NCBI GenBank assembly: GCA_045644045.1 | Contig: JAZRGD010000068.1 | Span: forward strand, 1-54,045 | From: Eubacteriales bacterium | Lineage (GTDB): Bacteria; Bacillota; Clostridia; Oscillospirales; CAG-272 | Direction: 5' to 3' | Length of the DNA: 54,045 bases | Shown: piece after piece, positions 1 through 54,045 of the stretch | Layout of the letters: every line of letters starts with the position of its first letter | Position numbering within the stretch: position 1 is the first letter of the stretch | Made by a program: the position numbers and the translations under genes | The notes under the pieces: generated by a model | What the model was told of the DNA's origin: nothing | The model's input: only the letters and a program-made list of their open reading frames with translations | The model's database searches: none

Positions 1-1338
1 GAGGATACCCTGAGAAGCCTTCATACCCGTGATGTCCTCGGGAGAGGTCTCAAGACGAACGAGAATAACCTTCTTGCCCTCAGCCTTCCAAGCCTCGGCA
101 TCCTCTGCGGAGAATACGACCTGACCGCAAGCGGCACCGGGGGAAGCACCAAGACCCTTGCCCATAGGAACGGCATTCTTCAGAGCCTTAGCATCGAACT
201 GGGGATGGAGGAGAGTGTCAAGGTTTCTGGGGTCGATCATGAGAACGGCCTCTTCCTTGGTCTTGTGACCCTCGGCTACCAGGTCAACGGCGATCTGCAG
301 AGCAGCCTGAGCGGTTCTCTTACCGTTTCTGGTCTGAAGCATGTAGAGCTTCTCGTTCTCGATGGTGAACTCCATATCCTGCATATCGTGGTAGTGGTTC
401 TCGAGGATCTCGCAAACCTTCACGAACTGCTCGTAAGCGGCAGGGAACTTGTTAGCCATCTCAGCGATGGGCATAGGCGTACGAACGCCCGCAACAACGT
501 CCTCACCCTGTGCGTTGGTAAGGAACTCACCCATCATCTTCTTTTCACCGGTAGCAGGGTCACGGGTAAAGGCTACGCCCGTACCGCAGTTGTCGCCCAT
601 GTTACCGAATGCCATAGCCTGTACGTTAACGGCAGTACCCCAAGAGTAGGGAATGTCGTTGTCGCGGCGATATACGTTTGCGCGGGGGTTGTCCCAGCTA
701 CGGAATACGGCCTTAACGGCGCCGATGAGCTGCTCCTTGGGGTCGGAGGGGAAGTCGGTACCGATCTTCGCCTTGTACTCAGCCTTGAACTGGCCGGCCA
801 GCTCCTTCAGGTCGTCAGCGGTCAGCTCAACGTCCAGCTTAACGCCCTTCTCTTCCTTCATCTTGTCGATGAGCTCCTCGAAGTACTTCTTACCAACCTC
901 CATAACGACGTCGGAGTACATCTGGATAAATCTTCTGTAGCAGTCCCAAGCCCAACGGGGGTTACCGGACTTCTTGGAAAGAACGTCAACAACGTCCTCG
1001 TTCAGACCCAGGTTCAAAATGGTGTCCATCATACCGGGCATGGAAGCGCGGGCGCCGGAACGAACGGAAACGAGAAGGGGGTTCTCCTTGTCACCGAACT
1101 TCTTGCCGGTGATGCCCTCCATCTTCTCAATGTTCTCCATGATCTCAGCCATGATGGCGTCGTTGATCTGTCTGCCATCCTCATAATACTGGGTGCAGGC
1201 CTCGGTCGAGATGGTGAAACCCTGGGGAACGGGAAGACCGATCTTGGTCATTTCGGCCAGGTTTGCACCTTTGCCACCGAGCAGCTCGCGCATGGACGCG
1301 TCGCCTTCGGTGAACAGATAAACATACTTCTTGCTCAT
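1..1338 (-). CDS. ppdK: Pyruvate, phosphate dikinase (N-terminal part; runs off the window start)
   Basis: Manual translation from ATG at 1338: MSKKYVYLFTEGDASMRELLGGKGANLAEMTKIGLPVPQGFTISTEAC...PLLVSVRSGARASMPGMMDTILNLG, the PPDK N-terminal signature. Absent from the ORF track because no stop lies in the window. Confidence 0.96.
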   Translation of the reverse strand, partial: MSKKYVYLFTEGDASMRELLGGKGANLAEMTKIGLPVPQGFTISTEACTQYYEDGRQINDAIMAEIMENIEKMEGITGKKFGDKENPLLVSVRSGARASMPGMMDTILNLGLNEDVVDVLSKKSGNPRWAWDCYRRFIQMYSDVVMEVGKKYFEELIDKMKEEKGVKLDVELTADDLKELAGQFKAEYKAKIGTDFPSDPKEQLIGAVKAVFRSWDNPRANVYRRDNDIPYSWGTAVNVQAMAFGNMGDNCGTGVAFTRDPATGEKKMMGEFLTNAQGEDVVAGVRTPMPIAEMANKFPAAYEQFVKVCEILENHYHDMQDMEFTIENEKLYMLQTRNGKRTAQAALQIAVDLVAEGHKTKEEAVLMIDPRNLDTLLHPQFDAKALKNAVPMGKGLGASPGAACGQVVFSAEDAEAWKAEGKKVILVRLETSPEDITGMKASQGIL

Positions 1339-1416
1339 CTTTTTCTTTCCTTTCACTTTTTATATATCTTTTTTAGAAAACACGGTTACGCGAAGCCTAC
1401 GGCTTTCGCTCAAAGT

Positions 1417-1445
1417 ATTTTACCACATATTTTCCCCAAAGTCAA
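1417..1445 (-). promoter_or_regulatory. SigA-type promoter for ppdK
   Basis: Minus strand TTGACT-17 bp-TAAAAT with extended TG. Confidence 0.7.
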
Positions 1446-1616
1446 GAGTTTTTTTAGGGGATCGTTAAATTTTGGACACTTTTTGGAAAAAAGACTCGCT
1501 TTTTTCTTTTTATCGTTAAAAAGCACCCGTTTCTAACTTTTTTTCGCAATTCTTATTTTCCCACGGCAAAAAACGCGAAAAAATAAAATTTTTGACGTCT
1601 TTTCCGCATAAAACCG

Positions 1617-1645
1617 TTGACAAAATTATATTTTGGTTTTATAAT
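1617..1645 (+). promoter_or_regulatory. SigA promoter for gdhA
   Basis: Perfect TTGACA-17 bp-TATAAT. Confidence 0.85.
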
Positions 1646-1681
1646 ATATGGTATCAAACTTTTTCTTTAAGGAGAATATCA

Positions 1682-3028
1682 ATGAAAAACCAGTACTTAC
1701 TCGACGTTCTTGAGAGCGTAAAGAAGAGAAACCCCGGCGAGCCTGAGTTTATCCAGACCGTGACCGAGGTTTTTGAGAGCATCGAGCCCGTCATCGAGCG
1801 TCGCCCCGATCTGGTGGCCGCCGGCGTTGTAGAGCGCATGGTAGAGCCTGAGAGACAGATCATGTTCCGTGTTCCCTGGGTAGACGACAACGGCAAGACC
1901 CAGGTCAACCGCGGCTTCCGCATTCAGTTCAACTCCGCCATCGGCCCTTACAAGGGCGGTCTCCGCTTCCACCCCACCGTTAACGCCTCTATCATGAAGT
2001 TCCTCGGCTTCGAGCAGACCTTCAAGAACTCCCTCACCTCCCTCCCCATGGGCGGCGGCAAGGGCGGCTCTGACTTCGATCCTCAGGGCAAGAGCGACGC
2101 TGAGGTGATGCGCTTCTGCCAGTCCTTCATGACCGAGCTGGAAAGACACATCGGTGCCGACACCGACGTTCCCGCCGGCGACATCGGCGTAGGCGCAAGA
2201 GAGATCGGTTACCTCTTTGGCCAGTACAAGAGACTGCGCAACGAGTTCACCGGCGTTTTGACCGGCAAGGGCATCCCCTACGGCGGCTCTCTCATCCGTC
2301 CCGAGGCTACCGGCTTCGGCGCTGTTTACTACACCGTTGAAATGCTCGCCACCCTCGGCGAAGAGGTTAAGGGCAAGACCTTCGCCATCTCCGGCTTCGG
2401 TAACGTGGCTTGGGGCGTGGTGCAGAAGGTTACCGAGCTGGGCGGCAAGGTGGTCACCATCTCCGGTCCTGACGGTTACATCTACGACGAGAACGGTGTA
2501 AACACCCCCGAAAAGATCGCTTTCATGCTGGAGATGCGCGCTTCCTGCCGCAACCGCGTGGAGGACTATGCCGACAAGTTTGGCGTTCCCTTCTTCAAGG
2601 GCGAGAAGCCTTGGGGTGTCAAGGCCGACATTATGATGCCTTGCGCAACCCAGAACGAGGTTGGCATGAAGGAGGCCGAGGCTATGGTAGCAAACGGCCT
2701 GAAGTACTACGTTGAGGTTGCCAATATGCCCACCACCAACGAGGCAGTTGCTTACCTCAAGGCAAACGGCGTGGTCGTTGCTCCCTCTAAGGCTGTTAAC
2801 GCCGGCGGCGTTGCCGTTTCCGGTCTCGAAATGTCCCAGAACTCCATGCGCTACAGCTGGAGTGCCGAGGAGGTCGATGCCAAGCTGAAGACCATCATGA
2901 AGAACATCTACTCCGCTTCCTATGCCGCCGCTAAGGAATACGGCATGGAGGGCGACCTGGTAGCAGGTGCCAATATCGCTGGCTTTATTAAGGTTGCCGA
3001 GGCGATGAAGGCGCAGGGATGTGTTTGA
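1682..3028 (+). CDS. gdhA: NADP-specific glutamate dehydrogenase
   Basis: GPYKGGLRFHP, GGGKGGSDFDP, DVPAGDIGVG, RPEATGFG motifs; AAGGAG RBS before ATG 1682. Confidence 0.96.
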   Translation: MKNQYLLDVLESVKKRNPGEPEFIQTVTEVFESIEPVIERRPDLVAAGVVERMVEPERQIMFRVPWVDDNGKTQVNRGFRIQFNSAIGPYKGGLRFHPTVNASIMKFLGFEQTFKNSLTSLPMGGGKGGSDFDPQGKSDAEVMRFCQSFMTELERHIGADTDVPAGDIGVGAREIGYLFGQYKRLRNEFTGVLTGKGIPYGGSLIRPEATGFGAVYYTVEMLATLGEEVKGKTFAISGFGNVAWGVVQKVTELGGKVVTISGPDGYIYDENGVNTPEKIAFMLEMRASCRNRVEDYADKFGVPFFKGEKPWGVKADIMMPCATQNEVGMKEAEAMVANGLKYYVEVANMPTTNEAVAYLKANGVVVAPSKAVNAGGVAVSGLEMSQNSMRYSWSAEEVDAKLKTIMKNIYSASYAAAKEYGMEGDLVAGANIAGFIKVAEAMKAQGCV

Positions 3029-3054
3029 TAAAATCGCCATTGCGATTTTATCAA
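3025..3054. repeat. Perfect 13-bp-arm inverted repeat overlapping the gdhA stop
   Basis: TTGATAAAATCGC-CATT-GCGATTTTATCAA. Confidence 0.8.
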
Positions 3055-3173
3055 CAGGCCGGTTGCGCAAAGCGCAAACAGGCCGCTGCCCTTACCCCAA
3101 CGCTTTTTGGCGTTGGGGTATCTTTTTAGAAAACCGCTTGTGGCGGTTTTCGGGAAGCGGTTTATACACAACA

Positions 3174-3269
3174 ATGAAATTTGCCCTACGGGCAAGTGAA
3201 ATCGCTTCGCGGTGAAATGTTTGCTTCGCAAACGTGAAATGTTCGCAAAGCGAACGTGAGAAGTTTCAT
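3174..3269. repeat. Array of four short hairpins joined by (A/G)TGAAAT linkers (REP-like or structured RNA)
   Basis: ATGAAAT-TTGCCC(TAC)GGGCAA-GTGAAAT-CGC(TTC)GCG-GTGAAAT-GTTTGC(TTC)GCAAAC-GTGAAAT-GTTCGC(AAA)GCGAAC-GTGA..TTTCAT. Confidence 0.75.
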
Positions 3270-3286
3270 CCTTTTGGAAAAGCAGG

Positions 3287-3320
3287 AAAGAGGCTGAGCC
3301 ATTGGCTCAGCCTCTTTTTT
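3287..3320. terminator. Intrinsic terminator, probably bidirectional
   Basis: AAAGAGGCTGAGCCA-T-TGGCTCAGCCTCTTTTTT between convergent genes. Confidence 0.85.
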
Positions 3321-3327
3321 GATATGC

Positions 3328-3915
3328 TTATATGTGCAAATCCCGACGCGCCTTTATAAATTCTTCTCTGTGCATTTCAGAACATTTTTCCAGTGGCGCA
3401 ATTCGTAATGCATTGGAGATTCCTTGGCTCTCCAACAAATACTTGGTGTTTTGCACCTTCGCTCTAATGGATTTTGCGCTATACGGCCGAGACAACGACA
3501 AGCCTAACACAAAATCCTTTACAGGTAAAGCGTCCCTGCCGATGACATATTTTTGTATCACTGCCGCACTGACCTTATAGTTATCCTCCGCCGTCCACGG
3601 GATGCGGACACTGTTGCAATACACGTTAATCGCATACTTTCCCTTCGAATGAAATTTTCTCTTGATCTCATCATAAAGGATGGGAAGCAAAGCACACGCC
3701 ACCGGCACAACAATGTCAGCCACGAAAGAACCGTATGAAATGGACGTTACCCTTGGAGAATTTTCACCTGCTTCGCTCAAAGCAACATCATTTTCTTCGT
3801 TGAAAGCTTTGAACGCATCATTCAACACGTGCAAAGAATCTTCCATTGCAGCTAATGTCATCCCATTTGGATATGAAATGTGTATGGAAACTTTTTGATT
3901 TTCAAAATCTTTCAT
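3328..3915 (-). CDS. Hypothetical protein (195 aa), AT-rich islet
   Basis: Open frame with AAGGA RBS; A/T-rich codon usage unlike the flanking genes. Confidence 0.75.
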   Translation of the reverse strand: MKDFENQKVSIHISYPNGMTLAAMEDSLHVLNDAFKAFNEENDVALSEAGENSPRVTSISYGSFVADIVVPVACALLPILYDEIKRKFHSKGKYAINVYCNSVRIPWTAEDNYKVSAAVIQKYVIGRDALPVKDFVLGLSLSRPYSAKSIRAKVQNTKYLLESQGISNALRIAPLEKCSEMHREEFIKARRDLHI

Positions 3916-3981
3916 ACCGATGTTTTCCTTATTTCTTCTGTTTTTTCACTCTTACCAAGATAACAGCTATCAAATTGTTTT

Positions 3982-5748
3982 TTATCGTTGCTTAGGAACC
4001 CACGCAGAACAATTCTCACGCTTTGAATCACAGTTCTCATACAAAGCACAACTCCTGCACTGTTCACGAAGAGTTGCTCGGCGCTCATCTATTGCTTGCA
4101 ATTCATCCAAAGTGTTTTGGTCGGGCTTAAAATAATCCAAAAGAATCTCAAAGACTCGATCGGGATCTGTCGAATCACCATTCTCGTAATCTTCGGCAAC
4201 CCACTTCCAAAGAGCATTGCACAAAGCATCCGCATAATAGTACTCCGAATCAGACGGCAAATAATCACCTCCATCTTCCTTTTTTATCCAATCAAAAATA
4301 GCAAACTTTGCATTTACCAGATTGTTGCTCCAATTTTTCACACTCGGACTAAATGGATCCCCGGACATCTGCTGTTCAATTATACGCTTAAAGGCTTCAC
4401 TGTTTGAAACAAATTCGCGACAGTCATTTTCCGTTATAGCTTTATATCCTTCACGGTTTTGACCGTATTTCTCAAAGTGCAAAGCTCTTATCGTTACGGC
4501 GGCTGCATGCTCTGCCATCGTGGGAAGAGCTTTATCTATACTGTGAACACCTCCCCTGCGAACGTACCATTTGTTTCTGGCGCAGTGTGAATGATAAGCC
4601 ATTCGATTACACAACGTGTTCGTTACGGCGTCATCCCCCTCAAAAAACAGCTCCTGTACCGACTGGCGAAACAACTCGGTGGTACGCTCATATCCAATTT
4701 TTTTCTGATATTTAAATTCCTCGTCTTTCCTATTCCAACCTTTGTCAAAATGTTCCACTCCATAAGAAAAAGCAATGTTGAAGATTTCTTTACAATCGGC
4801 CTTTATCTCTTCAATAATACCGGGGTAACTAATTTTGCACGCCTCTTGTTTTGAACATCTATAACTATTTATATCCTCAAGAGTCAATCCAAGCAACTCG
4901 TAATCTTTTTTAATATTCGTTTCTTTTTCAAGGAAGTATTGTGAGTAATTGGATTCATTTTCTTGCAATTCATCTAATGTATCTGCTTCATCTTCCAGCA
5001 ATTCGGATAGCGCATCAAATCCATTATCTTCATATGCTTCGTAGAAAAATGCCAATGTGGAGTATAATTTTTTTGCATCACAATCCTGTTTGGTCAATGT
5101 CTCAATATATTCTTTTATTCCTTCAAAAGCCATACCATTAGGTTTTATAGAATCTAACAAAGCGTATACAATCGCATAATAATGTTTTACAATTTCATCA
5201 TTAGCCTCTATGGATAACAGTGTTACGGAGTCTTTCGTTGCTTTTCCTCTGCAGATGGCGTTTGCATCTTTCAGCGAATATCTGTAAGCCAAGGTTTTTC
5301 TGAGATGCTTGTTTAGTTCAATGATCTTGTTTATGTTTTCGGTAGAAATCCCTTTTAATTTTAGCTTCTCCGTCAATTCGCTGTTGTTCTTGAATAACCC
5401 CCAAGACAAAGCGGAATGATCGAAAAACTTTTCAAATGCGTAAAGCCCCACGTTAAGGTTGGTGTGAAAGTTAATAAAACGTTTTACTTCACTTTCATCT
5501 CTCCTTTTGTTAGATGAAGCCAGCAAACCGTAAATCATTTCGTAATGTTGCTTTTCAGCTTCATTTTGAAAGGGTGCGAAGGAAGCACTCGGCGCGGAGG
5601 CGATACTTTCCCCAGTGGTGTTCCCTTGCCCAGAAATCTTGTTTTGTGTCGAAGCATTGCGTTGTGCCGATGCGTTATTTTTTGTTTTGAATTTTCGGTA
5701 CAACAAAAACGCTACTATCGCAAGCACAATCAAAATTAAGTATGTCAT
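3982..5748 (-). CDS. Hypothetical membrane-anchored protein (588 aa) with C-terminal Cys cluster
   Basis: N-terminal hydrophobic helix YLILIVLAIVAFLLY; C-terminal CRSCALYENCDSKRENC; AAGGAG RBS; upstream TTGCAA-17-TATAAT (5799-5827). Confidence 0.85.
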   Translation of the reverse strand: MTYLILIVLAIVAFLLYRKFKTKNNASAQRNASTQNKISGQGNTTGESIASAPSASFAPFQNEAEKQHYEMIYGLLASSNKRRDESEVKRFINFHTNLNVGLYAFEKFFDHSALSWGLFKNNSELTEKLKLKGISTENINKIIELNKHLRKTLAYRYSLKDANAICRGKATKDSVTLLSIEANDEIVKHYYAIVYALLDSIKPNGMAFEGIKEYIETLTKQDCDAKKLYSTLAFFYEAYEDNGFDALSELLEDEADTLDELQENESNYSQYFLEKETNIKKDYELLGLTLEDINSYRCSKQEACKISYPGIIEEIKADCKEIFNIAFSYGVEHFDKGWNRKDEEFKYQKKIGYERTTELFRQSVQELFFEGDDAVTNTLCNRMAYHSHCARNKWYVRRGGVHSIDKALPTMAEHAAAVTIRALHFEKYGQNREGYKAITENDCREFVSNSEAFKRIIEQQMSGDPFSPSVKNWSNNLVNAKFAIFDWIKKEDGGDYLPSDSEYYYADALCNALWKWVAEDYENGDSTDPDRVFEILLDYFKPDQNTLDELQAIDERRATLREQCRSCALYENCDSKRENCSAWVPKQR

Positions 5749-5915
5749 ATTTTCTTCTCCTTTTCGTCCCGAAGCTTCCCGTTTCGGTTGTTTTTCACAT
5801 TATATCACATTAAATACGATATTGCAAGAGTTTTCGCACAAATAATGAAATGTTTTTGCGACAGTATATGATACAATGCGATAGGGGATATTTTAACTCG
5901 TAAGGAGAAGAAAAA

Positions 5916-6230
5916 ATGTATAAAGAAGATTTCGCCCTTAGATTAGCGCTTCTTCGCAACAAAATGAATATTTCCGCACGAGATATGAGCCTTTCTTTAG
6001 GACAGAATCCCGGCTATATAAATACCATTGAAAGTGGGAAGGCTCTTCCATCAATGGCTATGTTCTTCTATATCTGCGACTACCTGCACATTTCCCCTGC
6101 GGAATTTTTCGCTTCAGAGAACAACTCGCCCGTAAAAATTAGGAACATCCTTCACAATTTATCCTCTCTGGAGGATGAAGCGTTAGATTCTATCGAGGTT
6201 ATTGTTGAAAAGCTTGCGAAAAAAACATAA
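5916..6230 (+). CDS. XRE-family helix-turn-helix transcriptional regulator
   Basis: ISARDMSLSLGQNPGYINTIESGKALPSM HTH_3 pattern; AAGGAG RBS. Confidence 0.9.
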   Translation: MYKEDFALRLALLRNKMNISARDMSLSLGQNPGYINTIESGKALPSMAMFFYICDYLHISPAEFFASENNSPVKIRNILHNLSSLEDEALDSIEVIVEKLAKKT

Positions 6231-6290
6231 GTTCGCTCCCACAATATCCTCTTGCCTTCGTTTCGCATGATATGTTTGCGTTTTTACAGA

Positions 6291-6320
6291 AAAAAGCTCC
6301 GACGGCTGTCGGAGCTTTTT
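6291..6320. terminator. Bidirectional intrinsic terminator
   Basis: AAAAAGCTCCGAC-GGCT-GTCGGAGCTTTTT between convergent XRE gene and dusB. Confidence 0.85.
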
Positions 6321-6321
6321 G

Positions 6322-7305
6322 TTATTCCTTTTGTAACGCTAAAAAATCCCGCACGAGGGTCTCTACCTCGGCGTAGGTGAGGGCGGCGTTGATGCGGCCG
6401 CGGACGGCGGCCGCGCCGCGCATACCGTGCAGGTAATCGGCAAATTGCTTGCGGCTTTCGGTGACGGCGGTATGCTCTCCCTTTTCGTCACAGGCGAGGC
6501 GAAGCTGACGAAGGGCTGTTTCCACTCGCTCTTCGGGTGTAGGGGGTGTGTAGTTCCGTCCGTCCATGGCGGCGCGGATCTCGGCAAAGAGGAAGGGGTT
6601 GCCTACCGCCCCTCTGCCGATCATCACACCGTCGCACCCTGTTTCGTTTTTCATTCTCATGGCGGCGGCGGCAGAATCAATATCGCCGTTGCCAACAACA
6701 GGGATTTGTAAAGTATTCTTTACATCCGCTATGATCTTTAAGTCTGCCATGCCGCTATACATTTGGGTCTTCGTTCTGCCGTGGACGGTAACGAGCGATG
6801 CGCCCCCCGCCTCGGCGGCGCGTGCCACCTCCACGGCGTTTTTGCTTTTTTCGTCCCAGCCCGCGCGAATTTTTACCGTCACGGGCAAGGAAACCGCCTT
6901 CACCACCGCATCCACGATGGCGTGAACGAGAGAAGGGGTCTTCATCAAGGCACTGCCATCGCCCGCCGACACGATCTTTTTGACGGGACAGCCCATATTG
7001 ATGTCGATGGCAGAGGGCGGGACACCGCCCGCCATTCCTTCGGCCACCATGCGCGCCGCCTCTGCCATAGAGGCAGGCTCACTGCCGAAGATCTGCACCG
7101 CGCTCGGCAGGTCGCAAGCCTCGACGCGAGCGAGAAGAGGGGTCTTTTTATCGTGATAGCAAAGTGCCTTGGCAGACACCATCTCGCTGACGGTGTACTC
7201 CGCCCCGTAATCGCGGCAGACGCGGCGCATGGCGGTATCGGTGTATCCCGCTAAGGGCGCAAGAAAAAGCCCATACGGCAAATGGATGCCTCCAAACGTC
7301 AGCAT
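6322..7305 (-). CDS. dusB: tRNA-dihydrouridine synthase
   Basis: LAPLAGYTD, IDINMGCP, PVTVKIRAGW, VHGRT, GNGDI, GVMIGRG motifs. Confidence 0.93.
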   Translation of the reverse strand: MLTFGGIHLPYGLFLAPLAGYTDTAMRRVCRDYGAEYTVSEMVSAKALCYHDKKTPLLARVEACDLPSAVQIFGSEPASMAEAARMVAEGMAGGVPPSAIDINMGCPVKKIVSAGDGSALMKTPSLVHAIVDAVVKAVSLPVTVKIRAGWDEKSKNAVEVARAAEAGGASLVTVHGRTKTQMYSGMADLKIIADVKNTLQIPVVGNGDIDSAAAAMRMKNETGCDGVMIGRGAVGNPFLFAEIRAAMDGRNYTPPTPEERVETALRQLRLACDEKGEHTAVTESRKQFADYLHGMRGAAAVRGRINAALTYAEVETLVRDFLALQKE

Positions 7306-7340
7306 AGGCTTTCTCCTTTCTTCTTATACGTCTGTTTCTG

Positions 7341-8579
7341 TCAGTCTTTGATGGCGCGGCACTCAAGGTAGTACCGCTTTTCTCTGGCACTTCCCATGGA
7401 GAAGGTCTTGCGAGGCAACGCCCCATCCTTTTCCACGGCGGAAAACAGCTCGCTCTTGCTCATACCCTCAAAGAGGAAGCCCACCGCCCCCTCACGGGAG
7501 GACAGAGCCAAAAGGGATTCTTCATCGTGGATGTAATCCACCTCGACCCCCTCGTGGGTCTTGACGTACTCGTCGAGGAACATTTGAAGCGTTCCCACCG
7601 TCAGGCTATGCGCACCATGAGCGAATGTAAAGCTTTCTTTGCAAATCTCGCCATTCTTGTAGACGACCTCTACCGTCTGCGTCTCCCCCGCCCCCTGTGC
7701 GGCGGCAAAGGCGGCCATGGCGGAAAGAAGGTCGGCGCGATCGGCACCGAACACCACGCGGTAGATGGGCTCGAACACCAAGGCATCGCTGTGGATGTTT
7801 ACCACCTCGACCAAGGCGTAGCGGGCAGGATGATTCTTGGCCTCCTCACCGAGAGAGGTCTTCAGCTCCTCGTAATAAGCCTTCGCGCTGGCAAGGGAGT
7901 GGTTTCCGTCACCAACGGCAAAGTGAAGGGGCTCCTCCCGTCCCTCCGCCAAGGCGGCAAGAGCGGCGCACACCTTCTCCTGCGCAGAAGCGGGCAGGAA
8001 GGTGCCCGTCACGTGACCGCCGCCCTGCATCAGGTCAAAATCATAGGCCGTCACGCCCTCTGCCCCTCTTGCGATATTCATAACGGAATCGGCGGTGTCG
8101 TCGATGAGCAGCATCACGTGGGGTGCCTCCAAGGCGGCACCGCGACGCACGCGCACGCGGGGGGGAATACGGGAAAGCACCGTTCCCTCGGTGGCGCGAA
8201 CGGGGCTGACCGATCCCGCCCGATAATCGTAGGCCTCAAGGTCGATCTTGCCCACAAGTCCCTCCCTCACCTTGCCCGTGGGGCAGGTGCGGCGCAGGTA
8301 GATCATGCTGTCCTTATGTAACGAAAGAAGGTTTCCCTTGTATCCGTCCATGGCGGCGTGGATGTCCTCGATACGCGCTTCGTCGCCCTCACCGAGATAA
8401 AGCTCGGGCAAAATCATACGCAACGTGGAGGGAGCGTCCCCCACCGTCTTTTCGGTCTCCGCCCAATATTCGGGCTCGGAGGTGAACTGGTCACAGGCAA
8501 TGCACGCCCATTTACTGCCGTCCGTATCGGAAAAATCGGGAAGCAGAATATCGGCGGCGGAAAAGCAAAGCTCTTTCAT
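7341..8579 (-). CDS. DUF1015 family protein
   Basis: ACDQFTSEPEYW, RATEGTV..RIPPR, AVGDGNHSLA, LPRKTFSMG motifs; ATG 8579 after GAAAGGA. Confidence 0.8.
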   Translation of the reverse strand: MKELCFSAADILLPDFSDTDGSKWACIACDQFTSEPEYWAETEKTVGDAPSTLRMILPELYLGEGDEARIEDIHAAMDGYKGNLLSLHKDSMIYLRRTCPTGKVREGLVGKIDLEAYDYRAGSVSPVRATEGTVLSRIPPRVRVRRGAALEAPHVMLLIDDTADSVMNIARGAEGVTAYDFDLMQGGGHVTGTFLPASAQEKVCAALAALAEGREEPLHFAVGDGNHSLASAKAYYEELKTSLGEEAKNHPARYALVEVVNIHSDALVFEPIYRVVFGADRADLLSAMAAFAAAQGAGETQTVEVVYKNGEICKESFTFAHGAHSLTVGTLQMFLDEYVKTHEGVEVDYIHDEESLLALSSREGAVGFLFEGMSKSELFSAVEKDGALPRKTFSMGSAREKRYYLECRAIKD

Positions 8580-8598
8580 AATGCGTCCTTTCGTTGGG

Positions 8599-9771
8599 TC
8601 AATGTTTTTTGGCACGGGTGGCAACCGTCTCGGCCAATGCGCCGAGGAAGGCGTCCACCTCGTCGGGGGTGTTCAAATAGGAGAAGCTGACGCGAATGGA
8701 GGAGTCAGCCTCGTCTCGCGTTTTGCCAAAGGCAAGAAGTGCCTCGGACAGATGGGCGTCGTGGGAGGAGCAGGCGGAGCCGGAGGACACGTAGATGCCC
8801 TTTCCCGACAGGTCGTTTAACACCGTCTCGCTCTTAAAGCCCGTCACCGTCAGATTGACGATATGGGGCGCCGCCTCCCCTATGGGAAGGTTGGGCGTGA
8901 CCCCCTTCAATTCCTCACGGGCGGCGAGGGAGGAGAGCAAATATTCTCTCAATGCCTTGATCCTCTCGAAGCGTTCCGCAAAGGCGGCTCGATAGACGCG
9001 CGCCGCCTCGGCAAAGGCGCAAGCACCGGGCAGGTTTTCCGTACCCGAGCGCAAGCCGTCCTCCTGACCGCCGCCGACGGCGACGGGGGACAGCCCTCTG
9101 TTTTTGATGACGGCATCCGACACGTAGAGGGCACCCACGCCCTTGGGGCCCATGATCTTGTGAGAGCTGAGGGTGATGAGATCGGCACCGATGGAGGCGG
9201 GGGTGAAGGGCACCTTCATAAAGCTTTGGGTAGCGTCCACGTGAAGCACCGCCTCGGGACAGGCACGTTTCATCCTATCGCTGACGGCGCGCAGGGGATA
9301 GAGTGCCCCCGTTTCGTTGTTCACCGCCATCATGGTGACGAGAATAACGTCCTTCGTCAGCTCCTTCTCCAGCGTCTCCATATCGAGAAGTCCATCACGG
9401 GTAGGGATATAAGCCACGGAGAAGCCCTGCCGTTCAAGAAGCGAAAGCGGCAACGACACGGAGGAATGCTCTCCTGCCGTGGTGATGATCTTGCTCCCCC
9501 TCGCGTATCTCTCCTTGGCGAAGGCGCGCCCGAAGATGGCAAGGTTGTTCCCCTCCGTACCGCCCGAGGTAAAGACGATCCTGCCGCCTCGCGCACCGAG
9601 GGCAGAAAAAAGGGTGGCCTTTGCCTCCTTCAAGGCGTCCGCCGCCCGCTTGCCGAGATGGTGGCGGGAGGAGGGATTGCCGTAATTCTCCTCGGAAAGA
9701 CGGTTATAGGTAGCAAGTGCCTCGGGGCAGATGCGAGTGGTGGCACTGTTGTCAAAATAAATTTCTTTCAT
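8599..9771 (-). CDS. Cysteine desulfurase (IscS/NifS class V PLP enzyme)
   Basis: IYFDNSATT, GNPSS, FTSGGTE, HVDATQ, SSHK, SSGSACSS motifs. Confidence 0.92.
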   Translation of the reverse strand: MKEIYFDNSATTRICPEALATYNRLSEENYGNPSSRHHLGKRAADALKEAKATLFSALGARGGRIVFTSGGTEGNNLAIFGRAFAKERYARGSKIITTAGEHSSVSLPLSLLERQGFSVAYIPTRDGLLDMETLEKELTKDVILVTMMAVNNETGALYPLRAVSDRMKRACPEAVLHVDATQSFMKVPFTPASIGADLITLSSHKIMGPKGVGALYVSDAVIKNRGLSPVAVGGGQEDGLRSGTENLPGACAFAEAARVYRAAFAERFERIKALREYLLSSLAAREELKGVTPNLPIGEAAPHIVNLTVTGFKSETVLNDLSGKGIYVSSGSACSSHDAHLSEALLAFGKTRDEADSSIRVSFSYLNTPDEVDAFLGALAETVATRAKKH

Positions 9772-9782
9772 CGCTTGAAGAC

Positions 9783-10352
9783 TTACTTAAAAGCAAAATT
9801 GGTCAGAATACCGCCAATGGCCTCCAAGTGATTGTCGTAGTGATCGGCGGTTGCGGTGTATGTGAAAATATAGAGCGTGGAGCCCATCAACGCGCTGTTT
9901 TTCAAGAAAAAGATCTGCATGATCTTGTAATCCGTTGTCTTCTCTCCCACCGTATGCTTGGCAGTGAAGACGTAGCGATAGCCGTTCACCTTTCCCTCAC
10001 CGTTGCCGAGGGTGACCTTGCCGCCCTCCTCTACCGTGGTGATGGGGCCGAGGAGTGCCGCGTACTCCGCTTGCTGTTCCTTCCAATAATCCCCCACCGT
10101 CTCGGCGGTTACGCTATCCACACTCATCACGCTGACGTTGCATTTGTCGCCGGGCGCGACGGTGGCAGAGGTGAAGTTCCGAGCCGTTCCGCTTCCCGCG
10201 ATCCAGGTGTCGGGCACGTACAGGTGATAGTCACACACCTCCGCATCGGAGGCGCGTTGGTAGCCTGCGGGGGCAGCATCGTCATTGCCACCACAGCTCA
10301 CCAAAGAAAAGATCATAAGAAGTGCCAAAAGGCAGACCAAGATTTTTTTCAT
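9783..10352 (-). CDS. Putative lipoprotein (possibly DcrB/PsbP-like fold)
   Basis: Signal peptide with lipobox LVS-C; the fold guess rests on the VPDTW start and terminal YIFTYTA strand. Confidence 0.7.
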   Translation of the reverse strand: MKKILVCLLALLMIFSLVSCGGNDDAAPAGYQRASDAEVCDYHLYVPDTWIAGSGTARNFTSATVAPGDKCNVSVMSVDSVTAETVGDYWKEQQAEYAALLGPITTVEEGGKVTLGNGEGKVNGYRYVFTAKHTVGEKTTDYKIMQIFFLKNSALMGSTLYIFTYTATADHYDNHLEAIGGILTNFAFK

Positions 10353-10377
10353 TTTCTTTTATTCCTTTTTGTAAACT

Positions 10378-11625
10378 TTAGTTTGCGTTTTTCAGCTTTA
10401 TCATTTCAGCCGCCGCAGAAAGAATGCCAAGCTTGCCCGACTCGTAGGTCAGGCCACCCTGCATAAAGGCGATATAGGGAGGACGGACGGGGCCGTCGGC
10501 CGAAAGCTCGAGGGACGCGCCTTGGGTAAAGGTGCCCGCCGCCATGATCACGGGGTCGTTATAGCCAGGCATATCCCAAGGCTCACAGGTGACGAAGGCG
10601 TCGATGGGCGAGCCGTACTGGATACCGCGACAGAAGGCGATGAGCCCCTCCGCCGTACCGCACCTTACCGTTTGGATGATGTCGTAGCGAGGCTCGTCCC
10701 AGCGAGGTGCGGTCTCGTACCCCAGCTTGTCAAAGACGTAGGCACACAGGTGGGCGGTCTTAAGTGCCTGCGCCACGGTATGAGGTGCGTAAAAAAGACC
10801 CTTGTACATATTTTTGTTTTGTCCCAGGCTTGCGCCGATCTCAAGACCCACGCCAGGGGCGGTGTAGCGATAGCCGCAAAGCTCCACGGCACGGGCGGTG
10901 CCCGCCAGATAGCCGCCGCATTCCGCCATGCCGCCGCCGGGATTCTTGATAAGAGAGCCGACGATGAGGTCAGCCCCCACGGCGGTGGGCTCTCTGTCCT
11001 CCACGAACTCGCCGTAGCAGTTGTCCACCATCACGAAGGCGTCGCTGACGGCGCGCACCGCGCGCACGATCTCCCCGATCTCCTCCACCGACAGGCTCTT
11101 GCGGTCAAGATAGCCCTTGGAGCGTTGGATGAAGGCCACCTTGACAGTGGGGTCATCCTTCAAGGCCTCGGTGATGGCGGCAAGGTCCGCGCCGCCGTCG
11201 GCGGCAAGGGGAACCTCTTTATATTTCACCCCGAAATCCGCAAGAGAACCGCGGCCCGCCTCTCCCGACAGACCGATGACCTCATCTAGCGTATCGTAGG
11301 GCTTTCCCGTCAGGGCAAGCAGGGTGTCACCGGGGCGCAAAAGACCAAACAGACCGATGGCGAGGGCGTGTGTCCCCGACAGAACGGAGGAGCGGACGAA
11401 GGCCGCCTCCGCATCAAACACGCGGGCGTAAATTTTATCAAGAACGTCTCTGCCTCTGTCGTCGTAGCCGTAGCCGTCGGTAGAGGCAAACATACCGTTT
11501 GACACTCTTTCCTCGCGGAAGGCCGCCATGACCTTGGCCGTGCCGCTCTCCGCTATTTTGTCCAAGCGGGCAAACACGGGGGCAAGCTTTTCCTCCGCTT
11601 CCCTGACGATCTCATCTAACTGCAT
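10378..11625 (-). CDS. Methionine gamma-lyase family protein (YnbB / aluminium resistance type)
   Basis: GYGYDDRGRD, SGTHAL, GKPYDTL, IQRSKGY, VDNCYGEF, GSLIKNPGGG motifs. Confidence 0.9.
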   Translation of the reverse strand: MQLDEIVREAEEKLAPVFARLDKIAESGTAKVMAAFREERVSNGMFASTDGYGYDDRGRDVLDKIYARVFDAEAAFVRSSVLSGTHALAIGLFGLLRPGDTLLALTGKPYDTLDEVIGLSGEAGRGSLADFGVKYKEVPLAADGGADLAAITEALKDDPTVKVAFIQRSKGYLDRKSLSVEEIGEIVRAVRAVSDAFVMVDNCYGEFVEDREPTAVGADLIVGSLIKNPGGGMAECGGYLAGTARAVELCGYRYTAPGVGLEIGASLGQNKNMYKGLFYAPHTVAQALKTAHLCAYVFDKLGYETAPRWDEPRYDIIQTVRCGTAEGLIAFCRGIQYGSPIDAFVTCEPWDMPGYNDPVIMAAGTFTQGASLELSADGPVRPPYIAFMQGGLTYESGKLGILSAAAEMIKLKNAN

Positions 11626-11661
11626 TTCTATATTCCTTTCTTTTGTAAACCTTTATTTACA

Positions 11662-12966
11662 TCATTCGGGCAATCCGAGGACGAGCTTATGGAAAACGTC
11701 GCCTCTTTCCTCAAAATCTCTGTACGCATCGTAGGCGGTAGCGGCGGGCGACAGCAGGACCAAGTCCCCTGCGCTCGCCTCGGTATAAGCGGCAAGCGTG
11801 GCCGCCTCCATACTGCCACAGGCAAGATAAGGTCGCCCAAGGCGGTGCCAAAGGGCGGCAGTCTCCGCCTCGGTCTCTCCAAAAAGGTAGGCCTTTTTCA
11901 CCTTGCGCGCCACCTCCTCCAGGGGGGTGAGAGGCAAGCCCTTTCCCCTGCCGCCGAGAAGCAGCAGAACGCGCGTCCCCGCCTCTCCCTGTGCCGCCAC
12001 GGTGGCGGCGGTGCGGTTTGGGGTGGTGTCGATGGAGGAGTCGAGAAAAAAGACCCCTCTTTTTTCCGCCACCCGCTCCATACGGTGAGGAACGCCGCCG
12101 AAGCGACGGGCAAAGTCAAGCAACACGGCGGGAGTCACGGTGTCCGCAAGGGCGGCGGTGGCCGCCAATAGATTTTTAAGATTATGCTCTCCCGAAAGAC
12201 GAAGCGCACCGGCAGGAAACAGGGGCACGCCAAAGGCGTTGATATGACCCTCCTTCACACACACGTCCCCCTCGGGCAAGACGGAAAAGCGCAGGGCATC
12301 GGCGGCGGGGAAAAGTCCCACGGGCAACACCCGACGGCGGCTTTGAGACACCAGCCTTTCCTTGGCGGCGGTGTATTCCCTCATATCGGTATGCCAGTTC
12401 AGGTGGTTGGGGGTCAGGTTGGTCACCACCCCCGTGTCCACCGTCACCGAAAAATCCATCAGCTGAAAGCTGGACAGCTCCAGCACGCAGGCGTCGGTAG
12501 GACGCATCTCCGAGAGAAAGGGCAAAAGACTTCGCCCCACGTTGCCGCCCAAATAGACCGTCCTCCCTATGGCGGACAAAAGCCCCGACAGCATAGTGGC
12601 GGTGGTGGTCTTGCCGTCGCTTCCCGTGACGGCGTAGATGGGACAGGGACAAAGAGCGGCGAAGTATTCCGCCTCTCCCCACACCGTCGCCCCTCTGAGG
12701 GCGGCGCGGCATATTTTCGGGCTATCGGGACGCACCGAGGGAGAGCGAAAGACAAATTCTCCGCGCAGTTCCCCCTCGCCGCCCGTATAAAGCGGCACGC
12801 CCAAGGAAGCAAGCCACAGGGGAAGGTCGCCGAGAGCGGATCGCGGCGCATCATCAAAGGCGCGCACGCGCACCCCCTTCGCCGTCAGATGAGAAATGAG
12901 GGCGCGCCCCGATCGGCCAAGCCCCAGGACCGAGGCGGTATCGTTTCGTTTGGGTAAGGGCTTCAT
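11662..12966 (-). CDS. murD: UDP-N-acetylmuramoyl-L-alanine--D-glutamate ligase
   Basis: GLGRSG, AVTGSDGKTTT, GGNVG, LELSSFQL, NLTPNHLNWH, HRME, LLSPA motifs. Confidence 0.9.
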   Translation of the reverse strand: MKPLPKRNDTASVLGLGRSGRALISHLTAKGVRVRAFDDAPRSALGDLPLWLASLGVPLYTGGEGELRGEFVFRSPSVRPDSPKICRAALRGATVWGEAEYFAALCPCPIYAVTGSDGKTTTATMLSGLLSAIGRTVYLGGNVGRSLLPFLSEMRPTDACVLELSSFQLMDFSVTVDTGVVTNLTPNHLNWHTDMREYTAAKERLVSQSRRRVLPVGLFPAADALRFSVLPEGDVCVKEGHINAFGVPLFPAGALRLSGEHNLKNLLAATAALADTVTPAVLLDFARRFGGVPHRMERVAEKRGVFFLDSSIDTTPNRTAATVAAQGEAGTRVLLLLGGRGKGLPLTPLEEVARKVKKAYLFGETEAETAALWHRLGRPYLACGSMEAATLAAYTEASAGDLVLLSPAATAYDAYRDFEERGDVFHKLVLGLPE

Positions 12967-13057
12967 AAAAGACCTCCTTCTCGTTTGTTCCTTACTATTT
13001 TATTCGGCAAGGCGCAAAAAAGACAAAGAGGCAAGCGCATACAGCGGCTATTATATT

Positions 13058-13086
13058 ATTATATATGATTAGTACCCAAAAAGCAA
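13058..13086 (-). promoter_or_regulatory. SigA-type promoter upstream of murD
   Basis: Minus strand TTGCTT-17-TATAAT. Confidence 0.55.
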
Positions 13087-13098
13087 GGGGGCATTTGT

Positions 13099-13136
13099 AA
13101 AAAAAACACGCTTCGGGCGAGAAATCGCCCGAAGCG
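13099..13136 (-). terminator. Intrinsic terminator after the MATE gene
   Basis: CGCTTCGGGCGA-GAAA-TCGCCCGAAGCG with a T-run on the minus strand. Confidence 0.8.
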
Positions 13137-13144
13137 CGGGAATA

Positions 13145-14563
13145 TCAAGAAACCGCAAGCCTGCTTTTCTTCTTTTCTTTTTGCAATACCACGAAAATGG
13201 TGGCCAAATGCAAGCTACACACCACCACCCAAGACACGGGCCAGGAAACGATAATGCCCGAAAGAGTGTGGAACGCTTCAAGGGGAAATATGACCTTGAT
13301 CCAGAAGATGCGGAACACGCAAGCTCCGAACAGAGAGGAAAGCATGGGAACGAAGGAGCAGCCTCGCCCACGCAGATAGCCCGAAAGCACCTCCATAATG
13401 CCGCAGAGGAAATAGAGCGGCAGCACCACCGCGCCGCTTTCCCTCGCCCTTGCCAGCACCAGCTCCACGCCGGGCAAGGAGGTATCGATGTAAAGGGAGC
13501 AAAGAGGGGTAAAGAACACCCAAAGGAGCATGCCCACCCCGAAGCCGACGGTGGCCACCCAGAAGAGGGCGGAAAAGAGCGAGGTCTTCATACGGTCTCT
13601 TTTTCCGGCACCGTAATTTTGTCCCACAAAAGTCAAGGTGGCTTGCAAAAAGGCGTGCATGGCAACGTAAACGAAGTTTTCAACGGAGGAGGAGATAGTG
13701 CGCCCCGTCACCGTATCGGTGATGACCGCGCCCGAGGGAAGGGGGGTGGCGGGGAAGGAATTGACCGCCGTTTGAATGATCACGTTGGCAAGCGCAAAGC
13801 AGCAGCCTTGAATGCCCGAGGGCACGCCGATGCGAAGGACACTGCCGAGAACACGGCGATGGATCCGCAATCTACGAAGGAAGAAACGGTAGTCCGTCTT
13901 ACTTCTTGCCAGACAGACCATAACGGCGATAGCCGACAGATATTGCGCGGTGGCGGTAGCCAAGGCCACTCCCAGCACGCTCAGATCGAAGACGATCACG
14001 AAAACCAAATTCAATCCCACGTTGATGAGTCCCGCCGCCGCGAGGATATAAAGAGGCAGTCTCGAATTGCCCACCGAGCGCAGAATGGTGGAGCCGAAGT
14101 TGTACACCATGGTGGCGGGGAAGGCGGCGAAATTGATCTTCATATAAAGCGACGCCATCTCAAGGATCTCGGACTGGGTGCCCATCAGAACAAGCAGAGG
14201 GCGGCTGAACAGAACGCCCACGAGACCGAAAAGGATACCGCAAATGAGAGAGAGCGCAACGGAGGTATGCACCGCCTCGCCCAGCTCCTTTTTGTGGTTC
14301 GCGCCGAACTGCTGTGCCACCACCACCCCCGCGCCTGCTGAAAGACCCAAGGCAAAATTAGTCAGGAGACCGGAAAGAGAGGAGGTGGAGCCCACCGCCG
14401 CCAGGGCGTTGGGGTCGCCCGAAAACTGTCCCACCACCACCTGGTCGGCCATGTTGTAGAGGATCTGCAGCATACCCGAGAGAATGATGGGAACGGCGAA
14501 TGCCAAAATGGGAAAAAAGATCGGGCCTGTGGTAAAATCCCTTTGTTTTTTTGCCACTGTCAA
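13145..14563 (-). CDS. MATE family efflux transporter
   Basis: Many hydrophobic segments; LQILYNMADQVVVG, ALAAVG, LRSVGNS, GQNYGAG motifs; start TTG 14563 or GTG 14557. Confidence 0.9.
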   Translation of the reverse strand: MTVAKKQRDFTTGPIFFPILAFAVPIILSGMLQILYNMADQVVVGQFSGDPNALAAVGSTSSLSGLLTNFALGLSAGAGVVVAQQFGANHKKELGEAVHTSVALSLICGILFGLVGVLFSRPLLVLMGTQSEILEMASLYMKINFAAFPATMVYNFGSTILRSVGNSRLPLYILAAAGLINVGLNLVFVIVFDLSVLGVALATATAQYLSAIAVMVCLARSKTDYRFFLRRLRIHRRVLGSVLRIGVPSGIQGCCFALANVIIQTAVNSFPATPLPSGAVITDTVTGRTISSSVENFVYVAMHAFLQATLTFVGQNYGAGKRDRMKTSLFSALFWVATVGFGVGMLLWVFFTPLCSLYIDTSLPGVELVLARARESGAVVLPLYFLCGIMEVLSGYLRGRGCSFVPMLSSLFGACVFRIFWIKVIFPLEAFHTLSGIIVSWPVSWVVVCSLHLATIFVVLQKEKKKSRLAVS

Positions 14564-14635
14564 AAAAGCTCACTACCTTTCGTCAGCGAACGGGAGCCGA
14601 GTGCCCTTGCGGACGCTCGGCTCTTTTTCAAGTAA

Positions 14636-16018
14636 TCAAAATCCGAAATATTCCTTGGCGTTGTAGTAGCAAACGCCCTCGACGATCTGCTTCAGGTATT
14701 CCTCGTCGGCAGGATATTCGCCCTTCTCTACCCACTCACCGATCAGGTTACAGAAGATGCGGCGGAAATACTCGTGTCTGGGATAGGAAACGAAGGAGCG
14801 GCTGTCGGTGAGCATACCCACAAAATGAGCCAGCATACCCAGGTTGGCGAGGGCCTTCATCTGGGCCTCCATACCGTCTCTCTGATCGTTGAACCACCAG
14901 CCCGAGCCAAACTGGATCTTGCTCTTGTAGGGAGGAGCTTGGAAGTTGCCCAGCATGGTTGCGAGAACGTAGTTGTCGCAGGGGTTGAGGTTGTAAAGAA
15001 TGGTCTTGGGCAAGCACTCCTCGCGCTCAAGGGAATCAAGGAAGCGGGAGGTGGTGTAGGCGGCGCTGTAATCAGCCACCGAGTCACAGCCCACGTCGGG
15101 GCCGAGGGCCTTGTAGATGCGGGTGTTGTTGTTGCGGATGGCACCCATATGCAGCTGCATGGCCATGCCCTTTGCCGCATAAAGCTTTGCGCAATGGCGG
15201 AGAACGGCGGTCTTGTAGGCCTCCTCCTCCTCGTGGGTGATGGCTTTACCCGTCATCTTCTTGTCGAAGATCTTCTCGGCGTCGCCCTCGGCGTAGGGCA
15301 CGTAGTCGAGACCGTGGTCGGAGACGAGACAGCCGTTGTCGTAGAAGTAATTCACTCTGTCCTCAAGGAAGCTTAAGAGCTCCTTGTAGCTCGAAACACC
15401 CGTCTGCTCGATATAGCCGAGGAAGGGCTCCTTGCCGATCTCCACGCACTTGTCGGGGCGGAAGGTGGGCAGGACCTTGGTGGCAAACTCCTCCTTGGGC
15501 AAAGCGGCGATCTGCTTGTGATAGCGCAGGTCGTCAAGGGGATCGTCGGTGGTACAAAGTGCCGTTACATTCGAGCGGCTGATGAGGCCTCTCGCGCTGT
15601 AATCGGGACGGGCAAGAAATGCGTTTACCTTCTCGTAAATGGCGGCGCAGTTCTTGGGGGTGAGCATATCGTAGGTGTCGAAATACTCCGCAAGCTCAAG
15701 GGCGTTCCAGTGCAAGAGGGGATTGCCGATCAAGAGGGGCAAGGTCTCCGCCCACTTGGCAAACTTCTCTTCGTCAGGCGCGTCGCCCGTCATAAATCTC
15801 TCCTCCACACCGTGGGTACGCATCTGACGCCACTTGTAGTGGTCACCGCCAAGGAACAGGTCGGTGGCGTTACGGAAGCGGTGGTCGTCCGCGATCATCT
15901 TGGGGGAAAGATGGCAATGGTAGTCAATGATGGGCAGGAGCTTGGCATAGTCGTGGAACAAATGCTTTGCCGTTTCGCTGTGGAGCATAAAGCTGTCGTT
16001 AATAAGGGGCATGGTCAT
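14636..16018 (-). CDS. uxaC: Glucuronate (uronate) isomerase
   Basis: PIIDYHCHL, GDHYKWR, CTTDDP, GSGWWFND, GMLTDSRSF.SYPRHEYFRR motifs. Confidence 0.96.
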   Translation of the reverse strand: MTMPLINDSFMLHSETAKHLFHDYAKLLPIIDYHCHLSPKMIADDHRFRNATDLFLGGDHYKWRQMRTHGVEERFMTGDAPDEEKFAKWAETLPLLIGNPLLHWNALELAEYFDTYDMLTPKNCAAIYEKVNAFLARPDYSARGLISRSNVTALCTTDDPLDDLRYHKQIAALPKEEFATKVLPTFRPDKCVEIGKEPFLGYIEQTGVSSYKELLSFLEDRVNYFYDNGCLVSDHGLDYVPYAEGDAEKIFDKKMTGKAITHEEEEAYKTAVLRHCAKLYAAKGMAMQLHMGAIRNNNTRIYKALGPDVGCDSVADYSAAYTTSRFLDSLEREECLPKTILYNLNPCDNYVLATMLGNFQAPPYKSKIQFGSGWWFNDQRDGMEAQMKALANLGMLAHFVGMLTDSRSFVSYPRHEYFRRIFCNLIGEWVEKGEYPADEEYLKQIVEGVCYYNAKEYFGF

Positions 16019-16050
16019 ATCTCCTATCTATATCTATGTTTTTCCCCTCC

Positions 16051-16079
16051 ATTATATCCCCATCTGCCAAAAAATGCAA
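16051..16079 (-). promoter_or_regulatory. SigA-type promoter for uxaC
   Basis: Minus strand TTGCAT-17-TATAAT. Confidence 0.6.
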
Positions 16080-16150
16080 GAGTAAAACAAAACTTTTTTC
16101 CTCGCATTTCCATTTATTTTCCTTTTATTGCTTTTCTTTCACACTTGTTC

Positions 16151-16179
16151 TTGACAAATGGAGGAAAATGCGGTACAAT
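16151..16179 (+). promoter_or_regulatory. SigA promoter for kdgK-fucU
   Basis: TTGACA-17-TACAAT. Confidence 0.75.
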
Positions 16180-16229
16180 AAGAACGAAAAATGCGGTACG
16201 CCGCAAAAAAACAGAAAAGGAAGAAGAAA

Positions 16230-17252
16230 ATGAAAAAAGTTGTTACCTTTGGCGAACTTATGCTCCGTCTTGCTCCCTATGACTACCTCCGTTTTGCTCA
16301 AGCCGATGAGTTTGAGGCTACCTTCGGCGGTGGCGAGGCCAACGTGGCTGTGTCTCTTGCCAACTACGGCTTAGACGCCTCCTTCGTGACCAAGCTCCCC
16401 AAGCACGAGATCGGCCAGATGGCCGTCAACTCTCTGCGCCGCTATGGCGTTGATACCTCGAAGATCACTCGCGGCGGCGAGCGCGTGGGTATCTACTACA
16501 TCGAGAAGGGTGCCTCTCAGCGTCCCTCCAAGGTCATCTACGACCGCGCTTACTCCGCCATTGCCCTCGCTAAGCCCGAGGACTTTGATTGGAAGGCCAT
16601 CTTTGAGGGTGTGGAGTGGTTCCACTTCACCGGCATCACTCCCGCTCTGGGCAAGAACGTAGCCGACATCTGCCTCGAGGCCTGCAAGGCCGCAAAGGCC
16701 GCCGGTGCCACCATCTCTTGCGACCTCAACTACCGCAAGAAGCTGTGGAGCCGCGAGGAGGCCCGCGAGACCATGACCCGTCTTGCCGAGTACATCGACG
16801 TCTGCATCTCCAACGAGGAGGACGCTCACTACGTCTTCGGCATCGACGCCGAGAACACCGACATTGACGGCGGCAAGCTCAACCACGAGGGCTACAAGAG
16901 CGTGGCCAAGCAGCTGGCTGACAAGTTCGGCTTCAAGAAGGTTGCCATCACCCTGCGCACCTCCATCTCCGCCAACGACAACGACTGGGCCGCTCTGCTC
17001 TACGACGGCGAGAACTACTGCTTCTCGAAGAGCTATCATATGCACATCGTTGACCGTGTGGGCGGCGGTGACTCCTTCGGCGGCGGTCTGATCTACTCTC
17101 AGCTGATGGGCTACGCCACCCAGGATTCCATTGAGTTTGCCGTAGCGGCATCCTGCCTCAAGCACACCATTCAGGGTGACTACAACCTGGTATCCGTGGA
17201 CGAGGTCAAGGCCTTGGCCGGCGGTAGCGGTAGCGGTCGCGTACAGCGTTAA
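16230..17252 (+). CDS. kdgK: PfkB-family sugar kinase, probable 2-keto-3-deoxygluconate kinase
   Basis: FGELMLRL, GGGEANVA, CDLNYRKKLW, DRVGGGDSF; divergent from uxaC. Confidence 0.88.
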   Translation: MKKVVTFGELMLRLAPYDYLRFAQADEFEATFGGGEANVAVSLANYGLDASFVTKLPKHEIGQMAVNSLRRYGVDTSKITRGGERVGIYYIEKGASQRPSKVIYDRAYSAIALAKPEDFDWKAIFEGVEWFHFTGITPALGKNVADICLEACKAAKAAGATISCDLNYRKKLWSREEARETMTRLAEYIDVCISNEEDAHYVFGIDAENTDIDGGKLNHEGYKSVAKQLADKFGFKKVAITLRTSISANDNDWAALLYDGENYCFSKSYHMHIVDRVGGGDSFGGGLIYSQLMGYATQDSIEFAVAASCLKHTIQGDYNLVSVDEVKALAGGSGSGRVQR

Positions 17253-17275
17253 GGCATCCGAAAAGGAGAACGAAT

Positions 17276-17728
17276 ATGTTAAAGGGCATTCCCGCTATCC
17301 TCTCCCCCGATCTCTTAAAGGCTCTTTGCGAGATGGGTCACTCCGACCGTCTTTGCATTGCCGACGGCAACTTCCCCGCCGAGACCATGGGCAAGAACTG
17401 CATTGTCATTCGTGCCGACGGCCACGGCGTACCCGAAATTCTGGATGCCATTCTCACCGTATTCCCTCTCGACACCTACGTAGAAAAGCCCATGAACCTG
17501 ATGGCTCTGATGGAAAGAGACGTGGAAAAGGTGGAGACCCCCATTTGGGAGGAATACAAAAAGATCGTGGCCAAGCACGACGAGCGCGGCGCGGACGCCA
17601 TCGGTGAGATCGAGCGTTTTGAATTCTACGAGGAAGTCAAAAAGAACTGTCACGTGATCATTGCCACCGGCGAAAGCGCGGTGTACGCCAACGTTCTTTT
17701 GCAAAAGGGCTTGGTGAAAAACGCGTAA
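17276..17728 (+). CDS. fucU: RbsD/FucU family mutarotase
   Basis: MLKGIP.ILSP.LL..L.EMGH.D....ADGNFP, ERFEFYE, ATGE...YANVLLQKG. Confidence 0.88.
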   Translation: MLKGIPAILSPDLLKALCEMGHSDRLCIADGNFPAETMGKNCIVIRADGHGVPEILDAILTVFPLDTYVEKPMNLMALMERDVEKVETPIWEEYKKIVAKHDERGADAIGEIERFEFYEEVKKNCHVIIATGESAVYANVLLQKGLVKNA

Positions 17729-20956
<3,228 letters not shown>

Positions 20957-20994
20957 AGCACGGCGGCGATCCTCTCCTTTTGCCGCGTATCCAA

Positions 20995-21036
20995 AAAGAA
21001 TGCCCATTTCGCGCTTGCGCGAAATGGGCATTCTTT
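20995..21036. terminator. Terminator after GH2
   Basis: AAAGAATGCCCATTTCGCGC-TT-GCGCGAAATGGGCATTCTTT, perfect 20-bp arms. Confidence 0.8.
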
Positions 21037-21105
21037 GTAAATTATTCTTTACATTCAAAAGGGAGGGCTTTTATTCTTCCCTTACAAATTCCGTGTCATT
21101 CAGCG

Positions 21106-21134
21106 AAAAAACGGAGAATTCCTTCTCCGTTTTT
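21106..21134 (-). terminator. Terminator after the ABC operon
   Basis: AAAAACGGAGAA-TTCC-TTCTCCGTTTTT. Confidence 0.65.
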
Positions 21135-21145
21135 GTCGGTTCATA

Positions 21146-22138
21146 TTACAGAACGCACTTCAAGAACTGCTGTGTTCTGGGTTGCTTGGGATCGTCGAAC
21201 AGCTCGGCGGGAGGTGCTTCCTCCAGGATGTTGCCGCCGTCCATAAAGATCACGCGGTCGGCCACCTCACGGGCAAAGCCCATTTCGTGGGTGACGATGA
21301 CCATGGTCATGCCTTCCTTCGCCAGGTCACGGATCAGATCCAGCACCTCGCCTACCATTTCGGGGTCAAGGGCGGAGGTGGGCTCGTCAAAGAGCATGAC
21401 CTTGGGATTCATGGCAAGGGCGCGGACGATGGCAATTCTCTGCTTTTGTCCGCCCGACAGGGTGGAGGGATACACGTCCGCCTTCTCCTCAAGACCGATA
21501 CGGGCAAGAAGCGACAGGGCGTTCTCGCGTGCCTTTTCCTTGATCTCCGCCTTGGTGGTCTCCACGGGCAGAAGCGCTTTTTTGTTCTTGCGAAGCAAAT
21601 TGGCGAGCTTACGGCGCAGGTTGACCCGCTTGGCGCGGGCAAGTGCCTTGGTCTGCAGTTGAACGGGGGCAAGCATGATGTTTTCGATGACACTCATATT
21701 GTTGAAGAGATTAAACTGCTGGAACACCATACCCATACGCTGACGCGCCAGGTTAATATCAATGCGGTTTTCCCTTTCAAACTCTTTGAGCGCGGTGCGG
21801 AAGGCCTTGCCCTCCTTCTTTTTGAGGAGACGCTCGGAGACGATCTTTTCCATCGCCGCCTCACCGTCCATGGTGGCGGACAGAGCCGCGTAGGTCTTTG
21901 ATCTTCTGATAATATCGGGATGCCGATATACGGCGGTATCCGTGATGAGGCTTTCTTCCAGCCACACCTCGCCGCCGGTCGGGACCTCAAGCAGATTCAT
22001 ACAACGAAGCAGAGTGCTTTTTCCGCTTCCCGACGGACCGATGATGGCTACTCTCTCGCCGTCCTTGATCTCACAGGAAACGCCCTTGAGAACCTGAAGC
22101 TTACCAAAGCTTTTGTAAATATCCTTAACGCTTATCAC
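21146..22138 (-). CDS. Polar amino acid ABC transporter ATP-binding protein (GlnQ-like, with two insertions)
   Basis: [47 protein letters not shown]; GTG start overlapping the permease stop. Confidence 0.93.
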
Positions 22139-22814
22139 TTGCTCTCAACCTCGTTTCTACCTTTTTGATTCCAAACGTGAGCAGATATACGATCGCAAGA
22201 TAGAAGCACGCCGCCACCGACATAGGCACGATGTAGCTCGCCATATTGTTGCCCGCGCCGATGACCTTGGCCGCCTGCGTCAGGTCGTACATACCGATCA
22301 TGCTGACGATAGAGGTCTCCTTGATCAGGGCGATCAGCTCGTTTCCGATGGCGGGAATGACGTTTTTGATCGCCTGAGGAACCACGATCTTACCCATGGT
22401 GGTGCCGTTGGCAAGTCCCAGCGCGCGTCCCGCCTCGGTCTGTCCGATGTCCACCGAAAGGATGCCCGCTCTGATGCTCTCGGACACGTATGCACCCGAA
22501 TTGATGCCAAAGGCAATGATAGCGGTGATCTCCTTGGGGAAGCCGCGCACCGCGAAGATGGCATACGCCATAATAAAGAGCTAAAGCGCCATAGGCGTTC
22601 CTCTGATCACCGTGACGTAGGCCTTACATATGGCGCGGGGGATCGCCGCTCCCTTGGACCTCGAAAGCCCCACGATAGCCACCAGCGTACCCAGCAAAAG
22701 GCCGAGGATCGCCGCAAAGACCGAAACAAGTAACGTTCTGCCAAGACCCTCGAAAAGCATTCCCATATACTTTTCGTTGGTAACGAGAACGACTATGTTC
22801 TTAAAAAAATCCAT
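22125..22814 (-). pseudogene. Polar amino acid ABC permease interrupted by a single in-frame TAG (22581-22583)
   Basis: ORFs 22581..22814 and 22125..22571 share one frame: IRGTPMAL-TAG-LFIMAY. EAA loop (ESIRAGILSVDIGQTEAGRALG) and KETS are intact; 230 codons in total. Confidence 0.8.
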
Positions 22815-22840
22815 TTTACATACCTTATTTCTTAATATCA

Positions 22841-22875
22841 GTAAAAGGAACTGTGCTAAGCACGGTTCCTTTTAC
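22841..22875 (-). terminator. Intra-operon hairpin after the substrate-binding gene
   Basis: GTAAAAGGAACTGTGC-TAA-GCACGGTTCCTTTTAC. Confidence 0.65.
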
Positions 22876-22886
22876 GAGCTTTTCTA

Positions 22887-23756
22887 TTAGTCGTTCATGC
22901 CCATGTGAGCCATGACCATCTTTTCTACCTGAGTCTTGCCGTCGGCATCCTTCACGAGAAGCTCAGCGAGCACCGCGTTGATGGCGTCAAGCAGCTCGGT
23001 GTTGCCCTTGGTCACCGCGATGGCGTACTGCTCCTCAACAGGGGAGTCTGCCTCGCCCTCGGCACCCGAGTAGTACAGGGGGTAGCAGGTGAAGCCCTTG
23101 GTGTTGTTGGCAACGATGTACTTGGCGGGAAGCTCGTCAACGATGATGGCGTCAATGGTGATGCCCAGAGCGTCAGCCGCAACGTTAGCGGAATCCATAG
23201 CCTCGTGCTTGGTGTCGGTGCCGTAAAGAACGCCGTCGTAGCCGTAATCGTTGTCGGCAGTGGCGTTGATCTCACCGTCGGTGTAGATCCAGCCCGTGGT
23301 ATCCGTCTGGGTGGCGATGGTCTTGCCGGCAAGTGCCTCCCACACGATGTAGGTCACGCCGTCCACCGTCTTGGTCTCGATGTCGGTCTCGGCGGGAAGG
23401 ATAACGTACTGAATGGAGGTGTAGTAGGGATCGGAGAAGTCTACCTTCTCTTTTCTCTCGTCGGTGATGGTCAGACCCGCCGCGCCACAGTCAGCCAGCT
23501 TGCCCTCCTTAACGGTATCAATGATAATACCGAAGTCACCGTCGTTCCAAACGATCTTCTTGCCAAGCTTCTCGCCAACGCGGTTCATGATCTCCACGTC
23601 AACGCCGACGATCTCGGTGCCGTCGTAGTACTCGAAGGGTGCGAAGTAAGCGTTGGTCTGCACCAAGATATCGCCGCCCTCCTGATTGCAGGCCACCATA
23701 GCGAAGCAGCCCAAAAGCATGAGAAGTACCATTGCCAAGGAAATAATCTTTTTCAT
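22887..23756 (-). CDS. Amino acid ABC transporter substrate-binding lipoprotein (SBP family 3)
   Basis: Signal peptide/lipobox MVA-C; TNAYFAPFEY, GVDVEI, TITDERKEKVDFSDPYY, EQYAIAV. Confidence 0.92.
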   Translation of the reverse strand: MKKIISLAMVLLMLLGCFAMVACNQEGGDILVQTNAYFAPFEYYDGTEIVGVDVEIMNRVGEKLGKKIVWNDGDFGIIIDTVKEGKLADCGAAGLTITDERKEKVDFSDPYYTSIQYVILPAETDIETKTVDGVTYIVWEALAGKTIATQTDTTGWIYTDGEINATADNDYGYDGVLYGTDTKHEAMDSANVAADALGITIDAIIVDELPAKYIVANNTKGFTCYPLYYSGAEGEADSPVEEQYAIAVTKGNTELLDAINAVLAELLVKDADGKTQVEKMVMAHMGMND

Positions 23757-23800
23757 GATATAAAACTCCTTTTATATAAATTATTTTTGATTACTACAAC

Positions 23801-23829
23801 ATTATATACCAAGGAGGCAAAAAAGTCAA
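23801..23829 (-). promoter_or_regulatory. SigA promoter for the ABC operon
   Basis: Minus strand TTGACT-17-TATAAT. Confidence 0.75.
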
Positions 23830-23836
23830 GCCCCAA

Positions 23837-24487
23837 TTATCGTCCCATCCACGCCACGTCTCCGCCGTCCGACAGATAGGAATCCAAGGCGTAGAACAAG
23901 GGCGTCACCGTCTCCCCCTCGCACAGGTAGGCGGAGATCGACGCGTTGGCGGGCCAGTTGATCTCCCGCGCCCGCTCGACGTCCCAGCCTCTTGCCAACG
24001 TCTCAAAGGTACGGACAGGGGTGGCGTGGGAGGCGATCAGCACCGTCTTGCCGGGGTTTTCGGCGGCAATGCGCAAGACCTCCGCGCGCACACGGTGGGC
24101 AAGTGCCTTCACGCTCTCCCCCTCGTTGGGGCAGGCGTTGCCAAGGTCGGTGCGCCAGGCTCCAAACTCCGCCCGATATTCCTTTTCTATATCGGAAATC
24201 AGCATATTCTCCCACTTTCCCGCGTAGATCTCTCGCAGTTCGTCGGAGGTGTCAATAGGAAGCGTGGGCATATGAGACAGGGCAAGCCGCGCCGTCTCAT
24301 AGGCGCGGCAAAGGGGGCTGGCATACGCCACGTCGGGGCGAATGCCCATTTTCTCAAGATAGGCCGACACGTCCCGTGCTTGCCCTCTGCCGCGCTCGGT
24401 CAAGGGCAGGTCGGTGTGGCCGAGAAAGCTGCGAACGGCGTTGCCCTCACTCTCCCCATGCCTTATCATGTAAACTAATGTTTTCAT
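23837..24487 (-). CDS. Histidine phosphatase (phosphoglycerate mutase) family protein
   Basis: IRHGES, SPLCRAYETA, LREIYAGKWE, ASHAT motifs. Confidence 0.9.
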   Translation of the reverse strand: MKTLVYMIRHGESEGNAVRSFLGHTDLPLTERGRGQARDVSAYLEKMGIRPDVAYASPLCRAYETARLALSHMPTLPIDTSDELREIYAGKWENMLISDIEKEYRAEFGAWRTDLGNACPNEGESVKALAHRVRAEVLRIAAENPGKTVLIASHATPVRTFETLARGWDVERAREINWPANASISAYLCEGETVTPLFYALDSYLSDGGDVAWMGR

Positions 24488-25453
24488 TTAAGCCTTTATG
24501 ACCTCTTTTCCCGTTTTGTTTTTCAAAAACTCAGCCGCGGCATGCGGTATAGCGAAACGCAGGGCGGCGGGGAGAACCTCCAGCGTGAAGTGCCTTGAGG
24601 GGATCATCTCGCCATCCATGGCGTAGCCAAAATCCTCTTCCTCCGCAATGACCTCCACTCGCTTGCCGCGCGCGTAGTACATAAAGGAGGCACACTTCGG
24701 GTCGTCCAGATGCTCACCCCTCGAATAAGCCCCGATAAGACCCGCGAAGGTGGGAATGGAAACAGGGGTGGCAAGGCAGACCTCAAGCAGCCCGTCCTCG
24801 TTGTCCGAGCGAGGGGCGCACATATAGGAGCCGCCCACGTAATTGCCGCAGGCCACGGTGCAAAGCATAATGGTCTCCCCCTTACCGATGAGCTGACCGT
24901 CCACGTATACCCGTGCCTTGTGCTTGCGCCCCGTGAAGATGCTCTTCACGATGCCCGCGTAATAAGCGCGCTTGCCGCCGAGAAGCGGAAGACGCTTGAC
25001 CCTTTGCATGGTATGGCAAACGGCATAGTCAAAGCCGAAATTGGCCACGTTCACCGACAGCGTTTTGCCGTCGCTGATGAGGTCCACCTCTCTTTCCTCT
25101 CCCTCAAGCAGGTCGGGAATGGAGAGAAAGGCCTCCTTGCCGCCGTAATATTTCACGAAGTCGTTGCCGCTTCCGCAAGGGTAGCAGGACACCGAGGCAT
25201 GCACGTAGCGCGCCGCGCCGTTGACCACCTCGTTGAGGGTACCGTCTCCGCCGCAGGCGTAAAACCGCACCTCCTCCTCGGGATGCGCCTCGCAGTATTC
25301 TCTGATGAAGCGCGTAGCATCCCCCTGCCCCACCGTCTCGTACACCGTTACGTCGTAGCGGTCTGTGAGCTTCGCCACCTCCTCCTTGATCGCGGTGACC
25401 GAGCTTTTGGGTCCCGCGGCAGGATTGGCAATAAAAATATGTTTCATGATCAT
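24488..25453 (-). CDS. Diacylglycerol kinase family lipid kinase (YegS/BmrU type)
   Basis: NPAAG, CGGDGTLNEVVNG, PCGSGNDF, DGE motifs; start 25453 or 25447. Confidence 0.9.
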   Translation of the reverse strand: MIMKHIFIANPAAGPKSSVTAIKEEVAKLTDRYDVTVYETVGQGDATRFIREYCEAHPEEEVRFYACGGDGTLNEVVNGAARYVHASVSCYPCGSGNDFVKYYGGKEAFLSIPDLLEGEEREVDLISDGKTLSVNVANFGFDYAVCHTMQRVKRLPLLGGKRAYYAGIVKSIFTGRKHKARVYVDGQLIGKGETIMLCTVACGNYVGGSYMCAPRSDNEDGLLEVCLATPVSIPTFAGLIGAYSRGEHLDDPKCASFMYYARGKRVEVIAEEEDFGYAMDGEMIPSRHFTLEVLPAALRFAIPHAAAEFLKNKTGKEVIKA

Positions 25454-25486
25454 CCCTCGTTTCGATGGATATTCTTTATCTATTGT

Positions 25487-25515
25487 ATTGTATCACACCC
25501 CGCGAGGATTGTCAA
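25487..25515 (-). promoter_or_regulatory. SigA promoter for the kinase-phosphatase pair
   Basis: Minus strand TTGACA-17-TACAAT. Confidence 0.75.
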
Positions 25516-25590
25516 GAGACAGAAAAGACCGTCCCTCTCGCGGGGCGGTCCTTTGCTTTTGACTTTTTGAAGGCACTCGAAAAACGGAGA

Positions 25591-26871
25591 TCAAACCGTC
25601 GCTTCCGTTTTTTTCTGCCGTCTTTCCAGCTCCTCCTTGGCGGAGGACAGCATCAGCTTGATGCGGTTTTCCTGGTTGACCACCGACATGGCGGTGTCGT
25701 AATCAATGGCAACGATGTTAATACCGGGGTTTCTCTCCTTGATGGGCTTCATCATGCCCTTACCGCAAACGTGGTTGGGCAAGCACCCGAAGGGCTGTGT
25801 GCAAACGATGCCGAGACAGCCGTTTTCGGTCAGCTCTAGCATTTCGGCGGTGAGAAGCCACCCTTCACCCATCTTGGCACCCTTGTCGATATACCCCTTC
25901 ACCAGCGTCTCGGTATGCTCAAAATCGGAAAGGGTACGGAAGCTTCCCTCCTCCTTGATGGCGGCGATCATATCCTTTTGCTTTTTCACAAAGTAATTCC
26001 GTGCCACGGTAAAGGCCTTGTGTTTCAGGTAGGAGCCGCCGTAGACGGGATATTCGTAGGCGGTGTTGGTGGTGATAAAAATGCAAAAATCAAGAAGCCC
26101 CGGCACCACGGGCTCAGCCCCCTCGCGGACGAGGAGGTCACAAAGGCGGTTGTTGGCGAGGGGAGAATATTTGACGTAGATCTCGCCCACCACGCCGATG
26201 CGTACCTTTTCCTCCTTACTTCTTTCAAGGGCGGCAAAGGAGGCGAGGATCTCACGATAGGTCTCCTTCACACGGGCATAGCTGATCCGTTTTCCCCTTT
26301 CCATGCCCGCGGCAATGCGTGCGACCCACTCGTCCGCCAAGGCCTGTGCGCTTCCCTTTTCCGTTTCGTAGGGACGGGTCTGATTGATGAGGGACATGAG
26401 CAGGTCACCGTACAGGATGCTGTACATCATACGGCGGATCATGGACAGGGGCATACGGAAGCCCGGGTGCTTTTCGATACCCGAAAAGCTCATGGAGATG
26501 ACGGGCACGTGACCGAAGCCCGCCTTTTCAAGGGCCTTGCGGATGAGGGATATGTAATTGGAGGCGCGACAGCCGCCCCCCGTCTGGAACATGATGAGGG
26601 CGGTCTTGTCGAGGTCGTACTTGCCGCTTTGAAGGGCGTGGATAAACTGCCCGATCACCAGAACGGCGGGATAGCAGGTATCGTTATGCACGTACTTGAC
26701 CCCCGTGGCGGCGATCTCCTTGCCGTCTCCCGTGAGCAGCTCGGTATGAAAGCCGTAGTTGTCCAGCACGCGGGCGATGAGCTTGAAGTGCATGGGGAGC
26801 ATATCGGGGATGAGGATGGTATGGGTCTTTTTCATCTCCTTGGTAAAGGGGACGTAGTAATTATTTTTCAT
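25591..26871 (-). CDS. 2-hydroxyacyl-CoA dehydratase / activase-associated subunit
   Basis: VHNDTCYPA, QTGGGCRASNY, VGEIYVK, MGEGWLL, QPFGCLPNH, NQENRIKLM; ATG 26871 overlaps the upstream stop. Confidence 0.85.
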   Translation of the reverse strand: MKNNYYVPFTKEMKKTHTILIPDMLPMHFKLIARVLDNYGFHTELLTGDGKEIAATGVKYVHNDTCYPAVLVIGQFIHALQSGKYDLDKTALIMFQTGGGCRASNYISLIRKALEKAGFGHVPVISMSFSGIEKHPGFRMPLSMIRRMMYSILYGDLLMSLINQTRPYETEKGSAQALADEWVARIAAGMERGKRISYARVKETYREILASFAALERSKEEKVRIGVVGEIYVKYSPLANNRLCDLLVREGAEPVVPGLLDFCIFITTNTAYEYPVYGGSYLKHKAFTVARNYFVKKQKDMIAAIKEEGSFRTLSDFEHTETLVKGYIDKGAKMGEGWLLTAEMLELTENGCLGIVCTQPFGCLPNHVCGKGMMKPIKERNPGINIVAIDYDTAMSVVNQENRIKLMLSSAKEELERRQKKTEATV

Positions 26872-29830
26872 TCCTTCTCTCCTTTGCTCTTTCTCGTTCA
26901 TCCAATGCGCCCATGAGACTCCGCAGACGGATCTTGACCGCACCCAGACCCGCGATCTCGTCGATCTTGATCTGGGTATACAGCTTGCCGCCTGCCTCAA
27001 GGACGGAGCGCACCTCGTCGGTGGTGACGGCGTCAAGACCGCACCCGAAGGAGACGAGCTGCACGAGACTCACGTTTTCCCTCTCGGTGGCCAAGCGAGC
27101 GGCGCGATAGAGACGGGCGTGGTAGGTCCATTGATTCAGGACGCGAACGGGCTGAGGGTCGGTCAGGTGACAGACGCTGTCCTCGCTGACCACCACGAAG
27201 CCGAGGGAGGTGGCGAGGGAGTCGATGCCGTGTGAGATCTCGGCGTCGGCGTGATAGGGACGCCCCGCCAGCACCATGACCCGCTTGCCGTGGGCATCGG
27301 CGTAGGCAAGCGCCGCCTCTCCCTGTGCCCGCAGGTCGGCCATATGGGCGGCTTGGGCGGCAAGCCCCGCGCGGGCGGCGTGAAGTGCCTCCTTCTCGGT
27401 GATGGGGAAATAGGGTGACAAAGCGCGGTAAAGCCCGTTGCCAAGTGCCCTTTCGTCGTTGATGTTCAGGTAGGGATAGATAAATCTCGCTCCCGCAAGG
27501 CTTTCCATATTACTTGCCAAAAGCTCTGCGTAATAGGCCACCACGGGGCAGTTGTAATGGTTGTCGCTGACCTTCTCGTCCACGTTATAGGTGAGACAGG
27601 GATAGAAGATGGCATCCACCCCCTTCTCCACCAGCTCCTCCATATGGCCGTGCATCAGCTTAGCGGGATAGCAAGCCGTGTCGGAGGGGATGGAGAGCTG
27701 CCCTTTCTCGTAGGTAGCGCGGGTGGACATGGAGGAAACGGTCACCTTGAAGCCGAGGGCGCGGAAGGCGGCGTGCCAGAGAGGCAGAAGCTCGTACATG
27801 CCAAGGGCAAGGGGAAGCCCCACCGTGCCGCGCACCGCCTCTCCCTCGGGGAGGGAGGTGAGCTTTTGTCTCTTATATTCGTAAAGATTGGGAAGCGTCT
27901 CGTCCGCCACCGCCTTGCCGAGACCCTTTTCACAACGGTTGCCCGACACGAATCTTTTGCCCGTGCCAAAGTCGTTGACGGTGAGGTGACAGCCGTTGGT
28001 ACAGCCGCGACACACCGCGCTCTTCGCCGTATGGCGGAAGGCGGCAAGCTCGTCGGGAGTGAGAAGAGTGGAGCTCTCCTTTTGCATCTCACAGGCGTGA
28101 ATGGCGGCACCGTAAGCACCCATCAGCCCCGCTACGGTGGGACGGATGACCTCCTTCCCCAGCTCTCTTTCAAAGGCGCGGAGGACGGAGTCGTTGTAGA
28201 AGGTACCGCCCTGCACCACCACATTTTTGCCCAGCTCGTCTGCAGAGCCACAGCGAATGACCTTGTAGAGAGCGTTCTTCACCACGCTGACGGAGAGTCC
28301 CGCCGAGATGTCCGCCACGGTGGCACCGTCCTTTTGGGATTGCTTGACCGAGGAGTTCATAAAGACGGTACAGCGAGAGCCGAGATCGGCGGGAGCCTCG
28401 CTGAACAGACCCGCCTTGGCAAAATCGGCCACCGTCATGCCCATGGAGCGTGCAAAGGTCTCCACGAAGGAGCCACAGCCCGAGGAGCAGGCCTCGTTGA
28501 GCATGATGCTGTCGATAGCACCGCCGCGAATGCGGAAGCACTTGATGTCCTGTCCGCCAATGTCCAGAATGAAATCCACCTCGGGACAAAAATGACGGGC
28601 GGCGGCGTAATGGGCAAGGGTCTCTACCAGCCCGAAGTCCACGCCGAAGGCGGTCTTGATCAGCTCCTCACCGTAGCCCGTGACGGCGGAGGCGCGGATG
28701 CGGATGCGGTCGCCGCACAGGGCGTAGACCTTATGTAGCTGCTCCTTGATGATAGAAACGGGGTCGCCGCGATTGGCGGCGTAATAGGTATAAAGGAGAG
28801 ACTTATCCGCCGCCATCAGCACCAGCTTGGTGGTGGTGGAGCCGCAGTCGATACCGAGATAGGCGTCACCCTCGTAGGAGGCGGGATCGGTCTCTGCCAC
28901 CGTGGCGGCGGCGTGACGGGCGGCAAAGGTCTCGTACTCCTCTGCGGAGGAAAAGAGAGGGTCGAGACGGTGGGCGGCGGTCTCACCGCCCATAGCTCCC
29001 TCCACCGCCGCGAGGACGGCGTCAAGGGTATAGGTCTTTCCTTCCTTCGCGCCGTACAAGGCGGCACCCAGTGCCACGGCGTAAAGGGCGTATTCGGGAA
29101 GGGTGGCGGTATCGTCATTCAGTCCCAATGTCTCGGTGAAGCGGTGGCGAAGCCCCTTGCAATAATGGAGCGGACCGCCGAGGAACAGCACCTTGCCCGT
29201 AATGCGGCGGCCGCAGGCGAGGCCCGCCACCGTCTGACTCACCACCGCCTGATAGATGCTGGCGGCAATGTCCTCATGGCGCACCCCCTGATTGAGGAGA
29301 GGCTGAACGTCGGTCTTGGCAAACACGCCGCAACGGGAGGCGATGGGATAGATACGGGTGGCAGAGAGGCTTAGCGCATCCAGCTCGTCGGGGGTGACGG
29401 ACAAAAGAGCCGCCATCTGGTCGATGAATGCGCCCGTGCCGCCCGCGCAAGAGCCGTTCATGCGCTCGTCTGTGCCGCCCTCAAAGAAAATGATCTTGGC
29501 GTCCTCGCCGCCCAGCTCAATGACGGTGCCCGTATCGGGTGCGAAGCGACGCACCACGGCGGCGGTGGCGTAGACCTCTTGGACGAAGGGAATGTCCGCC
29601 GCCTCGGAGAGACCGAGACCCGCCGAGCCGGAGATGGCAACGGTGAAGTGCCTCCCCTTCAGCACGCTCTCGGCATCCTTCAACAGCTCGTAGGTCTTTT
29701 CCCTGACACGGGAGAGATGTCTTTCGTAGCGGCGGTAGAGAGTCTCGTCTCCCTCCGTCACCACCAGCTTGGCGGTGGTAGAGCCGATATCGATACCCAC
29801 GGCAAGGGTGGGCACTTTGTTCTCGTTCAT
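26861..29830 (-). CDS. Acyl-CoA dehydratase activase (two BadF/BadG/BcrA/BcrD ATPase domains plus DUF2229)
   Basis: GIDIGSTTAK, ELGGEDAK, MNGSCAGGTGAFID, GIDCGSTTTK, DIGGQDIK, NEACSSGCGSF, SDTACYPAK, SFGCGLDA. Confidence 0.9.
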   Translation of the reverse strand: MNENKVPTLAVGIDIGSTTAKLVVTEGDETLYRRYERHLSRVREKTYELLKDAESVLKGRHFTVAISGSAGLGLSEAADIPFVQEVYATAAVVRRFAPDTGTVIELGGEDAKIIFFEGGTDERMNGSCAGGTGAFIDQMAALLSVTPDELDALSLSATRIYPIASRCGVFAKTDVQPLLNQGVRHEDIAASIYQAVVSQTVAGLACGRRITGKVLFLGGPLHYCKGLRHRFTETLGLNDDTATLPEYALYAVALGAALYGAKEGKTYTLDAVLAAVEGAMGGETAAHRLDPLFSSAEEYETFAARHAAATVAETDPASYEGDAYLGIDCGSTTTKLVLMAADKSLLYTYYAANRGDPVSIIKEQLHKVYALCGDRIRIRASAVTGYGEELIKTAFGVDFGLVETLAHYAAARHFCPEVDFILDIGGQDIKCFRIRGGAIDSIMLNEACSSGCGSFVETFARSMGMTVADFAKAGLFSEAPADLGSRCTVFMNSSVKQSQKDGATVADISAGLSVSVVKNALYKVIRCGSADELGKNVVVQGGTFYNDSVLRAFERELGKEVIRPTVAGLMGAYGAAIHACEMQKESSTLLTPDELAAFRHTAKSAVCRGCTNGCHLTVNDFGTGKRFVSGNRCEKGLGKAVADETLPNLYEYKRQKLTSLPEGEAVRGTVGLPLALGMYELLPLWHAAFRALGFKVTVSSMSTRATYEKGQLSIPSDTACYPAKLMHGHMEELVEKGVDAIFYPCLTYNVDEKVSDNHYNCPVVAYYAELLASNMESLAGARFIYPYLNINDERALGNGLYRALSPYFPITEKEALHAARAGLAAQAAHMADLRAQGEAALAYADAHGKRVMVLAGRPYHADAEISHGIDSLATSLGFVVVSEDSVCHLTDPQPVRVLNQWTYHARLYRAARLATERENVSLVQLVSFGCGLDAVTTDEVRSVLEAGGKLYTQIKIDEIAGLGAVKIRLRSLMGALDERERAKERRNEK

Positions 29831-29918
29831 TTCGGATTCCTTTCTACATGATAAGAGAAAAAGTCTCTCAAAGAGTCGTTGCCCTGCTTTTGGCAGGGCA
29901 ACGGTCAACACAAAGAAG

Positions 29919-31409
29919 TTATTCGGCCAAGTCCAGCTCGTCGGCGTTGCAGCCGGTGTCCTTGTTCATAAAGAAGATATAGTACACGGCAAAGGCGATG
30001 AAGGACAGAAGGAAGGCGGCACCGATGATATACCAATAGCTGCTGTCCTCGATGACGTTGCTTGCCATGCCGAAGATGGCGACCACAAGGATCAGAAGCG
30101 GCGTCAAGGATTTGACCATATAGGAGACCATCGTACCGACGAGGGGCTCTTTGGGGTAGATGTTGTCTGCCATCTCCTTGGTCTTGATGCCCCAGCCCAC
30201 CACGAGAGCGGCGGCGAGAGCGCACAAGGGCATCAGCACGGTGTTGGTCATCTCGTCGAAGACGGTGAGCAGGTCGCGCCCGATGACGGTGAAGTGACCG
30301 CCGAGGGAGAGGGAGACCAGCACCGAGACGAGGGCGGCAACGATCATGGGAATGATCGCCGCCTTTTTGCGGCTGATGCGCATCTTCTGGATGACGAACT
30401 GGGTGACCACCTCAACCAGGGAGACCACCGAGGTGATGGCGGCAATGGAAACCATCACGAAGAAGAGGAAGCCGACGACGGCACCCACCGCCCCAAGAGA
30501 GGCAAAGACCTGAGGCAGGGTGTAGAACAGGAGCGCAAAGCCACCGAGACCCACCGCCTCTGCCGCCACGCCCTCTACCGCCATAAAGTGGAAGGCGGCG
30601 GGGAAAATGGCGAAGCCTGCCATCAGAGCCACGCAGGTGTCGATGATGCTGACCTGCACGGCCGACTTGAAGAGATTGATCTCCTCGCCCGTATAAGAGC
30701 CGTAGGCAACCATGATGCCCATACCGAGGGACATGGAGAAGAAGACCTGACCCATGGCGGCGGCAACGCCCTTCCAGCCGAGGGCCTTGAAGTCCAGCTT
30801 CAAAATGTAGAAATCGAGGCCGTCCCTTACACCCTCACCGAGGCAAAGGGAATAGACCATAACGGCGAAGAGGATGATAAAGAGGGCGGGCATCAATATC
30901 TTAGACGCCTTCTCAATGCCCTTTTGTACGCCGCCCATGATGATGAACACGGCGATGCCGAGGAAAAGAACGGTGCAAACGACGGGAAGCCAGGGGTTCG
31001 CCATAAAGGCATCCATGCCTGCGCCCACCTCGTTGAAGCTCTTACCGATATCGGCAAAGGAGGAGATGGCACAGCGCAGGGTGTAGCCGCCCAGCACCGA
31101 GTAATAGCAAATAATGAAGAAGGGGATCGCCACAGCCAGAAGACCGAGGCCGCCCAGCTTTTTATTGACCTTCTTAAAGGCGGTAACGGGGTTTGCCTGG
31201 GCACGCTTGCCGAGGTACATCTCCGCTATCATGCCCGCGATACCGATGAGCATGGCCATCAGCACGTAGACGAGAACGAAGGCGGCGCCGCCGTTGGCAC
31301 CCGTCTTGTAGGGGAAGCCCCAGATGTTACCGAGACCTACGGCAGAGCCCGCAGAGGCAAGCACGAAGCCGAGGCCACTGGCAAAGCCGTTTTTCTTTTT
31401 CTGTTCCAT
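29919..31409 (-). CDS. Sodium-dependent transporter, NSS/SNF family
   Basis: GSAVGLGNIWGFPY..G.NGGAAF, GQVFFSMSLGMGIMVAYGSY; AAGGAG RBS before ATG 31409. Confidence 0.93.
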   Translation of the reverse strand: MEQKKKNGFASGLGFVLASAGSAVGLGNIWGFPYKTGANGGAAFVLVYVLMAMLIGIAGMIAEMYLGKRAQANPVTAFKKVNKKLGGLGLLAVAIPFFIICYYSVLGGYTLRCAISSFADIGKSFNEVGAGMDAFMANPWLPVVCTVLFLGIAVFIIMGGVQKGIEKASKILMPALFIILFAVMVYSLCLGEGVRDGLDFYILKLDFKALGWKGVAAAMGQVFFSMSLGMGIMVAYGSYTGEEINLFKSAVQVSIIDTCVALMAGFAIFPAAFHFMAVEGVAAEAVGLGGFALLFYTLPQVFASLGAVGAVVGFLFFVMVSIAAITSVVSLVEVVTQFVIQKMRISRKKAAIIPMIVAALVSVLVSLSLGGHFTVIGRDLLTVFDEMTNTVLMPLCALAAALVVGWGIKTKEMADNIYPKEPLVGTMVSYMVKSLTPLLILVVAIFGMASNVIEDSSYWYIIGAAFLLSFIAFAVYYIFFMNKDTGCNADELDLAE

Positions 31410-31531
31410 ATCGAATTGCTCCTTTCGCGGCAAAGCCGCAACACATCCGTACCCTTTAGTATCCCTCACACCCTCACTTCCATACTCACCCTGCGGTGAA
31501 CGGAGGGGGAAGGACACGAGAATTACAATAC

Positions 31532-31560
31532 ATTATAGCATTAAACGGCGCAATTGTCAA
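31532..31560 (-). promoter_or_regulatory. SigA promoter for the NSS transporter
   Basis: Minus strand TTGACA-17-TATAAT with extended TG. Confidence 0.8.
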
Positions 31561-31610
31561 GCAAAAAGCGACAAAAGAAAGAAAAAGGGCGGAAAGCGTT
31601 TGGTTTATAT

Positions 31611-31654
31611 CGGGGGGCTTTTCAAGGGAAAGCCCCCAAGCCTTTTTGGAAAAG
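31611..31654. repeat. Dispersed palindromic repeat, copy 1 (copy 2 at 45991-46040, inverted)
   Basis: CGGGGGGCTTTTCAAGGGAAAGCCCCCAAGCCTTTTTGGAAAAG matches the reverse complement of 45991-46040. Confidence 0.7.
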
Positions 31655-31662
31655 GAAATACC

Positions 31663-31952
31663 GTAGGGACCGACGTCGATCCGCCTAACGCGGATCGAAT
31701 CGCCGCAAAGCGGCGTTTAGCCTCCCTCCGAGAGCGAGGTGGCACGGGGCTTGCGCCGTGGCGGGAGGAGTGGGCGGCAGTAGCGGTGCGCGCGAAGGAA
31801 CGGGAGCTTGCAAAGAAAAATGAGCAAGCTTTGCTTTTTACAAACCCATTACCTTGCGCTTTTATTTGCTCTCGCTCACTCCTTCCACCACTCCGCAGTC
31901 CCCCTCCCTCTCGGAGGGAGGCTTGGTTTGCATCCGCCCGAGGCGGATCGAA
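31663..31952. mobile_element. Non-autonomous REP/MITE-like composite element
   Basis: Starts GTAGGGACCGACGTCGA; 21-bp inverted repeats with one mismatch (31719-31739 and 31903-31923); flanking direct-repeat hairpins ATCCGCC-N4-GCGGATCGAA; no transposase. Confidence 0.6.
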
Positions 31953-31992
31953 GCGGCGCGAAGCACCGTATGGCATCGCTACGCCTCAAACC

Positions 31993-32024
31993 AAAAAAAA
32001 GAGGCTGTCGCAAGCGACAGCCTC
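31993..32024 (-). terminator. Intrinsic terminator after the small Cys-rich ORF
   Basis: Minus strand GAGGCTGTCGC-TT-GCGACAGCCTC-TTTTTTTT. Confidence 0.85.
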
Positions 32025-32035
32025 AGGGTGGTATG

Positions 32036-32131
32036 TTAGCCGTTGCAGCAGCAACAGAAGACGAGAACCAGAGCCAGGATGATGACCCAGGTGCAGTTGT
32101 CGTCGAAGAGATGGCAAAGACAGTTGTTCAT
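32036..32131 (-). CDS. 31-aa cysteine-rich hydrophobic peptide (probable spore-associated small protein)
   Basis: MNNCLCHLFDDNCTWVIILALVLVFCCCCNG*; AGAAAGGA RBS; host-like GC3 codons; its own terminator. Below the ORF-track cutoff. Confidence 0.75.
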   Translation of the reverse strand: MNNCLCHLFDDNCTWVIILALVLVFCCCCNG

Positions 32132-32202
32132 AGAGGTCCTTTCTGCCACGGTGGGCGTGCGGCACGCGCCGCGTTTTTTGAAGGGGTCACCCTTCACATT
32201 AC

Positions 32203-32229
32203 CATCTTATGCGGCAAAGGACTTTTGGT
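32203..32229 (-). promoter_or_regulatory. SigK-type promoter for the small peptide
   Basis: Minus strand AC-N16-CATAAGATG fits the mother-cell SigK consensus AC-N16-CATANNNT. Confidence 0.5.
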
Positions 32230-32273
32230 TACCGTTTTCATTCTTTCCTCTTTAATGCAAATAATTATTTACA

Positions 32274-32864
32274 TTAAACGGGAATTGCCTTTTCGAAGGA
32301 GCGGCGGAACATAAGGAAGGTGACGGGGTCGTTTTCAAGGTATCCGTCCGCAAGCAGCATCACCGCCCCCGACAAAAGCGAGCGGACGGTATAAAGCATT
32401 TCCGCACGTTCGTCCGCGGTCAAAGTCTTTTCCTCCGCCCATTCGGAGAGCAAGGAAGCCGTTTTTTCACCAAAGCCAAAGTCCTCTCTGCCCTCTCCCT
32501 CGCCCTTTTCCATCATATGCACCGAGCGGAAATGGGGGTTGCCGATCCAAAAGCGAATGGCGGCAAGGCAGAGCTCCACGATAGAGCGTCTTTTTTCATT
32601 TTTATATAGGGCGCAGATATGCTCCTCAAGGAGTGCCCATTTTTCGTTGATATAGGAGAAGATGGCTTGCAAAAGCGCCTCCTTGTCCTTGAAGTGCTTA
32701 TAGGGCGCGGCGCAGGACACCCCTGCGGCGGCGGCAACGCGGCGGAGAGAAAAGCCGCCGAGACCGTGGTTCTCCAGCTCCTTGATGCCCGCGAGGATCA
32801 AGCCCTCTCGCAAATCGGCGGCGGCGAAGCCGCTTTCTTCATTTTCATATAGATCTCTTTGCAT
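32274..32864 (-). CDS. TetR/AcrR family transcriptional regulator
   Basis: FSLRRVAAAAGVSCAAPYKHFKDKEALL HTH; ATG 32864 after GAGGTG (alternative start 32885). Confidence 0.92.
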   Translation of the reverse strand: MQRDLYENEESGFAAADLREGLILAGIKELENHGLGGFSLRRVAAAAGVSCAAPYKHFKDKEALLQAIFSYINEKWALLEEHICALYKNEKRRSIVELCLAAIRFWIGNPHFRSVHMMEKGEGEGREDFGFGEKTASLLSEWAEEKTLTADERAEMLYTVRSLLSGAVMLLADGYLENDPVTFLMFRRSFEKAIPV

Positions 32865-32878
32865 TTTTTCCACCTCTC

Positions 32879-32907
32879 TTGACATCTCTTGCTTTTAATG
32901 ATATACT
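32879..32907 (+). promoter_or_regulatory. SigA promoter for the YccF-domain gene
   Basis: TTGACA-17-TATACT with extended TG. Confidence 0.75.
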
Positions 32908-32957
32908 ATCGTTACCGACACTGCTCGGAATACTGATACGTAAGGAGATCTCACGTT

Positions 32958-33317
32958 ATGAAAGTCATCGGCAACATTCTTTGGTTCCTCATCATCGGCA
33001 TCGGCACGGCACTGGGTTGGTTCTTCTCCGGACTTTTGCTCTGCATCACCATCATTGGCATCCCCTTCGGTAAGCAGTGCTTCAAAATGGCAAGCCTGTC
33101 CCTCTTCCCCTTTGGCAAAACGGTAGCCAGCAATTTCGGCTCGCATCCGATCGCCAATATCATCTGGGCTATTTTGTTTGGTTGGGAGCTGGCACTGGGC
33201 TACCTGCTCGCAGGCATATTCTTCTGCATCACCATCATCGGTATTCCCTTCGGCAAGCAGTGCTTTAAGCTGGCAAGCCTCGCGATCATCCCCTTCGGGG
33301 CTCACGTAAACGGTTAA
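32958..33317 (+). CDS. YccF domain membrane protein
   Basis: Two repeats of NILW...G.......CITIIGIPFGKQCFK.A.L...PFG. Confidence 0.93.
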   Translation: MKVIGNILWFLIIGIGTALGWFFSGLLLCITIIGIPFGKQCFKMASLSLFPFGKTVASNFGSHPIANIIWAILFGWELALGYLLAGIFFCITIIGIPFGKQCFKLASLAIIPFGAHVNG

Positions 33318-33354
33318 GCCCTTCCCCCTGCGCCTCGGCGCGGGGGGCTTTTTT
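33316..33354 (+). terminator. Terminator after the YccF-domain gene
   Basis: GC-rich imperfect hairpin AAGCCC...GCGCC-TC-GGCGC...GGGCTT plus T-run. Confidence 0.65.
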
Positions 33355-33422
33355 ATTATAACAATTTTATCGCAAAATTGCAAGTTTTTTTATTCTTTCC
33401 CCCGCTTTTTTATGCAAGCCCC

Positions 33423-33451
33423 TTGACAAACGGCGAAAATTGCGGTATAAT
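33423..33451 (+). promoter_or_regulatory. SigA promoter for the aromatic amino acid cluster
   Basis: Perfect TTGACA-17-TATAAT. Confidence 0.85.
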
Positions 33452-33501
33452 ATCCCCATCAAAAACAAGTTAACACTGTTAACCACAAGGAGGACACCCC
33501 C

Positions 33502-34692
33502 ATGATCGTAAAAAGCAAGAGAGCATTAGGAGAAAAACGCTCGGTGATCCGTGAAATCTTTGAATACGGACGGGCAAGGCGCGCGGAGATCGGCGCGGAG
33601 AACGTCTTTGACTTCAGCCTTGGCAATCCCAGCGTACCCGCCCCCGACGAGGTAAACGAGGCACTGGTATCCCTCATCAAGGAGACTCCCTCCACCCAGC
33701 TGCACGGCTATACCTCGGCACAGGGTGATGCCGCCGTCAGAGGGGCCATTGCCGAATATCTGAACAAGACCTACGGCGCGGGCGTGTCCGCCACCGACCT
33801 TTATATGACGGTGGGTGCCGCCGCTTCCCTGTCCGCCTGTCTGTCCGCCTTGGCGGGCGAGGGCGAGGAGGTGGTCGCCTTTGCCCCCTTCTTCCCCGAA
33901 TACCGCGTCTTTACCGAGCAGGCGGGCGCATCTCTGCGCGTCGTCCCCGCCGACACCGAGAAATTCGAGATCTCCTTTGAGGGGCTGGCGGAGGCTTTGA
34001 GCGAAAGGACCGCCGCCGTTATCATCAACTCCCCCAACAATCCCTCGGGCGCGGTGCTGTCCGCCGCTACCCTCACCCGTCTCGGACAGGTGCTGACCGA
34101 GGCGGAGAAGAAATACGGTCACCCCATCTACCTCATCGCTGACGAGCCCTACCGTGAGCTTGCCTACGACGTAGAGGTGCCCTACCCCACTCTGTTCTAT
34201 CACAACACCCTCGTGTGCTACTCCTTCTCCAAGTCCCTCTCCCTGCCGGGCGAGCGTATCGGCTACGTGCTGGTGCCCCCTACGGTGGAGGAGCATGACG
34301 GCGTATATGCCGCCATCTGCGGCGCGGGACGCGCTCTCGGCTACGTGTGCGCCCCCAGCCTCTTCCAGTATCTCATTCCGAGGGTGCTTGGCAAGGTGTC
34401 CGACCTTGCGGCCTACAAGACCAACCGTGACCTGCTGTACGGCGCGCTGACCGAGTACGGCTTTACGGTAAACAAGCCCGACGGTGCCTTCTATCTGTTT
34501 ATGAAGGCGGCCGAGGCCGACGCCACCGCCTTCTGCGAGAGAGCGAAAAAATACGAGCTTCTTCTCGTTCCCGGTGACGACTTTGCCTGCCCCGGCTACG
34601 TGCGTATCGCCTATTGCGTGACCGAGGATCAGATCCGCCGCTCCCTCCCTGCCTTCCGTATGCTGGCGGAGGAGTACGGTCTCATCAAGTAA
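33502..34692 (+). CDS. Class I/II PLP-dependent aminotransferase (aspartate/aromatic)
   Basis: FDFSLGNP, INSPNNPSG, DEPYREL, SFSKSLSLPGERIGY. Confidence 0.92.
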   Translation: MIVKSKRALGEKRSVIREIFEYGRARRAEIGAENVFDFSLGNPSVPAPDEVNEALVSLIKETPSTQLHGYTSAQGDAAVRGAIAEYLNKTYGAGVSATDLYMTVGAAASLSACLSALAGEGEEVVAFAPFFPEYRVFTEQAGASLRVVPADTEKFEISFEGLAEALSERTAAVIINSPNNPSGAVLSAATLTRLGQVLTEAEKKYGHPIYLIADEPYRELAYDVEVPYPTLFYHNTLVCYSFSKSLSLPGERIGYVLVPPTVEEHDGVYAAICGAGRALGYVCAPSLFQYLIPRVLGKVSDLAAYKTNRDLLYGALTEYGFTVNKPDGAFYLFMKAAEADATAFCERAKKYELLLVPGDDFACPGYVRIAYCVTEDQIRRSLPAFRMLAEEYGLIK

Positions 34693-34707
34693 AAAGGAAA
34701 AAAGAAA

Positions 34708-35796
34708 ATGGATAAGCTGCAAAGGGCCAGAGAGACCATCGATCGCATAGACGCGGAGATGGCAAGGCTTTTCACCGAAAGAATGGGCGCGGCCGCCGAG
34801 GTGGCCGCCTATAAAAAGGAGCACGGTCTCCCCATCTTGGACGCTGCCCGTGAGGCGCAGGTCATCGAAAACGGTGCCGCGCGCATTGAGGACGAGGCCT
34901 TAAAGGAATACTACGTGACCTTCTTGAAGAATATGATGGCTGTCTCCCGCAGCTATCAGAGTCAGCTTCTTGACGGTATGCGCGTAGCCTACAGTGGCAC
35001 CGAGGGTGCCTTTGCTCACGCCGCGGCGGGCAAGGTGTTTCCCGAGGCGAAAAGGATCGGCTACCCCGACTTTGCCGCCGCCTATCGGGCAGTGGAAAAC
35101 GGTGAGTGCTACGCCGCCGTCCTCCCCATCGAAAACTCCTTCGCGGGTGAGGTGGGACAGGTCACCGACCTGCTCTTCTTCGGCTCTCTGTCGGTGTCGG
35201 GCATTTACGATCTCACGGTGACCCAGAATCTGCTGGCAAAGCCCGACGTCACCATCTCCGAGATCCGACGGGTGCTAAGCCACCCCCAAGCCCTCAGCCA
35301 ATGCGCCGATTACATCCGCAAGCACGGCTTCGCCACCACCGAAATGGAAAACACCGCCCTTGCCGCCAAGGCGGTAGCCGAGGGAGACGACCCCACCGTC
35401 GCCGCCATCGCGGGCGAGGAGGCGGCGGCCTGCTTCGGGCTGGCGGTGCTTGACCACAGCATCAACGAAAGCGCGGTCAATACCACCCGCTTCGCGGTCT
35501 TCACCCGCGCCCGCCATCCCCTTGCCCCCTCCGTGGGACAGGCGGGACGCTTCATTCTTCTGTTCACGGTGCTGAACGAGGCGGGGGCACTGGCCAAGGC
35601 CATCGACATCATCGGTCGCTTCGGCTTCAATATGCGCACTCTCCGCAGCCGTCCCGTCAAGGACGCCATGTGGAAGTATTACTTCTACGCGGAGGCGGAG
35701 GGTAACGTGGACAGCGATCAAGGCAAGGCGATGCTGGCCGCCCTCGGTCAGTTCTGCGAATCCTTGAAGGTAGCGGGTACCTATACAGATAACTGA
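34708..35796 (+). CDS. pheA: Bifunctional chorismate mutase / prephenate dehydratase
   Basis: N-terminal AroQ-type CM (RETIDRID...ERM...KK); LPIENS, SHPQALSQC, NTTRF; ACT domain with SRP. Confidence 0.93.
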   Translation: MDKLQRARETIDRIDAEMARLFTERMGAAAEVAAYKKEHGLPILDAAREAQVIENGAARIEDEALKEYYVTFLKNMMAVSRSYQSQLLDGMRVAYSGTEGAFAHAAAGKVFPEAKRIGYPDFAAAYRAVENGECYAAVLPIENSFAGEVGQVTDLLFFGSLSVSGIYDLTVTQNLLAKPDVTISEIRRVLSHPQALSQCADYIRKHGFATTEMENTALAAKAVAEGDDPTVAAIAGEEAAACFGLAVLDHSINESAVNTTRFAVFTRARHPLAPSVGQAGRFILLFTVLNEAGALAKAIDIIGRFGFNMRTLRSRPVKDAMWKYYFYAEAEGNVDSDQGKAMLAALGQFCESLKVAGTYTDN

Positions 35797-35830
35797 TTTT
35801 GTAAACCTTGGTTTACCAAGCGGAGGAAAT

Positions 35831-36904
35831 ATGACAAATTCCGTCAAAAGGCTTTCGGTGCGACTGCCAAGCGAAAGCTATGATATTCTCATTGGACGCG
35901 GTCTGCTTGCCATAGCGGACGAGCATCTTTCTCTTGCGAGACGGGTGCTGATCCTAACCGATGACGGCGTGCCCACCGCGTACAGCGAGGCGGTGGCGGC
36001 GGCGGTCACGAGAGCGGGCGGTGCGCCCACCCTCTTCGTCATCCGTCAGGGTGAGGAGAGCAAATCCCTCTCCACCGCCGAGGCTGTGCTTGCCCGTATG
36101 CTCGACGCAGGCTTCACCCGCACCGACTGCCTCGCGGCCGTGGGCGGGGGGATCGTTGGTGACCTTGGCGGTCTCGTCGCCTCCCTGTATATGCGCGGCG
36201 TGGATTTTTACAACCTTCCCACCACCGTTTTGTCTCAGGTGGATTCCTCCATCGGCGGCAAGACCGCCGTGAATCTCGGCGGCATCAAAAATGCCGTCGG
36301 CGCGTTCTATCAGCCCAAGCGCGTCCTCATCGACCTTGACACCTTGGAGACCCTCCCCGAGCGACAGGTCTCCCAAGGGCTTGCCGAGGCCTTGAAGATG
36401 TCCCTCACCCACAGCCCCTCCCTCTTTGCCCTGTTCGAGTCGGGAGACCCCCTCGCCCACATGGAGCAGATCGTCTACGAATCCCTGGACATCAAGCGTC
36501 GCGTGGTAGAGGCGGATGAGAAGGAGATGGGTCTCAGGCGCGTATTAAACTTCGGTCACACCGTGGGACACGGCATTGAGAGCCGCTTTGGCATCGACGC
36601 CGACAAGCGCGCGGAGGAAAACACCCGTGAGACGGGCTTTTATCACGGCGAGTGCGTCGCCCTCGGTATGCTTCCCATGTGCGAGGGTGCGTTAAGAGAA
36701 CGGCTGAAAAGGGTGCTGAAAAGCCTTTCCTTGCCCACCGAGGTCTCCCTCACCGCCGCCGAGATCACCGCCGCCATGCGCCACGACAAGAAGGCCACGG
36801 AGACGGGCGTGAAGGCTGTCCTCGTGGAGGAGGTAGGCTCGTTCGTTATGAAGGAGTTGTCCTTCGCCCGGCTTGAAGCCCGTATTACCGCAACCTTTGG
36901 TTGA
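35831..36904 (+). CDS. aroB: 3-dehydroquinate synthase
   Basis: GEESKS, GGGIVGDLGG, PTTVLSQVDSSIGGKT, LNFGHT, HGECV, DKK. Confidence 0.96.
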   Translation: MTNSVKRLSVRLPSESYDILIGRGLLAIADEHLSLARRVLILTDDGVPTAYSEAVAAAVTRAGGAPTLFVIRQGEESKSLSTAEAVLARMLDAGFTRTDCLAAVGGGIVGDLGGLVASLYMRGVDFYNLPTTVLSQVDSSIGGKTAVNLGGIKNAVGAFYQPKRVLIDLDTLETLPERQVSQGLAEALKMSLTHSPSLFALFESGDPLAHMEQIVYESLDIKRRVVEADEKEMGLRRVLNFGHTVGHGIESRFGIDADKRAEENTRETGFYHGECVALGMLPMCEGALRERLKRVLKSLSLPTEVSLTAAEITAAMRHDKKATETGVKAVLVEEVGSFVMKELSFARLEARITATFG

Positions 36905-36952
36905 CATTTTAACGAATTTTCGTCTTTCGCGCAAGCGAAAGCAGGAGCGCAT

Positions 36953-38050
36953 ATGAAAAACACGTTTGGACAAAGCATTGCCGTGACCCTCTTTGGAGAA
37001 AGCCACGGCCCCGCCATCGGCGCGGTCATCGACGGGCTTGCTCCCGGCATTCCCGTGTCGGAGGAGGCCATCGCCGCCGCCCTTGAAAGGCGGCGTCCCG
37101 CAGGGCGTTTTTCCACCGCTCGCGTGGAGAAGGATGCCTTTTCTCTGATCAGCGGCGTGTATAAGAGCAGGACCACGGGCACCCCCCTGACCATCCTCAT
37201 TCCCAACGAAAACACCCGTAGCGGTGACTACGACAAGGCCGAGCGTCTTGCCCGTCCCGGTCACGCCGACTATGCGGCGACGTGCAAATACCACGGCTTC
37301 GAGGATCCCCACGGAGGCGGACATTTCTCGGGTCGCATCACCGCCGCGCTGGTGGCGGCAGGGGCGATCGTCAGCGAGGCTCTTGCCCAAAAGGGCATCG
37401 GCGTATATCTCCGCATTGCCGAGATCGCGGGTGTGAAGGACGCGCCCCTCACCGATCCTCTCCGTCAGCTTCCCCCTCTTAAAGCCTCGGCCTTCCCCGT
37501 TTTCGACGGGGAACAGGGCGAAAAGATGAAGGAGGCCATCCTCACCGCCGCGAATGACGGCGACAGCGTGGGTGGCGTGCTTGAGGGCGTGGTCACAGGC
37601 ATCCCCGCAGGCGTGGGCGAGCCTTGGTTTGACAGCGTGGAGAGCGTTCTTTCCCACATATTCTTTTCTATCCCCGCCGTCAAGGGTGTGGAGTTCGGAG
37701 ACGGCTTTGCTCTCACCCGTATGCGCGGAAGCGAGGCAAACGACCCCTTGCGCAAGGGCGAGGGGGGCGTCGTCACCGCCACCAACCACGGCGGCGGCAT
37801 CAACGGCGGCATTACCAACGGAATGCCCATCGTCTTCCGTCTGGCCGTCAAGCCCACCCCCTCCATTTATAAGAAGCAAAGCACCGTCTCTTTGGAGACG
37901 GGCGAGAACGCCGAAATAGAGATCGTCGGCCGTCACGACCCCTGCGTGGTCCACCGCGCCGCCGCCGTAGCGGAGGCCGCCACCGCCTTGGCCCTTGCCG
38001 ATCTTTTGGCATCTCGCTTCGGCACCGACTATTTTTCTCCAAAAAAGTAA
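36953..38050 (+). CDS. aroC: Chorismate synthase
   Basis: FGESHG, RPGHAD, GGGHFSGR, SIPAVKG, GGINGG, KPTPSI, GRHDPC. Confidence 0.97.
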   Translation: MKNTFGQSIAVTLFGESHGPAIGAVIDGLAPGIPVSEEAIAAALERRRPAGRFSTARVEKDAFSLISGVYKSRTTGTPLTILIPNENTRSGDYDKAERLARPGHADYAATCKYHGFEDPHGGGHFSGRITAALVAAGAIVSEALAQKGIGVYLRIAEIAGVKDAPLTDPLRQLPPLKASAFPVFDGEQGEKMKEAILTAANDGDSVGGVLEGVVTGIPAGVGEPWFDSVESVLSHIFFSIPAVKGVEFGDGFALTRMRGSEANDPLRKGEGGVVTATNHGGGINGGITNGMPIVFRLAVKPTPSIYKKQSTVSLETGENAEIEIVGRHDPCVVHRAAAVAEAATALALADLLASRFGTDYFSPKK

Positions 38051-38066
38051 ACAAGGAGTTAGCATT

Positions 38067-39311
38067 TTGGAATACGGCTGTATTGGGGCGAAGCTCGCCC
38101 ATAGCTTTTCAAAGGAGATCCACGCCCGTCTTGCGGACTACCGTTACGAGCTGACCGAGGTAGCCGCCGCCGACCTCCCCGCCTTTCTGTGCGCGGCGGA
38201 CTTTCGCGCCATCAACGTGACCATTCCCTACAAGCAGGACGTGATCCCCTATCTTTCGTGGATCTCGCCCGAGGCGGCGCGCATCGGCGCGGTCAACACC
38301 GTCGTCAACCGTGACGGCAGGCTTTACGGCTACAACACCGACTTTTTCGGTATCCTTTCCGCCATGAAGCGGATGGGCTTTCCCTCTCTTGAGGGAAAAA
38401 AGGTGCTGATCCTCGGCACGGGAGGCACCTCTCTCACCGCCATGGCGGTGGCGGAGCATATGTACGCCCGTGAGATCGTCAGGGTCAGCCGCACCGCCAA
38501 GGAGGGCGCGGTGACCTACGCCGAGGCAAGGGAGAAGCACACCGACGCGCAGATCCTGTTCAACGCTTCCCCCTCGGGTATGTACCCCCACGCCGAGGAC
38601 GCCCCCCTGCTGTCTCTTGCCGATTTCCCCGCCTTGGTGGGGGTCTTCGACGCGGTCTACAATCCCCTTCGCACCCGTCTCATCCTTGAGGCGGAGGCCT
38701 TGGGCATCTCCGCCATCGGCGGTCTTTACATGCTGGTGGCCCAGGCCTTCCGCGCCGTGGAGATCTTCCTTGATACCGCCCTTGACCCCGCCCTGATGGA
38801 AAGCACCTTTGCCTCGGTGCTGGGAGAAAAGGAAAACACCGTGCTGATCGGCATGCCCGCCTCGGGCAAAAGCTCGGTGGGACGCGCCCTTGCCGAAAGG
38901 CATGGTCGCCGCTTCCTTGACCTTGACGCCCTCACCGTGGAAAGAGCGGGCTGTCCCATCTCCGAGATCTTCGAGGTCAAGGGAGAGACGGCGTTCCGCG
39001 ACCTGGAAAGCGAGGTCATCGCCTCCGTCGCCGCCGAAAACGGCTTGGTCATCGCCACGGGCGGCGGTGCCATCCTCCGCGCGGAGAACGTCAGACGCTT
39101 AAAGCAAAACGGCCGTCTTTATTTTCTCGACCGTCCCCTTCCGCTTCTGACCCCCACCGCCGACCGTCCCACCGCCTCCGACAAGGAGGCCATTTGCCGC
39201 CGCTTTGAGGAGAGATACCCCATCTACACCGCCGTGGCGGACGAAAGGATCGAGGGAGACGGAAGCGTGGCGGAGGTCACAGAACGACTTGAAAGGAGTC
39301 TATCCCTTTGA
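38067..39311 (+). CDS. aroE: Fused shikimate dehydrogenase / shikimate kinase (AroE-AroK)
   Basis: HSFS, NVTIPYK, GAVNT, NTD, GTGG followed by LIGMPASGKSSVG, GETAFRDLE, IATGGG; TTG start after AAGGAG. Confidence 0.92.
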   Translation: MEYGCIGAKLAHSFSKEIHARLADYRYELTEVAAADLPAFLCAADFRAINVTIPYKQDVIPYLSWISPEAARIGAVNTVVNRDGRLYGYNTDFFGILSAMKRMGFPSLEGKKVLILGTGGTSLTAMAVAEHMYAREIVRVSRTAKEGAVTYAEAREKHTDAQILFNASPSGMYPHAEDAPLLSLADFPALVGVFDAVYNPLRTRLILEAEALGISAIGGLYMLVAQAFRAVEIFLDTALDPALMESTFASVLGEKENTVLIGMPASGKSSVGRALAERHGRRFLDLDALTVERAGCPISEIFEVKGETAFRDLESEVIASVAAENGLVIATGGGAILRAENVRRLKQNGRLYFLDRPLPLLTPTADRPTASDKEAICRRFEERYPIYTAVADERIEGDGSVAEVTERLERSLSL

Positions 39312-39757
39312 AAAAAATATTCATCATCAACGGCCCGAATCTCAACCTGCTTGGAGTGAGAGAGCCGGATATATACGGACGGGAGACCTACGACGGTCTC
39401 GTAGCTAATATCCGTCAGCATTGCCTCGCCAAGGGCGTAGAAGCGATTTTCGTGCAATCCAACCACGAGGGCGATTTGGTGGATGCCATCCATCGCGCCT
39501 ACTTTGAGGGAGCCGTGGGAGCGGTCATCAATCCCGGTGCTTACACCCACACCAGCATTGCCCTGCTGGACGCGGTGAAGGCCACCTCCCTTCCCACCGT
39601 GGAGGTGCATATCTCCGACGTGGACAGCCGTGAGGACTTCCGTCGGGTCAGCTATATCCGCGCCGCCTGCATCGCCACCGTATCGGGGCACGGAACGGCA
39701 GGGTATCCGGAAGCGGTAGACCTGCTTCTCGCCCGTGAGACGGAGGACAAGGCATGA
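39308..39757 (+). CDS. aroQ: Type II 3-dehydroquinate dehydratase
   Basis: NGPNLNLLG.REP..YG, QSNHEG, NPGAYTHTS, EVHIS, RE.FR. Confidence 0.96.
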   Translation: MKKIFIINGPNLNLLGVREPDIYGRETYDGLVANIRQHCLAKGVEAIFVQSNHEGDLVDAIHRAYFEGAVGAVINPGAYTHTSIALLDAVKATSLPTVEVHISDVDSREDFRRVSYIRAACIATVSGHGTAGYPEAVDLLLARETEDKA

Positions 39758-40965
39758 AGGTCACCGTCAGCGCGGGCAAGGCGAGAGGGACCGTCAAGGC
39801 CCCTCCCTCCAAAAGCATCGCCCACCGTCTTTTGATCTGCGCCGCCCTGTGCGACGGCGAGAGCCTTCTTTACGGCATTTCGGACAGCGACGACATGAAG
39901 GCCACCGTCTCTTGTCTTACCGCCCTCGGTGCCGTCTTTACCCGCGAGGGGGAGGGCTTGCGTGTGAGGGGCGTCGATCCCCGCGTCACCACCCCGAAGG
40001 GGGAGCTGTTTTGCAATGAAAGCGGCAGTACCCTCCGCTTCCTTTTGCCCGTGGCGTTGCTCTCGGGCACAAAGACCGTTCTCTCGGGCAAGGAGGTCTT
40101 ATTCCGCCGCCCCCTGTCGGTGTACGAGTCTCTCTGCGCCGAAAAGGGCTATTTATACGAAAAAACAGACGACACCGTCACCGTTAAGGGTCCCTTAACG
40201 ACAGGTGCTTATCGGGTAGCGGGCAATATCAGCAGTCAGTTTATCAGTGGTCTGCTCTTTGCCCTGCCTCTGTTGGACGGAGACAGCATCCTATCCATCA
40301 CTCCGCCCATCGAAAGCCGCTCCTACATCGGCTTGACCCTCGACGCCCTCGCCTCCTTTGGCGTAAAGGCCGTTTGGCAGGACGACCACACCCTCTTTAT
40401 CCCCGGCGGACAGCATTACACCCCCACCGAGGCGACGGTGGAGGGAGACTATTCGGGTGCCGTCTTCTTTGAAGCCCTCAACGCTTTGGGGGGAGAGGTA
40501 TCCGTCACGGGTCTGAAGGAGGACTCCTTGCAGGGAGACCGCGCCTATCTTCGCTTTATTCCCATGCTCACCCGTGGCACCCCCACCGTCCACATCGGGG
40601 ACTGTCCCGACCTTGGGCCTATGCTCTTTGCCCTGGCCGCCGCCAAAAACGGCGCGGTGTTTACAGGCACGGCGCGCCTTGCCCTGAAGGAGAGCAACCG
40701 CATCACCGCCATGGCGGAGGAGCTTGCGAAGCTTGGCACCACCGTCACGGTGGGCGGGGACAGCGTGGTGATCTATCCAAGCGATTTTCACGCGCCTACC
40801 CTACCTCTTTTCGGCCACGGAGACCATCGCATCGTGATGGCCACCGCCATTTTGGCCACCCTGACGGGCGGCGTCATCGAAGGGGCGGAGGCGGCAAGCA
40901 AGAGCTTCCCCGACTTTTTTGAAAAGCTTTCTTCTTTAGGCATTGCCATACGAGCCGAAGCCTAA
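39754..40965 (+). CDS. aroA: EPSP synthase
   Basis: PPSKSIAHR, NESGSTLRF, SSQFISGLL, KESNR, DHRI.M, KSFPDFF. Confidence 0.96.
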   Translation: MKVTVSAGKARGTVKAPPSKSIAHRLLICAALCDGESLLYGISDSDDMKATVSCLTALGAVFTREGEGLRVRGVDPRVTTPKGELFCNESGSTLRFLLPVALLSGTKTVLSGKEVLFRRPLSVYESLCAEKGYLYEKTDDTVTVKGPLTTGAYRVAGNISSQFISGLLFALPLLDGDSILSITPPIESRSYIGLTLDALASFGVKAVWQDDHTLFIPGGQHYTPTEATVEGDYSGAVFFEALNALGGEVSVTGLKEDSLQGDRAYLRFIPMLTRGTPTVHIGDCPDLGPMLFALAAAKNGAVFTGTARLALKESNRITAMAEELAKLGTTVTVGGDSVVIYPSDFHAPTLPLFGHGDHRIVMATAILATLTGGVIEGAEAASKSFPDFFEKLSSLGIAIRAEA

Positions 40966-41025
40966 CCACCACCCAAAATATGCAACCTTTGGTTTACATT
41001 TTTCTGATTTAGAAGGGTTTTCGCT

Positions 41026-42057
41026 ATGAATATGAATTTTATCCGCAAGCTCCCTATTCCCAAGGACATCAAGGAGGAGTTTCCTCTGACGGCGGCGATG
41101 GCCGCCGTCAAGGAAAAGAACGACCGCGAGATCGCGGACGTGTTTACGGGCAAGGATGATCGCTTTGCCCTCATCATCGGCCCTTGCTCCGCCGACCGCG
41201 AGGACGCGGTGCTGGAATACATCGGCAAGCTTCGCGTATTGCAGGAGAAGGTGAAGGACAGGGTGCTGATCATTCCCCGTATCTACACCAACAAGCCCCG
41301 CACCACGGGCGACGGCTACAAGGGGATGCTCCATCAGCCCAACCCCAACGAGGCCCCCGACCTCTTAAAGGGCATCATTGCCATTCGCAAAATTCATCTG
41401 CGCGCCATTGAGGAGACGGGCTTCTCCTGTGCCGACGAGATGCTCTACCCCGAAAACTACCGTTACCTCTCCGATCTGCTCTCCTACGTGGCCATCGGCG
41501 CACGCTCGGTGGAAAACCAGCAGCACCGTCTCACCGCCTCGGGTCTGGATATCCCCGTAGGTCTCAAAAACCCCACCAGCGGCGACATTTCGGTGATGAT
41601 GAACTCCATCACCGCCGCCCAACACCCCCACGCCTTCCTCTATCGCGGCTGGGAGGTGCAGACCACGGGCAACCCCCTCGCCCACGCCATTCTCCGCGGT
41701 TACGTCAACAAGCACGGAGAATCCTTGCCCAACTACCATTACGAGGATCTGCGCCACCTGTACGACATCTACGCGGAATCGGGTCTTGCCAATCCCGCCG
41801 TCATCGTGGACACCAACCACGCGAACTCGGGCAAGAAGTATCTTGAACAAAGCCGTATCGCGGGGGAGGTACTGCACAGCTGTCGCCACTGCCCCGACGT
41901 GAAAAAGATGGTCAAGGGTCTGATGATCGAAAGCTATCTGGTGGACGGTGCCCAAAAGATCGGTGCCGACACGGTGTACGGCCAATCCATCACCGACCCC
42001 TGCATCGGCTGGGACAAGACCGAAAGACTGGTGCTTGACATCGCCGATTTGGTTTGA
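41026..42057 (+). CDS. aroF: DAHP synthase, class I-alpha
   Basis: IIGPCS, KPRTTG.GYKG, AIGARS, GLKNPT, ILRG, DTNHANS, GLMIES, YGQSITDPC. Confidence 0.93.
   Translation: MNMNFIRKLPIPKDIKEEFPLTAAMAAVKEKNDREIADVFTGKDDRFALIIGPCSADREDAVLEYIGKLRVLQEKVKDRVLIIPRIYTNKPRTTGDGYKGMLHQPNPNEAPDLLKGIIAIRKIHLRAIEETGFSCADEMLYPENYRYLSDLLSYVAIGARSVENQQHRLTASGLDIPVGLKNPTSGDISVMMNSITAAQHPHAFLYRGWEVQTTGNPLAHAILRGYVNKHGESLPNYHYEDLRHLYDIYAESGLANPAVIVDTNHANSGKKYLEQSRIAGEVLHSCRHCPDVKKMVKGLMIESYLVDGAQKIGADTVYGQSITDPCIGWDKTERLVLDIADLV
41974..42057 (+). repeat. Direct repeat copy 1: last 28 codons of aroF
   Basis: 77/84 identical to 43042-43125, with a 53-bp exact core (41995-42047 = 43063-43115). Confidence 0.95.
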
Positions 42058-42072
42058 TAAAAAAAGGAAAGT

Positions 42073-42104
42073 AAAAAGGCTGTCGCACAAGCGACAGCCT
42101 TTTT
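42073..42104. terminator. Bidirectional terminator
   Basis: AAAAAGGCTGTCGC-ACAA-GCGACAGCCTTTTT. Confidence 0.85.
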
Positions 42105-42564
42105 ATATTTCTTTCTCCGCAAGGTTGTAAATTTCTTTGTTTTTTCGTTTAGCGTGTTGATACATACGATATGCTCCGCCCCACCCGTGGTCGATAAACG
42201 CGATTACTGCATCAGCTTGCTCTGCCATCCATTTGTTACGCTGTACGATCGCAAATTTAGGAGGAACATTCTCCAAAGGAGGATAAATAACCACATCATA
42301 ACCATCTTTGCGGTAATACGCACGCCGCTTTTGGTATTCTTCATTCAAATACGGCGTTACAAAAGCAAGCTTCACGCCTGCGTGCAATTTCTTATATGCC
42401 CTTGCACAAGAAAAAGAAAAATCGTCAAAAATTCCATATCCCCCAAGATACAGTATTGCTTCTTTTTCGCCTATCAGTTCTTCCAAAAGACGGAGCATTT
42501 TATTCCGAAGCTCCTGTGTTTCTACAAAGTGAGAATGTCCGCAAAACGAAATTATCATAACCAT
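42103..42564 (-). CDS. SLOG superfamily protein (DUF1273/YpsA-like)
   Basis: SFCGH, GGYG.FD, AIVQRNKWM...AD.VIA, GGA....A pattern; AT-rich. Confidence 0.7.
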   Translation of the reverse strand: MVMIISFCGHSHFVETQELRNKMLRLLEELIGEKEAILYLGGYGIFDDFSFSCARAYKKLHAGVKLAFVTPYLNEEYQKRRAYYRKDGYDVVIYPPLENVPPKFAIVQRNKWMAEQADAVIAFIDHGWGGAYRMYQHAKRKNKEIYNLAEKEI

Positions 42565-42571
42565 TTACTCC

Positions 42572-42649
42572 AATATGTAGGTGTGCCTACATATTATAGC
42601 ACACATTGCGCAAAAAATCAATAGCATTATGTAGGCGTGCCTTCTTATA
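42572..42649. promoter_or_regulatory. Twin operator-like palindromes and promoter between the SLOG and XRE genes
   Basis: AATATGTAGG-TGTG-CCTACATATT (42572-42595) and degenerate TATGTAGGCGTGCCTTCTTATA (42628-42649); minus-strand TTGATT-17-TATAAT (42593-42621). Confidence 0.7.
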
Positions 42650-42724
42650 TTTTTACGACACTGTCGCTACAATATGTGTAGTTATACCTTCTTATCTCGC
42701 TTTAAGGAAGAAAGGAGAACTACT

Positions 42725-42970
42725 TTGACTGTCAATCACGCAGTGGCACAGCGCATTTGGTCTCTACTTGAGGAAAAAGGAATGACACAGTACCGCTTGG
42801 AGCAAAAATCGGGGATCCAGCACGGCAGCCTGCAATGCATTATGAACGATCGAAACAAAACGGTAACCCTCACTACTATTTTGCAGTTGGCGCGAGGCTT
42901 CGATATGACACCCGCAGAGTTTCTCGATGACGATATTTTTCTGTCCGAGACGCTGGAAACGGAAAAATAA
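42725..42970 (+). CDS. XRE/Cro-C1 type HTH regulator
   Basis: GMTQYRLEQKSGI.HGSL..IM....KTVTL.TI.QLARGF; TTG start after AAAGGAG. Confidence 0.88.
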   Translation: MTVNHAVAQRIWSLLEEKGMTQYRLEQKSGIQHGSLQCIMNDRNKTVTLTTILQLARGFDMTPAEFLDDDIFLSETLETEK

Positions 42971-43019
42971 TTTTTTATTCACGGCAATAAATATCCACCC
43001 GCGGGTGGTATTCCGATTT

Positions 43020-43130
43020 GTAGGGACCGGCGTCGAGGGCTGTCTACGGCCAGTCTATCACAGACCCCTGCATCGGCTGGGACAAGACCGAAAGACTGGT
43101 GCTTGACATCGCCGAGCTGGTTCGATCCGC
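43020..43130 (+). repeat. GTAG-type REP-like element interrupted by direct repeat copy 2 of the aroF 3' end (43042-43125)
   Basis: GTAGGGACCGGCGTCGA + insert + TCGATCCGC, compared with uninterrupted GTAGGGACCGACGTCGATCCGC at 31663. Confidence 0.8.
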
Positions 43131-43200
43131 AAGCACGAATAAAAGAACTCCCCCGACCTCATACGAGGCCGTGAAATTTTTGCTCGGAAATATTTTTTGA

Positions 43201-45627
43201 TCAGTTGGTCTTTTCGACACCGCTGAGAGCAAGGTAATCGTTCAGCTTATCTGCAAGGATCGTACCCGAGGAATGGGTAAAGGTATGAGTCAGAATGCCA
43301 TCGGCATAGACCTTGATCATGTCGGGAACGTTGCTGTCAGACAGCACTACACCCTCGGAAATGACAGTATCCCAAGAGGAAAATCCGCCCTTGATCGCCA
43401 CGCAGCAAGTGGTATAGCCTTCATTTACGTAAGGATATCCGCCGGCGTAGGTCGTGGTGGTCAACAGAGTATCACCGCTCCACAGCTCGATCACCAAGGA
43501 CTCCTCGGCGTGAATCTTCTCCATGTCGATCTGGATCGCTTGACGCGAGCCGTTTAAGACATAAGCTCTGTAGGCAACCTTGCCGCTGGCGGCAGTCACC
43601 GTGAAGGAGCCGTCCTCCAGCTCTGCCACCCACAGCTTTTCGTTGCCCATCACGATACAATTCGAAATGTTGCCATTGGTGGGATTGGAGGAGAAGGTAC
43701 CACCGCAAAGAGTAACAACGGGATTCCTAGCCGCGTCACCCAGATTGTTTTGAATGTCAACAACCTTTCCGAGTGCCTCAAAGTCTCCGCCGTTCACGGT
43801 AACCTTCGCACCGGTATCCGCAAGGATCATACCGCGGGCAGCGGTGGCAAGCGCGTTGTCGCCGAAGTTATCGTTCTTAAAGACACCGCCGTTCACGATC
43901 AGCTCACCGCCGGAATTCAACACACCGATGACCCAAGGACCGTGAGAGGAGCCCTGACCATTTGCTTCCTCGGCAGTAAGACACTCGGTGGTAAAGGTGC
44001 CGCTGTTTACGGTGACCTTACCGCCGCCGTTGACCGAGATCGCCATAGAGTTGTAGGGTGCGGTGTACATACCCTTTTGCTCAACCAGCACGTTGTCTAC
44101 GGTGATGATCGCGCCTGCCGACTCAATGCCACCGCCGTACTGCGAATAGATCTCCGTATCCTTGATGGCAATGGTGGTGCCGCCACATCCCTTGATGTTC
44201 AGACCATTGCCTCTGTAATTGTAAAGCTTCAAGTCTACAAGCGTCACGTTTGCGGTGCCCTCGGTGCGAACGGTGCCGTACGCGCCGGAGGAATAGTCGC
44301 CCGCCGCTACCATCGTACCGTTCTTCACGGTAACCGCGGAAGCGCCCTTGATAAGCATATTGCGGCTATTCGTGCTTGCGCCGGTAGTAACGGTAAAGGT
44401 CTTTCCGTTCAGGTCGACGGTGATCTGCTTGTCAGCAATCAGCACGCCGTCCGCCTGCTCCACGCTCTGCAGGAAGGTAACGGTATCGCCCACGCCTGCC
44501 GCATCGACGGCAGCCTGTACGGAGTCGTATGCCACGCCATTTACGCTAGCAACGGCATCACCGACCTGAGCTACCTCAACCACGCAGAAGTGCAATGCCT
44601 CGTAGGAGATGGTGCCATCTGCGTTTACAACGGTGCTGGCTACCACCTTGCCGTCGTGATAGATGAGAACGGTCTCACCGGCCGCGAACACGCTCTGGGC
44701 GGGAAGAGTCACCGTAAACGCCTCGGTGTTGGCGGAAAGGTCGATCTCCTCGCCGTTCTGGTCGAGAAATTCCATGTACTCGTAGGTGATGGTCTTATTC
44801 ACCGCGTCCACCACGGGATCGGAGTGGTTGAGAGAAACGTCGGTCACTTCCGCGGGCATACCGTTCAAAACGTCTGCGGGAAGAGTGGTGGATACGCCGT
44901 TCGCGCCTGCCGCCTGAATGACGGTATCCTCAGTAGCATTGTCGGGACGGTCTACGGGAGCGGAGGTGTTGGGATAATAGCCCGCGCCGTTGTCGTAGCC
45001 GTTGTCGAAGCTGTCAGACTCGCTGGCCAGCTGAGTAGCAAGCACGGTCAGGTCGAAGTTGACCTCGCCGCCCTGGTAGTCGTTGCCTGCCTCCTCGTCC
45101 ATATGAATGGCGAGAGCGAAATAATGTACGGCGCCCGTAGCAAGCACTACGTCACCCGAAACGGCCTGAGAGCCGACCTTGACGGTGTTGCCGCCATTCC
45201 AAGCGGTAACGGAATCATACTGCGCGTCGGGAATGATGGCGTACTCCATCACCTCGTACAGATCCTTCGCCACGTTCTCAACGTTCAGCTTAACGGTATA
45301 CTTTAAGTCCAGCGTACCGTTGTTCTTGATGGCCAGGTAGGCCACCTGGGTCTTGCCGGGCTCCCAAAGGGTAGCGCCATTCTCGTCCTGGGCAATGGCG
45401 CCCGTGCCGAAGATGGGCGACGTGCTGTCGCTGATGTCCACGTAGCCGCTGCCGTCGCTGTTCATCAAAAGCTGAACGTCCAGGGTGCCCGCCACGATCT
45501 TGTTGCCCGTGCTGGACGCGGAGTCCGTAAACCAGGCAAAGGTGGTACCTAAAAGCATCGTGAAGCAGAGCAGAAGGGACAGAACGCTCGTCAGCAACGC
45601 TTTTTTGGTATGCTTCATTTTCGTCAT
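43201..45627 (-). CDS. Secreted protein with SipW-class signal peptide / TasA-CalY-like N-terminus and probable beta-helix C-terminus (808 aa)
   Basis: KKALLTSVLSLLLCFTMLLGTTFAWFTD...N.I.AGTLD, WEPG, N.G.L.LKY, AGN.YQG; later G/N/T-rich repeats (VTVNSGTF, LIVNGGVF, VTVNGGDF, VTLCGGTF); AAGGAGG RBS. Confidence 0.8.
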   Translation of the reverse strand: MTKMKHTKKALLTSVLSLLLCFTMLLGTTFAWFTDSASSTGNKIVAGTLDVQLLMNSDGSGYVDISDSTSPIFGTGAIAQDENGATLWEPGKTQVAYLAIKNNGTLDLKYTVKLNVENVAKDLYEVMEYAIIPDAQYDSVTAWNGGNTVKVGSQAVSGDVVLATGAVHYFALAIHMDEEAGNDYQGGEVNFDLTVLATQLASESDSFDNGYDNGAGYYPNTSAPVDRPDNATEDTVIQAAGANGVSTTLPADVLNGMPAEVTDVSLNHSDPVVDAVNKTITYEYMEFLDQNGEEIDLSANTEAFTVTLPAQSVFAAGETVLIYHDGKVVASTVVNADGTISYEALHFCVVEVAQVGDAVASVNGVAYDSVQAAVDAAGVGDTVTFLQSVEQADGVLIADKQITVDLNGKTFTVTTGASTNSRNMLIKGASAVTVKNGTMVAAGDYSSGAYGTVRTEGTANVTLVDLKLYNYRGNGLNIKGCGGTTIAIKDTEIYSQYGGGIESAGAIITVDNVLVEQKGMYTAPYNSMAISVNGGGKVTVNSGTFTTECLTAEEANGQGSSHGPWVIGVLNSGGELIVNGGVFKNDNFGDNALATAARGMILADTGAKVTVNGGDFEALGKVVDIQNNLGDAARNPVVTLCGGTFSSNPTNGNISNCIVMGNEKLWVAELEDGSFTVTAASGKVAYRAYVLNGSRQAIQIDMEKIHAEESLVIELWSGDTLLTTTTYAGGYPYVNEGYTTCCVAIKGGFSSWDTVISEGVVLSDSNVPDMIKVYADGILTHTFTHSSGTILADKLNDYLALSGVEKTN

Positions 45628-45718
45628 GTTATTTTTCCTCCTTATATAATATTTTTGAGTCGACGAAAAATATCTCAAACGCTTGCGCGTAAAGAGCATG
45701 ATGAGCCTCAAAATGCGT

Positions 45719-45777
45719 TTGTACATTTTGCACAAAGAAAACAACAGCCCCCCCCCCGATTTGTTGCATTTGCACAA
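45719..45777. promoter_or_regulatory. Two 17-bp imperfect palindromes separated by a C10 tract
   Basis: TTGTACATTTTGCACAA (45719-45735), C10 (45748-45757), TTGTTGCATTTGCACAA (45761-45777). Confidence 0.6.
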
Positions 45778-45819
45778 CCTCGTCGAGAAGGAGTCTATTA
45801 CCCGTTCTTTTTTCGCTTC

Positions 45820-45848
45820 ATTATAGCACGCCGCCATCATTTTTTCAA
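45820..45848 (-). promoter_or_regulatory. SigA promoter for the TasA-like gene
   Basis: Minus strand TTGAAA-17-TATAAT with extended TG. Confidence 0.7.
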
Positions 45849-45990
45849 TATCTTTTTTCCAATGTTTACAATTTAAAAGCGCGAATTTTTTATTCGTCCT
45901 TTGTTCCGCCTTGCGTATCGGTCACCCACCGCCGACTCATCCCTCGCCCGGAATACGCAAAGAGGGATCTCATCCGTGCCAAAGCGCCCC

Positions 45991-46040
45991 CCTTCCCAAA
46001 AAGGTTTGGGGGTTGGGGGCTTTTCCTTAAAAAGCCCCCG
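45991..46040. repeat. Dispersed palindromic repeat, copy 2
   Basis: Reverse complement CGGGGGCTTTTTAAGGAAAAGCCCCCAACCCCCAAACCTTTTTGGGAAGG matches 31611-31654. Confidence 0.7.
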
Positions 46041-46095
46041 TATTTCTTTTCTCCTTTAAGAAGGTATACCTGCATATTATAACGTGTTCTCTCGC

Positions 46096-46145
46096 AAAAA
46101 AAACAGCCCCATCACTCTGCATTACGCCGTGATGAGGCTGTTTTT
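46096..46145 (-). terminator. Terminator after the Asp-box hydrolase
   Basis: AAAAAAAACAGCCCCATCAC...GTGATGAGGCTGTTTTT. Confidence 0.7.
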
Positions 46146-46151
46146 ATTTTT

Positions 46152-47882
46152 TTATTTTGCCTCGCTTGCCCGTCGGTCGCCCACCGCCTCGGTGGTGAGA
46201 AGGGCGCGCTCGATCAGCTCGGCGCGAGTAACTCCCTTGCCAAAGGTGACCTCGGTCACCTTGCCGATCTCGATCATTTGCAGAGGGATAAAGACCCAAC
46301 CGCAATCCGCGACCTCGGTGCCGTTGTCAAAGCGGCCGTCGATGACGAGGAAGCTGACGTGGGCGGCGGTATCCAGCACCCAAGCGATATGGTGGGGCTT
46401 ACCGTCTGCCACGGGAATGGTGCTTTCGATGGCGAAGCGACAGGTGCGTGAGGACGCCTCCGCGCGGACTCTGCCCTCCTTCGTGACGGCGACGGTGTAG
46501 CCGCCCGTCTGTCGGTTTTCGGCAGACAAAACGGTGTCGCCCGCCGCGAAGCAGCCCTCAAAGAGCCAAGAACAGCCCTTGCCCGTCACTGCCATCCAAT
46601 CCTCTCTTTGGGTATGGTTGGTGGAGGCGAACACCTGGCGCGGAATACCCTCCTTCACCAGAGTCTCCATGGGAATGCCGCTCTGTCTCTTGCAAATGGT
46701 GTTTTGTGAAAAGACGGTCTCCATAAACTCGTCGGGCAGAGGGTGAAGCCTTGCCTCTTGCTTTTCGGTCTCGGAGAGGAGGAAGTGACCGTCCCGTAAA
46801 ATGAGGTCGGGATAGCTCACCGTCTTCAAGGCACTTTCGTGGAACAAAAGGATCTCGGGCTGGCCGAAGGTAAGGGTCTTGCCCTCGGGGGTGTCCGTCT
46901 CAAAGCAGGGACAGCACCAAGCGGGGTTGCGGTACTCATACCCCACGTTTTTGATATTGTGGAACCAATAGAGGTATCTTCCCTCTGGGAATTTCCAAAT
47001 AAAGTTGGCGGCACGGGGGTGCTTTAAGGGCGCGCCGCCCTCGTGGGTGGGAAGCTCCCCCTCCGTAAAGCTTTCTCCGCCGTCACGGCTGTGGAAAATA
47101 ACGGGGTGACCGTTCTCCGAGCGACAGATGATGAACAGAGTGCCATCGGACAGCTTGACACAGCAGGGCTCCTCCAAAACACCGTCCCCGGGCAGGGGCA
47201 AAAGCTCCTTGCCCCCTGCGGGCAGGGTCTCAAAGGCGGCGTTCTTGTTCTTCGCCAAGCCCCTCGCGCGCAACAGCACGCTATGGCTCGTATCGGGGCC
47301 CCTTCCCTGCCAAGAACCGTTCTCGATCCAAGCGGAATAGGGCTTGGCCATGGTCAGGTACAAGTCGTCCCCGTCAAAAAAGGGCTTCGCCACGTTCCAG
47401 AAAAAGCGATAGGGCTTTCCATCCTTGGTTTGACAGGGAAAAAGCCTATCCATCTCGGTGATGGCAATGGGGATCTCTCTTCTTTCCGACCAGGTGTTGC
47501 CGGCATCCGTGGTATAGCGCATGCAGATATGCCCGCCCATGTCGATACGGAAAATGCCGCACTCCGTAGGCTTATAGCCCTCGATATTGTAGTTATAAAT
47601 GCAATAAACGCACCCCTCTCCGTCCACCGCCAGGACACCGTAGGAGGAGTCCTTGCTCTTGTCCTCGGGAGGCGTCGCCATTTCCCAATTCACACCGCCG
47701 TCGGTGCTGCGCAAAACGGAAACGTACTCTCCCGCGTCGCCCTCGCCGCCTGTTCCCGTGGTGACGGCGCAAAGAATCGTGCCGTCGGGAAGCAAGGCGA
47801 GGCTGGGCTGATCGGCGTAGCCGCCCTCCTCGGTGGGAATCAGGTATCCGTTGTTAAAGTGGCGAAAATCCTTGTTCAGCAC
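46152..47882 (-). CDS. BNR/Asp-box (sialidase-fold) hydrolase with probable LamG/ConA-like C-terminal domain
   Basis: Asp boxes STDGGVNW, TTDAGNTW, SRDGGESF; EEP..V.L.DG.L..ICR; SYPD; ADGKPHHIAWV; GTG start after AAGGAG. Confidence 0.75.
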   Translation of the reverse strand: MLNKDFRHFNNGYLIPTEEGGYADQPSLALLPDGTILCAVTTGTGGEGDAGEYVSVLRSTDGGVNWEMATPPEDKSKDSSYGVLAVDGEGCVYCIYNYNIEGYKPTECGIFRIDMGGHICMRYTTDAGNTWSERREIPIAITEMDRLFPCQTKDGKPYRFFWNVAKPFFDGDDLYLTMAKPYSAWIENGSWQGRGPDTSHSVLLRARGLAKNKNAAFETLPAGGKELLPLPGDGVLEEPCCVKLSDGTLFIICRSENGHPVIFHSRDGGESFTEGELPTHEGGAPLKHPRAANFIWKFPEGRYLYWFHNIKNVGYEYRNPAWCCPCFETDTPEGKTLTFGQPEILLFHESALKTVSYPDLILRDGHFLLSETEKQEARLHPLPDEFMETVFSQNTICKRQSGIPMETLVKEGIPRQVFASTNHTQREDWMAVTGKGCSWLFEGCFAAGDTVLSAENRQTGGYTVAVTKEGRVRAEASSRTCRFAIESTIPVADGKPHHIAWVLDTAAHVSFLVIDGRFDNGTEVADCGWVFIPLQMIEIGKVTEVTFGKGVTRAELIERALLTTEAVGDRRASEAK

Positions 47883-47904
47883 GGTGCATTCTCCTTTTGT
47901 TTTT

Positions 47905-47940
47905 AAAAAAGCGTCCGAATCGAAGATACGGACGCTTTTT
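47905..47940 (-). terminator. Terminator after guaB
   Basis: AAAAAAGCGTCCG...CGGACGCTTTTT. Confidence 0.75.
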
Positions 47941-47945
47941 GGCTT

Positions 47946-49418
<1,473 letters not shown>

Positions 49419-49449
49419 TCACTCCTTGGTTTTAATTTTATTACCGATA

Positions 49450-49478
49450 ATTATACCAAAATTCGCGGGAATTGTCAA
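49450..49478 (-). promoter_or_regulatory. SigA promoter for guaB
   Basis: Minus strand TTGACA-17-TATAAT with extended TG. Confidence 0.85.
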
Positions 49479-49583
49479 CCGCTTTGGCGATATTTTTAGG
49501 TGTATTTTTTTCTTTTTTCTCCTTTTTTTCTCTCCCTTCCCTCACCTCCCGCTTTTTTCGGTCGTAAAGTTGTGTTTTTCCTC

Positions 49584-49612
49584 TTGATTTTTGCGTGTGG
49601 GTATGATAAAAT
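49584..49612 (+). promoter_or_regulatory. SigA-type promoter for hom
   Basis: TTGATT-17-TAAAAT with extended TG. Confidence 0.65.
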
Positions 49613-49670
49613 ATATTAAACATCATTTTTATCTCGCCCCGTGTGGGCACAAGGAAAAGGAAGGTCCTCT

Positions 49671-50876
49671 ATGAAGGTTGCTATTTTAGGCTTTGGCGTA
49701 GTCGGAAGCGGCACTGCCCGCATGCTGACGGAAAACGCCTCTCTGCTCGCCTCTCGCGCGGGCAAGGAGATCGAAATCAAATACATCGTGGACGTGCGGG
49801 AGTTCGAGGGATCTCCCTTCGCCCATCTCATCACCAAGGATTTCTCCGCCGTGGAGAACGACCCCGAGGTGGAGGTGGTCATTGAGGTCATCGGCGGCGC
49901 GAAGGTAGCCTACGATTTCACAAAGCGCGCCCTTTTGGCAGGCAAGAGCGTGGTCACCTCCAACAAGGAGCTGGTGGCTACCCACGGCGCGGAGCTGCTG
50001 GAGATCGCCAAGGAAAAGGGCTGCTTCTATCTCTTTGAGGCGGCGGTGGGCGGCGGCATTCCCGTTCTCTCCCCCCTGGTCAACGACGTCTCCCACAACG
50101 AGATCACCGAGGTGTCGGGCATTCTCAACGGCACCACCAACTATATTTTGACGAGAATGTTCTCCTCGGGCGCAAGCTTTGAGGCCGCATTGGCTGAGGC
50201 GCAGGCGAAGGGCTATGCCGAAAAGGACCCCACGGCTGACGTAGAGGGCATTGACGCCGCCCGTAAGACCGCCATCCTGGGCGCGCTCGCAAGCGGCGTG
50301 ATGGTGTCGGGCGAGGAGATCCATACCGAGGGCATCAGCGGCATTCGCGCCGAGGACGTGGCGGCCGCCGCCTCCATCGGCTATTCCATCAAGCTGCTGG
50401 GCCGCTATCTGCGCACGGAGGGAGGAGATACCTTCCTTCTCGTCGCTCCCTTCCTTCTGCCCGCCGACTGTCCTCTCTCCTTTATTTCCGACGTCTACAA
50501 CGGCGTTCTGGTAAGAGGCAACTTTATCGGTGACACCATGTTCTACGGCAGAGGCGCAGGCTCCGACCCCACCGCCAGCGCCGTGGTTTCCGACGTGGAC
50601 AAGCTGGCGAGAGGCGTCGCCCTCCGTCACGCCTTCCGCAATGCCGAGGAGGATGCCGCCACCGACTTCTCCTATTTCTTCGCCCGCCGCTACGTAGCGG
50701 TGGAGGGTGTGGACACGGGTGCCATCGAGATCGTCTTTGGCGAGACCACCCCCATCTCCGCAGAGGAAACCGCATTCTTGACCTCCGAGATGAGCGAAAA
50801 GGATTTTGCCGCCCGCGTCAAGCGTCTTGAGGCCTGCGGCGGTAAGGTCGTCAGCCACATTCGTTTGTATCATTGA
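49671..50876 (+). CDS. hom: Homoserine dehydrogenase
   Basis: GFGVVGSG, VVTSNK, FEAAVGGGIP, GILNGTTNYIL, GYAEKDPTADVEG.DAARK, YGRGAG..PTASAV. Confidence 0.96.
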   Translation: MKVAILGFGVVGSGTARMLTENASLLASRAGKEIEIKYIVDVREFEGSPFAHLITKDFSAVENDPEVEVVIEVIGGAKVAYDFTKRALLAGKSVVTSNKELVATHGAELLEIAKEKGCFYLFEAAVGGGIPVLSPLVNDVSHNEITEVSGILNGTTNYILTRMFSSGASFEAALAEAQAKGYAEKDPTADVEGIDAARKTAILGALASGVMVSGEEIHTEGISGIRAEDVAAAASIGYSIKLLGRYLRTEGGDTFLLVAPFLLPADCPLSFISDVYNGVLVRGNFIGDTMFYGRGAGSDPTASAVVSDVDKLARGVALRHAFRNAEEDAATDFSYFFARRYVAVEGVDTGAIEIVFGETTPISAEETAFLTSEMSEKDFAARVKRLEACGGKVVSHIRLYH

Positions 50877-50934
50877 TCCTAAGGGTCGAGGGCCATGCCC
50901 TCGACCCTTGCTTTAAGAAAGGAGGCGCGCCCTC

Positions 50935-51846
50935 ATGAAGTGGGAATACGTTATGGAAAAAGCGGAGGACGGGCTGCTCCTCCGCACTTTTTTAAAGGAA
51001 CGCCTCCGCATTTCCACCCGTCTGCTGACGCTCTTAAAGAAAAAGGAAAACGGCATCCTTGTAAACGGCGAACGGGTGACGGTGCGCTATCTCCTGAAGG
51101 AGGGCGACCGTCTCACCCTTGCCGTGGAGGACGAAGCGGCGGCAATAAACCCGCACCTGACCCCTGTCGCTCTGCCCGTGTCCGTCCTTTACGAGGACGG
51201 GGACGTGGTGGTCTGCCACAAGCCCGTGGGAATGCCCACCCATCCCTCTCACGGGCACAGAGAGGACACCTTGGCCAACGCTCTTTGCCACCGCTACCTT
51301 GGCACTCCCTTCGTCTTTCGTGCCGTAAACCGTCTGGACCGTGAGACAGGAGGAGCGGTTGCCGTGGCCCGTAACCCTCATGCCGCCGCCCTTCTCTCCG
51401 CCGCCATGCGGGAGGGGCGCATCCGCAAGGAGTATTTGGCTTGGGTAGAGGGCACGCCGCCCGAGGACGGAAGGATCGACGCCCCCATCAGGCGCAAGGT
51501 CGGGAGCGTGATGCTCCGCGAGGTCTGTAAGGAGGGGGAGGGAGACGCGGCTGTCACCCTCTTTCGCCGCCTGTATACCGATGGGGAAAGGAGTCTGATC
51601 CAGCTACTGCTTCTCACGGGGCGCACCCACCAGATCCGCGTGCATATGGCGTCCGTCGGTCACCCTCTGCTCGGTGACGGGCTTTACGGAAACGGCAAGG
51701 AGGGAGACAGGACCATGCTCCACGCCCTGCGGCTTTCCATTCCCCTGCCCTCTACGGGCGATACGGTCTGCTTTCTCGCGCCGCCCGAGGCGGACTTTTC
51801 TCTTCCCTGCGGCCTGCCGCCGCCCTTTCCCGATGAGACCTGCTGA
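50935..51846 (+). CDS. RluA/RluD family pseudouridine synthase
   Basis: KPVGMPTHP, NRLDRETGG, KEYLA, TGRTHQIRVH, GHPLLGD.LYG, LHA. Confidence 0.93.
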   Translation: MKWEYVMEKAEDGLLLRTFLKERLRISTRLLTLLKKKENGILVNGERVTVRYLLKEGDRLTLAVEDEAAAINPHLTPVALPVSVLYEDGDVVVCHKPVGMPTHPSHGHREDTLANALCHRYLGTPFVFRAVNRLDRETGGAVAVARNPHAAALLSAAMREGRIRKEYLAWVEGTPPEDGRIDAPIRRKVGSVMLREVCKEGEGDAAVTLFRRLYTDGERSLIQLLLLTGRTHQIRVHMASVGHPLLGDGLYGNGKEGDRTMLHALRLSIPLPSTGDTVCFLAPPEADFSLPCGLPPPFPDETC

Positions 51847-53142
51847 CACCGTTTCCCGCCTGACCTCCCCCACCATGGGCAGAAGAAAGAGGGCGTGAAG
51901 CATGGTAAGGGCGGAAAGCGCGGTATCCGTCAAACGCCAGACAAGCCCGCCCGACAAAAGCGCCCCCAAGGGGAGTGCCGAAAGATAAAGAAACAGAAAA
52001 GCACGCCTTACGACGCGCCGTGACGAAAGATAGGTCACGGCGCATTTTCCGTAATAGTACCAGGAAACGGCGGTAGCGTAGGCAAAGAGAAAGACCGAAA
52101 CGGCAAGGAGAGGCGGTGCCGCCCATCCCGTCAAGGCGAGAAAGCTCGCGTCCATCAGTGCCATTCCGCCAAGGAGGGGAATTTCCGCAGGAAAGGCAAG
52201 GAGCAAAACGAAGGCGGTAAGAGTGCAAAATACGAAGGTGTCGATCAGCACCTCAAAAATGCCGAGGATGCCTTGCGCAACAGGGGTGTTGTCGGCCGTG
52301 GCGTGTGCCATGGGTGCCGTTCCCGCCCCTGCCTCATGGGACAAAAGACCTCTCGACACCCCATAGCGCAGGGCGCGGGAGGACAAAAAGGCAGGCACCC
52401 CCACCATGCTTTTGGGCGCGAGAGCGTCGCAAAGGATGCGTGCCAGCACCCCGCCCATCTCCGAAAGGCGGGGGAGAATGGCAAAGAGGGAAAGCCCGAT
52501 ATAAAGGAGGCTGAGCAGGGGGATCAGCTTGGCGGTGAAGGAGGCGATGCGCCCCGCACCGCCAAGCACCACGGGGGCGGTCAAGGCAAGCAAGAGCGTT
52601 CCGCCGAGAAGAGGGGAAAGGTGAAAGCACTCCGAAAGGCTCTCTGCCGCCGCCGCGCTTTGCACCAACGACCCAAGGCAAAGGGCAGTCAGGGCACACA
52701 AAAGCGCAAAGGCGTATGCGCCCGCCCGACCAAGCCTTCCCTCGGCCGCGCGCTTCATGTAATACATCGCGCCGCCCACGTAGCCCTCCCCCTCCTTTTC
52801 CCGATGGCGAAGGGCCAAGACGATCTCGGCATATTTTAAAAACACGGAAACGAGGGCACTGACCCACATCCAAAAGACCGCCCCCGCGCCGCCGTAGGCC
52901 ACCGCCAGCGCCACCCCCGCGATGTTGCCCACGCCAAGCGTTCCCGACAGGGCCATGGCAAGACCGTGAAAGGCACTCTTCCCTCCATGCAAGCCCTGCC
53001 GAAGGGTACGGAGCGGATGGAGTAGGGGGAACCACCCCAAGGCAAAGGCATAAGCAAGCCCCGCGAAAAAGAGCAAAAGAGGCAGCGACACCCCAAAGAA
53101 GCGCGCACCCAACCATTCAAGCACCTCTTCCACCCGTCCCAT
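51604..53142 (-). CDS. Alanine/glycine:cation symporter (AGCS family); 3' end overlaps the RluA gene
   Basis: LSGTLGVGNIAGVA.A...GG.GAVFWMW, GGAMYY, RGLLSHEAGAG, EV.IDT...CT.TA. Confidence 0.88.
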   Translation of the reverse strand: MGRVEEVLEWLGARFFGVSLPLLLFFAGLAYAFALGWFPLLHPLRTLRQGLHGGKSAFHGLAMALSGTLGVGNIAGVALAVAYGGAGAVFWMWVSALVSVFLKYAEIVLALRHREKEGEGYVGGAMYYMKRAAEGRLGRAGAYAFALLCALTALCLGSLVQSAAAAESLSECFHLSPLLGGTLLLALTAPVVLGGAGRIASFTAKLIPLLSLLYIGLSLFAILPRLSEMGGVLARILCDALAPKSMVGVPAFLSSRALRYGVSRGLLSHEAGAGTAPMAHATADNTPVAQGILGIFEVLIDTFVFCTLTAFVLLLAFPAEIPLLGGMALMDASFLALTGWAAPPLLAVSVFLFAYATAVSWYYYGKCAVTYLSSRRVVRRAFLFLYLSALPLGALLSGGLVWRLTDTALSALTMLHALFLLPMVGEVRRETVSAGLIGKGRRQAAGKRKVRLGRREKADRIARRGQGNGKPQGVEHGPVSLLAVSVKPVTEQRVTDGRHMHADLVGAPREKQ

Positions 53143-53305
53143 CCTTTTTCCCCTTTTCAAACCAATCGTTTACATTTTAAAGGATATGCGACCGAGGGCA
53201 AGGATTATGCCCCGCCCCTCCCTTTTCTTTGCTTCTGCCCGAAGCAAGCCTCTCCGTCGGTGAAGGGTCATCGCTCGCTCAATTGTTAACATTGTGAAAA
53301 AAGGC

Positions 53306-53334
53306 TTGCTTTTTTGTCGAATTTGGTGTATAAT
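53306..53334 (+). promoter_or_regulatory. SigA-type promoter
   Basis: TTGCTT-17-TATAAT. Confidence 0.55.
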
Positions 53335-53415
53335 GGTGCGCGAGTGAAAAAAAGCCAACCGACAGTATGATTTTTACCCCCTTTCAGACACAGATCGTAT
53401 CGCAAAGAGGTTTTT

Positions 53416-53643
53416 ATGAACAAGCTGCTATTCGCTGTGCTGGTCACGCTTTGTGCCCTGTTCGCGGTCTTGCTGTTGCTTTATATCGGCACAGTCGTTT
53501 ACCGTTATTGCATTCATATGCAATATATCAAAATGGAGATCGGCCGCACCAGCGGCCGTGAGCAGAAGTATTGGCTTTCGGAGAAAAGAAAGCTGCTCCG
53601 CTCCTTTTTACCCTTTTACAGCAAGCACCGTAAGAAACGGTAA
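53416..53643 (+). CDS. Small membrane protein (75 aa)
   Basis: GAGG RBS, N-terminal hydrophobic helix, basic C-terminus. Confidence 0.65.
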   Translation: MNKLLFAVLVTLCALFAVLLLLYIGTVVYRYCIHMQYIKMEIGRTSGREQKYWLSEKRKLLRSFLPFYSKHRKKR

Positions 53644-53729
53644 CCCATCACACGAAAAAAGACCGCGTCAGTACGGCGACCTGCGATAAAGCAGGTACGC
53701 CGTTGGTCTGCTTTTGGATTTCGGGAAAC

Positions 53730-54045
53730 TTATTCGCCTTCGATCAAAATTGCCTGCATCGGGGCAAGCTCGAGATATATCTTGCCGTCTGTTACGGGTC
53801 TGTCGCAAATATACCGCTTTCCCTCTGCCTCTAAACTATATACCTTTGCCACGGCAAATTTTGCCTCGGGCATATTCCACTCGCCGCTTCTGCCATCGGT
53901 CGAGAAGGCCACGAATGCGTTGTTTTCTTCGTTCATTGGCAGGATAACGTGGTCGCGGTGTTTGAGAACAACGCCGTTCCTGGTTATTGTCTTATTCTTG
54001 CCGAAGCTTTCAACGCCTTCGGAGAACTTTACGTTATAGTATCCG
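53730..54045 (-). CDS. C-terminal fragment of a gene entering from beyond the window (possibly glycoside hydrolase, GH101-like C-terminus)
   Basis: The frame stays open to the window edge: GYYNVKFSEGVESFGKNKTITRNGVVLKHRDHVILPMNEENNAFVAFSTDGRSGEWNMP...DGKIYLELAPMQAILIEGE*. Family guess is from recalled resemblance only. Confidence 0.6.
   Translation of the reverse strand, partial: GYYNVKFSEGVESFGKNKTITRNGVVLKHRDHVILPMNEENNAFVAFSTDGRSGEWNMPEAKFAVAKVYSLEAEGKRYICDRPVTDGKIYLELAPMQAILIEGE

Follow-up and report, generated by a model that had tools for sequence, protein, structure and literature searches.

What is the palindrome TGTAAA-N6-TTTACA that recurs at gene boundaries in this contig, and is it recognised as DNA or as RNA? 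The window analysed is a stretch of 54,045 nucleotides from a 2.28-Mb genome assembled in 132 contigs (G000, a member of the Oscillospirales); the closest species is designated G011.

Recurrence and spacing specificity

The window contains three perfect copies of the motif, compared to a mean of 0.00 in 100 shuffles. At up to two mismatches there are ten sites, while 0.85 are expected and the shuffle maximum is 4. Genome-wide, 16 perfect, 51 one-mismatch and 130 two-mismatch sites are found at N6. As a spacing control, the same half-sites were counted at N0-N14 and in everted and direct arrangements. Other inverted spacings yield 0-3 perfect and 1-14 one-mismatch matches; when everted and direct arrangements are included, the ranges are 0-3 and 1-28. 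A refined core, GYAAA-N6-TTTRC, occurs 89 times at N6 and 14-36 times at other spacings. The recurrence above chance proposed in the initial annotation is borne out by the excess over shuffles in the window and by the N6-specific excess in the genome. The motif is a real, spacing-specific, dyad-symmetric element.

A compositional accident, in which AT-rich spacers and TAA stop codons produce the pattern by chance, is so improbable as to be negligible. The left arm does contain TAA, and the spacers are AT-rich in a genome of 54% GC. However, shuffling generates no perfect copies, the rearranged half-sites generate at most three, and chance intergenic matches at other spacings are not stop-associated (5/43). 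In addition, 78 of the 79 other genera of the family hold 0-2 copies, like the reversed-pattern control. A chance origin is already refuted by the spacing and taxon controls.

Sites in the window

Eight sites had been listed in the window; seven match at up to two mismatches, while the eighth, at 36889, has four. The perfect site TGTAAACCTTTATTTACA (11644..11661) fills the intercistronic spacer between murD and a PLP-enzyme gene, both on the minus strand. Its edge meets the murD stop (offset 0), and from its other end, just 5' of the SD, 18 nt remain to the next ATG; the orthologous junction of G011 has no such site. TGTAAACTTTAGTTTGCG (10370..10387, two mismatches) runs across the stop of the PLP-enzyme gene (10378-11625); the ATG of gene 9783-10352 follows 17 nt downstream, and both genes are on the minus strand. 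A second listed perfect site, TGTAAATTATTCTTTACA (21036..21053), stands between a convergent lacZ-type gene (end 20956) and an ABC ATPase gene (end 21146); a GC-rich terminator-like hairpin, read from the sequence at about 20996-21032, directly adjoins it. TGTAAATAATTATTTGCA (32256..32273, minus-strand reading, one mismatch) abuts the TAA of a TetR-family gene; a 15-codon ORF that has a strong SD begins 14 nt downstream.

Three sites lie within the aro operon. TGTAAACCTTGGTTTACC (35800..35817, one mismatch) is in the pheA/aroB spacer, 3 nt past the stop and with the ATG 13 nt downstream; none is found at this junction in G011, G049 or G022. TGCAACCTTTGGTTTACA (40981..40998, two mismatches) is in the spacer between aroA and the DAHP-synthase gene, 15 nt past the stop and with the ATG 27 nt downstream. 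CGCAACCTTTGGTTGACA (36889..36906) spans the aroB stop; with four mismatches this weakest of the listed sites is alone not distinguishable from background and cannot be counted as a member. It resembles the AACC..GGTT variants at 40981 and at C88:10696 of G000.

TGAAAACATTAGTTTACA (24469..24486, minus-strand reading, one mismatch) lies 1 nt past the stop of a lipid-kinase gene. It also overlaps codons 1-6 (MKTLVY) of a histidine-phosphatase gene; its membership is therefore uncertain. Further copies had been missed. A perfect one (6707..6724) lies inside a dusB-like gene, where it reads VKNTLQ, and is an in-gene member of the N6 excess. A one-mismatch copy (7626..7643) inside gene 7341-8579 reads CKESFT and has a one-mismatch counterpart at the orthologous place in G011. 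The two-mismatch copy at 23759 alters the otherwise invariant G2/C17 and is probably merely an SD flanked by A/T.

Location relative to genes

Gene positions were taken from an ad hoc gene caller and checked for 30 genes of the window and 75 flanking genes, 54 of which have a Pfam match. At up to one mismatch, 45 of the 67 sites in the genome are intergenic and 22 are in genes; with about 0.25 Mb of spacer and about 2.03 Mb of genes, site density is ~16 times higher in spacers. Most of the sites occupy the short untranslated spacers between a gene and its neighbour. There they touch or overlap the stop, fall between stop and terminator, or closely precede or surround the next SD, some of them 12-21 nt before the start codon.

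A stop codon is found at -9 to +5 nt of the motif edge in 29 of the 45 intergenic sites, as anticipated by the initial annotation, which had placed the palindrome at gene 3' ends. This exceeds all three controls: 9.8% of 4000 random intergenic placements, the other-spacing matches mentioned above, and the 13.9 sites expected from uniform placement within the same intervals. Convergent junctions hold 14 sites (7.2 expected), divergent junctions 3 (12.5 expected) and co-directional junctions 28 (25.4 expected). Promoters are almost entirely avoided; in the window, strong sigma-70-type promoter matches lie elsewhere, in agreement with the earlier claim that no site overlaps a SigA promoter. Along the 132-contig assembly, clustering of sites is mild (p = 0.03). 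The genes that flank the sites share no function; they include transporters and genes for sporulation, purine, arginine, cell wall and glycosidases.

Two further features concern placement. In G000, three sites coincide exactly with the apex of a long terminator hairpin (stem extended by at least 7 bp into the flanks; 0.08 expected), and one further such site is found in G011. In G017, 11 of 15 intergenic sites are coupled to start codons; in G017 and G011 the SD often falls within the 6-nt centre, with the ATG 1-5 nt past the motif. Within genes, 22 sites are found at N6 compared to a mean of 3.3 at ten other spacings. These copies fall in several reading frames of unrelated proteins and leave the reading frames intact; their excess points to a cause at the DNA level.

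Sequence constraint and the level of recognition

Among one-mismatch sites, half-site positions 1 to 6 differ in 19, 1, 22, 2, 1 and 6 cases (chi-square p = 3e-10). Mismatches are thus concentrated at positions 1 and 3, which leaves the core given above with an A/T-rich symmetric centre; uniform decay would not produce such a pattern. The centre preferences are reverse-complement symmetric, even after orientation by transcription, and no conservation is seen in the flanks beyond the 18 bp.

A small hairpin recognised in RNA would explain part of the placement. Such an element, in 3' UTRs, intercistronic spacers and 5' UTRs, would be bound by an RNA-binding protein or nuclease and would adjust the coupling or initiation of translation, the processing of mRNA or the stability of 3' ends. 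Nearly all intergenic sites are in regions expected to be transcribed, and the largely untranscribed divergent regions are depleted. The pressing of sites on stop codons or close to starts, the SD in the centre in G017 and G011, and the three G000 sites that extend into terminator hairpins on the same symmetry axis also fit. However, the 18-mers fold weakly (-1.6 to -5.6 kcal/mol, mean -3.1), and it is the stem that keeps its sequence and the loop that varies, whereas RNA hairpins bound by proteins mostly show the opposite. With T3>C / A16>G, the variant seen most often, G·U pairing is possible in 6 of 8 oriented intergenic sites of G000 but in only 2 of 10 of G011; combined, 8 are G·U and 10 are C·A, so there is no G·U bias. 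No covariation is found in flanks or inner positions, no compensatory pattern is seen, and Rfam yields no match at the sites. The symmetric centre and the excess within coding sequence count against this reading as well, and we consider it distinctly unlikely.

A protein that reads double-stranded DNA is favoured because the centre is symmetric, tolerance of mismatches is position-specific and a G·U bias is absent. The motif is most likely the recognition site of a putative homodimeric DNA-binding protein particular to the genus; we hold this reading tentatively, as the best of several.

Distribution and turnover

Perfect copies occur in 21 of 24 same-genus genomes (0-47 each). Ten genomes re-scanned at up to one mismatch hold 11-186 sites, compared to 3-16 in controls, and all ten show an excess, of about 4- to 27-fold; overall, the number of sites per genome is put at roughly 70-190. 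Sixteen other genera of the order have 0-1 copies, and the low counts in the family have been given above. The range of the motif is a single GTDB genus, to which one sister genus may have to be added.

Conservation at orthologous junctions, raised in the initial annotation, holds for some sites and fails for others. Of 40 G011 sites, 16 have colinear flanks in G000, and 7 of these keep the motif at up to two mismatches (four in genes, three intergenic). A further site, in front of an XRE-family gene, is retained in five species. In G017 the arms flank an SD in one case where G000 has equal SD-to-ATG spacing without the arms; at aroC/aroEK there is a 16-nt difference between G011 and G000. Sites arise in place, by base substitution or by short insertions and deletions; from species to species some are retained, while many others turn over.

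A possible alternative is a dispersed extragenic palindrome like REP or dRS3, created or spread by a recombinase, a transposase or recombination-driven 'molecular drive'. Such copies would have little function of their own and would be tolerated nowhere but in transcribed spacers where genes end; the enzyme would bind the conserved 6-bp arms, and crossover would take place in the variable 6-bp centre. Neisseria dRS3 is built in the same way, with inverted ends of 6 bp around a variable centre, and an excerpt of PMC1797815 advances the hypothesis that it is the site of a recombinase. The extragenic location, with its enrichment at convergent and co-directional junctions and depletion at promoters, the genus-specific consensus, the many empty orthologous junctions and the sites at terminator apexes are compatible with spread. 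So is the proximity to stops, as E. coli REPs are likewise often near termination codons according to an excerpt of PMC12306157. In G020, sites are found 15-35 nt from a second repeat, ACCCCGTGTTAAATT, and recall mosaic repeat arrays; no repeat arrays are seen in G000. Perfect copies make up 0 of 29 sites at up to one mismatch in G016, 0 of 35 in G024 and 47 of 108 in G017, and the ratio of perfect to one-mismatch sites ranges from 0 to 0.77 across genomes; bursts and decay would account for such variation as well as differences in selection would.

Candidate mobilising enzymes do not follow the motif. A Y1/RAYT transposase is not found in the richest genomes (G000, G017 and G020) and is present in G022 and G024, both without a perfect copy; near six Y1 loci there is no motif at up to one mismatch, and one locus (L113) has a single two-mismatch match. 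A RAYT-type REP is rejected on these grounds, as copy number does not track RAYT presence. An IS110-type transposase is not found in G000. Moreover, mismatches depend strongly on position, whereas decaying copies would collect them evenly; at least one site came into being around an SD that was already there, with no change in length; copies inside genes leave the reading frame intact; and the flanks are unconserved. A mobile or driven repeat is, on balance, rather unlikely.

Relation to known regulators

The gammaproteobacterial TyrR box is TGTAAA-N6-TTTACA, identical to the present motif in its 12 fixed letters and spacing. The motif could accordingly be the operator of a classical pathway or global factor, TyrR-like or TnrA/GlnR-, CcpA- or BirA-like, that controls downstream genes. 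The presence of three window sites within the aro operon agrees with this, as does the retention in five species of the XRE-family regulator gene's site, which lies past the -10 of the promoter and ahead of the SD.

Several observations count against such an operator. The spacings of cre (14 bp) and TnrA (17 bp) differ from that of the present motif. Sigma54_activat matches in the genome are only weak (best 31 bits). The aro operon carries a consensus promoter of its own and another conserved palindrome, GTTAACAnTGTTAAC. The closest species carries its aro-operon copy of the motif at another junction, and none is found in three further species. The sites avoid promoter regions, favour convergent junctions and stand beside functionally unrelated genes. 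Of the 80 genera of the family, 40 have the XRE family, far beyond the range of the motif; the site is missing from 15 further homologues, and the candidate operator across the family is another palindrome, upstream of the -35. The link to TyrR drawn in the initial annotation is not upheld. A TyrR or pathway regulon is rejected on the weak domain matches, the unconserved aro sites and the unrelated flanking genes, and an operator of any classical factor is highly doubtful.

A putative dimeric protein at gene boundaries

The favoured reading, a double-stranded DNA site for a genus-specific dimeric protein, fits in general terms both alternatives offered earlier, a global regulator and a chromosome-organising site. 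Even the binding of these sites by a protein is putative; on the best reading, such a protein would act at gene boundaries, not at promoters. A bound dimer could hinder RNA polymerase between cistrons or transcription units, as a roadblock or insulator. Alternatively, it may have a nucleoid-structuring role and be placed where binding disturbs neither promoters nor coding sequence.

Several observations sit less well with a DNA site. With a dimer 0-5 nt past the stop, RNA polymerase would halt before it had transcribed the stop codon, which makes simple termination by roadblock awkward. Classical operators sit at promoters, and the placement of the motif away from them counts against the DNA-site reading for that reason. 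The terminator-apex sites are more easily explained by a role at the hairpin level. The tight coupling to stop codons, and to start codons in G017, suggests some connection to translation, for which a DNA-only model has no need.

Comparison with known systems

dRS3 (ATTCCC-N8-GGGAAT) is, like the present motif, a short dispersed intergenic palindrome whose inverted ends are 6 bp long and whose centre varies; each is restricted to a lineage and present many times per genome. An excerpt of PMC1797815 proposes dRS3 as the site of a protein, a recombinase, rather than a promoter operator. dRS3 is part of neisserial intergenic mosaic elements, and the G020 sites likewise lie beside a second repeat family. 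In contrast, the centre of dRS3 is 8 nt and the element GC-rich, while the present motif has a 6-nt centre and is AT-rich; unlike dRS3, it is tied to stop and start codons, and no associated recombinase or phage was found.

REP/BIME elements share with the motif an extragenic position at 3' ends and in intercistronic spacers, often near termination codons (excerpt of PMC12306157). Both have a species- or genus-specific consensus and variable copy number. REPs, at about 35 nt, are GC-rich and fold into stable hairpins, whereas the present motif is 18 bp with weak pairing. Unlike REPs, it shows no RAYT correlation, has position-specific mismatches and includes in-frame copies inside genes.

The sites of chromosome-organising proteins (matS/MatP, NBS/Noc and SBS/SlmA) are contiguous 12-14-bp palindromes, mostly inside genes, and their hallmark is a bias relative to ori/ter. 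Like the present motif, they are dyad-symmetric, number tens to hundreds of copies and are placed independently of promoters; they also occur inside genes and depend on a lineage-specific protein, as is assumed here. The present sites differ from them in their much higher density in spacers than in genes and in the non-contiguous N6 centre.

Occurrence and spacing specificity of the motif

The inverted repeat TGTAAA-N6-TTTACA spans 18 bp, with two hexamer arms around a six-base centre. Three exact copies are present in the window (6707, 11644 and 21036) versus 0.00 in 100 dinucleotide-preserving shuffles; at two mismatches or fewer there are 10 matches, whereas shuffles give 0.85 on average and never more than 4. 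The recurrence described in the initial annotation is thus well above shuffled background. Seven of the eight sites listed there (10370 to 40998) have at most two mismatches; the other, at 36889, has four and cannot be counted on its own. Copies beyond that list lie within genes at 6707 and 7626, with a doubtful one at 23759.

The window is contig C68 in the assembly of the studied genome, G000 (2.28 Mb, 132 contigs, 53.6% GC), which contains 16 perfect, 51 one-mismatch and 130 two-mismatch copies. When the same arms are inverted at N0-N5 and N7-N14, there are 0-3 perfect and 1-14 one-mismatch copies; everted and direct arrangements of the hexamers give 0-2 perfect copies. If all 6-mer arms with an N6 spacer are ranked, TGTAAA is second to AAAAAA; the next commonest specific 6+6+6 palindrome is ACCTGC-N6-GCAGGT (13 copies). 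The spacing control is decisive; TGTAAA-N6-TTTACA is therefore a real, spacing-specific element, and compositional chance is almost certainly not its source. Chromosome-organising sites of the matS, NBS or SBS type are characterised by a bias along the ori-ter axis and a dedicated binding protein; for the present motif, clustering of sites by contig is mild (p = 0.03; 132 contigs).

Distribution among related genomes

Of the 24 genomes sampled from the same GTDB genus, 21 contain the perfect motif; copy numbers per genome are 0-47. Sixteen other genera of the order have 0-1 perfect copies, and 79 other genera of the family have 0-2, like the reversed-pattern control, with the exception of one genus that has seven. 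Each species is represented by one genome, and the relatives are phylogenetically related; consequently, counts from different genomes are not independent.

At one mismatch or fewer, copy numbers within the genus are highest in G020 (186 sites, 46 perfect; 9 in the reversed-pattern control), G006 (111, 23 perfect; control 16) and G017 (108, 47 perfect; control 4), followed by the closest species, G011 (65, 24 perfect; control 8), G002 (50, 17 perfect; control 5) and G021 (41; control 9). G024 has 35 sites (control 4), G016 has 29 (control 3), G018 has 15 (control 4) and G022 has 11 (control 3); G024, G016 and G022 contain no perfect copy. Among the matches listed for G016, site positions are spread over many contigs. 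None of the 64 near-perfect copies in G016 and G024 together is perfect; the ratio of perfect to imperfect copies varies too much across species for one stationary process.

A metagenome scan with a 23-mer conserved in the PLP-enzyme gene (10378-11625, minus strand) yielded 118 stretches, of which 80 came with DNA. No stretch was closely similar to G000; the best match had 83% identity over 117 nt.

Position relative to genes

Genes were called with an ad hoc codon-score caller (2027 genes in G000, 89% coding). The gene names in the initial annotation match the 30 window genes that were checked; confirmed names include murD, the lipid kinase, TetR, pheA, aroB, aroC, aroE/K, aroQ, aroA and DAHP synthase.

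Intergenic copies in G000 comprise 14 of the 16 perfect sites and 31 of the 51 with one mismatch. For 29 of these 45 sites, a stop codon is found between -9 and +5 nt relative to the motif edge, versus 13.9 expected under uniform placement within the same intervals; 9.8% of 4000 random intergenic placements are equally near a stop, and the same arms at ten other spacings are stop-associated in 5 of 43 intergenic matches. Most frequently, a TAA stop forms motif positions 3-5 (13 sites); in the second arrangement, the stop abuts the motif (9 sites). In intervals of at least 120 nt, 7 of 20 sites are stop-adjacent, versus 1.4 expected. A start codon lies no more than 25 nt away in 15 of the 45 sites, typically with the motif 12-21 nt before it and immediately 5' to the Shine-Dalgarno sequence (SD); in 11 cases, the motif fills the whole spacer from stop through SD to ATG. 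Several sites are located directly between a stop codon and an intrinsic terminator, and three of the 45 sit at the apex of a long terminator hairpin (flank extension of at least 7 bp, versus 0.08 expected).

Interval class also matters. Co-directional intervals contain 28 sites, versus 25.4 expected from their bases, and convergent intervals 14 versus 7.2; divergent intervals contain only three versus 12.5, though divergent spacers are the most AT-rich. None of the strong sigma-70-type matches in the window (33423, 31560, 32879, 23829 and 16151) coincides with a site. The initial annotation placed the motif at gene ends and junctions, away from promoters; the stop, interval-class and promoter counts agree with this. 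Use of TTTACA as a -35 box was rejected, as the oriented profile has no -10 signal and the sole such usage is a weak 9-of-12 match at 21048. Convergent sites were oriented by the nearer gene. At C87:14809-14826 in G000, one motif copy contains the ends of two convergent genes; the stop of each gene is the TAA of its own arm, and the frames are 8 nt apart.

The aromatic amino acid operon

The motif has the same sequence as the TyrR box. A TyrR-type regulator, which the initial annotation had suggested seeking and which would combine an NtrC-family central AAA+ domain with a C-terminal HTH, did not emerge in G000: PF00158, the sole Pfam family used, gives five weak matches (best 31 bits, E = 2.3e-7), one of which is a ComM/Mg-chelatase gene. 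These Sigma54_activat matches are weak generic AAA+ hits.

The operon is ordered aminotransferase, pheA, aroB, aroC, aroEK, aroQ, aroA, DAHP synthase. Its promoter, at 33423-33451, has no TGTAAA box; the boxes are at internal junctions. The syntenic operon of G011 lacks the motif at pheA|aroB and at aroA|DAHP synthase and carries a copy at aroC|aroEK; at that junction, G000 shows just the left arm and the SD, with a 16-nt difference in length. TGTAAA boxes were not found in the aro operons of G049, G022 and G014. A TyrR regulon was rejected since the AAA+ matches to PF00158 are weak, the boxes are off the promoter, the junction is not conserved, and the operon has its own promoter and another palindrome. 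At about 33423-33480, a perfect TTGACA-17-TATAAT promoter is followed by the palindrome GTTAACAnTGTTAAC; G011 keeps both elements ahead of its aminotransferase gene (locus L092), and a word resembling GTTAACAnTGTTAAC is found near the start of the TetR gene in G011. GTTAACAnTGTTAAC is probably the real operator of the aro operon.

Genes flanking the other intergenic sites (75 genes, 54 with a Pfam match) have no common theme; they include AzlCD, TrkAH, PBP, Asd, SpoIIIA, ArgJ/B/D, PurM/N, RNase R, MutY, glycosidases and LRR proteins. A pathway regulon with promoter-proximal operators was rejected because the flanking genes are unrelated and the sites avoid promoter regions. Despite the identity with the TyrR box, it is thus very unlikely that the motif is the operator of a classical regulator.

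Conservation and turnover

Conservation at orthologous junctions, proposed as a check in the initial annotation, is partial: some sites are kept, while junctions in the murD region and the aro operon are mostly empty. Both murD-region junction sites are absent in G011 and most of 29 relatives. Flanks are colinear in G000 for 16 of 40 G011 sites, and the motif is kept at two mismatches or fewer in seven of these; four are in genes and three are intergenic (G000 C113:12550, C21:15618 and C132 near 14390). One G017 site has its arms around an SD; the G000 equivalent has the same SD-to-ATG distance without the arms, so this site arose by substitution. The flanks of two G011 sites (L256 and L260) map to non-adjacent places in G000, whose assembly is too fragmented for breakpoint calls.

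Species differ in where sites are located. G011 has a mix like that of G000. In G017, 11 of 15 intergenic sites are start-adjacent, often with the SD in the centre; in G020, most sites occupy longer 3' spacers, next to a second repeat, ACCCCGTGTTAAATT. The positions in both species come from the codon-score caller; its training genome was G000, and starts that it assigns in other species may be wrong. Copies of ACCCCGTGTTAAATT run in either direction and usually form the loop of a variable stem; many TGTAAA sites have one at a distance of 15-35 nt (L041, L043, L045, L047, L072, L073, L078, L081, L082, L084, L085 and L090). There are 23 copies in 60 kb of G020 loci, versus about 17 per Mb in G000.

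Recognition as DNA or RNA

Substitutions are very unevenly distributed in the arms. Mismatch counts at half-site positions 1-6 of one-mismatch sites are 19, 1, 22, 2, 1 and 6 (p = 3e-10); G2, A4 and A5 are nearly invariant, which gives a core of GYAAA-N6-TTTRC. At N6, this core has 89 copies (53 intergenic); other spacings give 14-36, with N7 slightly in excess. The centre, when oriented, stays reverse-complement symmetric: position 7 (C/G/T) is mirrored by position 12 (G/C/A), and A at 8-9 by T at 10-11. An RNA loop would have no reason for such symmetry. Copies within genes at one mismatch or fewer also keep the spacing (22 at N6 versus a mean of 3.3 at other spacings in G000); they use two reading frames and lie in unrelated proteins.

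A hairpin read by a protein at the RNA level would fit the terminator-apex cases and the nearness to stop and start codons, which are the main observations that double-stranded DNA reading leaves unexplained. It is nonetheless unlikely. The 18-mers fold at -1.6 to -5.6 kcal/mol (mean -3.1); extra complementarity at positions 7/12 and 8/11 and in the flanks does not exceed column shuffles, and flank complementarity was rejected as a general feature. No covariation was found in the motif, which lacks the stable stem and the compensatory or G·U pairs of terminators and structural RNAs. T3>C, with A16>G as its mirror, is the most frequent variant; depending on orientation, it would give a G·U pair or a C·A mismatch. 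Oriented by transcription, the G·U form accounts for 6 of 8 intergenic cases in G000 and 2 of 10 in G011; the pooled counts (8 G·U versus 10 C·A) therefore show no G·U bias. The combined pattern points to a sequence-specific reader of a double-stranded DNA dyad, most simply a homodimeric protein, and not to structural RNA.

An Rfam 15 scan of the window (E up to 0.5) matched no family at any motif site. Its sole match is a full-length copy of Gut-1 (RF01706) at 3172-3245 on the plus strand (66 bits; gathering score 50), located in the spacer after the gene at 1682-3028. A weaker copy (38.6 bits) is found in G020 at L082:987-1062, about 70 nt from a TGTAAA site. By these covariance-model matches, Gut-1, an orphan metagenomic RNA motif, is now placed in this genus.

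An XRE-family gene as candidate binder

The XRE-family gene at C109:2293-2895 in G000 encodes an HTH_3 domain and a C-terminal part without assignment. Its promoter is flanked by two one-mismatch TGTAAA sites, and a site between the -10 box and the SD is kept in the orthologues of G056, G054, G023 and G020. As a binder of the motif, the protein was rejected on three grounds. Fifteen other homologues have no site, including those of the site-rich G017 and G011; full-length homologues are found in 40 of 80 family genera; and a different palindrome, CTACAAA..GAGAAWTTCTC, is the candidate operator family-wide, beyond the genus. The gene is regarded as a conserved target of the motif rather than as its binder. 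Since its site is the best-conserved one found, it is a good test locus.

Upstream of the -35 box of this gene, the palindrome CTCCACAAAA-N-GAGAATTTCTC (CTCTACAAATTGTAGAG in another genus) is conserved (G000 C109:2100-2292; orthologues L101, L102, L103, L106 and L289-L291). It is likely an autoregulatory operator common to several genera.

Other features of the window

A gene for a 31-residue Cys-rich peptide (MNNCLCHLFDDNCTWVIILALVLVFCCCCNG) is located at 32036-32131 on the minus strand, and G011 has a near-identical one. Ahead of the window gene lie a 15-codon ORF (32192-32239, minus strand), which has a strong SD and starts 14 nt after a TGTAAA site, and a hairpin; together, these could form a leader-peptide arrangement.

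GC-rich palindromic repeats of the type CCTCCCTC-N3-GAGGGAGG are found at 31410-32030 (e.g. 31903-31921). Arms CTCCCT, CTTCCC, CCTTCC and CCTCCC with 5-7-nt spacers have 24-28 copies each in G000; these palindromes are a second repeat family in this genome, unrelated to TGTAAA. The stretch 4001-6000, which covers the gene at 3982-5748 (minus strand), has 38.8% GC, versus about 57% around it, and may be horizontally acquired.

Possible function and relation to known elements

The reading that we tentatively prefer, at a little under even confidence, is that the motif is a double-stranded DNA site for a putative genus-specific dimeric protein that acts at gene boundaries. We infer the existence of a sequence-specific reader from the statistics; its action is conjecture. 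The putative bound dimer could serve as a roadblock, as an insulator or in nucleoid structuring. An AT-rich 18-mer placed at stops, SDs and terminators would spare coding sequence and promoters; sites may cluster there because only those few bases avoid such disturbance. The excess of stop contacts in long spacers suggests more than mere avoidance.

A broader version, which we consider a rather slim prospect, is a genome-wide punctuation of cistron and operon boundaries, in which a putative genus-specific dimer would use one to two hundred sites as roadblocks or insulators. These sites would overlap stops, precede ribosome-binding sites and adjoin terminators, and would set how much transcription passes into the next gene or a convergent neighbour; they would turn over rapidly during operon evolution. 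To our knowledge, no sequence-specific boundary system of this kind has been described in bacteria. Among the listed results of a full-text literature search, judged by titles and abstract openings, there was neither such a system nor a description of the motif in Clostridia; for the motif, this is weak evidence of absence from print.

If a protein does bind, this common group of uncultured gut Clostridia would have a lineage-specific system at gene ends, not promoters; such a regulatory or chromosome-structuring layer would be missed by regulon inference that looks upstream of genes. The motif is also a practical marker, both diagnostic for the genus and indicative of gene boundaries. The speed at which sites turn over offers a handle on the birth of short protein-binding sites, through substitution around a stop or SD or through small indels.

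A repeat family of the dRS3 or REP kind, kept by a recombinase or by recombination drive, is a somewhat unlikely alternative. A RAYT-type REP was rejected because the presence of Y1 transposases is uncorrelated with motif copy number: PF01797 (Y1, IS200/IS605-like RAYT) was not found in G000, G017 or G020 and is present in G022 and G024, which have no perfect copies (11 of 41 genomes overall). The motif, at one mismatch or fewer, was not found near six Y1 transposase loci. An IS110-linked element was rejected as G000 has no IS110-type transposase. For both REP/RAYT and TyrR-box membership, at least one tested defining feature fails. If the motif were a functionless repeat family, it would extend REP/dRS3-like elements to Clostridia in a much shorter, RAYT-independent form.

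In architecture, Neisseria dRS3 comes closest among described elements; it has 6-bp inverted ends around a variable centre and is a hypothesised recombinase site (PMC1797815); the motif likewise has short inverted ends, a variable centre and many dispersed intergenic copies. In placement, REP elements are the most similar. Almost half of the REPs in E. coli are positioned to stall ribosomes just before the termination codon, according to PMC12306157; the motif is likewise extragenic, located at 3' ends and in operon spacers, and avoids promoters.

Follow-up and report, generated by a model that had tools for sequence, protein, structure and literature searches.

Two copies of the aroF 3′ end around a SLOG-XRE cassette point to a little-understood, integrase-free insertion of genes

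How did a small pair of genes come to be flanked on both sides by the end of a housekeeping gene, on a contig that carries no recombinase gene? The question is raised by a 54,045-nt stretch of DNA (the window), which is contig C68 of a 2.28-Mb metagenome bin (G000; 132 contigs, 93% complete, 3.45% contamination). In the window aroF, encoding DAHP synthase (343 aa; Pfam DAHP_synth_1, E = 1.8e-48), is intact at positions 41026 to 42057 on the plus strand. A repeat scan and alignment showed that its last 28 codons, the functional tail with its stop codon (copy A, 41974 to 42058, plus strand), recur on the same strand at 43042 to 43126 as copy A′, which has no gene body upstream and whose stop codon is now CGA. 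The copies are direct repeats with a spacing of 1068, identical at 78 of 85 positions and sharing an exact core of 53 nt (41995 to 42047). This similarity is far above chance (blastn E = 7e-30 for a 71-nt piece of the core), and A′ matches the aroF protein at 26 of 27 aa by tblastn. Between the copies is a 983-nt insert with two genes in divergent orientation, one SLOG/YpsA-like and one XRE. The G+C content falls to 0.39 to 0.45 over 42050 to 42950, and the islet is supported as foreign, AT-richer DNA. Profile searches for tyrosine and serine recombinases (PF00589 and PF00239) gave no matches on this contig; the only matches in G000, two tyrosine and one serine, are on other contigs. An earlier sequence-only reading of the window had proposed that the aroF end is duplicated about 1 kb downstream, that the copies bracket an AT-rich SLOG-plus-XRE islet, and that no integrase is present, and all three statements were borne out.

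Reading both copies also confirmed the seven differences that it had reported between them, five synonymous (GTG>GTC, CAA>CAG, TCC>TCT, ACC>ACA, and TTG>CTG), one Asp to Glu (GAT>GAG), and one in the stop codon (TGA>CGA). They resemble allelic differences between functional genes, in keeping with its proposal that the copy came from a functional aroF. However, for G000 alone the excess at third codon positions (five of seven, P = 0.045) is weak, and it could also stem from an old duplication in which selection was kept on copy A only. At informative sites A is closer than A′ to the nearest relative, G011, in five of six cases, and so the nativeness of A′ rests on its position, not on its sequence. 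Elsewhere in G000 the A′ region matches only 41977 to 42047, which means that the repeat is not dispersed in the genome.

The aroF tail is single in relatives (11 of 11 loci; of the 195 genomes with any match, most have just one), with downstream synteny lost; the orthologue ended within two codons of one position in all 11 relatives examined. Among 213 genomes, extra aroF tails were found only in G000 and on contig C3 of G020, none of them beside an integrase. We rejected the G020 case as a duplication, as it consists of two tail alleles branching at a contig end, that is, a strain branch. An exact-word scan of metagenome contigs with a 35-mer of the repeat core returned no matches and hence no empty aroF site in a conspecific strain, and scans of the genome and metagenome contig collections with a 32-mer of the XRE gene likewise gave no conspecific contigs (0 matches).

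The cassette itself is compact. A bidirectional intrinsic terminator, T1 (42071 to 42106; inverted repeat I2), found by scanning both strands and having 15 to 16 pairs, lies between aroF and the SLOG gene (42103 to 42564, minus strand), whose product is a YpsA-like protein of 153 aa. This protein scores below the cut-off of the Pfam YpsA family PF06908 (19.4 bits against 27.7; E = 1e-3), and a sister protein (L032) scores above it, at 29.4. The AlphaFold model (pLDDT 90.1) has as its best PDB match Bacillus subtilis YpsA (2nx2; TMq 0.76), with DprA and ShosA next (0.59 to 0.67). By its predicted Rossmann-like SLOG fold, then, the protein qualifies as a member of the YpsA/SLOG superfamily. It resembles YpsA, DprA, and ShosA in modeled fold, but its sequence identity to YpsA is only 14% and, unlike YpsA, it has a divergent XRE repressor as a partner; the cell-division role of YpsA, as given in the part of the literature available to us, cannot be transferred to it. 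The protein had no NCBIfam match and no PADLOC system match.

Upstream of the SLOG gene is a divergent promoter region (42573 to 42695; repeat family D3, inverted repeat I5) with three TGTAGGnnnnCCTACA-type operator repeats (42576 to 42594, 42630 to 42648, and 42677 to 42695) and a promoter-like site on the minus strand (42621 to 42593). Operator repeats of this type are present in the sister cassettes L014, L016, and L017 as well. The XRE-family HTH regulator (42725 to 42970, plus strand; 81 aa from a TTG start) matches Pfam HTH_26 (E = 1.1e-11) and PHROG transcriptional repressor families. The pair was considered as a type II toxin-antitoxin system and rejected: the two genes point away from each other across about 160 nt that contain three operators, and do not form one operon. 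To the right, 25 nt past A′, is the terminator-like hairpin (43151 to 43168, minus strand; terminator scan) of a convergent gene at 43201 to 45840 (minus strand), the native right flank, which encodes an 879-aa secreted protein with a Peptidase_M73 N-terminal match and a SipW-type signal peptide.

Between the XRE gene and A′, at the right junction, is a terminator-like repeat (42986 to 43041, plus strand), a short form within an abundant family, composed of AATAAATATCC with a hairpin at 42995 to 43008, then GTAGGGACCGGCGTCGAGGGCTGTC. G000 contains 20 exact copies of the 17-mer at 42986, and the left edge is sharp. The sequence-only reading took the aroF copy to be lodged inside a REP-like element that is contiguous at 31663, and it invoked REP-associated single-stranded DNA recombination. 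Neither idea was supported. The other GTAGGGACCG copy in the window, the one cited in that reading (31663 to 31679, plus strand), is followed by a different hairpin module. There are four REP-like copies of GTAGGGACCGRCGTCGA in the assembly (on contigs C6 and C93 and at 31663 and 43020 in the window), and of the three copies other than the one at 43020, two have the GTAGGGACCG element continuing as GGGCGGTC/GGGCGGTT, the same as at 43037. These are the C6 and C93 copies, in which GTAGGGACCGRCGTCGA is followed by GGGCGGTCC / GGGCGGTTC, as by GGGCTGTCT at 43037; because they continue in this way, the element is uninterrupted after TCGA and it is the copy at 31663 that deviates. The TCGATCCGC at 31676 forms the left arm of a hairpin (TCGATCCGC CTAAC GCGGATCGA) whose right arm is absent at 43122, where five of the nine bases (TCGAT) belong to the aroF homology itself (GGTTCGAT versus GGTTTGAT). 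Moreover, base composition predicts 21.1 occurrences of TCGATCCGC in the genome, and there are 21. As for the GTAGGGACCG unit, it has only four copies, and its hairpin is weak (z = 0.48 for 42980 to 43045).

Capture of an aroF fragment inside a REP by REP/RAYT-type single-strand recombination is thus largely refuted, and we find it scarcely credible. A GTAG-type repeat does adjoin A′, but the element is unbroken, the TCGATCCGC match does not exceed chance, and, when we looked for other REP copies holding gene tails, none of the three other GTAGGGACCG copies held a gene fragment. A search of G000 for Y1 transposases or RAYTs (PF01797, Y1_Tnp) gave no matches in this 93%-complete assembly. The further suggestion that the gene tail could serve as homology for integrase-free exchange is close to the explanation that we prefer below, without the REP single-strand route.

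Could the repeat be an assembly artefact joining two strain alleles of the aroF tail? The bin is metagenomic, in 132 contigs with 3.45% contamination; two tail alleles do branch at a contig end in G020; and 43038 to 43460 has no independent contig in two other metagenome runs, X1 and X2. However, the junction at 43020 to 43062 is unique. It has no word of at least 21 bases in common with the repeat family or the resident aroF, and so a de Bruijn graph would have no path joining them unless there were real reads. The same architecture is also found in independent assemblies of other species, and we regard an artefact as very improbable.

Comparison with contigs of three other metagenome runs (X1 to X3) revealed a step in conservation. 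The aroF tail plus the cassette was about 99.3 to 99.7% identical to the window, and the aroF body differed by 3 to 9%. For the body, the numbers of differences per aligned length were 19/575 in X1, 38/542 and 21/289 in X2, and 27/296, 12/262, and 6/148 in X3; for the tail plus cassette, they were 3/901 in X1, 9/1199 in X2, and 3/204, 1/254, and 2/412 in X3. Record 14 of X2 is a single contig joining aroF, SLOG, and XRE. The near-identical stretch runs from about 41974 to 42987 to 42996, where the contigs depart from the window; among the differences listed, the last ones before it are at 41955 to 41967, at the start of A, so that its boundary is approximate. The right flanks in X1 to X3 are unlike that of the window, and X1 and X2 part from each other as soon as the XRE gene ends. 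None has an A′-like copy beside the cassette, X2 continuing for 379 unlike bases. The right junction (42992 to 43460) has no independent contig coverage in X1 or X2, which we counted as missing support only, and X1 holds 43508 to 44700 at about 97.6% identity. Judged from these alignments, the step at the aroF tail points to a recent exchange between strains. When the letters at the loose ends of the run contigs were compared with G000 and the loci, there was one notable match, 26 of 28 bases to window positions 46096 to 46123.

Homology-facilitated illegitimate recombination at DNA uptake is one way in which such a structure could have formed. A donor molecule carrying aroF, terminator, SLOG, XRE, and REP would have been anchored by one crossover in aroF, and its other end would have joined by microhomology between the 3′ half of the REP and aroF just upstream of the repeat, leaving the recipient tail as A′. 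The similarity at the junction is indeed patchy (9 of 12 bases between GACCGGCGTCGA and GATCGGTGCCGA), GGGCTGTCTACGG being intermediate between GGGCGGTCCACG of the REP and CACGGTGTACGG of aroF. Such an event would also account for the allelic divergence of A and A′, the missing recombinase, and a junction specific to G000. However, it makes a coincidence of the fact that the listed differences end at 41955 to 41967, at the start of A, as is expected under insertion (the boundary being approximate), and it leaves unexplained the identical terminator repeats at other loci, described next. We consider it rather unlikely.

The SLOG protein was matched in 119 of the 213 genomes of the genus, all of the genomes compared being metagenome assemblies. 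SLOG-XRE loci are at many different sites, mostly without a nearby recombinase, and the neighbors vary by locus but are mostly housekeeping genes. We examined 70 loci (30 initial and 40 further down the match list), leaving out matches less than about 2 kb from a contig end and those with internal stops; a divergent XRE partner was present at 45 of them, and two were unusable for flank comparison, leaving 68. A direct repeat in the flanks at E ≤ 1e-3 was found at 12 of the 70 loci. At 7 of the 68 usable loci, the cassette was tightly bracketed, with both copies within 120 nt of its ends, versus none of 400 mock 900-nt segments in G000 (Fisher P = 1e-6; 7e-6 without G000). The bracketing repeats are 30 to 85 bases of local sequence that differs by locus and is usually a bidirectional terminator. 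At seven loci, the repeat comprises an entire bidirectional terminator hairpin, A and T runs included (30 to 80 nt), the copies being 100% identical in two cases (30 and 59 nt). None of the repeats counted as target duplications is below 29 nt in length, which fits a homology requirement. Across nine loci the flanking repeats have no common core beyond being terminators, and at L049, L072, and L106, the insert ends 0 to 10 nt from two stop codons, without terminal inverted repeats.

The G160 locus has an empty site in a sister species (G143, contig C7; 85 to 87% identical), where only one terminator is present and the flanks are separated by 54 nt. In their own genomes, the G160 and G175 repeats each occur exactly twice. 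Searches of relatives for empty sites of the G175, G145, and G105 loci gave distant genomes only, and the nearest match to the G188 site, in G058 (75%), has other DNA there. A second gene-tail case is in G176, where the copies of a 189-nt repeat are 87% identical and 16 of their 25 differences fall at third codon positions (P = 0.0016); as in G000, the SLOG side adjoins an intact gene via a terminator.

These loci bear on whether the repeats are true target-site duplications. Nicks on opposite strands 30 to 190 nt apart, perhaps guided by a hairpin, would be followed by joining and fill-in, and A and A′ would have been identical at first and have diverged since. Repetition of the whole terminator hairpin at seven loci, twice with 100% identity, and the ends of the cassette at stop codons fit this scheme, which also explains a first arrival at new loci. 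On the other hand, nothing is unusual in the fold of the 85-nt aroF repeat (z = −0.2 and −0.5), the locus encodes no enzyme for such an event, and we know of none that makes nick-and-fill-in duplications of this kind. In addition, A and A′ differ by 8%, versus a cassette 99.3 to 99.7% identical between strains, unless the cassette was later replaced. For aroF, such an origin is improbable. It is quite unlikely, too, that SLOG-XRE is a self-sufficient mobile element, in which its DprA-like SLOG protein or some recruited host activity would direct the two-gene unit into terminators and gene ends, duplicating the hairpin or tail without a transposase or integrase. If it were, each outward-facing gene and each host neighbor would keep a terminator.

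Decayed integrative elements (CIMEs) are known at the 3′ ends of housekeeping genes, for example, at fda in Streptococcus thermophilus, and a replacement gene tail is typical of integrative elements. The aroF locus is like them in being a small islet without an integrase between two copies of a gene 3′ end, the upstream copy of which restores the gene. By analogy, an element with SLOG, XRE, excisionase, and integrase genes could have entered the aroF 3′ end, A and A′ being attL and attR, and later have lost its recombination genes, perhaps through the REP-like repeat; a related integrase could then mobilize the remnant in trans. Some sister loci are compatible with such a history. At 4 of 29 of them, the XRE side has a recombinase no more than about 3 kb away. 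Contig C68 of G023 has the order integrase, Xis-like, XRE, and divergent SLOG, and G008, G067, and G157 have a serine recombinase on that side. In G000 the XRE side faces A′, where recombination genes would sit, and the unlike DNA right of XRE in X1 to X3 might be the interior of an element. However, X1 and X2 diverge from each other right after XRE, the 54-kb contig has no recombinase, and, unlike with CIMEs, an aroF tail copy beside an integrase, or a related integrase-bearing element at aroF, was found in none of the 213 genomes. Nor was a shared att core found. An element that lost its recombinase is made less likely because the sister cassettes are tightly bracketed, 0 to 10 nt from two stop codons, by unrelated local repeats; there is no room for att arms, and no single site-specific recombinase could use all of these repeats as att sites. 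We regard this history as unlikely.

The explanation that we prefer, and to which we give about an even chance, is insertion with long target duplication, in which A arrived with the cassette and A′ is the displaced native tail; the mechanism is one that we infer. The unit that arrived would consist of the bidirectional terminator, the YpsA-like SLOG gene, the three-operator control region, and the XRE repressor gene. It would have brought copy A from a related strain, and A would now complete aroF. The native tail would have been moved by 1068 bases, to remain beside the native convergent gene as A′, and, free of selection, it would have lost its stop codon. The likeliest route would be host homologous recombination by a single Campbell-type or ends-in crossover, perhaps carried out by RecA, between the resident aroF and a cassette copy to which an aroF tail was already attached. 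The identical core, at 53 bases, would be long enough for such a crossover, with no need for a dedicated integrase, and the right junction would fall within the REP-like terminator repeat, with its patchy similarity to aroF.

Campbell-type single-crossover integration, as of suicide plasmids, starts from a circle with a piece of the target, and host RecA alone suffices. The aroF structure is like its products in having direct repeats of exactly the shared homology on either side of the insert, and donor and recipient repeats can differ; it is unlike them in that no natural circular form of the cassette was seen, and 29 to 85 nt of homology lies toward the low end of what RecA can use. Such an event presupposes a donor whose cassette was already linked to an aroF tail, and because of this it leaves the first arrival at many loci unexplained. 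The identical terminator repeats at other loci fit duplication at a staggered break as well as they fit homology. Tight repeats at only 7 of 68 loci, and a recombinase near 4 of 29 sister loci, weigh against insertion with long target duplication.

Insertion of restriction-modification genes with long target duplication was reportedly described by Nobusato et al. in 2000. Furuta, Abe, and Kobayashi (2010; PMC2853133) also described it, and the part of their article available to us states that the mechanism is unknown and suggests DNA breakage by the restriction enzyme as the driver. In that part, the criteria are direct repeats of >30 bp, a single copy at the empty site, no mobility genes, an insert of <20 kb, and a nondispersed repeat (PMC2853133). 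The G000 locus has an 85-nt nondispersed repeat and a 983-nt insert without mobility genes, and a single copy at an empty site was found for the sister locus in G160. As far as that portion of the article goes, the likeness extends to a small gene unit without a mobility gene, to locus-specific direct repeats of >30 bp and variable length that match a single copy at a related empty site, and to repeats that often span the stop site of a gene, leaving the target gene intact. In contrast to the insertions described there, the SLOG-XRE cargo, which lacks a nuclease gene, is not a restriction-modification system, so that breakage by a restriction enzyme cannot be its driver. On the same partial basis, the SLOG-XRE insertions also differ in that their repeats are mostly whole bidirectional terminators, in that the G000 and G176 repeats are diverged and allelic looking (87 to 92% identity), and in that their hosts are one genus of gut Firmicutes-type metagenome genomes.

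The bracketing of SLOG-XRE thus points to a little-understood, integrase-free insertion of genes. The aroF case indicates that the end of a housekeeping gene can be swapped between strains without harm, and the cassette, at about 850 bases and ending at stop codons, is a compact test object. That the signature of long target duplication recurs in one genus around a cassette without a nuclease argues for a general route of gene gain, either driven by the host or guided by homology or DNA structure.

The last 28 codons and the stop codon of aroF, a DAHP synthase gene (343 amino acids [aa]; 41026 to 42057; Pfam E value, 1.8e-48), belong to a direct repeat of 85 nucleotides (nt) in the window. Copy A (41974 to 42058) forms the gene's tail and stop; copy A′ (43042 to 43126), at a spacing of 1068 nt, has no gene body upstream. 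The copies are identical at 78/85 positions, with an exact core of 53 nt (41995 to 42047), and their seven differences are five synonymous changes, one Asp to Glu, and one TGA to CGA. All this agrees with the sequence-only reading, as does the AT-rich islet that it described between the copies, where G+C falls to 0.39 to 0.45.

Copy A is followed by a bidirectional terminator (42071 to 42106), a gene for a 153-aa protein on the minus strand (42103 to 42564), a control region with three TGTAGGnnnnCCTACA-type repeats, and a divergent XRE gene (81 aa; 42725 to 42970; HTH_26 E value, 1.1e-11). Beyond the XRE gene lie a repeat-family segment at the right junction (42986 to 43041), A′, a terminator-like hairpin, and the end of an 879-aa gene in convergent orientation. 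Against Pfam YpsA, the 153-aa protein scored under the cut-off. The top solved structure for a model based on 37 sister sequences (pLDDT 90.1) was Bacillus subtilis YpsA (2nx2; TMq 0.76), followed by DprA and ShosA; by its predicted fold, the product is a SLOG-superfamily protein. The 879-aa gene (43201 to 45840) encodes a SipW-type signal peptide and a camelysin-like N terminus and has internal 41-nt repeats at 43777, 43876, and 43990.

It had also been proposed that A′ lies inside a split REP-like element that is contiguous at 31663; this was not borne out. In the 2.28-Mb assembly, the 17-mer GTAGGGACCGRCGTCGA occurs as four REP-like copies. On contigs C6 and C93 it continues as GGGCGGTCC or GGGCGGTTC, and likewise at 43037 (GGGCTGTCT); therefore, the element at 43020 is complete as far as the repeat, the variant form being the one at 31663. 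At 31676, a hairpin has TCGATCCGC as its left arm. The matching right arm is missing at 43122, where five of the nine TCGATCCGC bases are part of the aroF homology, and the genome holds 21 copies of this 9-mer versus 21.1 expected. REP-associated recombination was not supported: a search of the 93%-complete assembly found no Y1 transposase/RAYT. Immediately upstream of the repeat, aroF resembles the 3′ half of the GTAGGG unit in patches. At 31640 to 31830, GC-rich hairpins form a composite array (DNA fold z, −2.03) whose modules recur on C114, C93, C96, C81, C118, and other contigs.

The segment at 42986 to 43041 belongs, as a short variant, to an abundant repeat family. Its first 17-mer (AATAAATATCCACCCGC) has 20 exact copies in the genome; their left edge is sharp, and many lie 115 to 140 nt from contig ends (window 42986 and contigs C7, C13, C18, C41, C43, C44, C51, C54, C76, C80 to C82, C85, C87, C89, C96, C110, and C115). 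Most copies continue for at least 140 nt into hairpin modules rich in GC, and many form contig ends. In four copies (C43:14525, C54:14024, C51:13351, and C51:369) differing IS-like ends (TGATATGCACCCC.., TGAACTGCCCC.., TGAAGTGAACCC..) lie directly 3′ of CCACCCGCATA, as if insertion sequences targeted the hairpin loop.

We compared positions 40500 to 44700 with contigs assembled from three gut metagenome runs (X1 to X3) of two studies. An X2 contig of 1568 nt (record 14) spans aroF from 41793, the SLOG gene, and the XRE gene to 42991; 9 letters differ from the window and 10 are gaps. Its 379 further bases are unlike the window. X1 record 6 covers 42087 to 42987 with 3 other letters, and X3 records 22 to 24 have 3/204, 1/254, and 2/412. 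Differences in the aroF body were 19/575 in X1; 38/542 and 21/289 in X2; and 27/296, 12/262, and 6/148 in X3. Those in the 879-aa gene were 14/605 and 14/587 in X1. Thus, between strains, the aroF tail and the cassette (the SLOG and XRE genes) are about ten times better conserved than their flanks, which implies recent exchange. The left boundary is approximate: among the differences listed, the last in aroF is at 41955 to 41967 and the next is at 42134. On the right, all three runs diverge from the window at 42987 to 42996, where X1 and X2 are unlike each other. There was no sign in the X1 to X3 contigs of an A′ copy beside the cassette, and no X1 or X2 contig lies over 43038 to 43460; the right junction is therefore without independent support.

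Between the aroF stop and the terminator (42060), the A-rich stretch is 8 bases shorter in all three runs. In the X1 contig that enters the cassette at 42087, the preceding letters are 26/28 identical to the terminator region at 46096 to 46123, beyond the 879-aa gene, a hint that this DNA is arranged differently in the X1 sample. X1 contigs cover 43508 to 44700; the 3′ end of the 879-aa gene (43201 to 43507) was uncovered at 90% identity.

Among 213 genomes of the genus, all metagenome assemblies, 119 had matches to the SLOG protein, frequently several per genome (best non-self identity, 56%). We examined 70 loci, 30 given by the tool and 40 taken down the match list, leaving aside matches that contained stops or lay close to a contig end. 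A divergent XRE partner lay within 400 nt in 45/70. The neighbors, mostly housekeeping genes, vary by locus, and a recombinase was found within about 3 kb of the cassette in 4/29 loci. At L015 (G023:C68, 1468 to 1915), tandem 179-nt repeats with 46-nt sub-repeats lie beside a tyrosine integrase that neighbors a SLOG-XRE cassette. In another species (L045; G104:C65, 8291 to 10544), aroF is followed by a terminator, a small open reading frame, and an opposite-strand SLOG gene; the contig stops 300 nt past that gene, in a 30-nt repeat of its start region. Two aroF tail alleles in genome G020 (L003, end of C34; L022, start of C3) are identical over 86 nt, then 88% identical over 208 nt, and the genes beyond them differ. 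Strains of this other species seem to branch at the 3′ end of aroF, a place that may often border variable DNA.

Comparing left with right flanks gave a direct repeat (E ≤ 1e-3) in 12/70 loci and also in 24/400 mock segments of 900 nt, all from the window's own genome, G000. When both copies had to lie within 120 nt of the cassette ends, the counts were 7/68 usable loci versus 0/400 mock segments (Fisher P = 1e-6; 7e-6 without G000). The bracketing repeats are local sequence, different at every locus; those at L049, L051, L072, L092, L093, L099, and L106 are bidirectional terminators of 30 to 80 nt. At L049, L072, and L106 the insert ends 0 to 10 nt from both stop codons and has no terminal inverted repeats. 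The repeats of G160 and G175 each occur just twice in their own genomes. In G143, which is 85 to 87% identical to G160 around the site, the flanks are 54 nt apart with a single terminator; it is an empty site for the G160 locus, the only one found. Site-specific integration with later loss of the recombinase is a less likely reading of G000 and cannot account for sister loci with tight bracketing. A second gene-tail case, in G176, has a 189-nt repeat with 87% identity, the intact gene adjoining the SLOG side via a terminator and the truncated copy lying past the XRE gene; 16/25 differences are at third codon positions (P = 0.0016).

Most likely, the G000 structure is one case of a family habit in which a bare two-gene unit is inserted at gene ends with a long target duplication. 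Because the differences in both gene-tail cases are biased to third codon positions, and because in G000 A moves with the cassette between strains, our reading is that A came from the donor and that A′ is the native tail, displaced. A′ adjoins the native convergent gene, and its stop codon is gone. One crossover between a tail-carrying copy of the cassette and the resident gene would yield the order A, cassette, A′. Host recombination alone would suffice, consistent with an identical core of 53 nt and a shortest repeat of 29 nt. A single crossover leaves the first linkage of the cassette to each new target unexplained; that step may have been an illegitimate join or a break staggered around the terminator.

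Insertion with long target duplication, described for restriction-modification genes, was reportedly founded as a concept by Nobusato et al. in 2000. In a later account, it is recognized by the lack of mobility genes, by repeats that exceed 30 bp, and by a related genome in which the site is empty. Such repeats frequently cover start or stop sites, which keeps the target gene intact, and the suspected driver is DNA breakage by the restriction enzyme (PMC2853133). In the literature searched, we found no description of this signature for SLOG or XRE genes, and terminator duplication brought up unrelated papers only. In the toxin-antitoxin reviews examined, the term "long target duplication" stood in reference lists only, and among the SLOG, YpsA, and XRE papers listed, none concerned mobility. 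In contrast to the described system, the present cassette is a cargo without a nuclease, its loci usually duplicate terminators, and its gene-tail repeats appear allelic; it is these three features that are new here.
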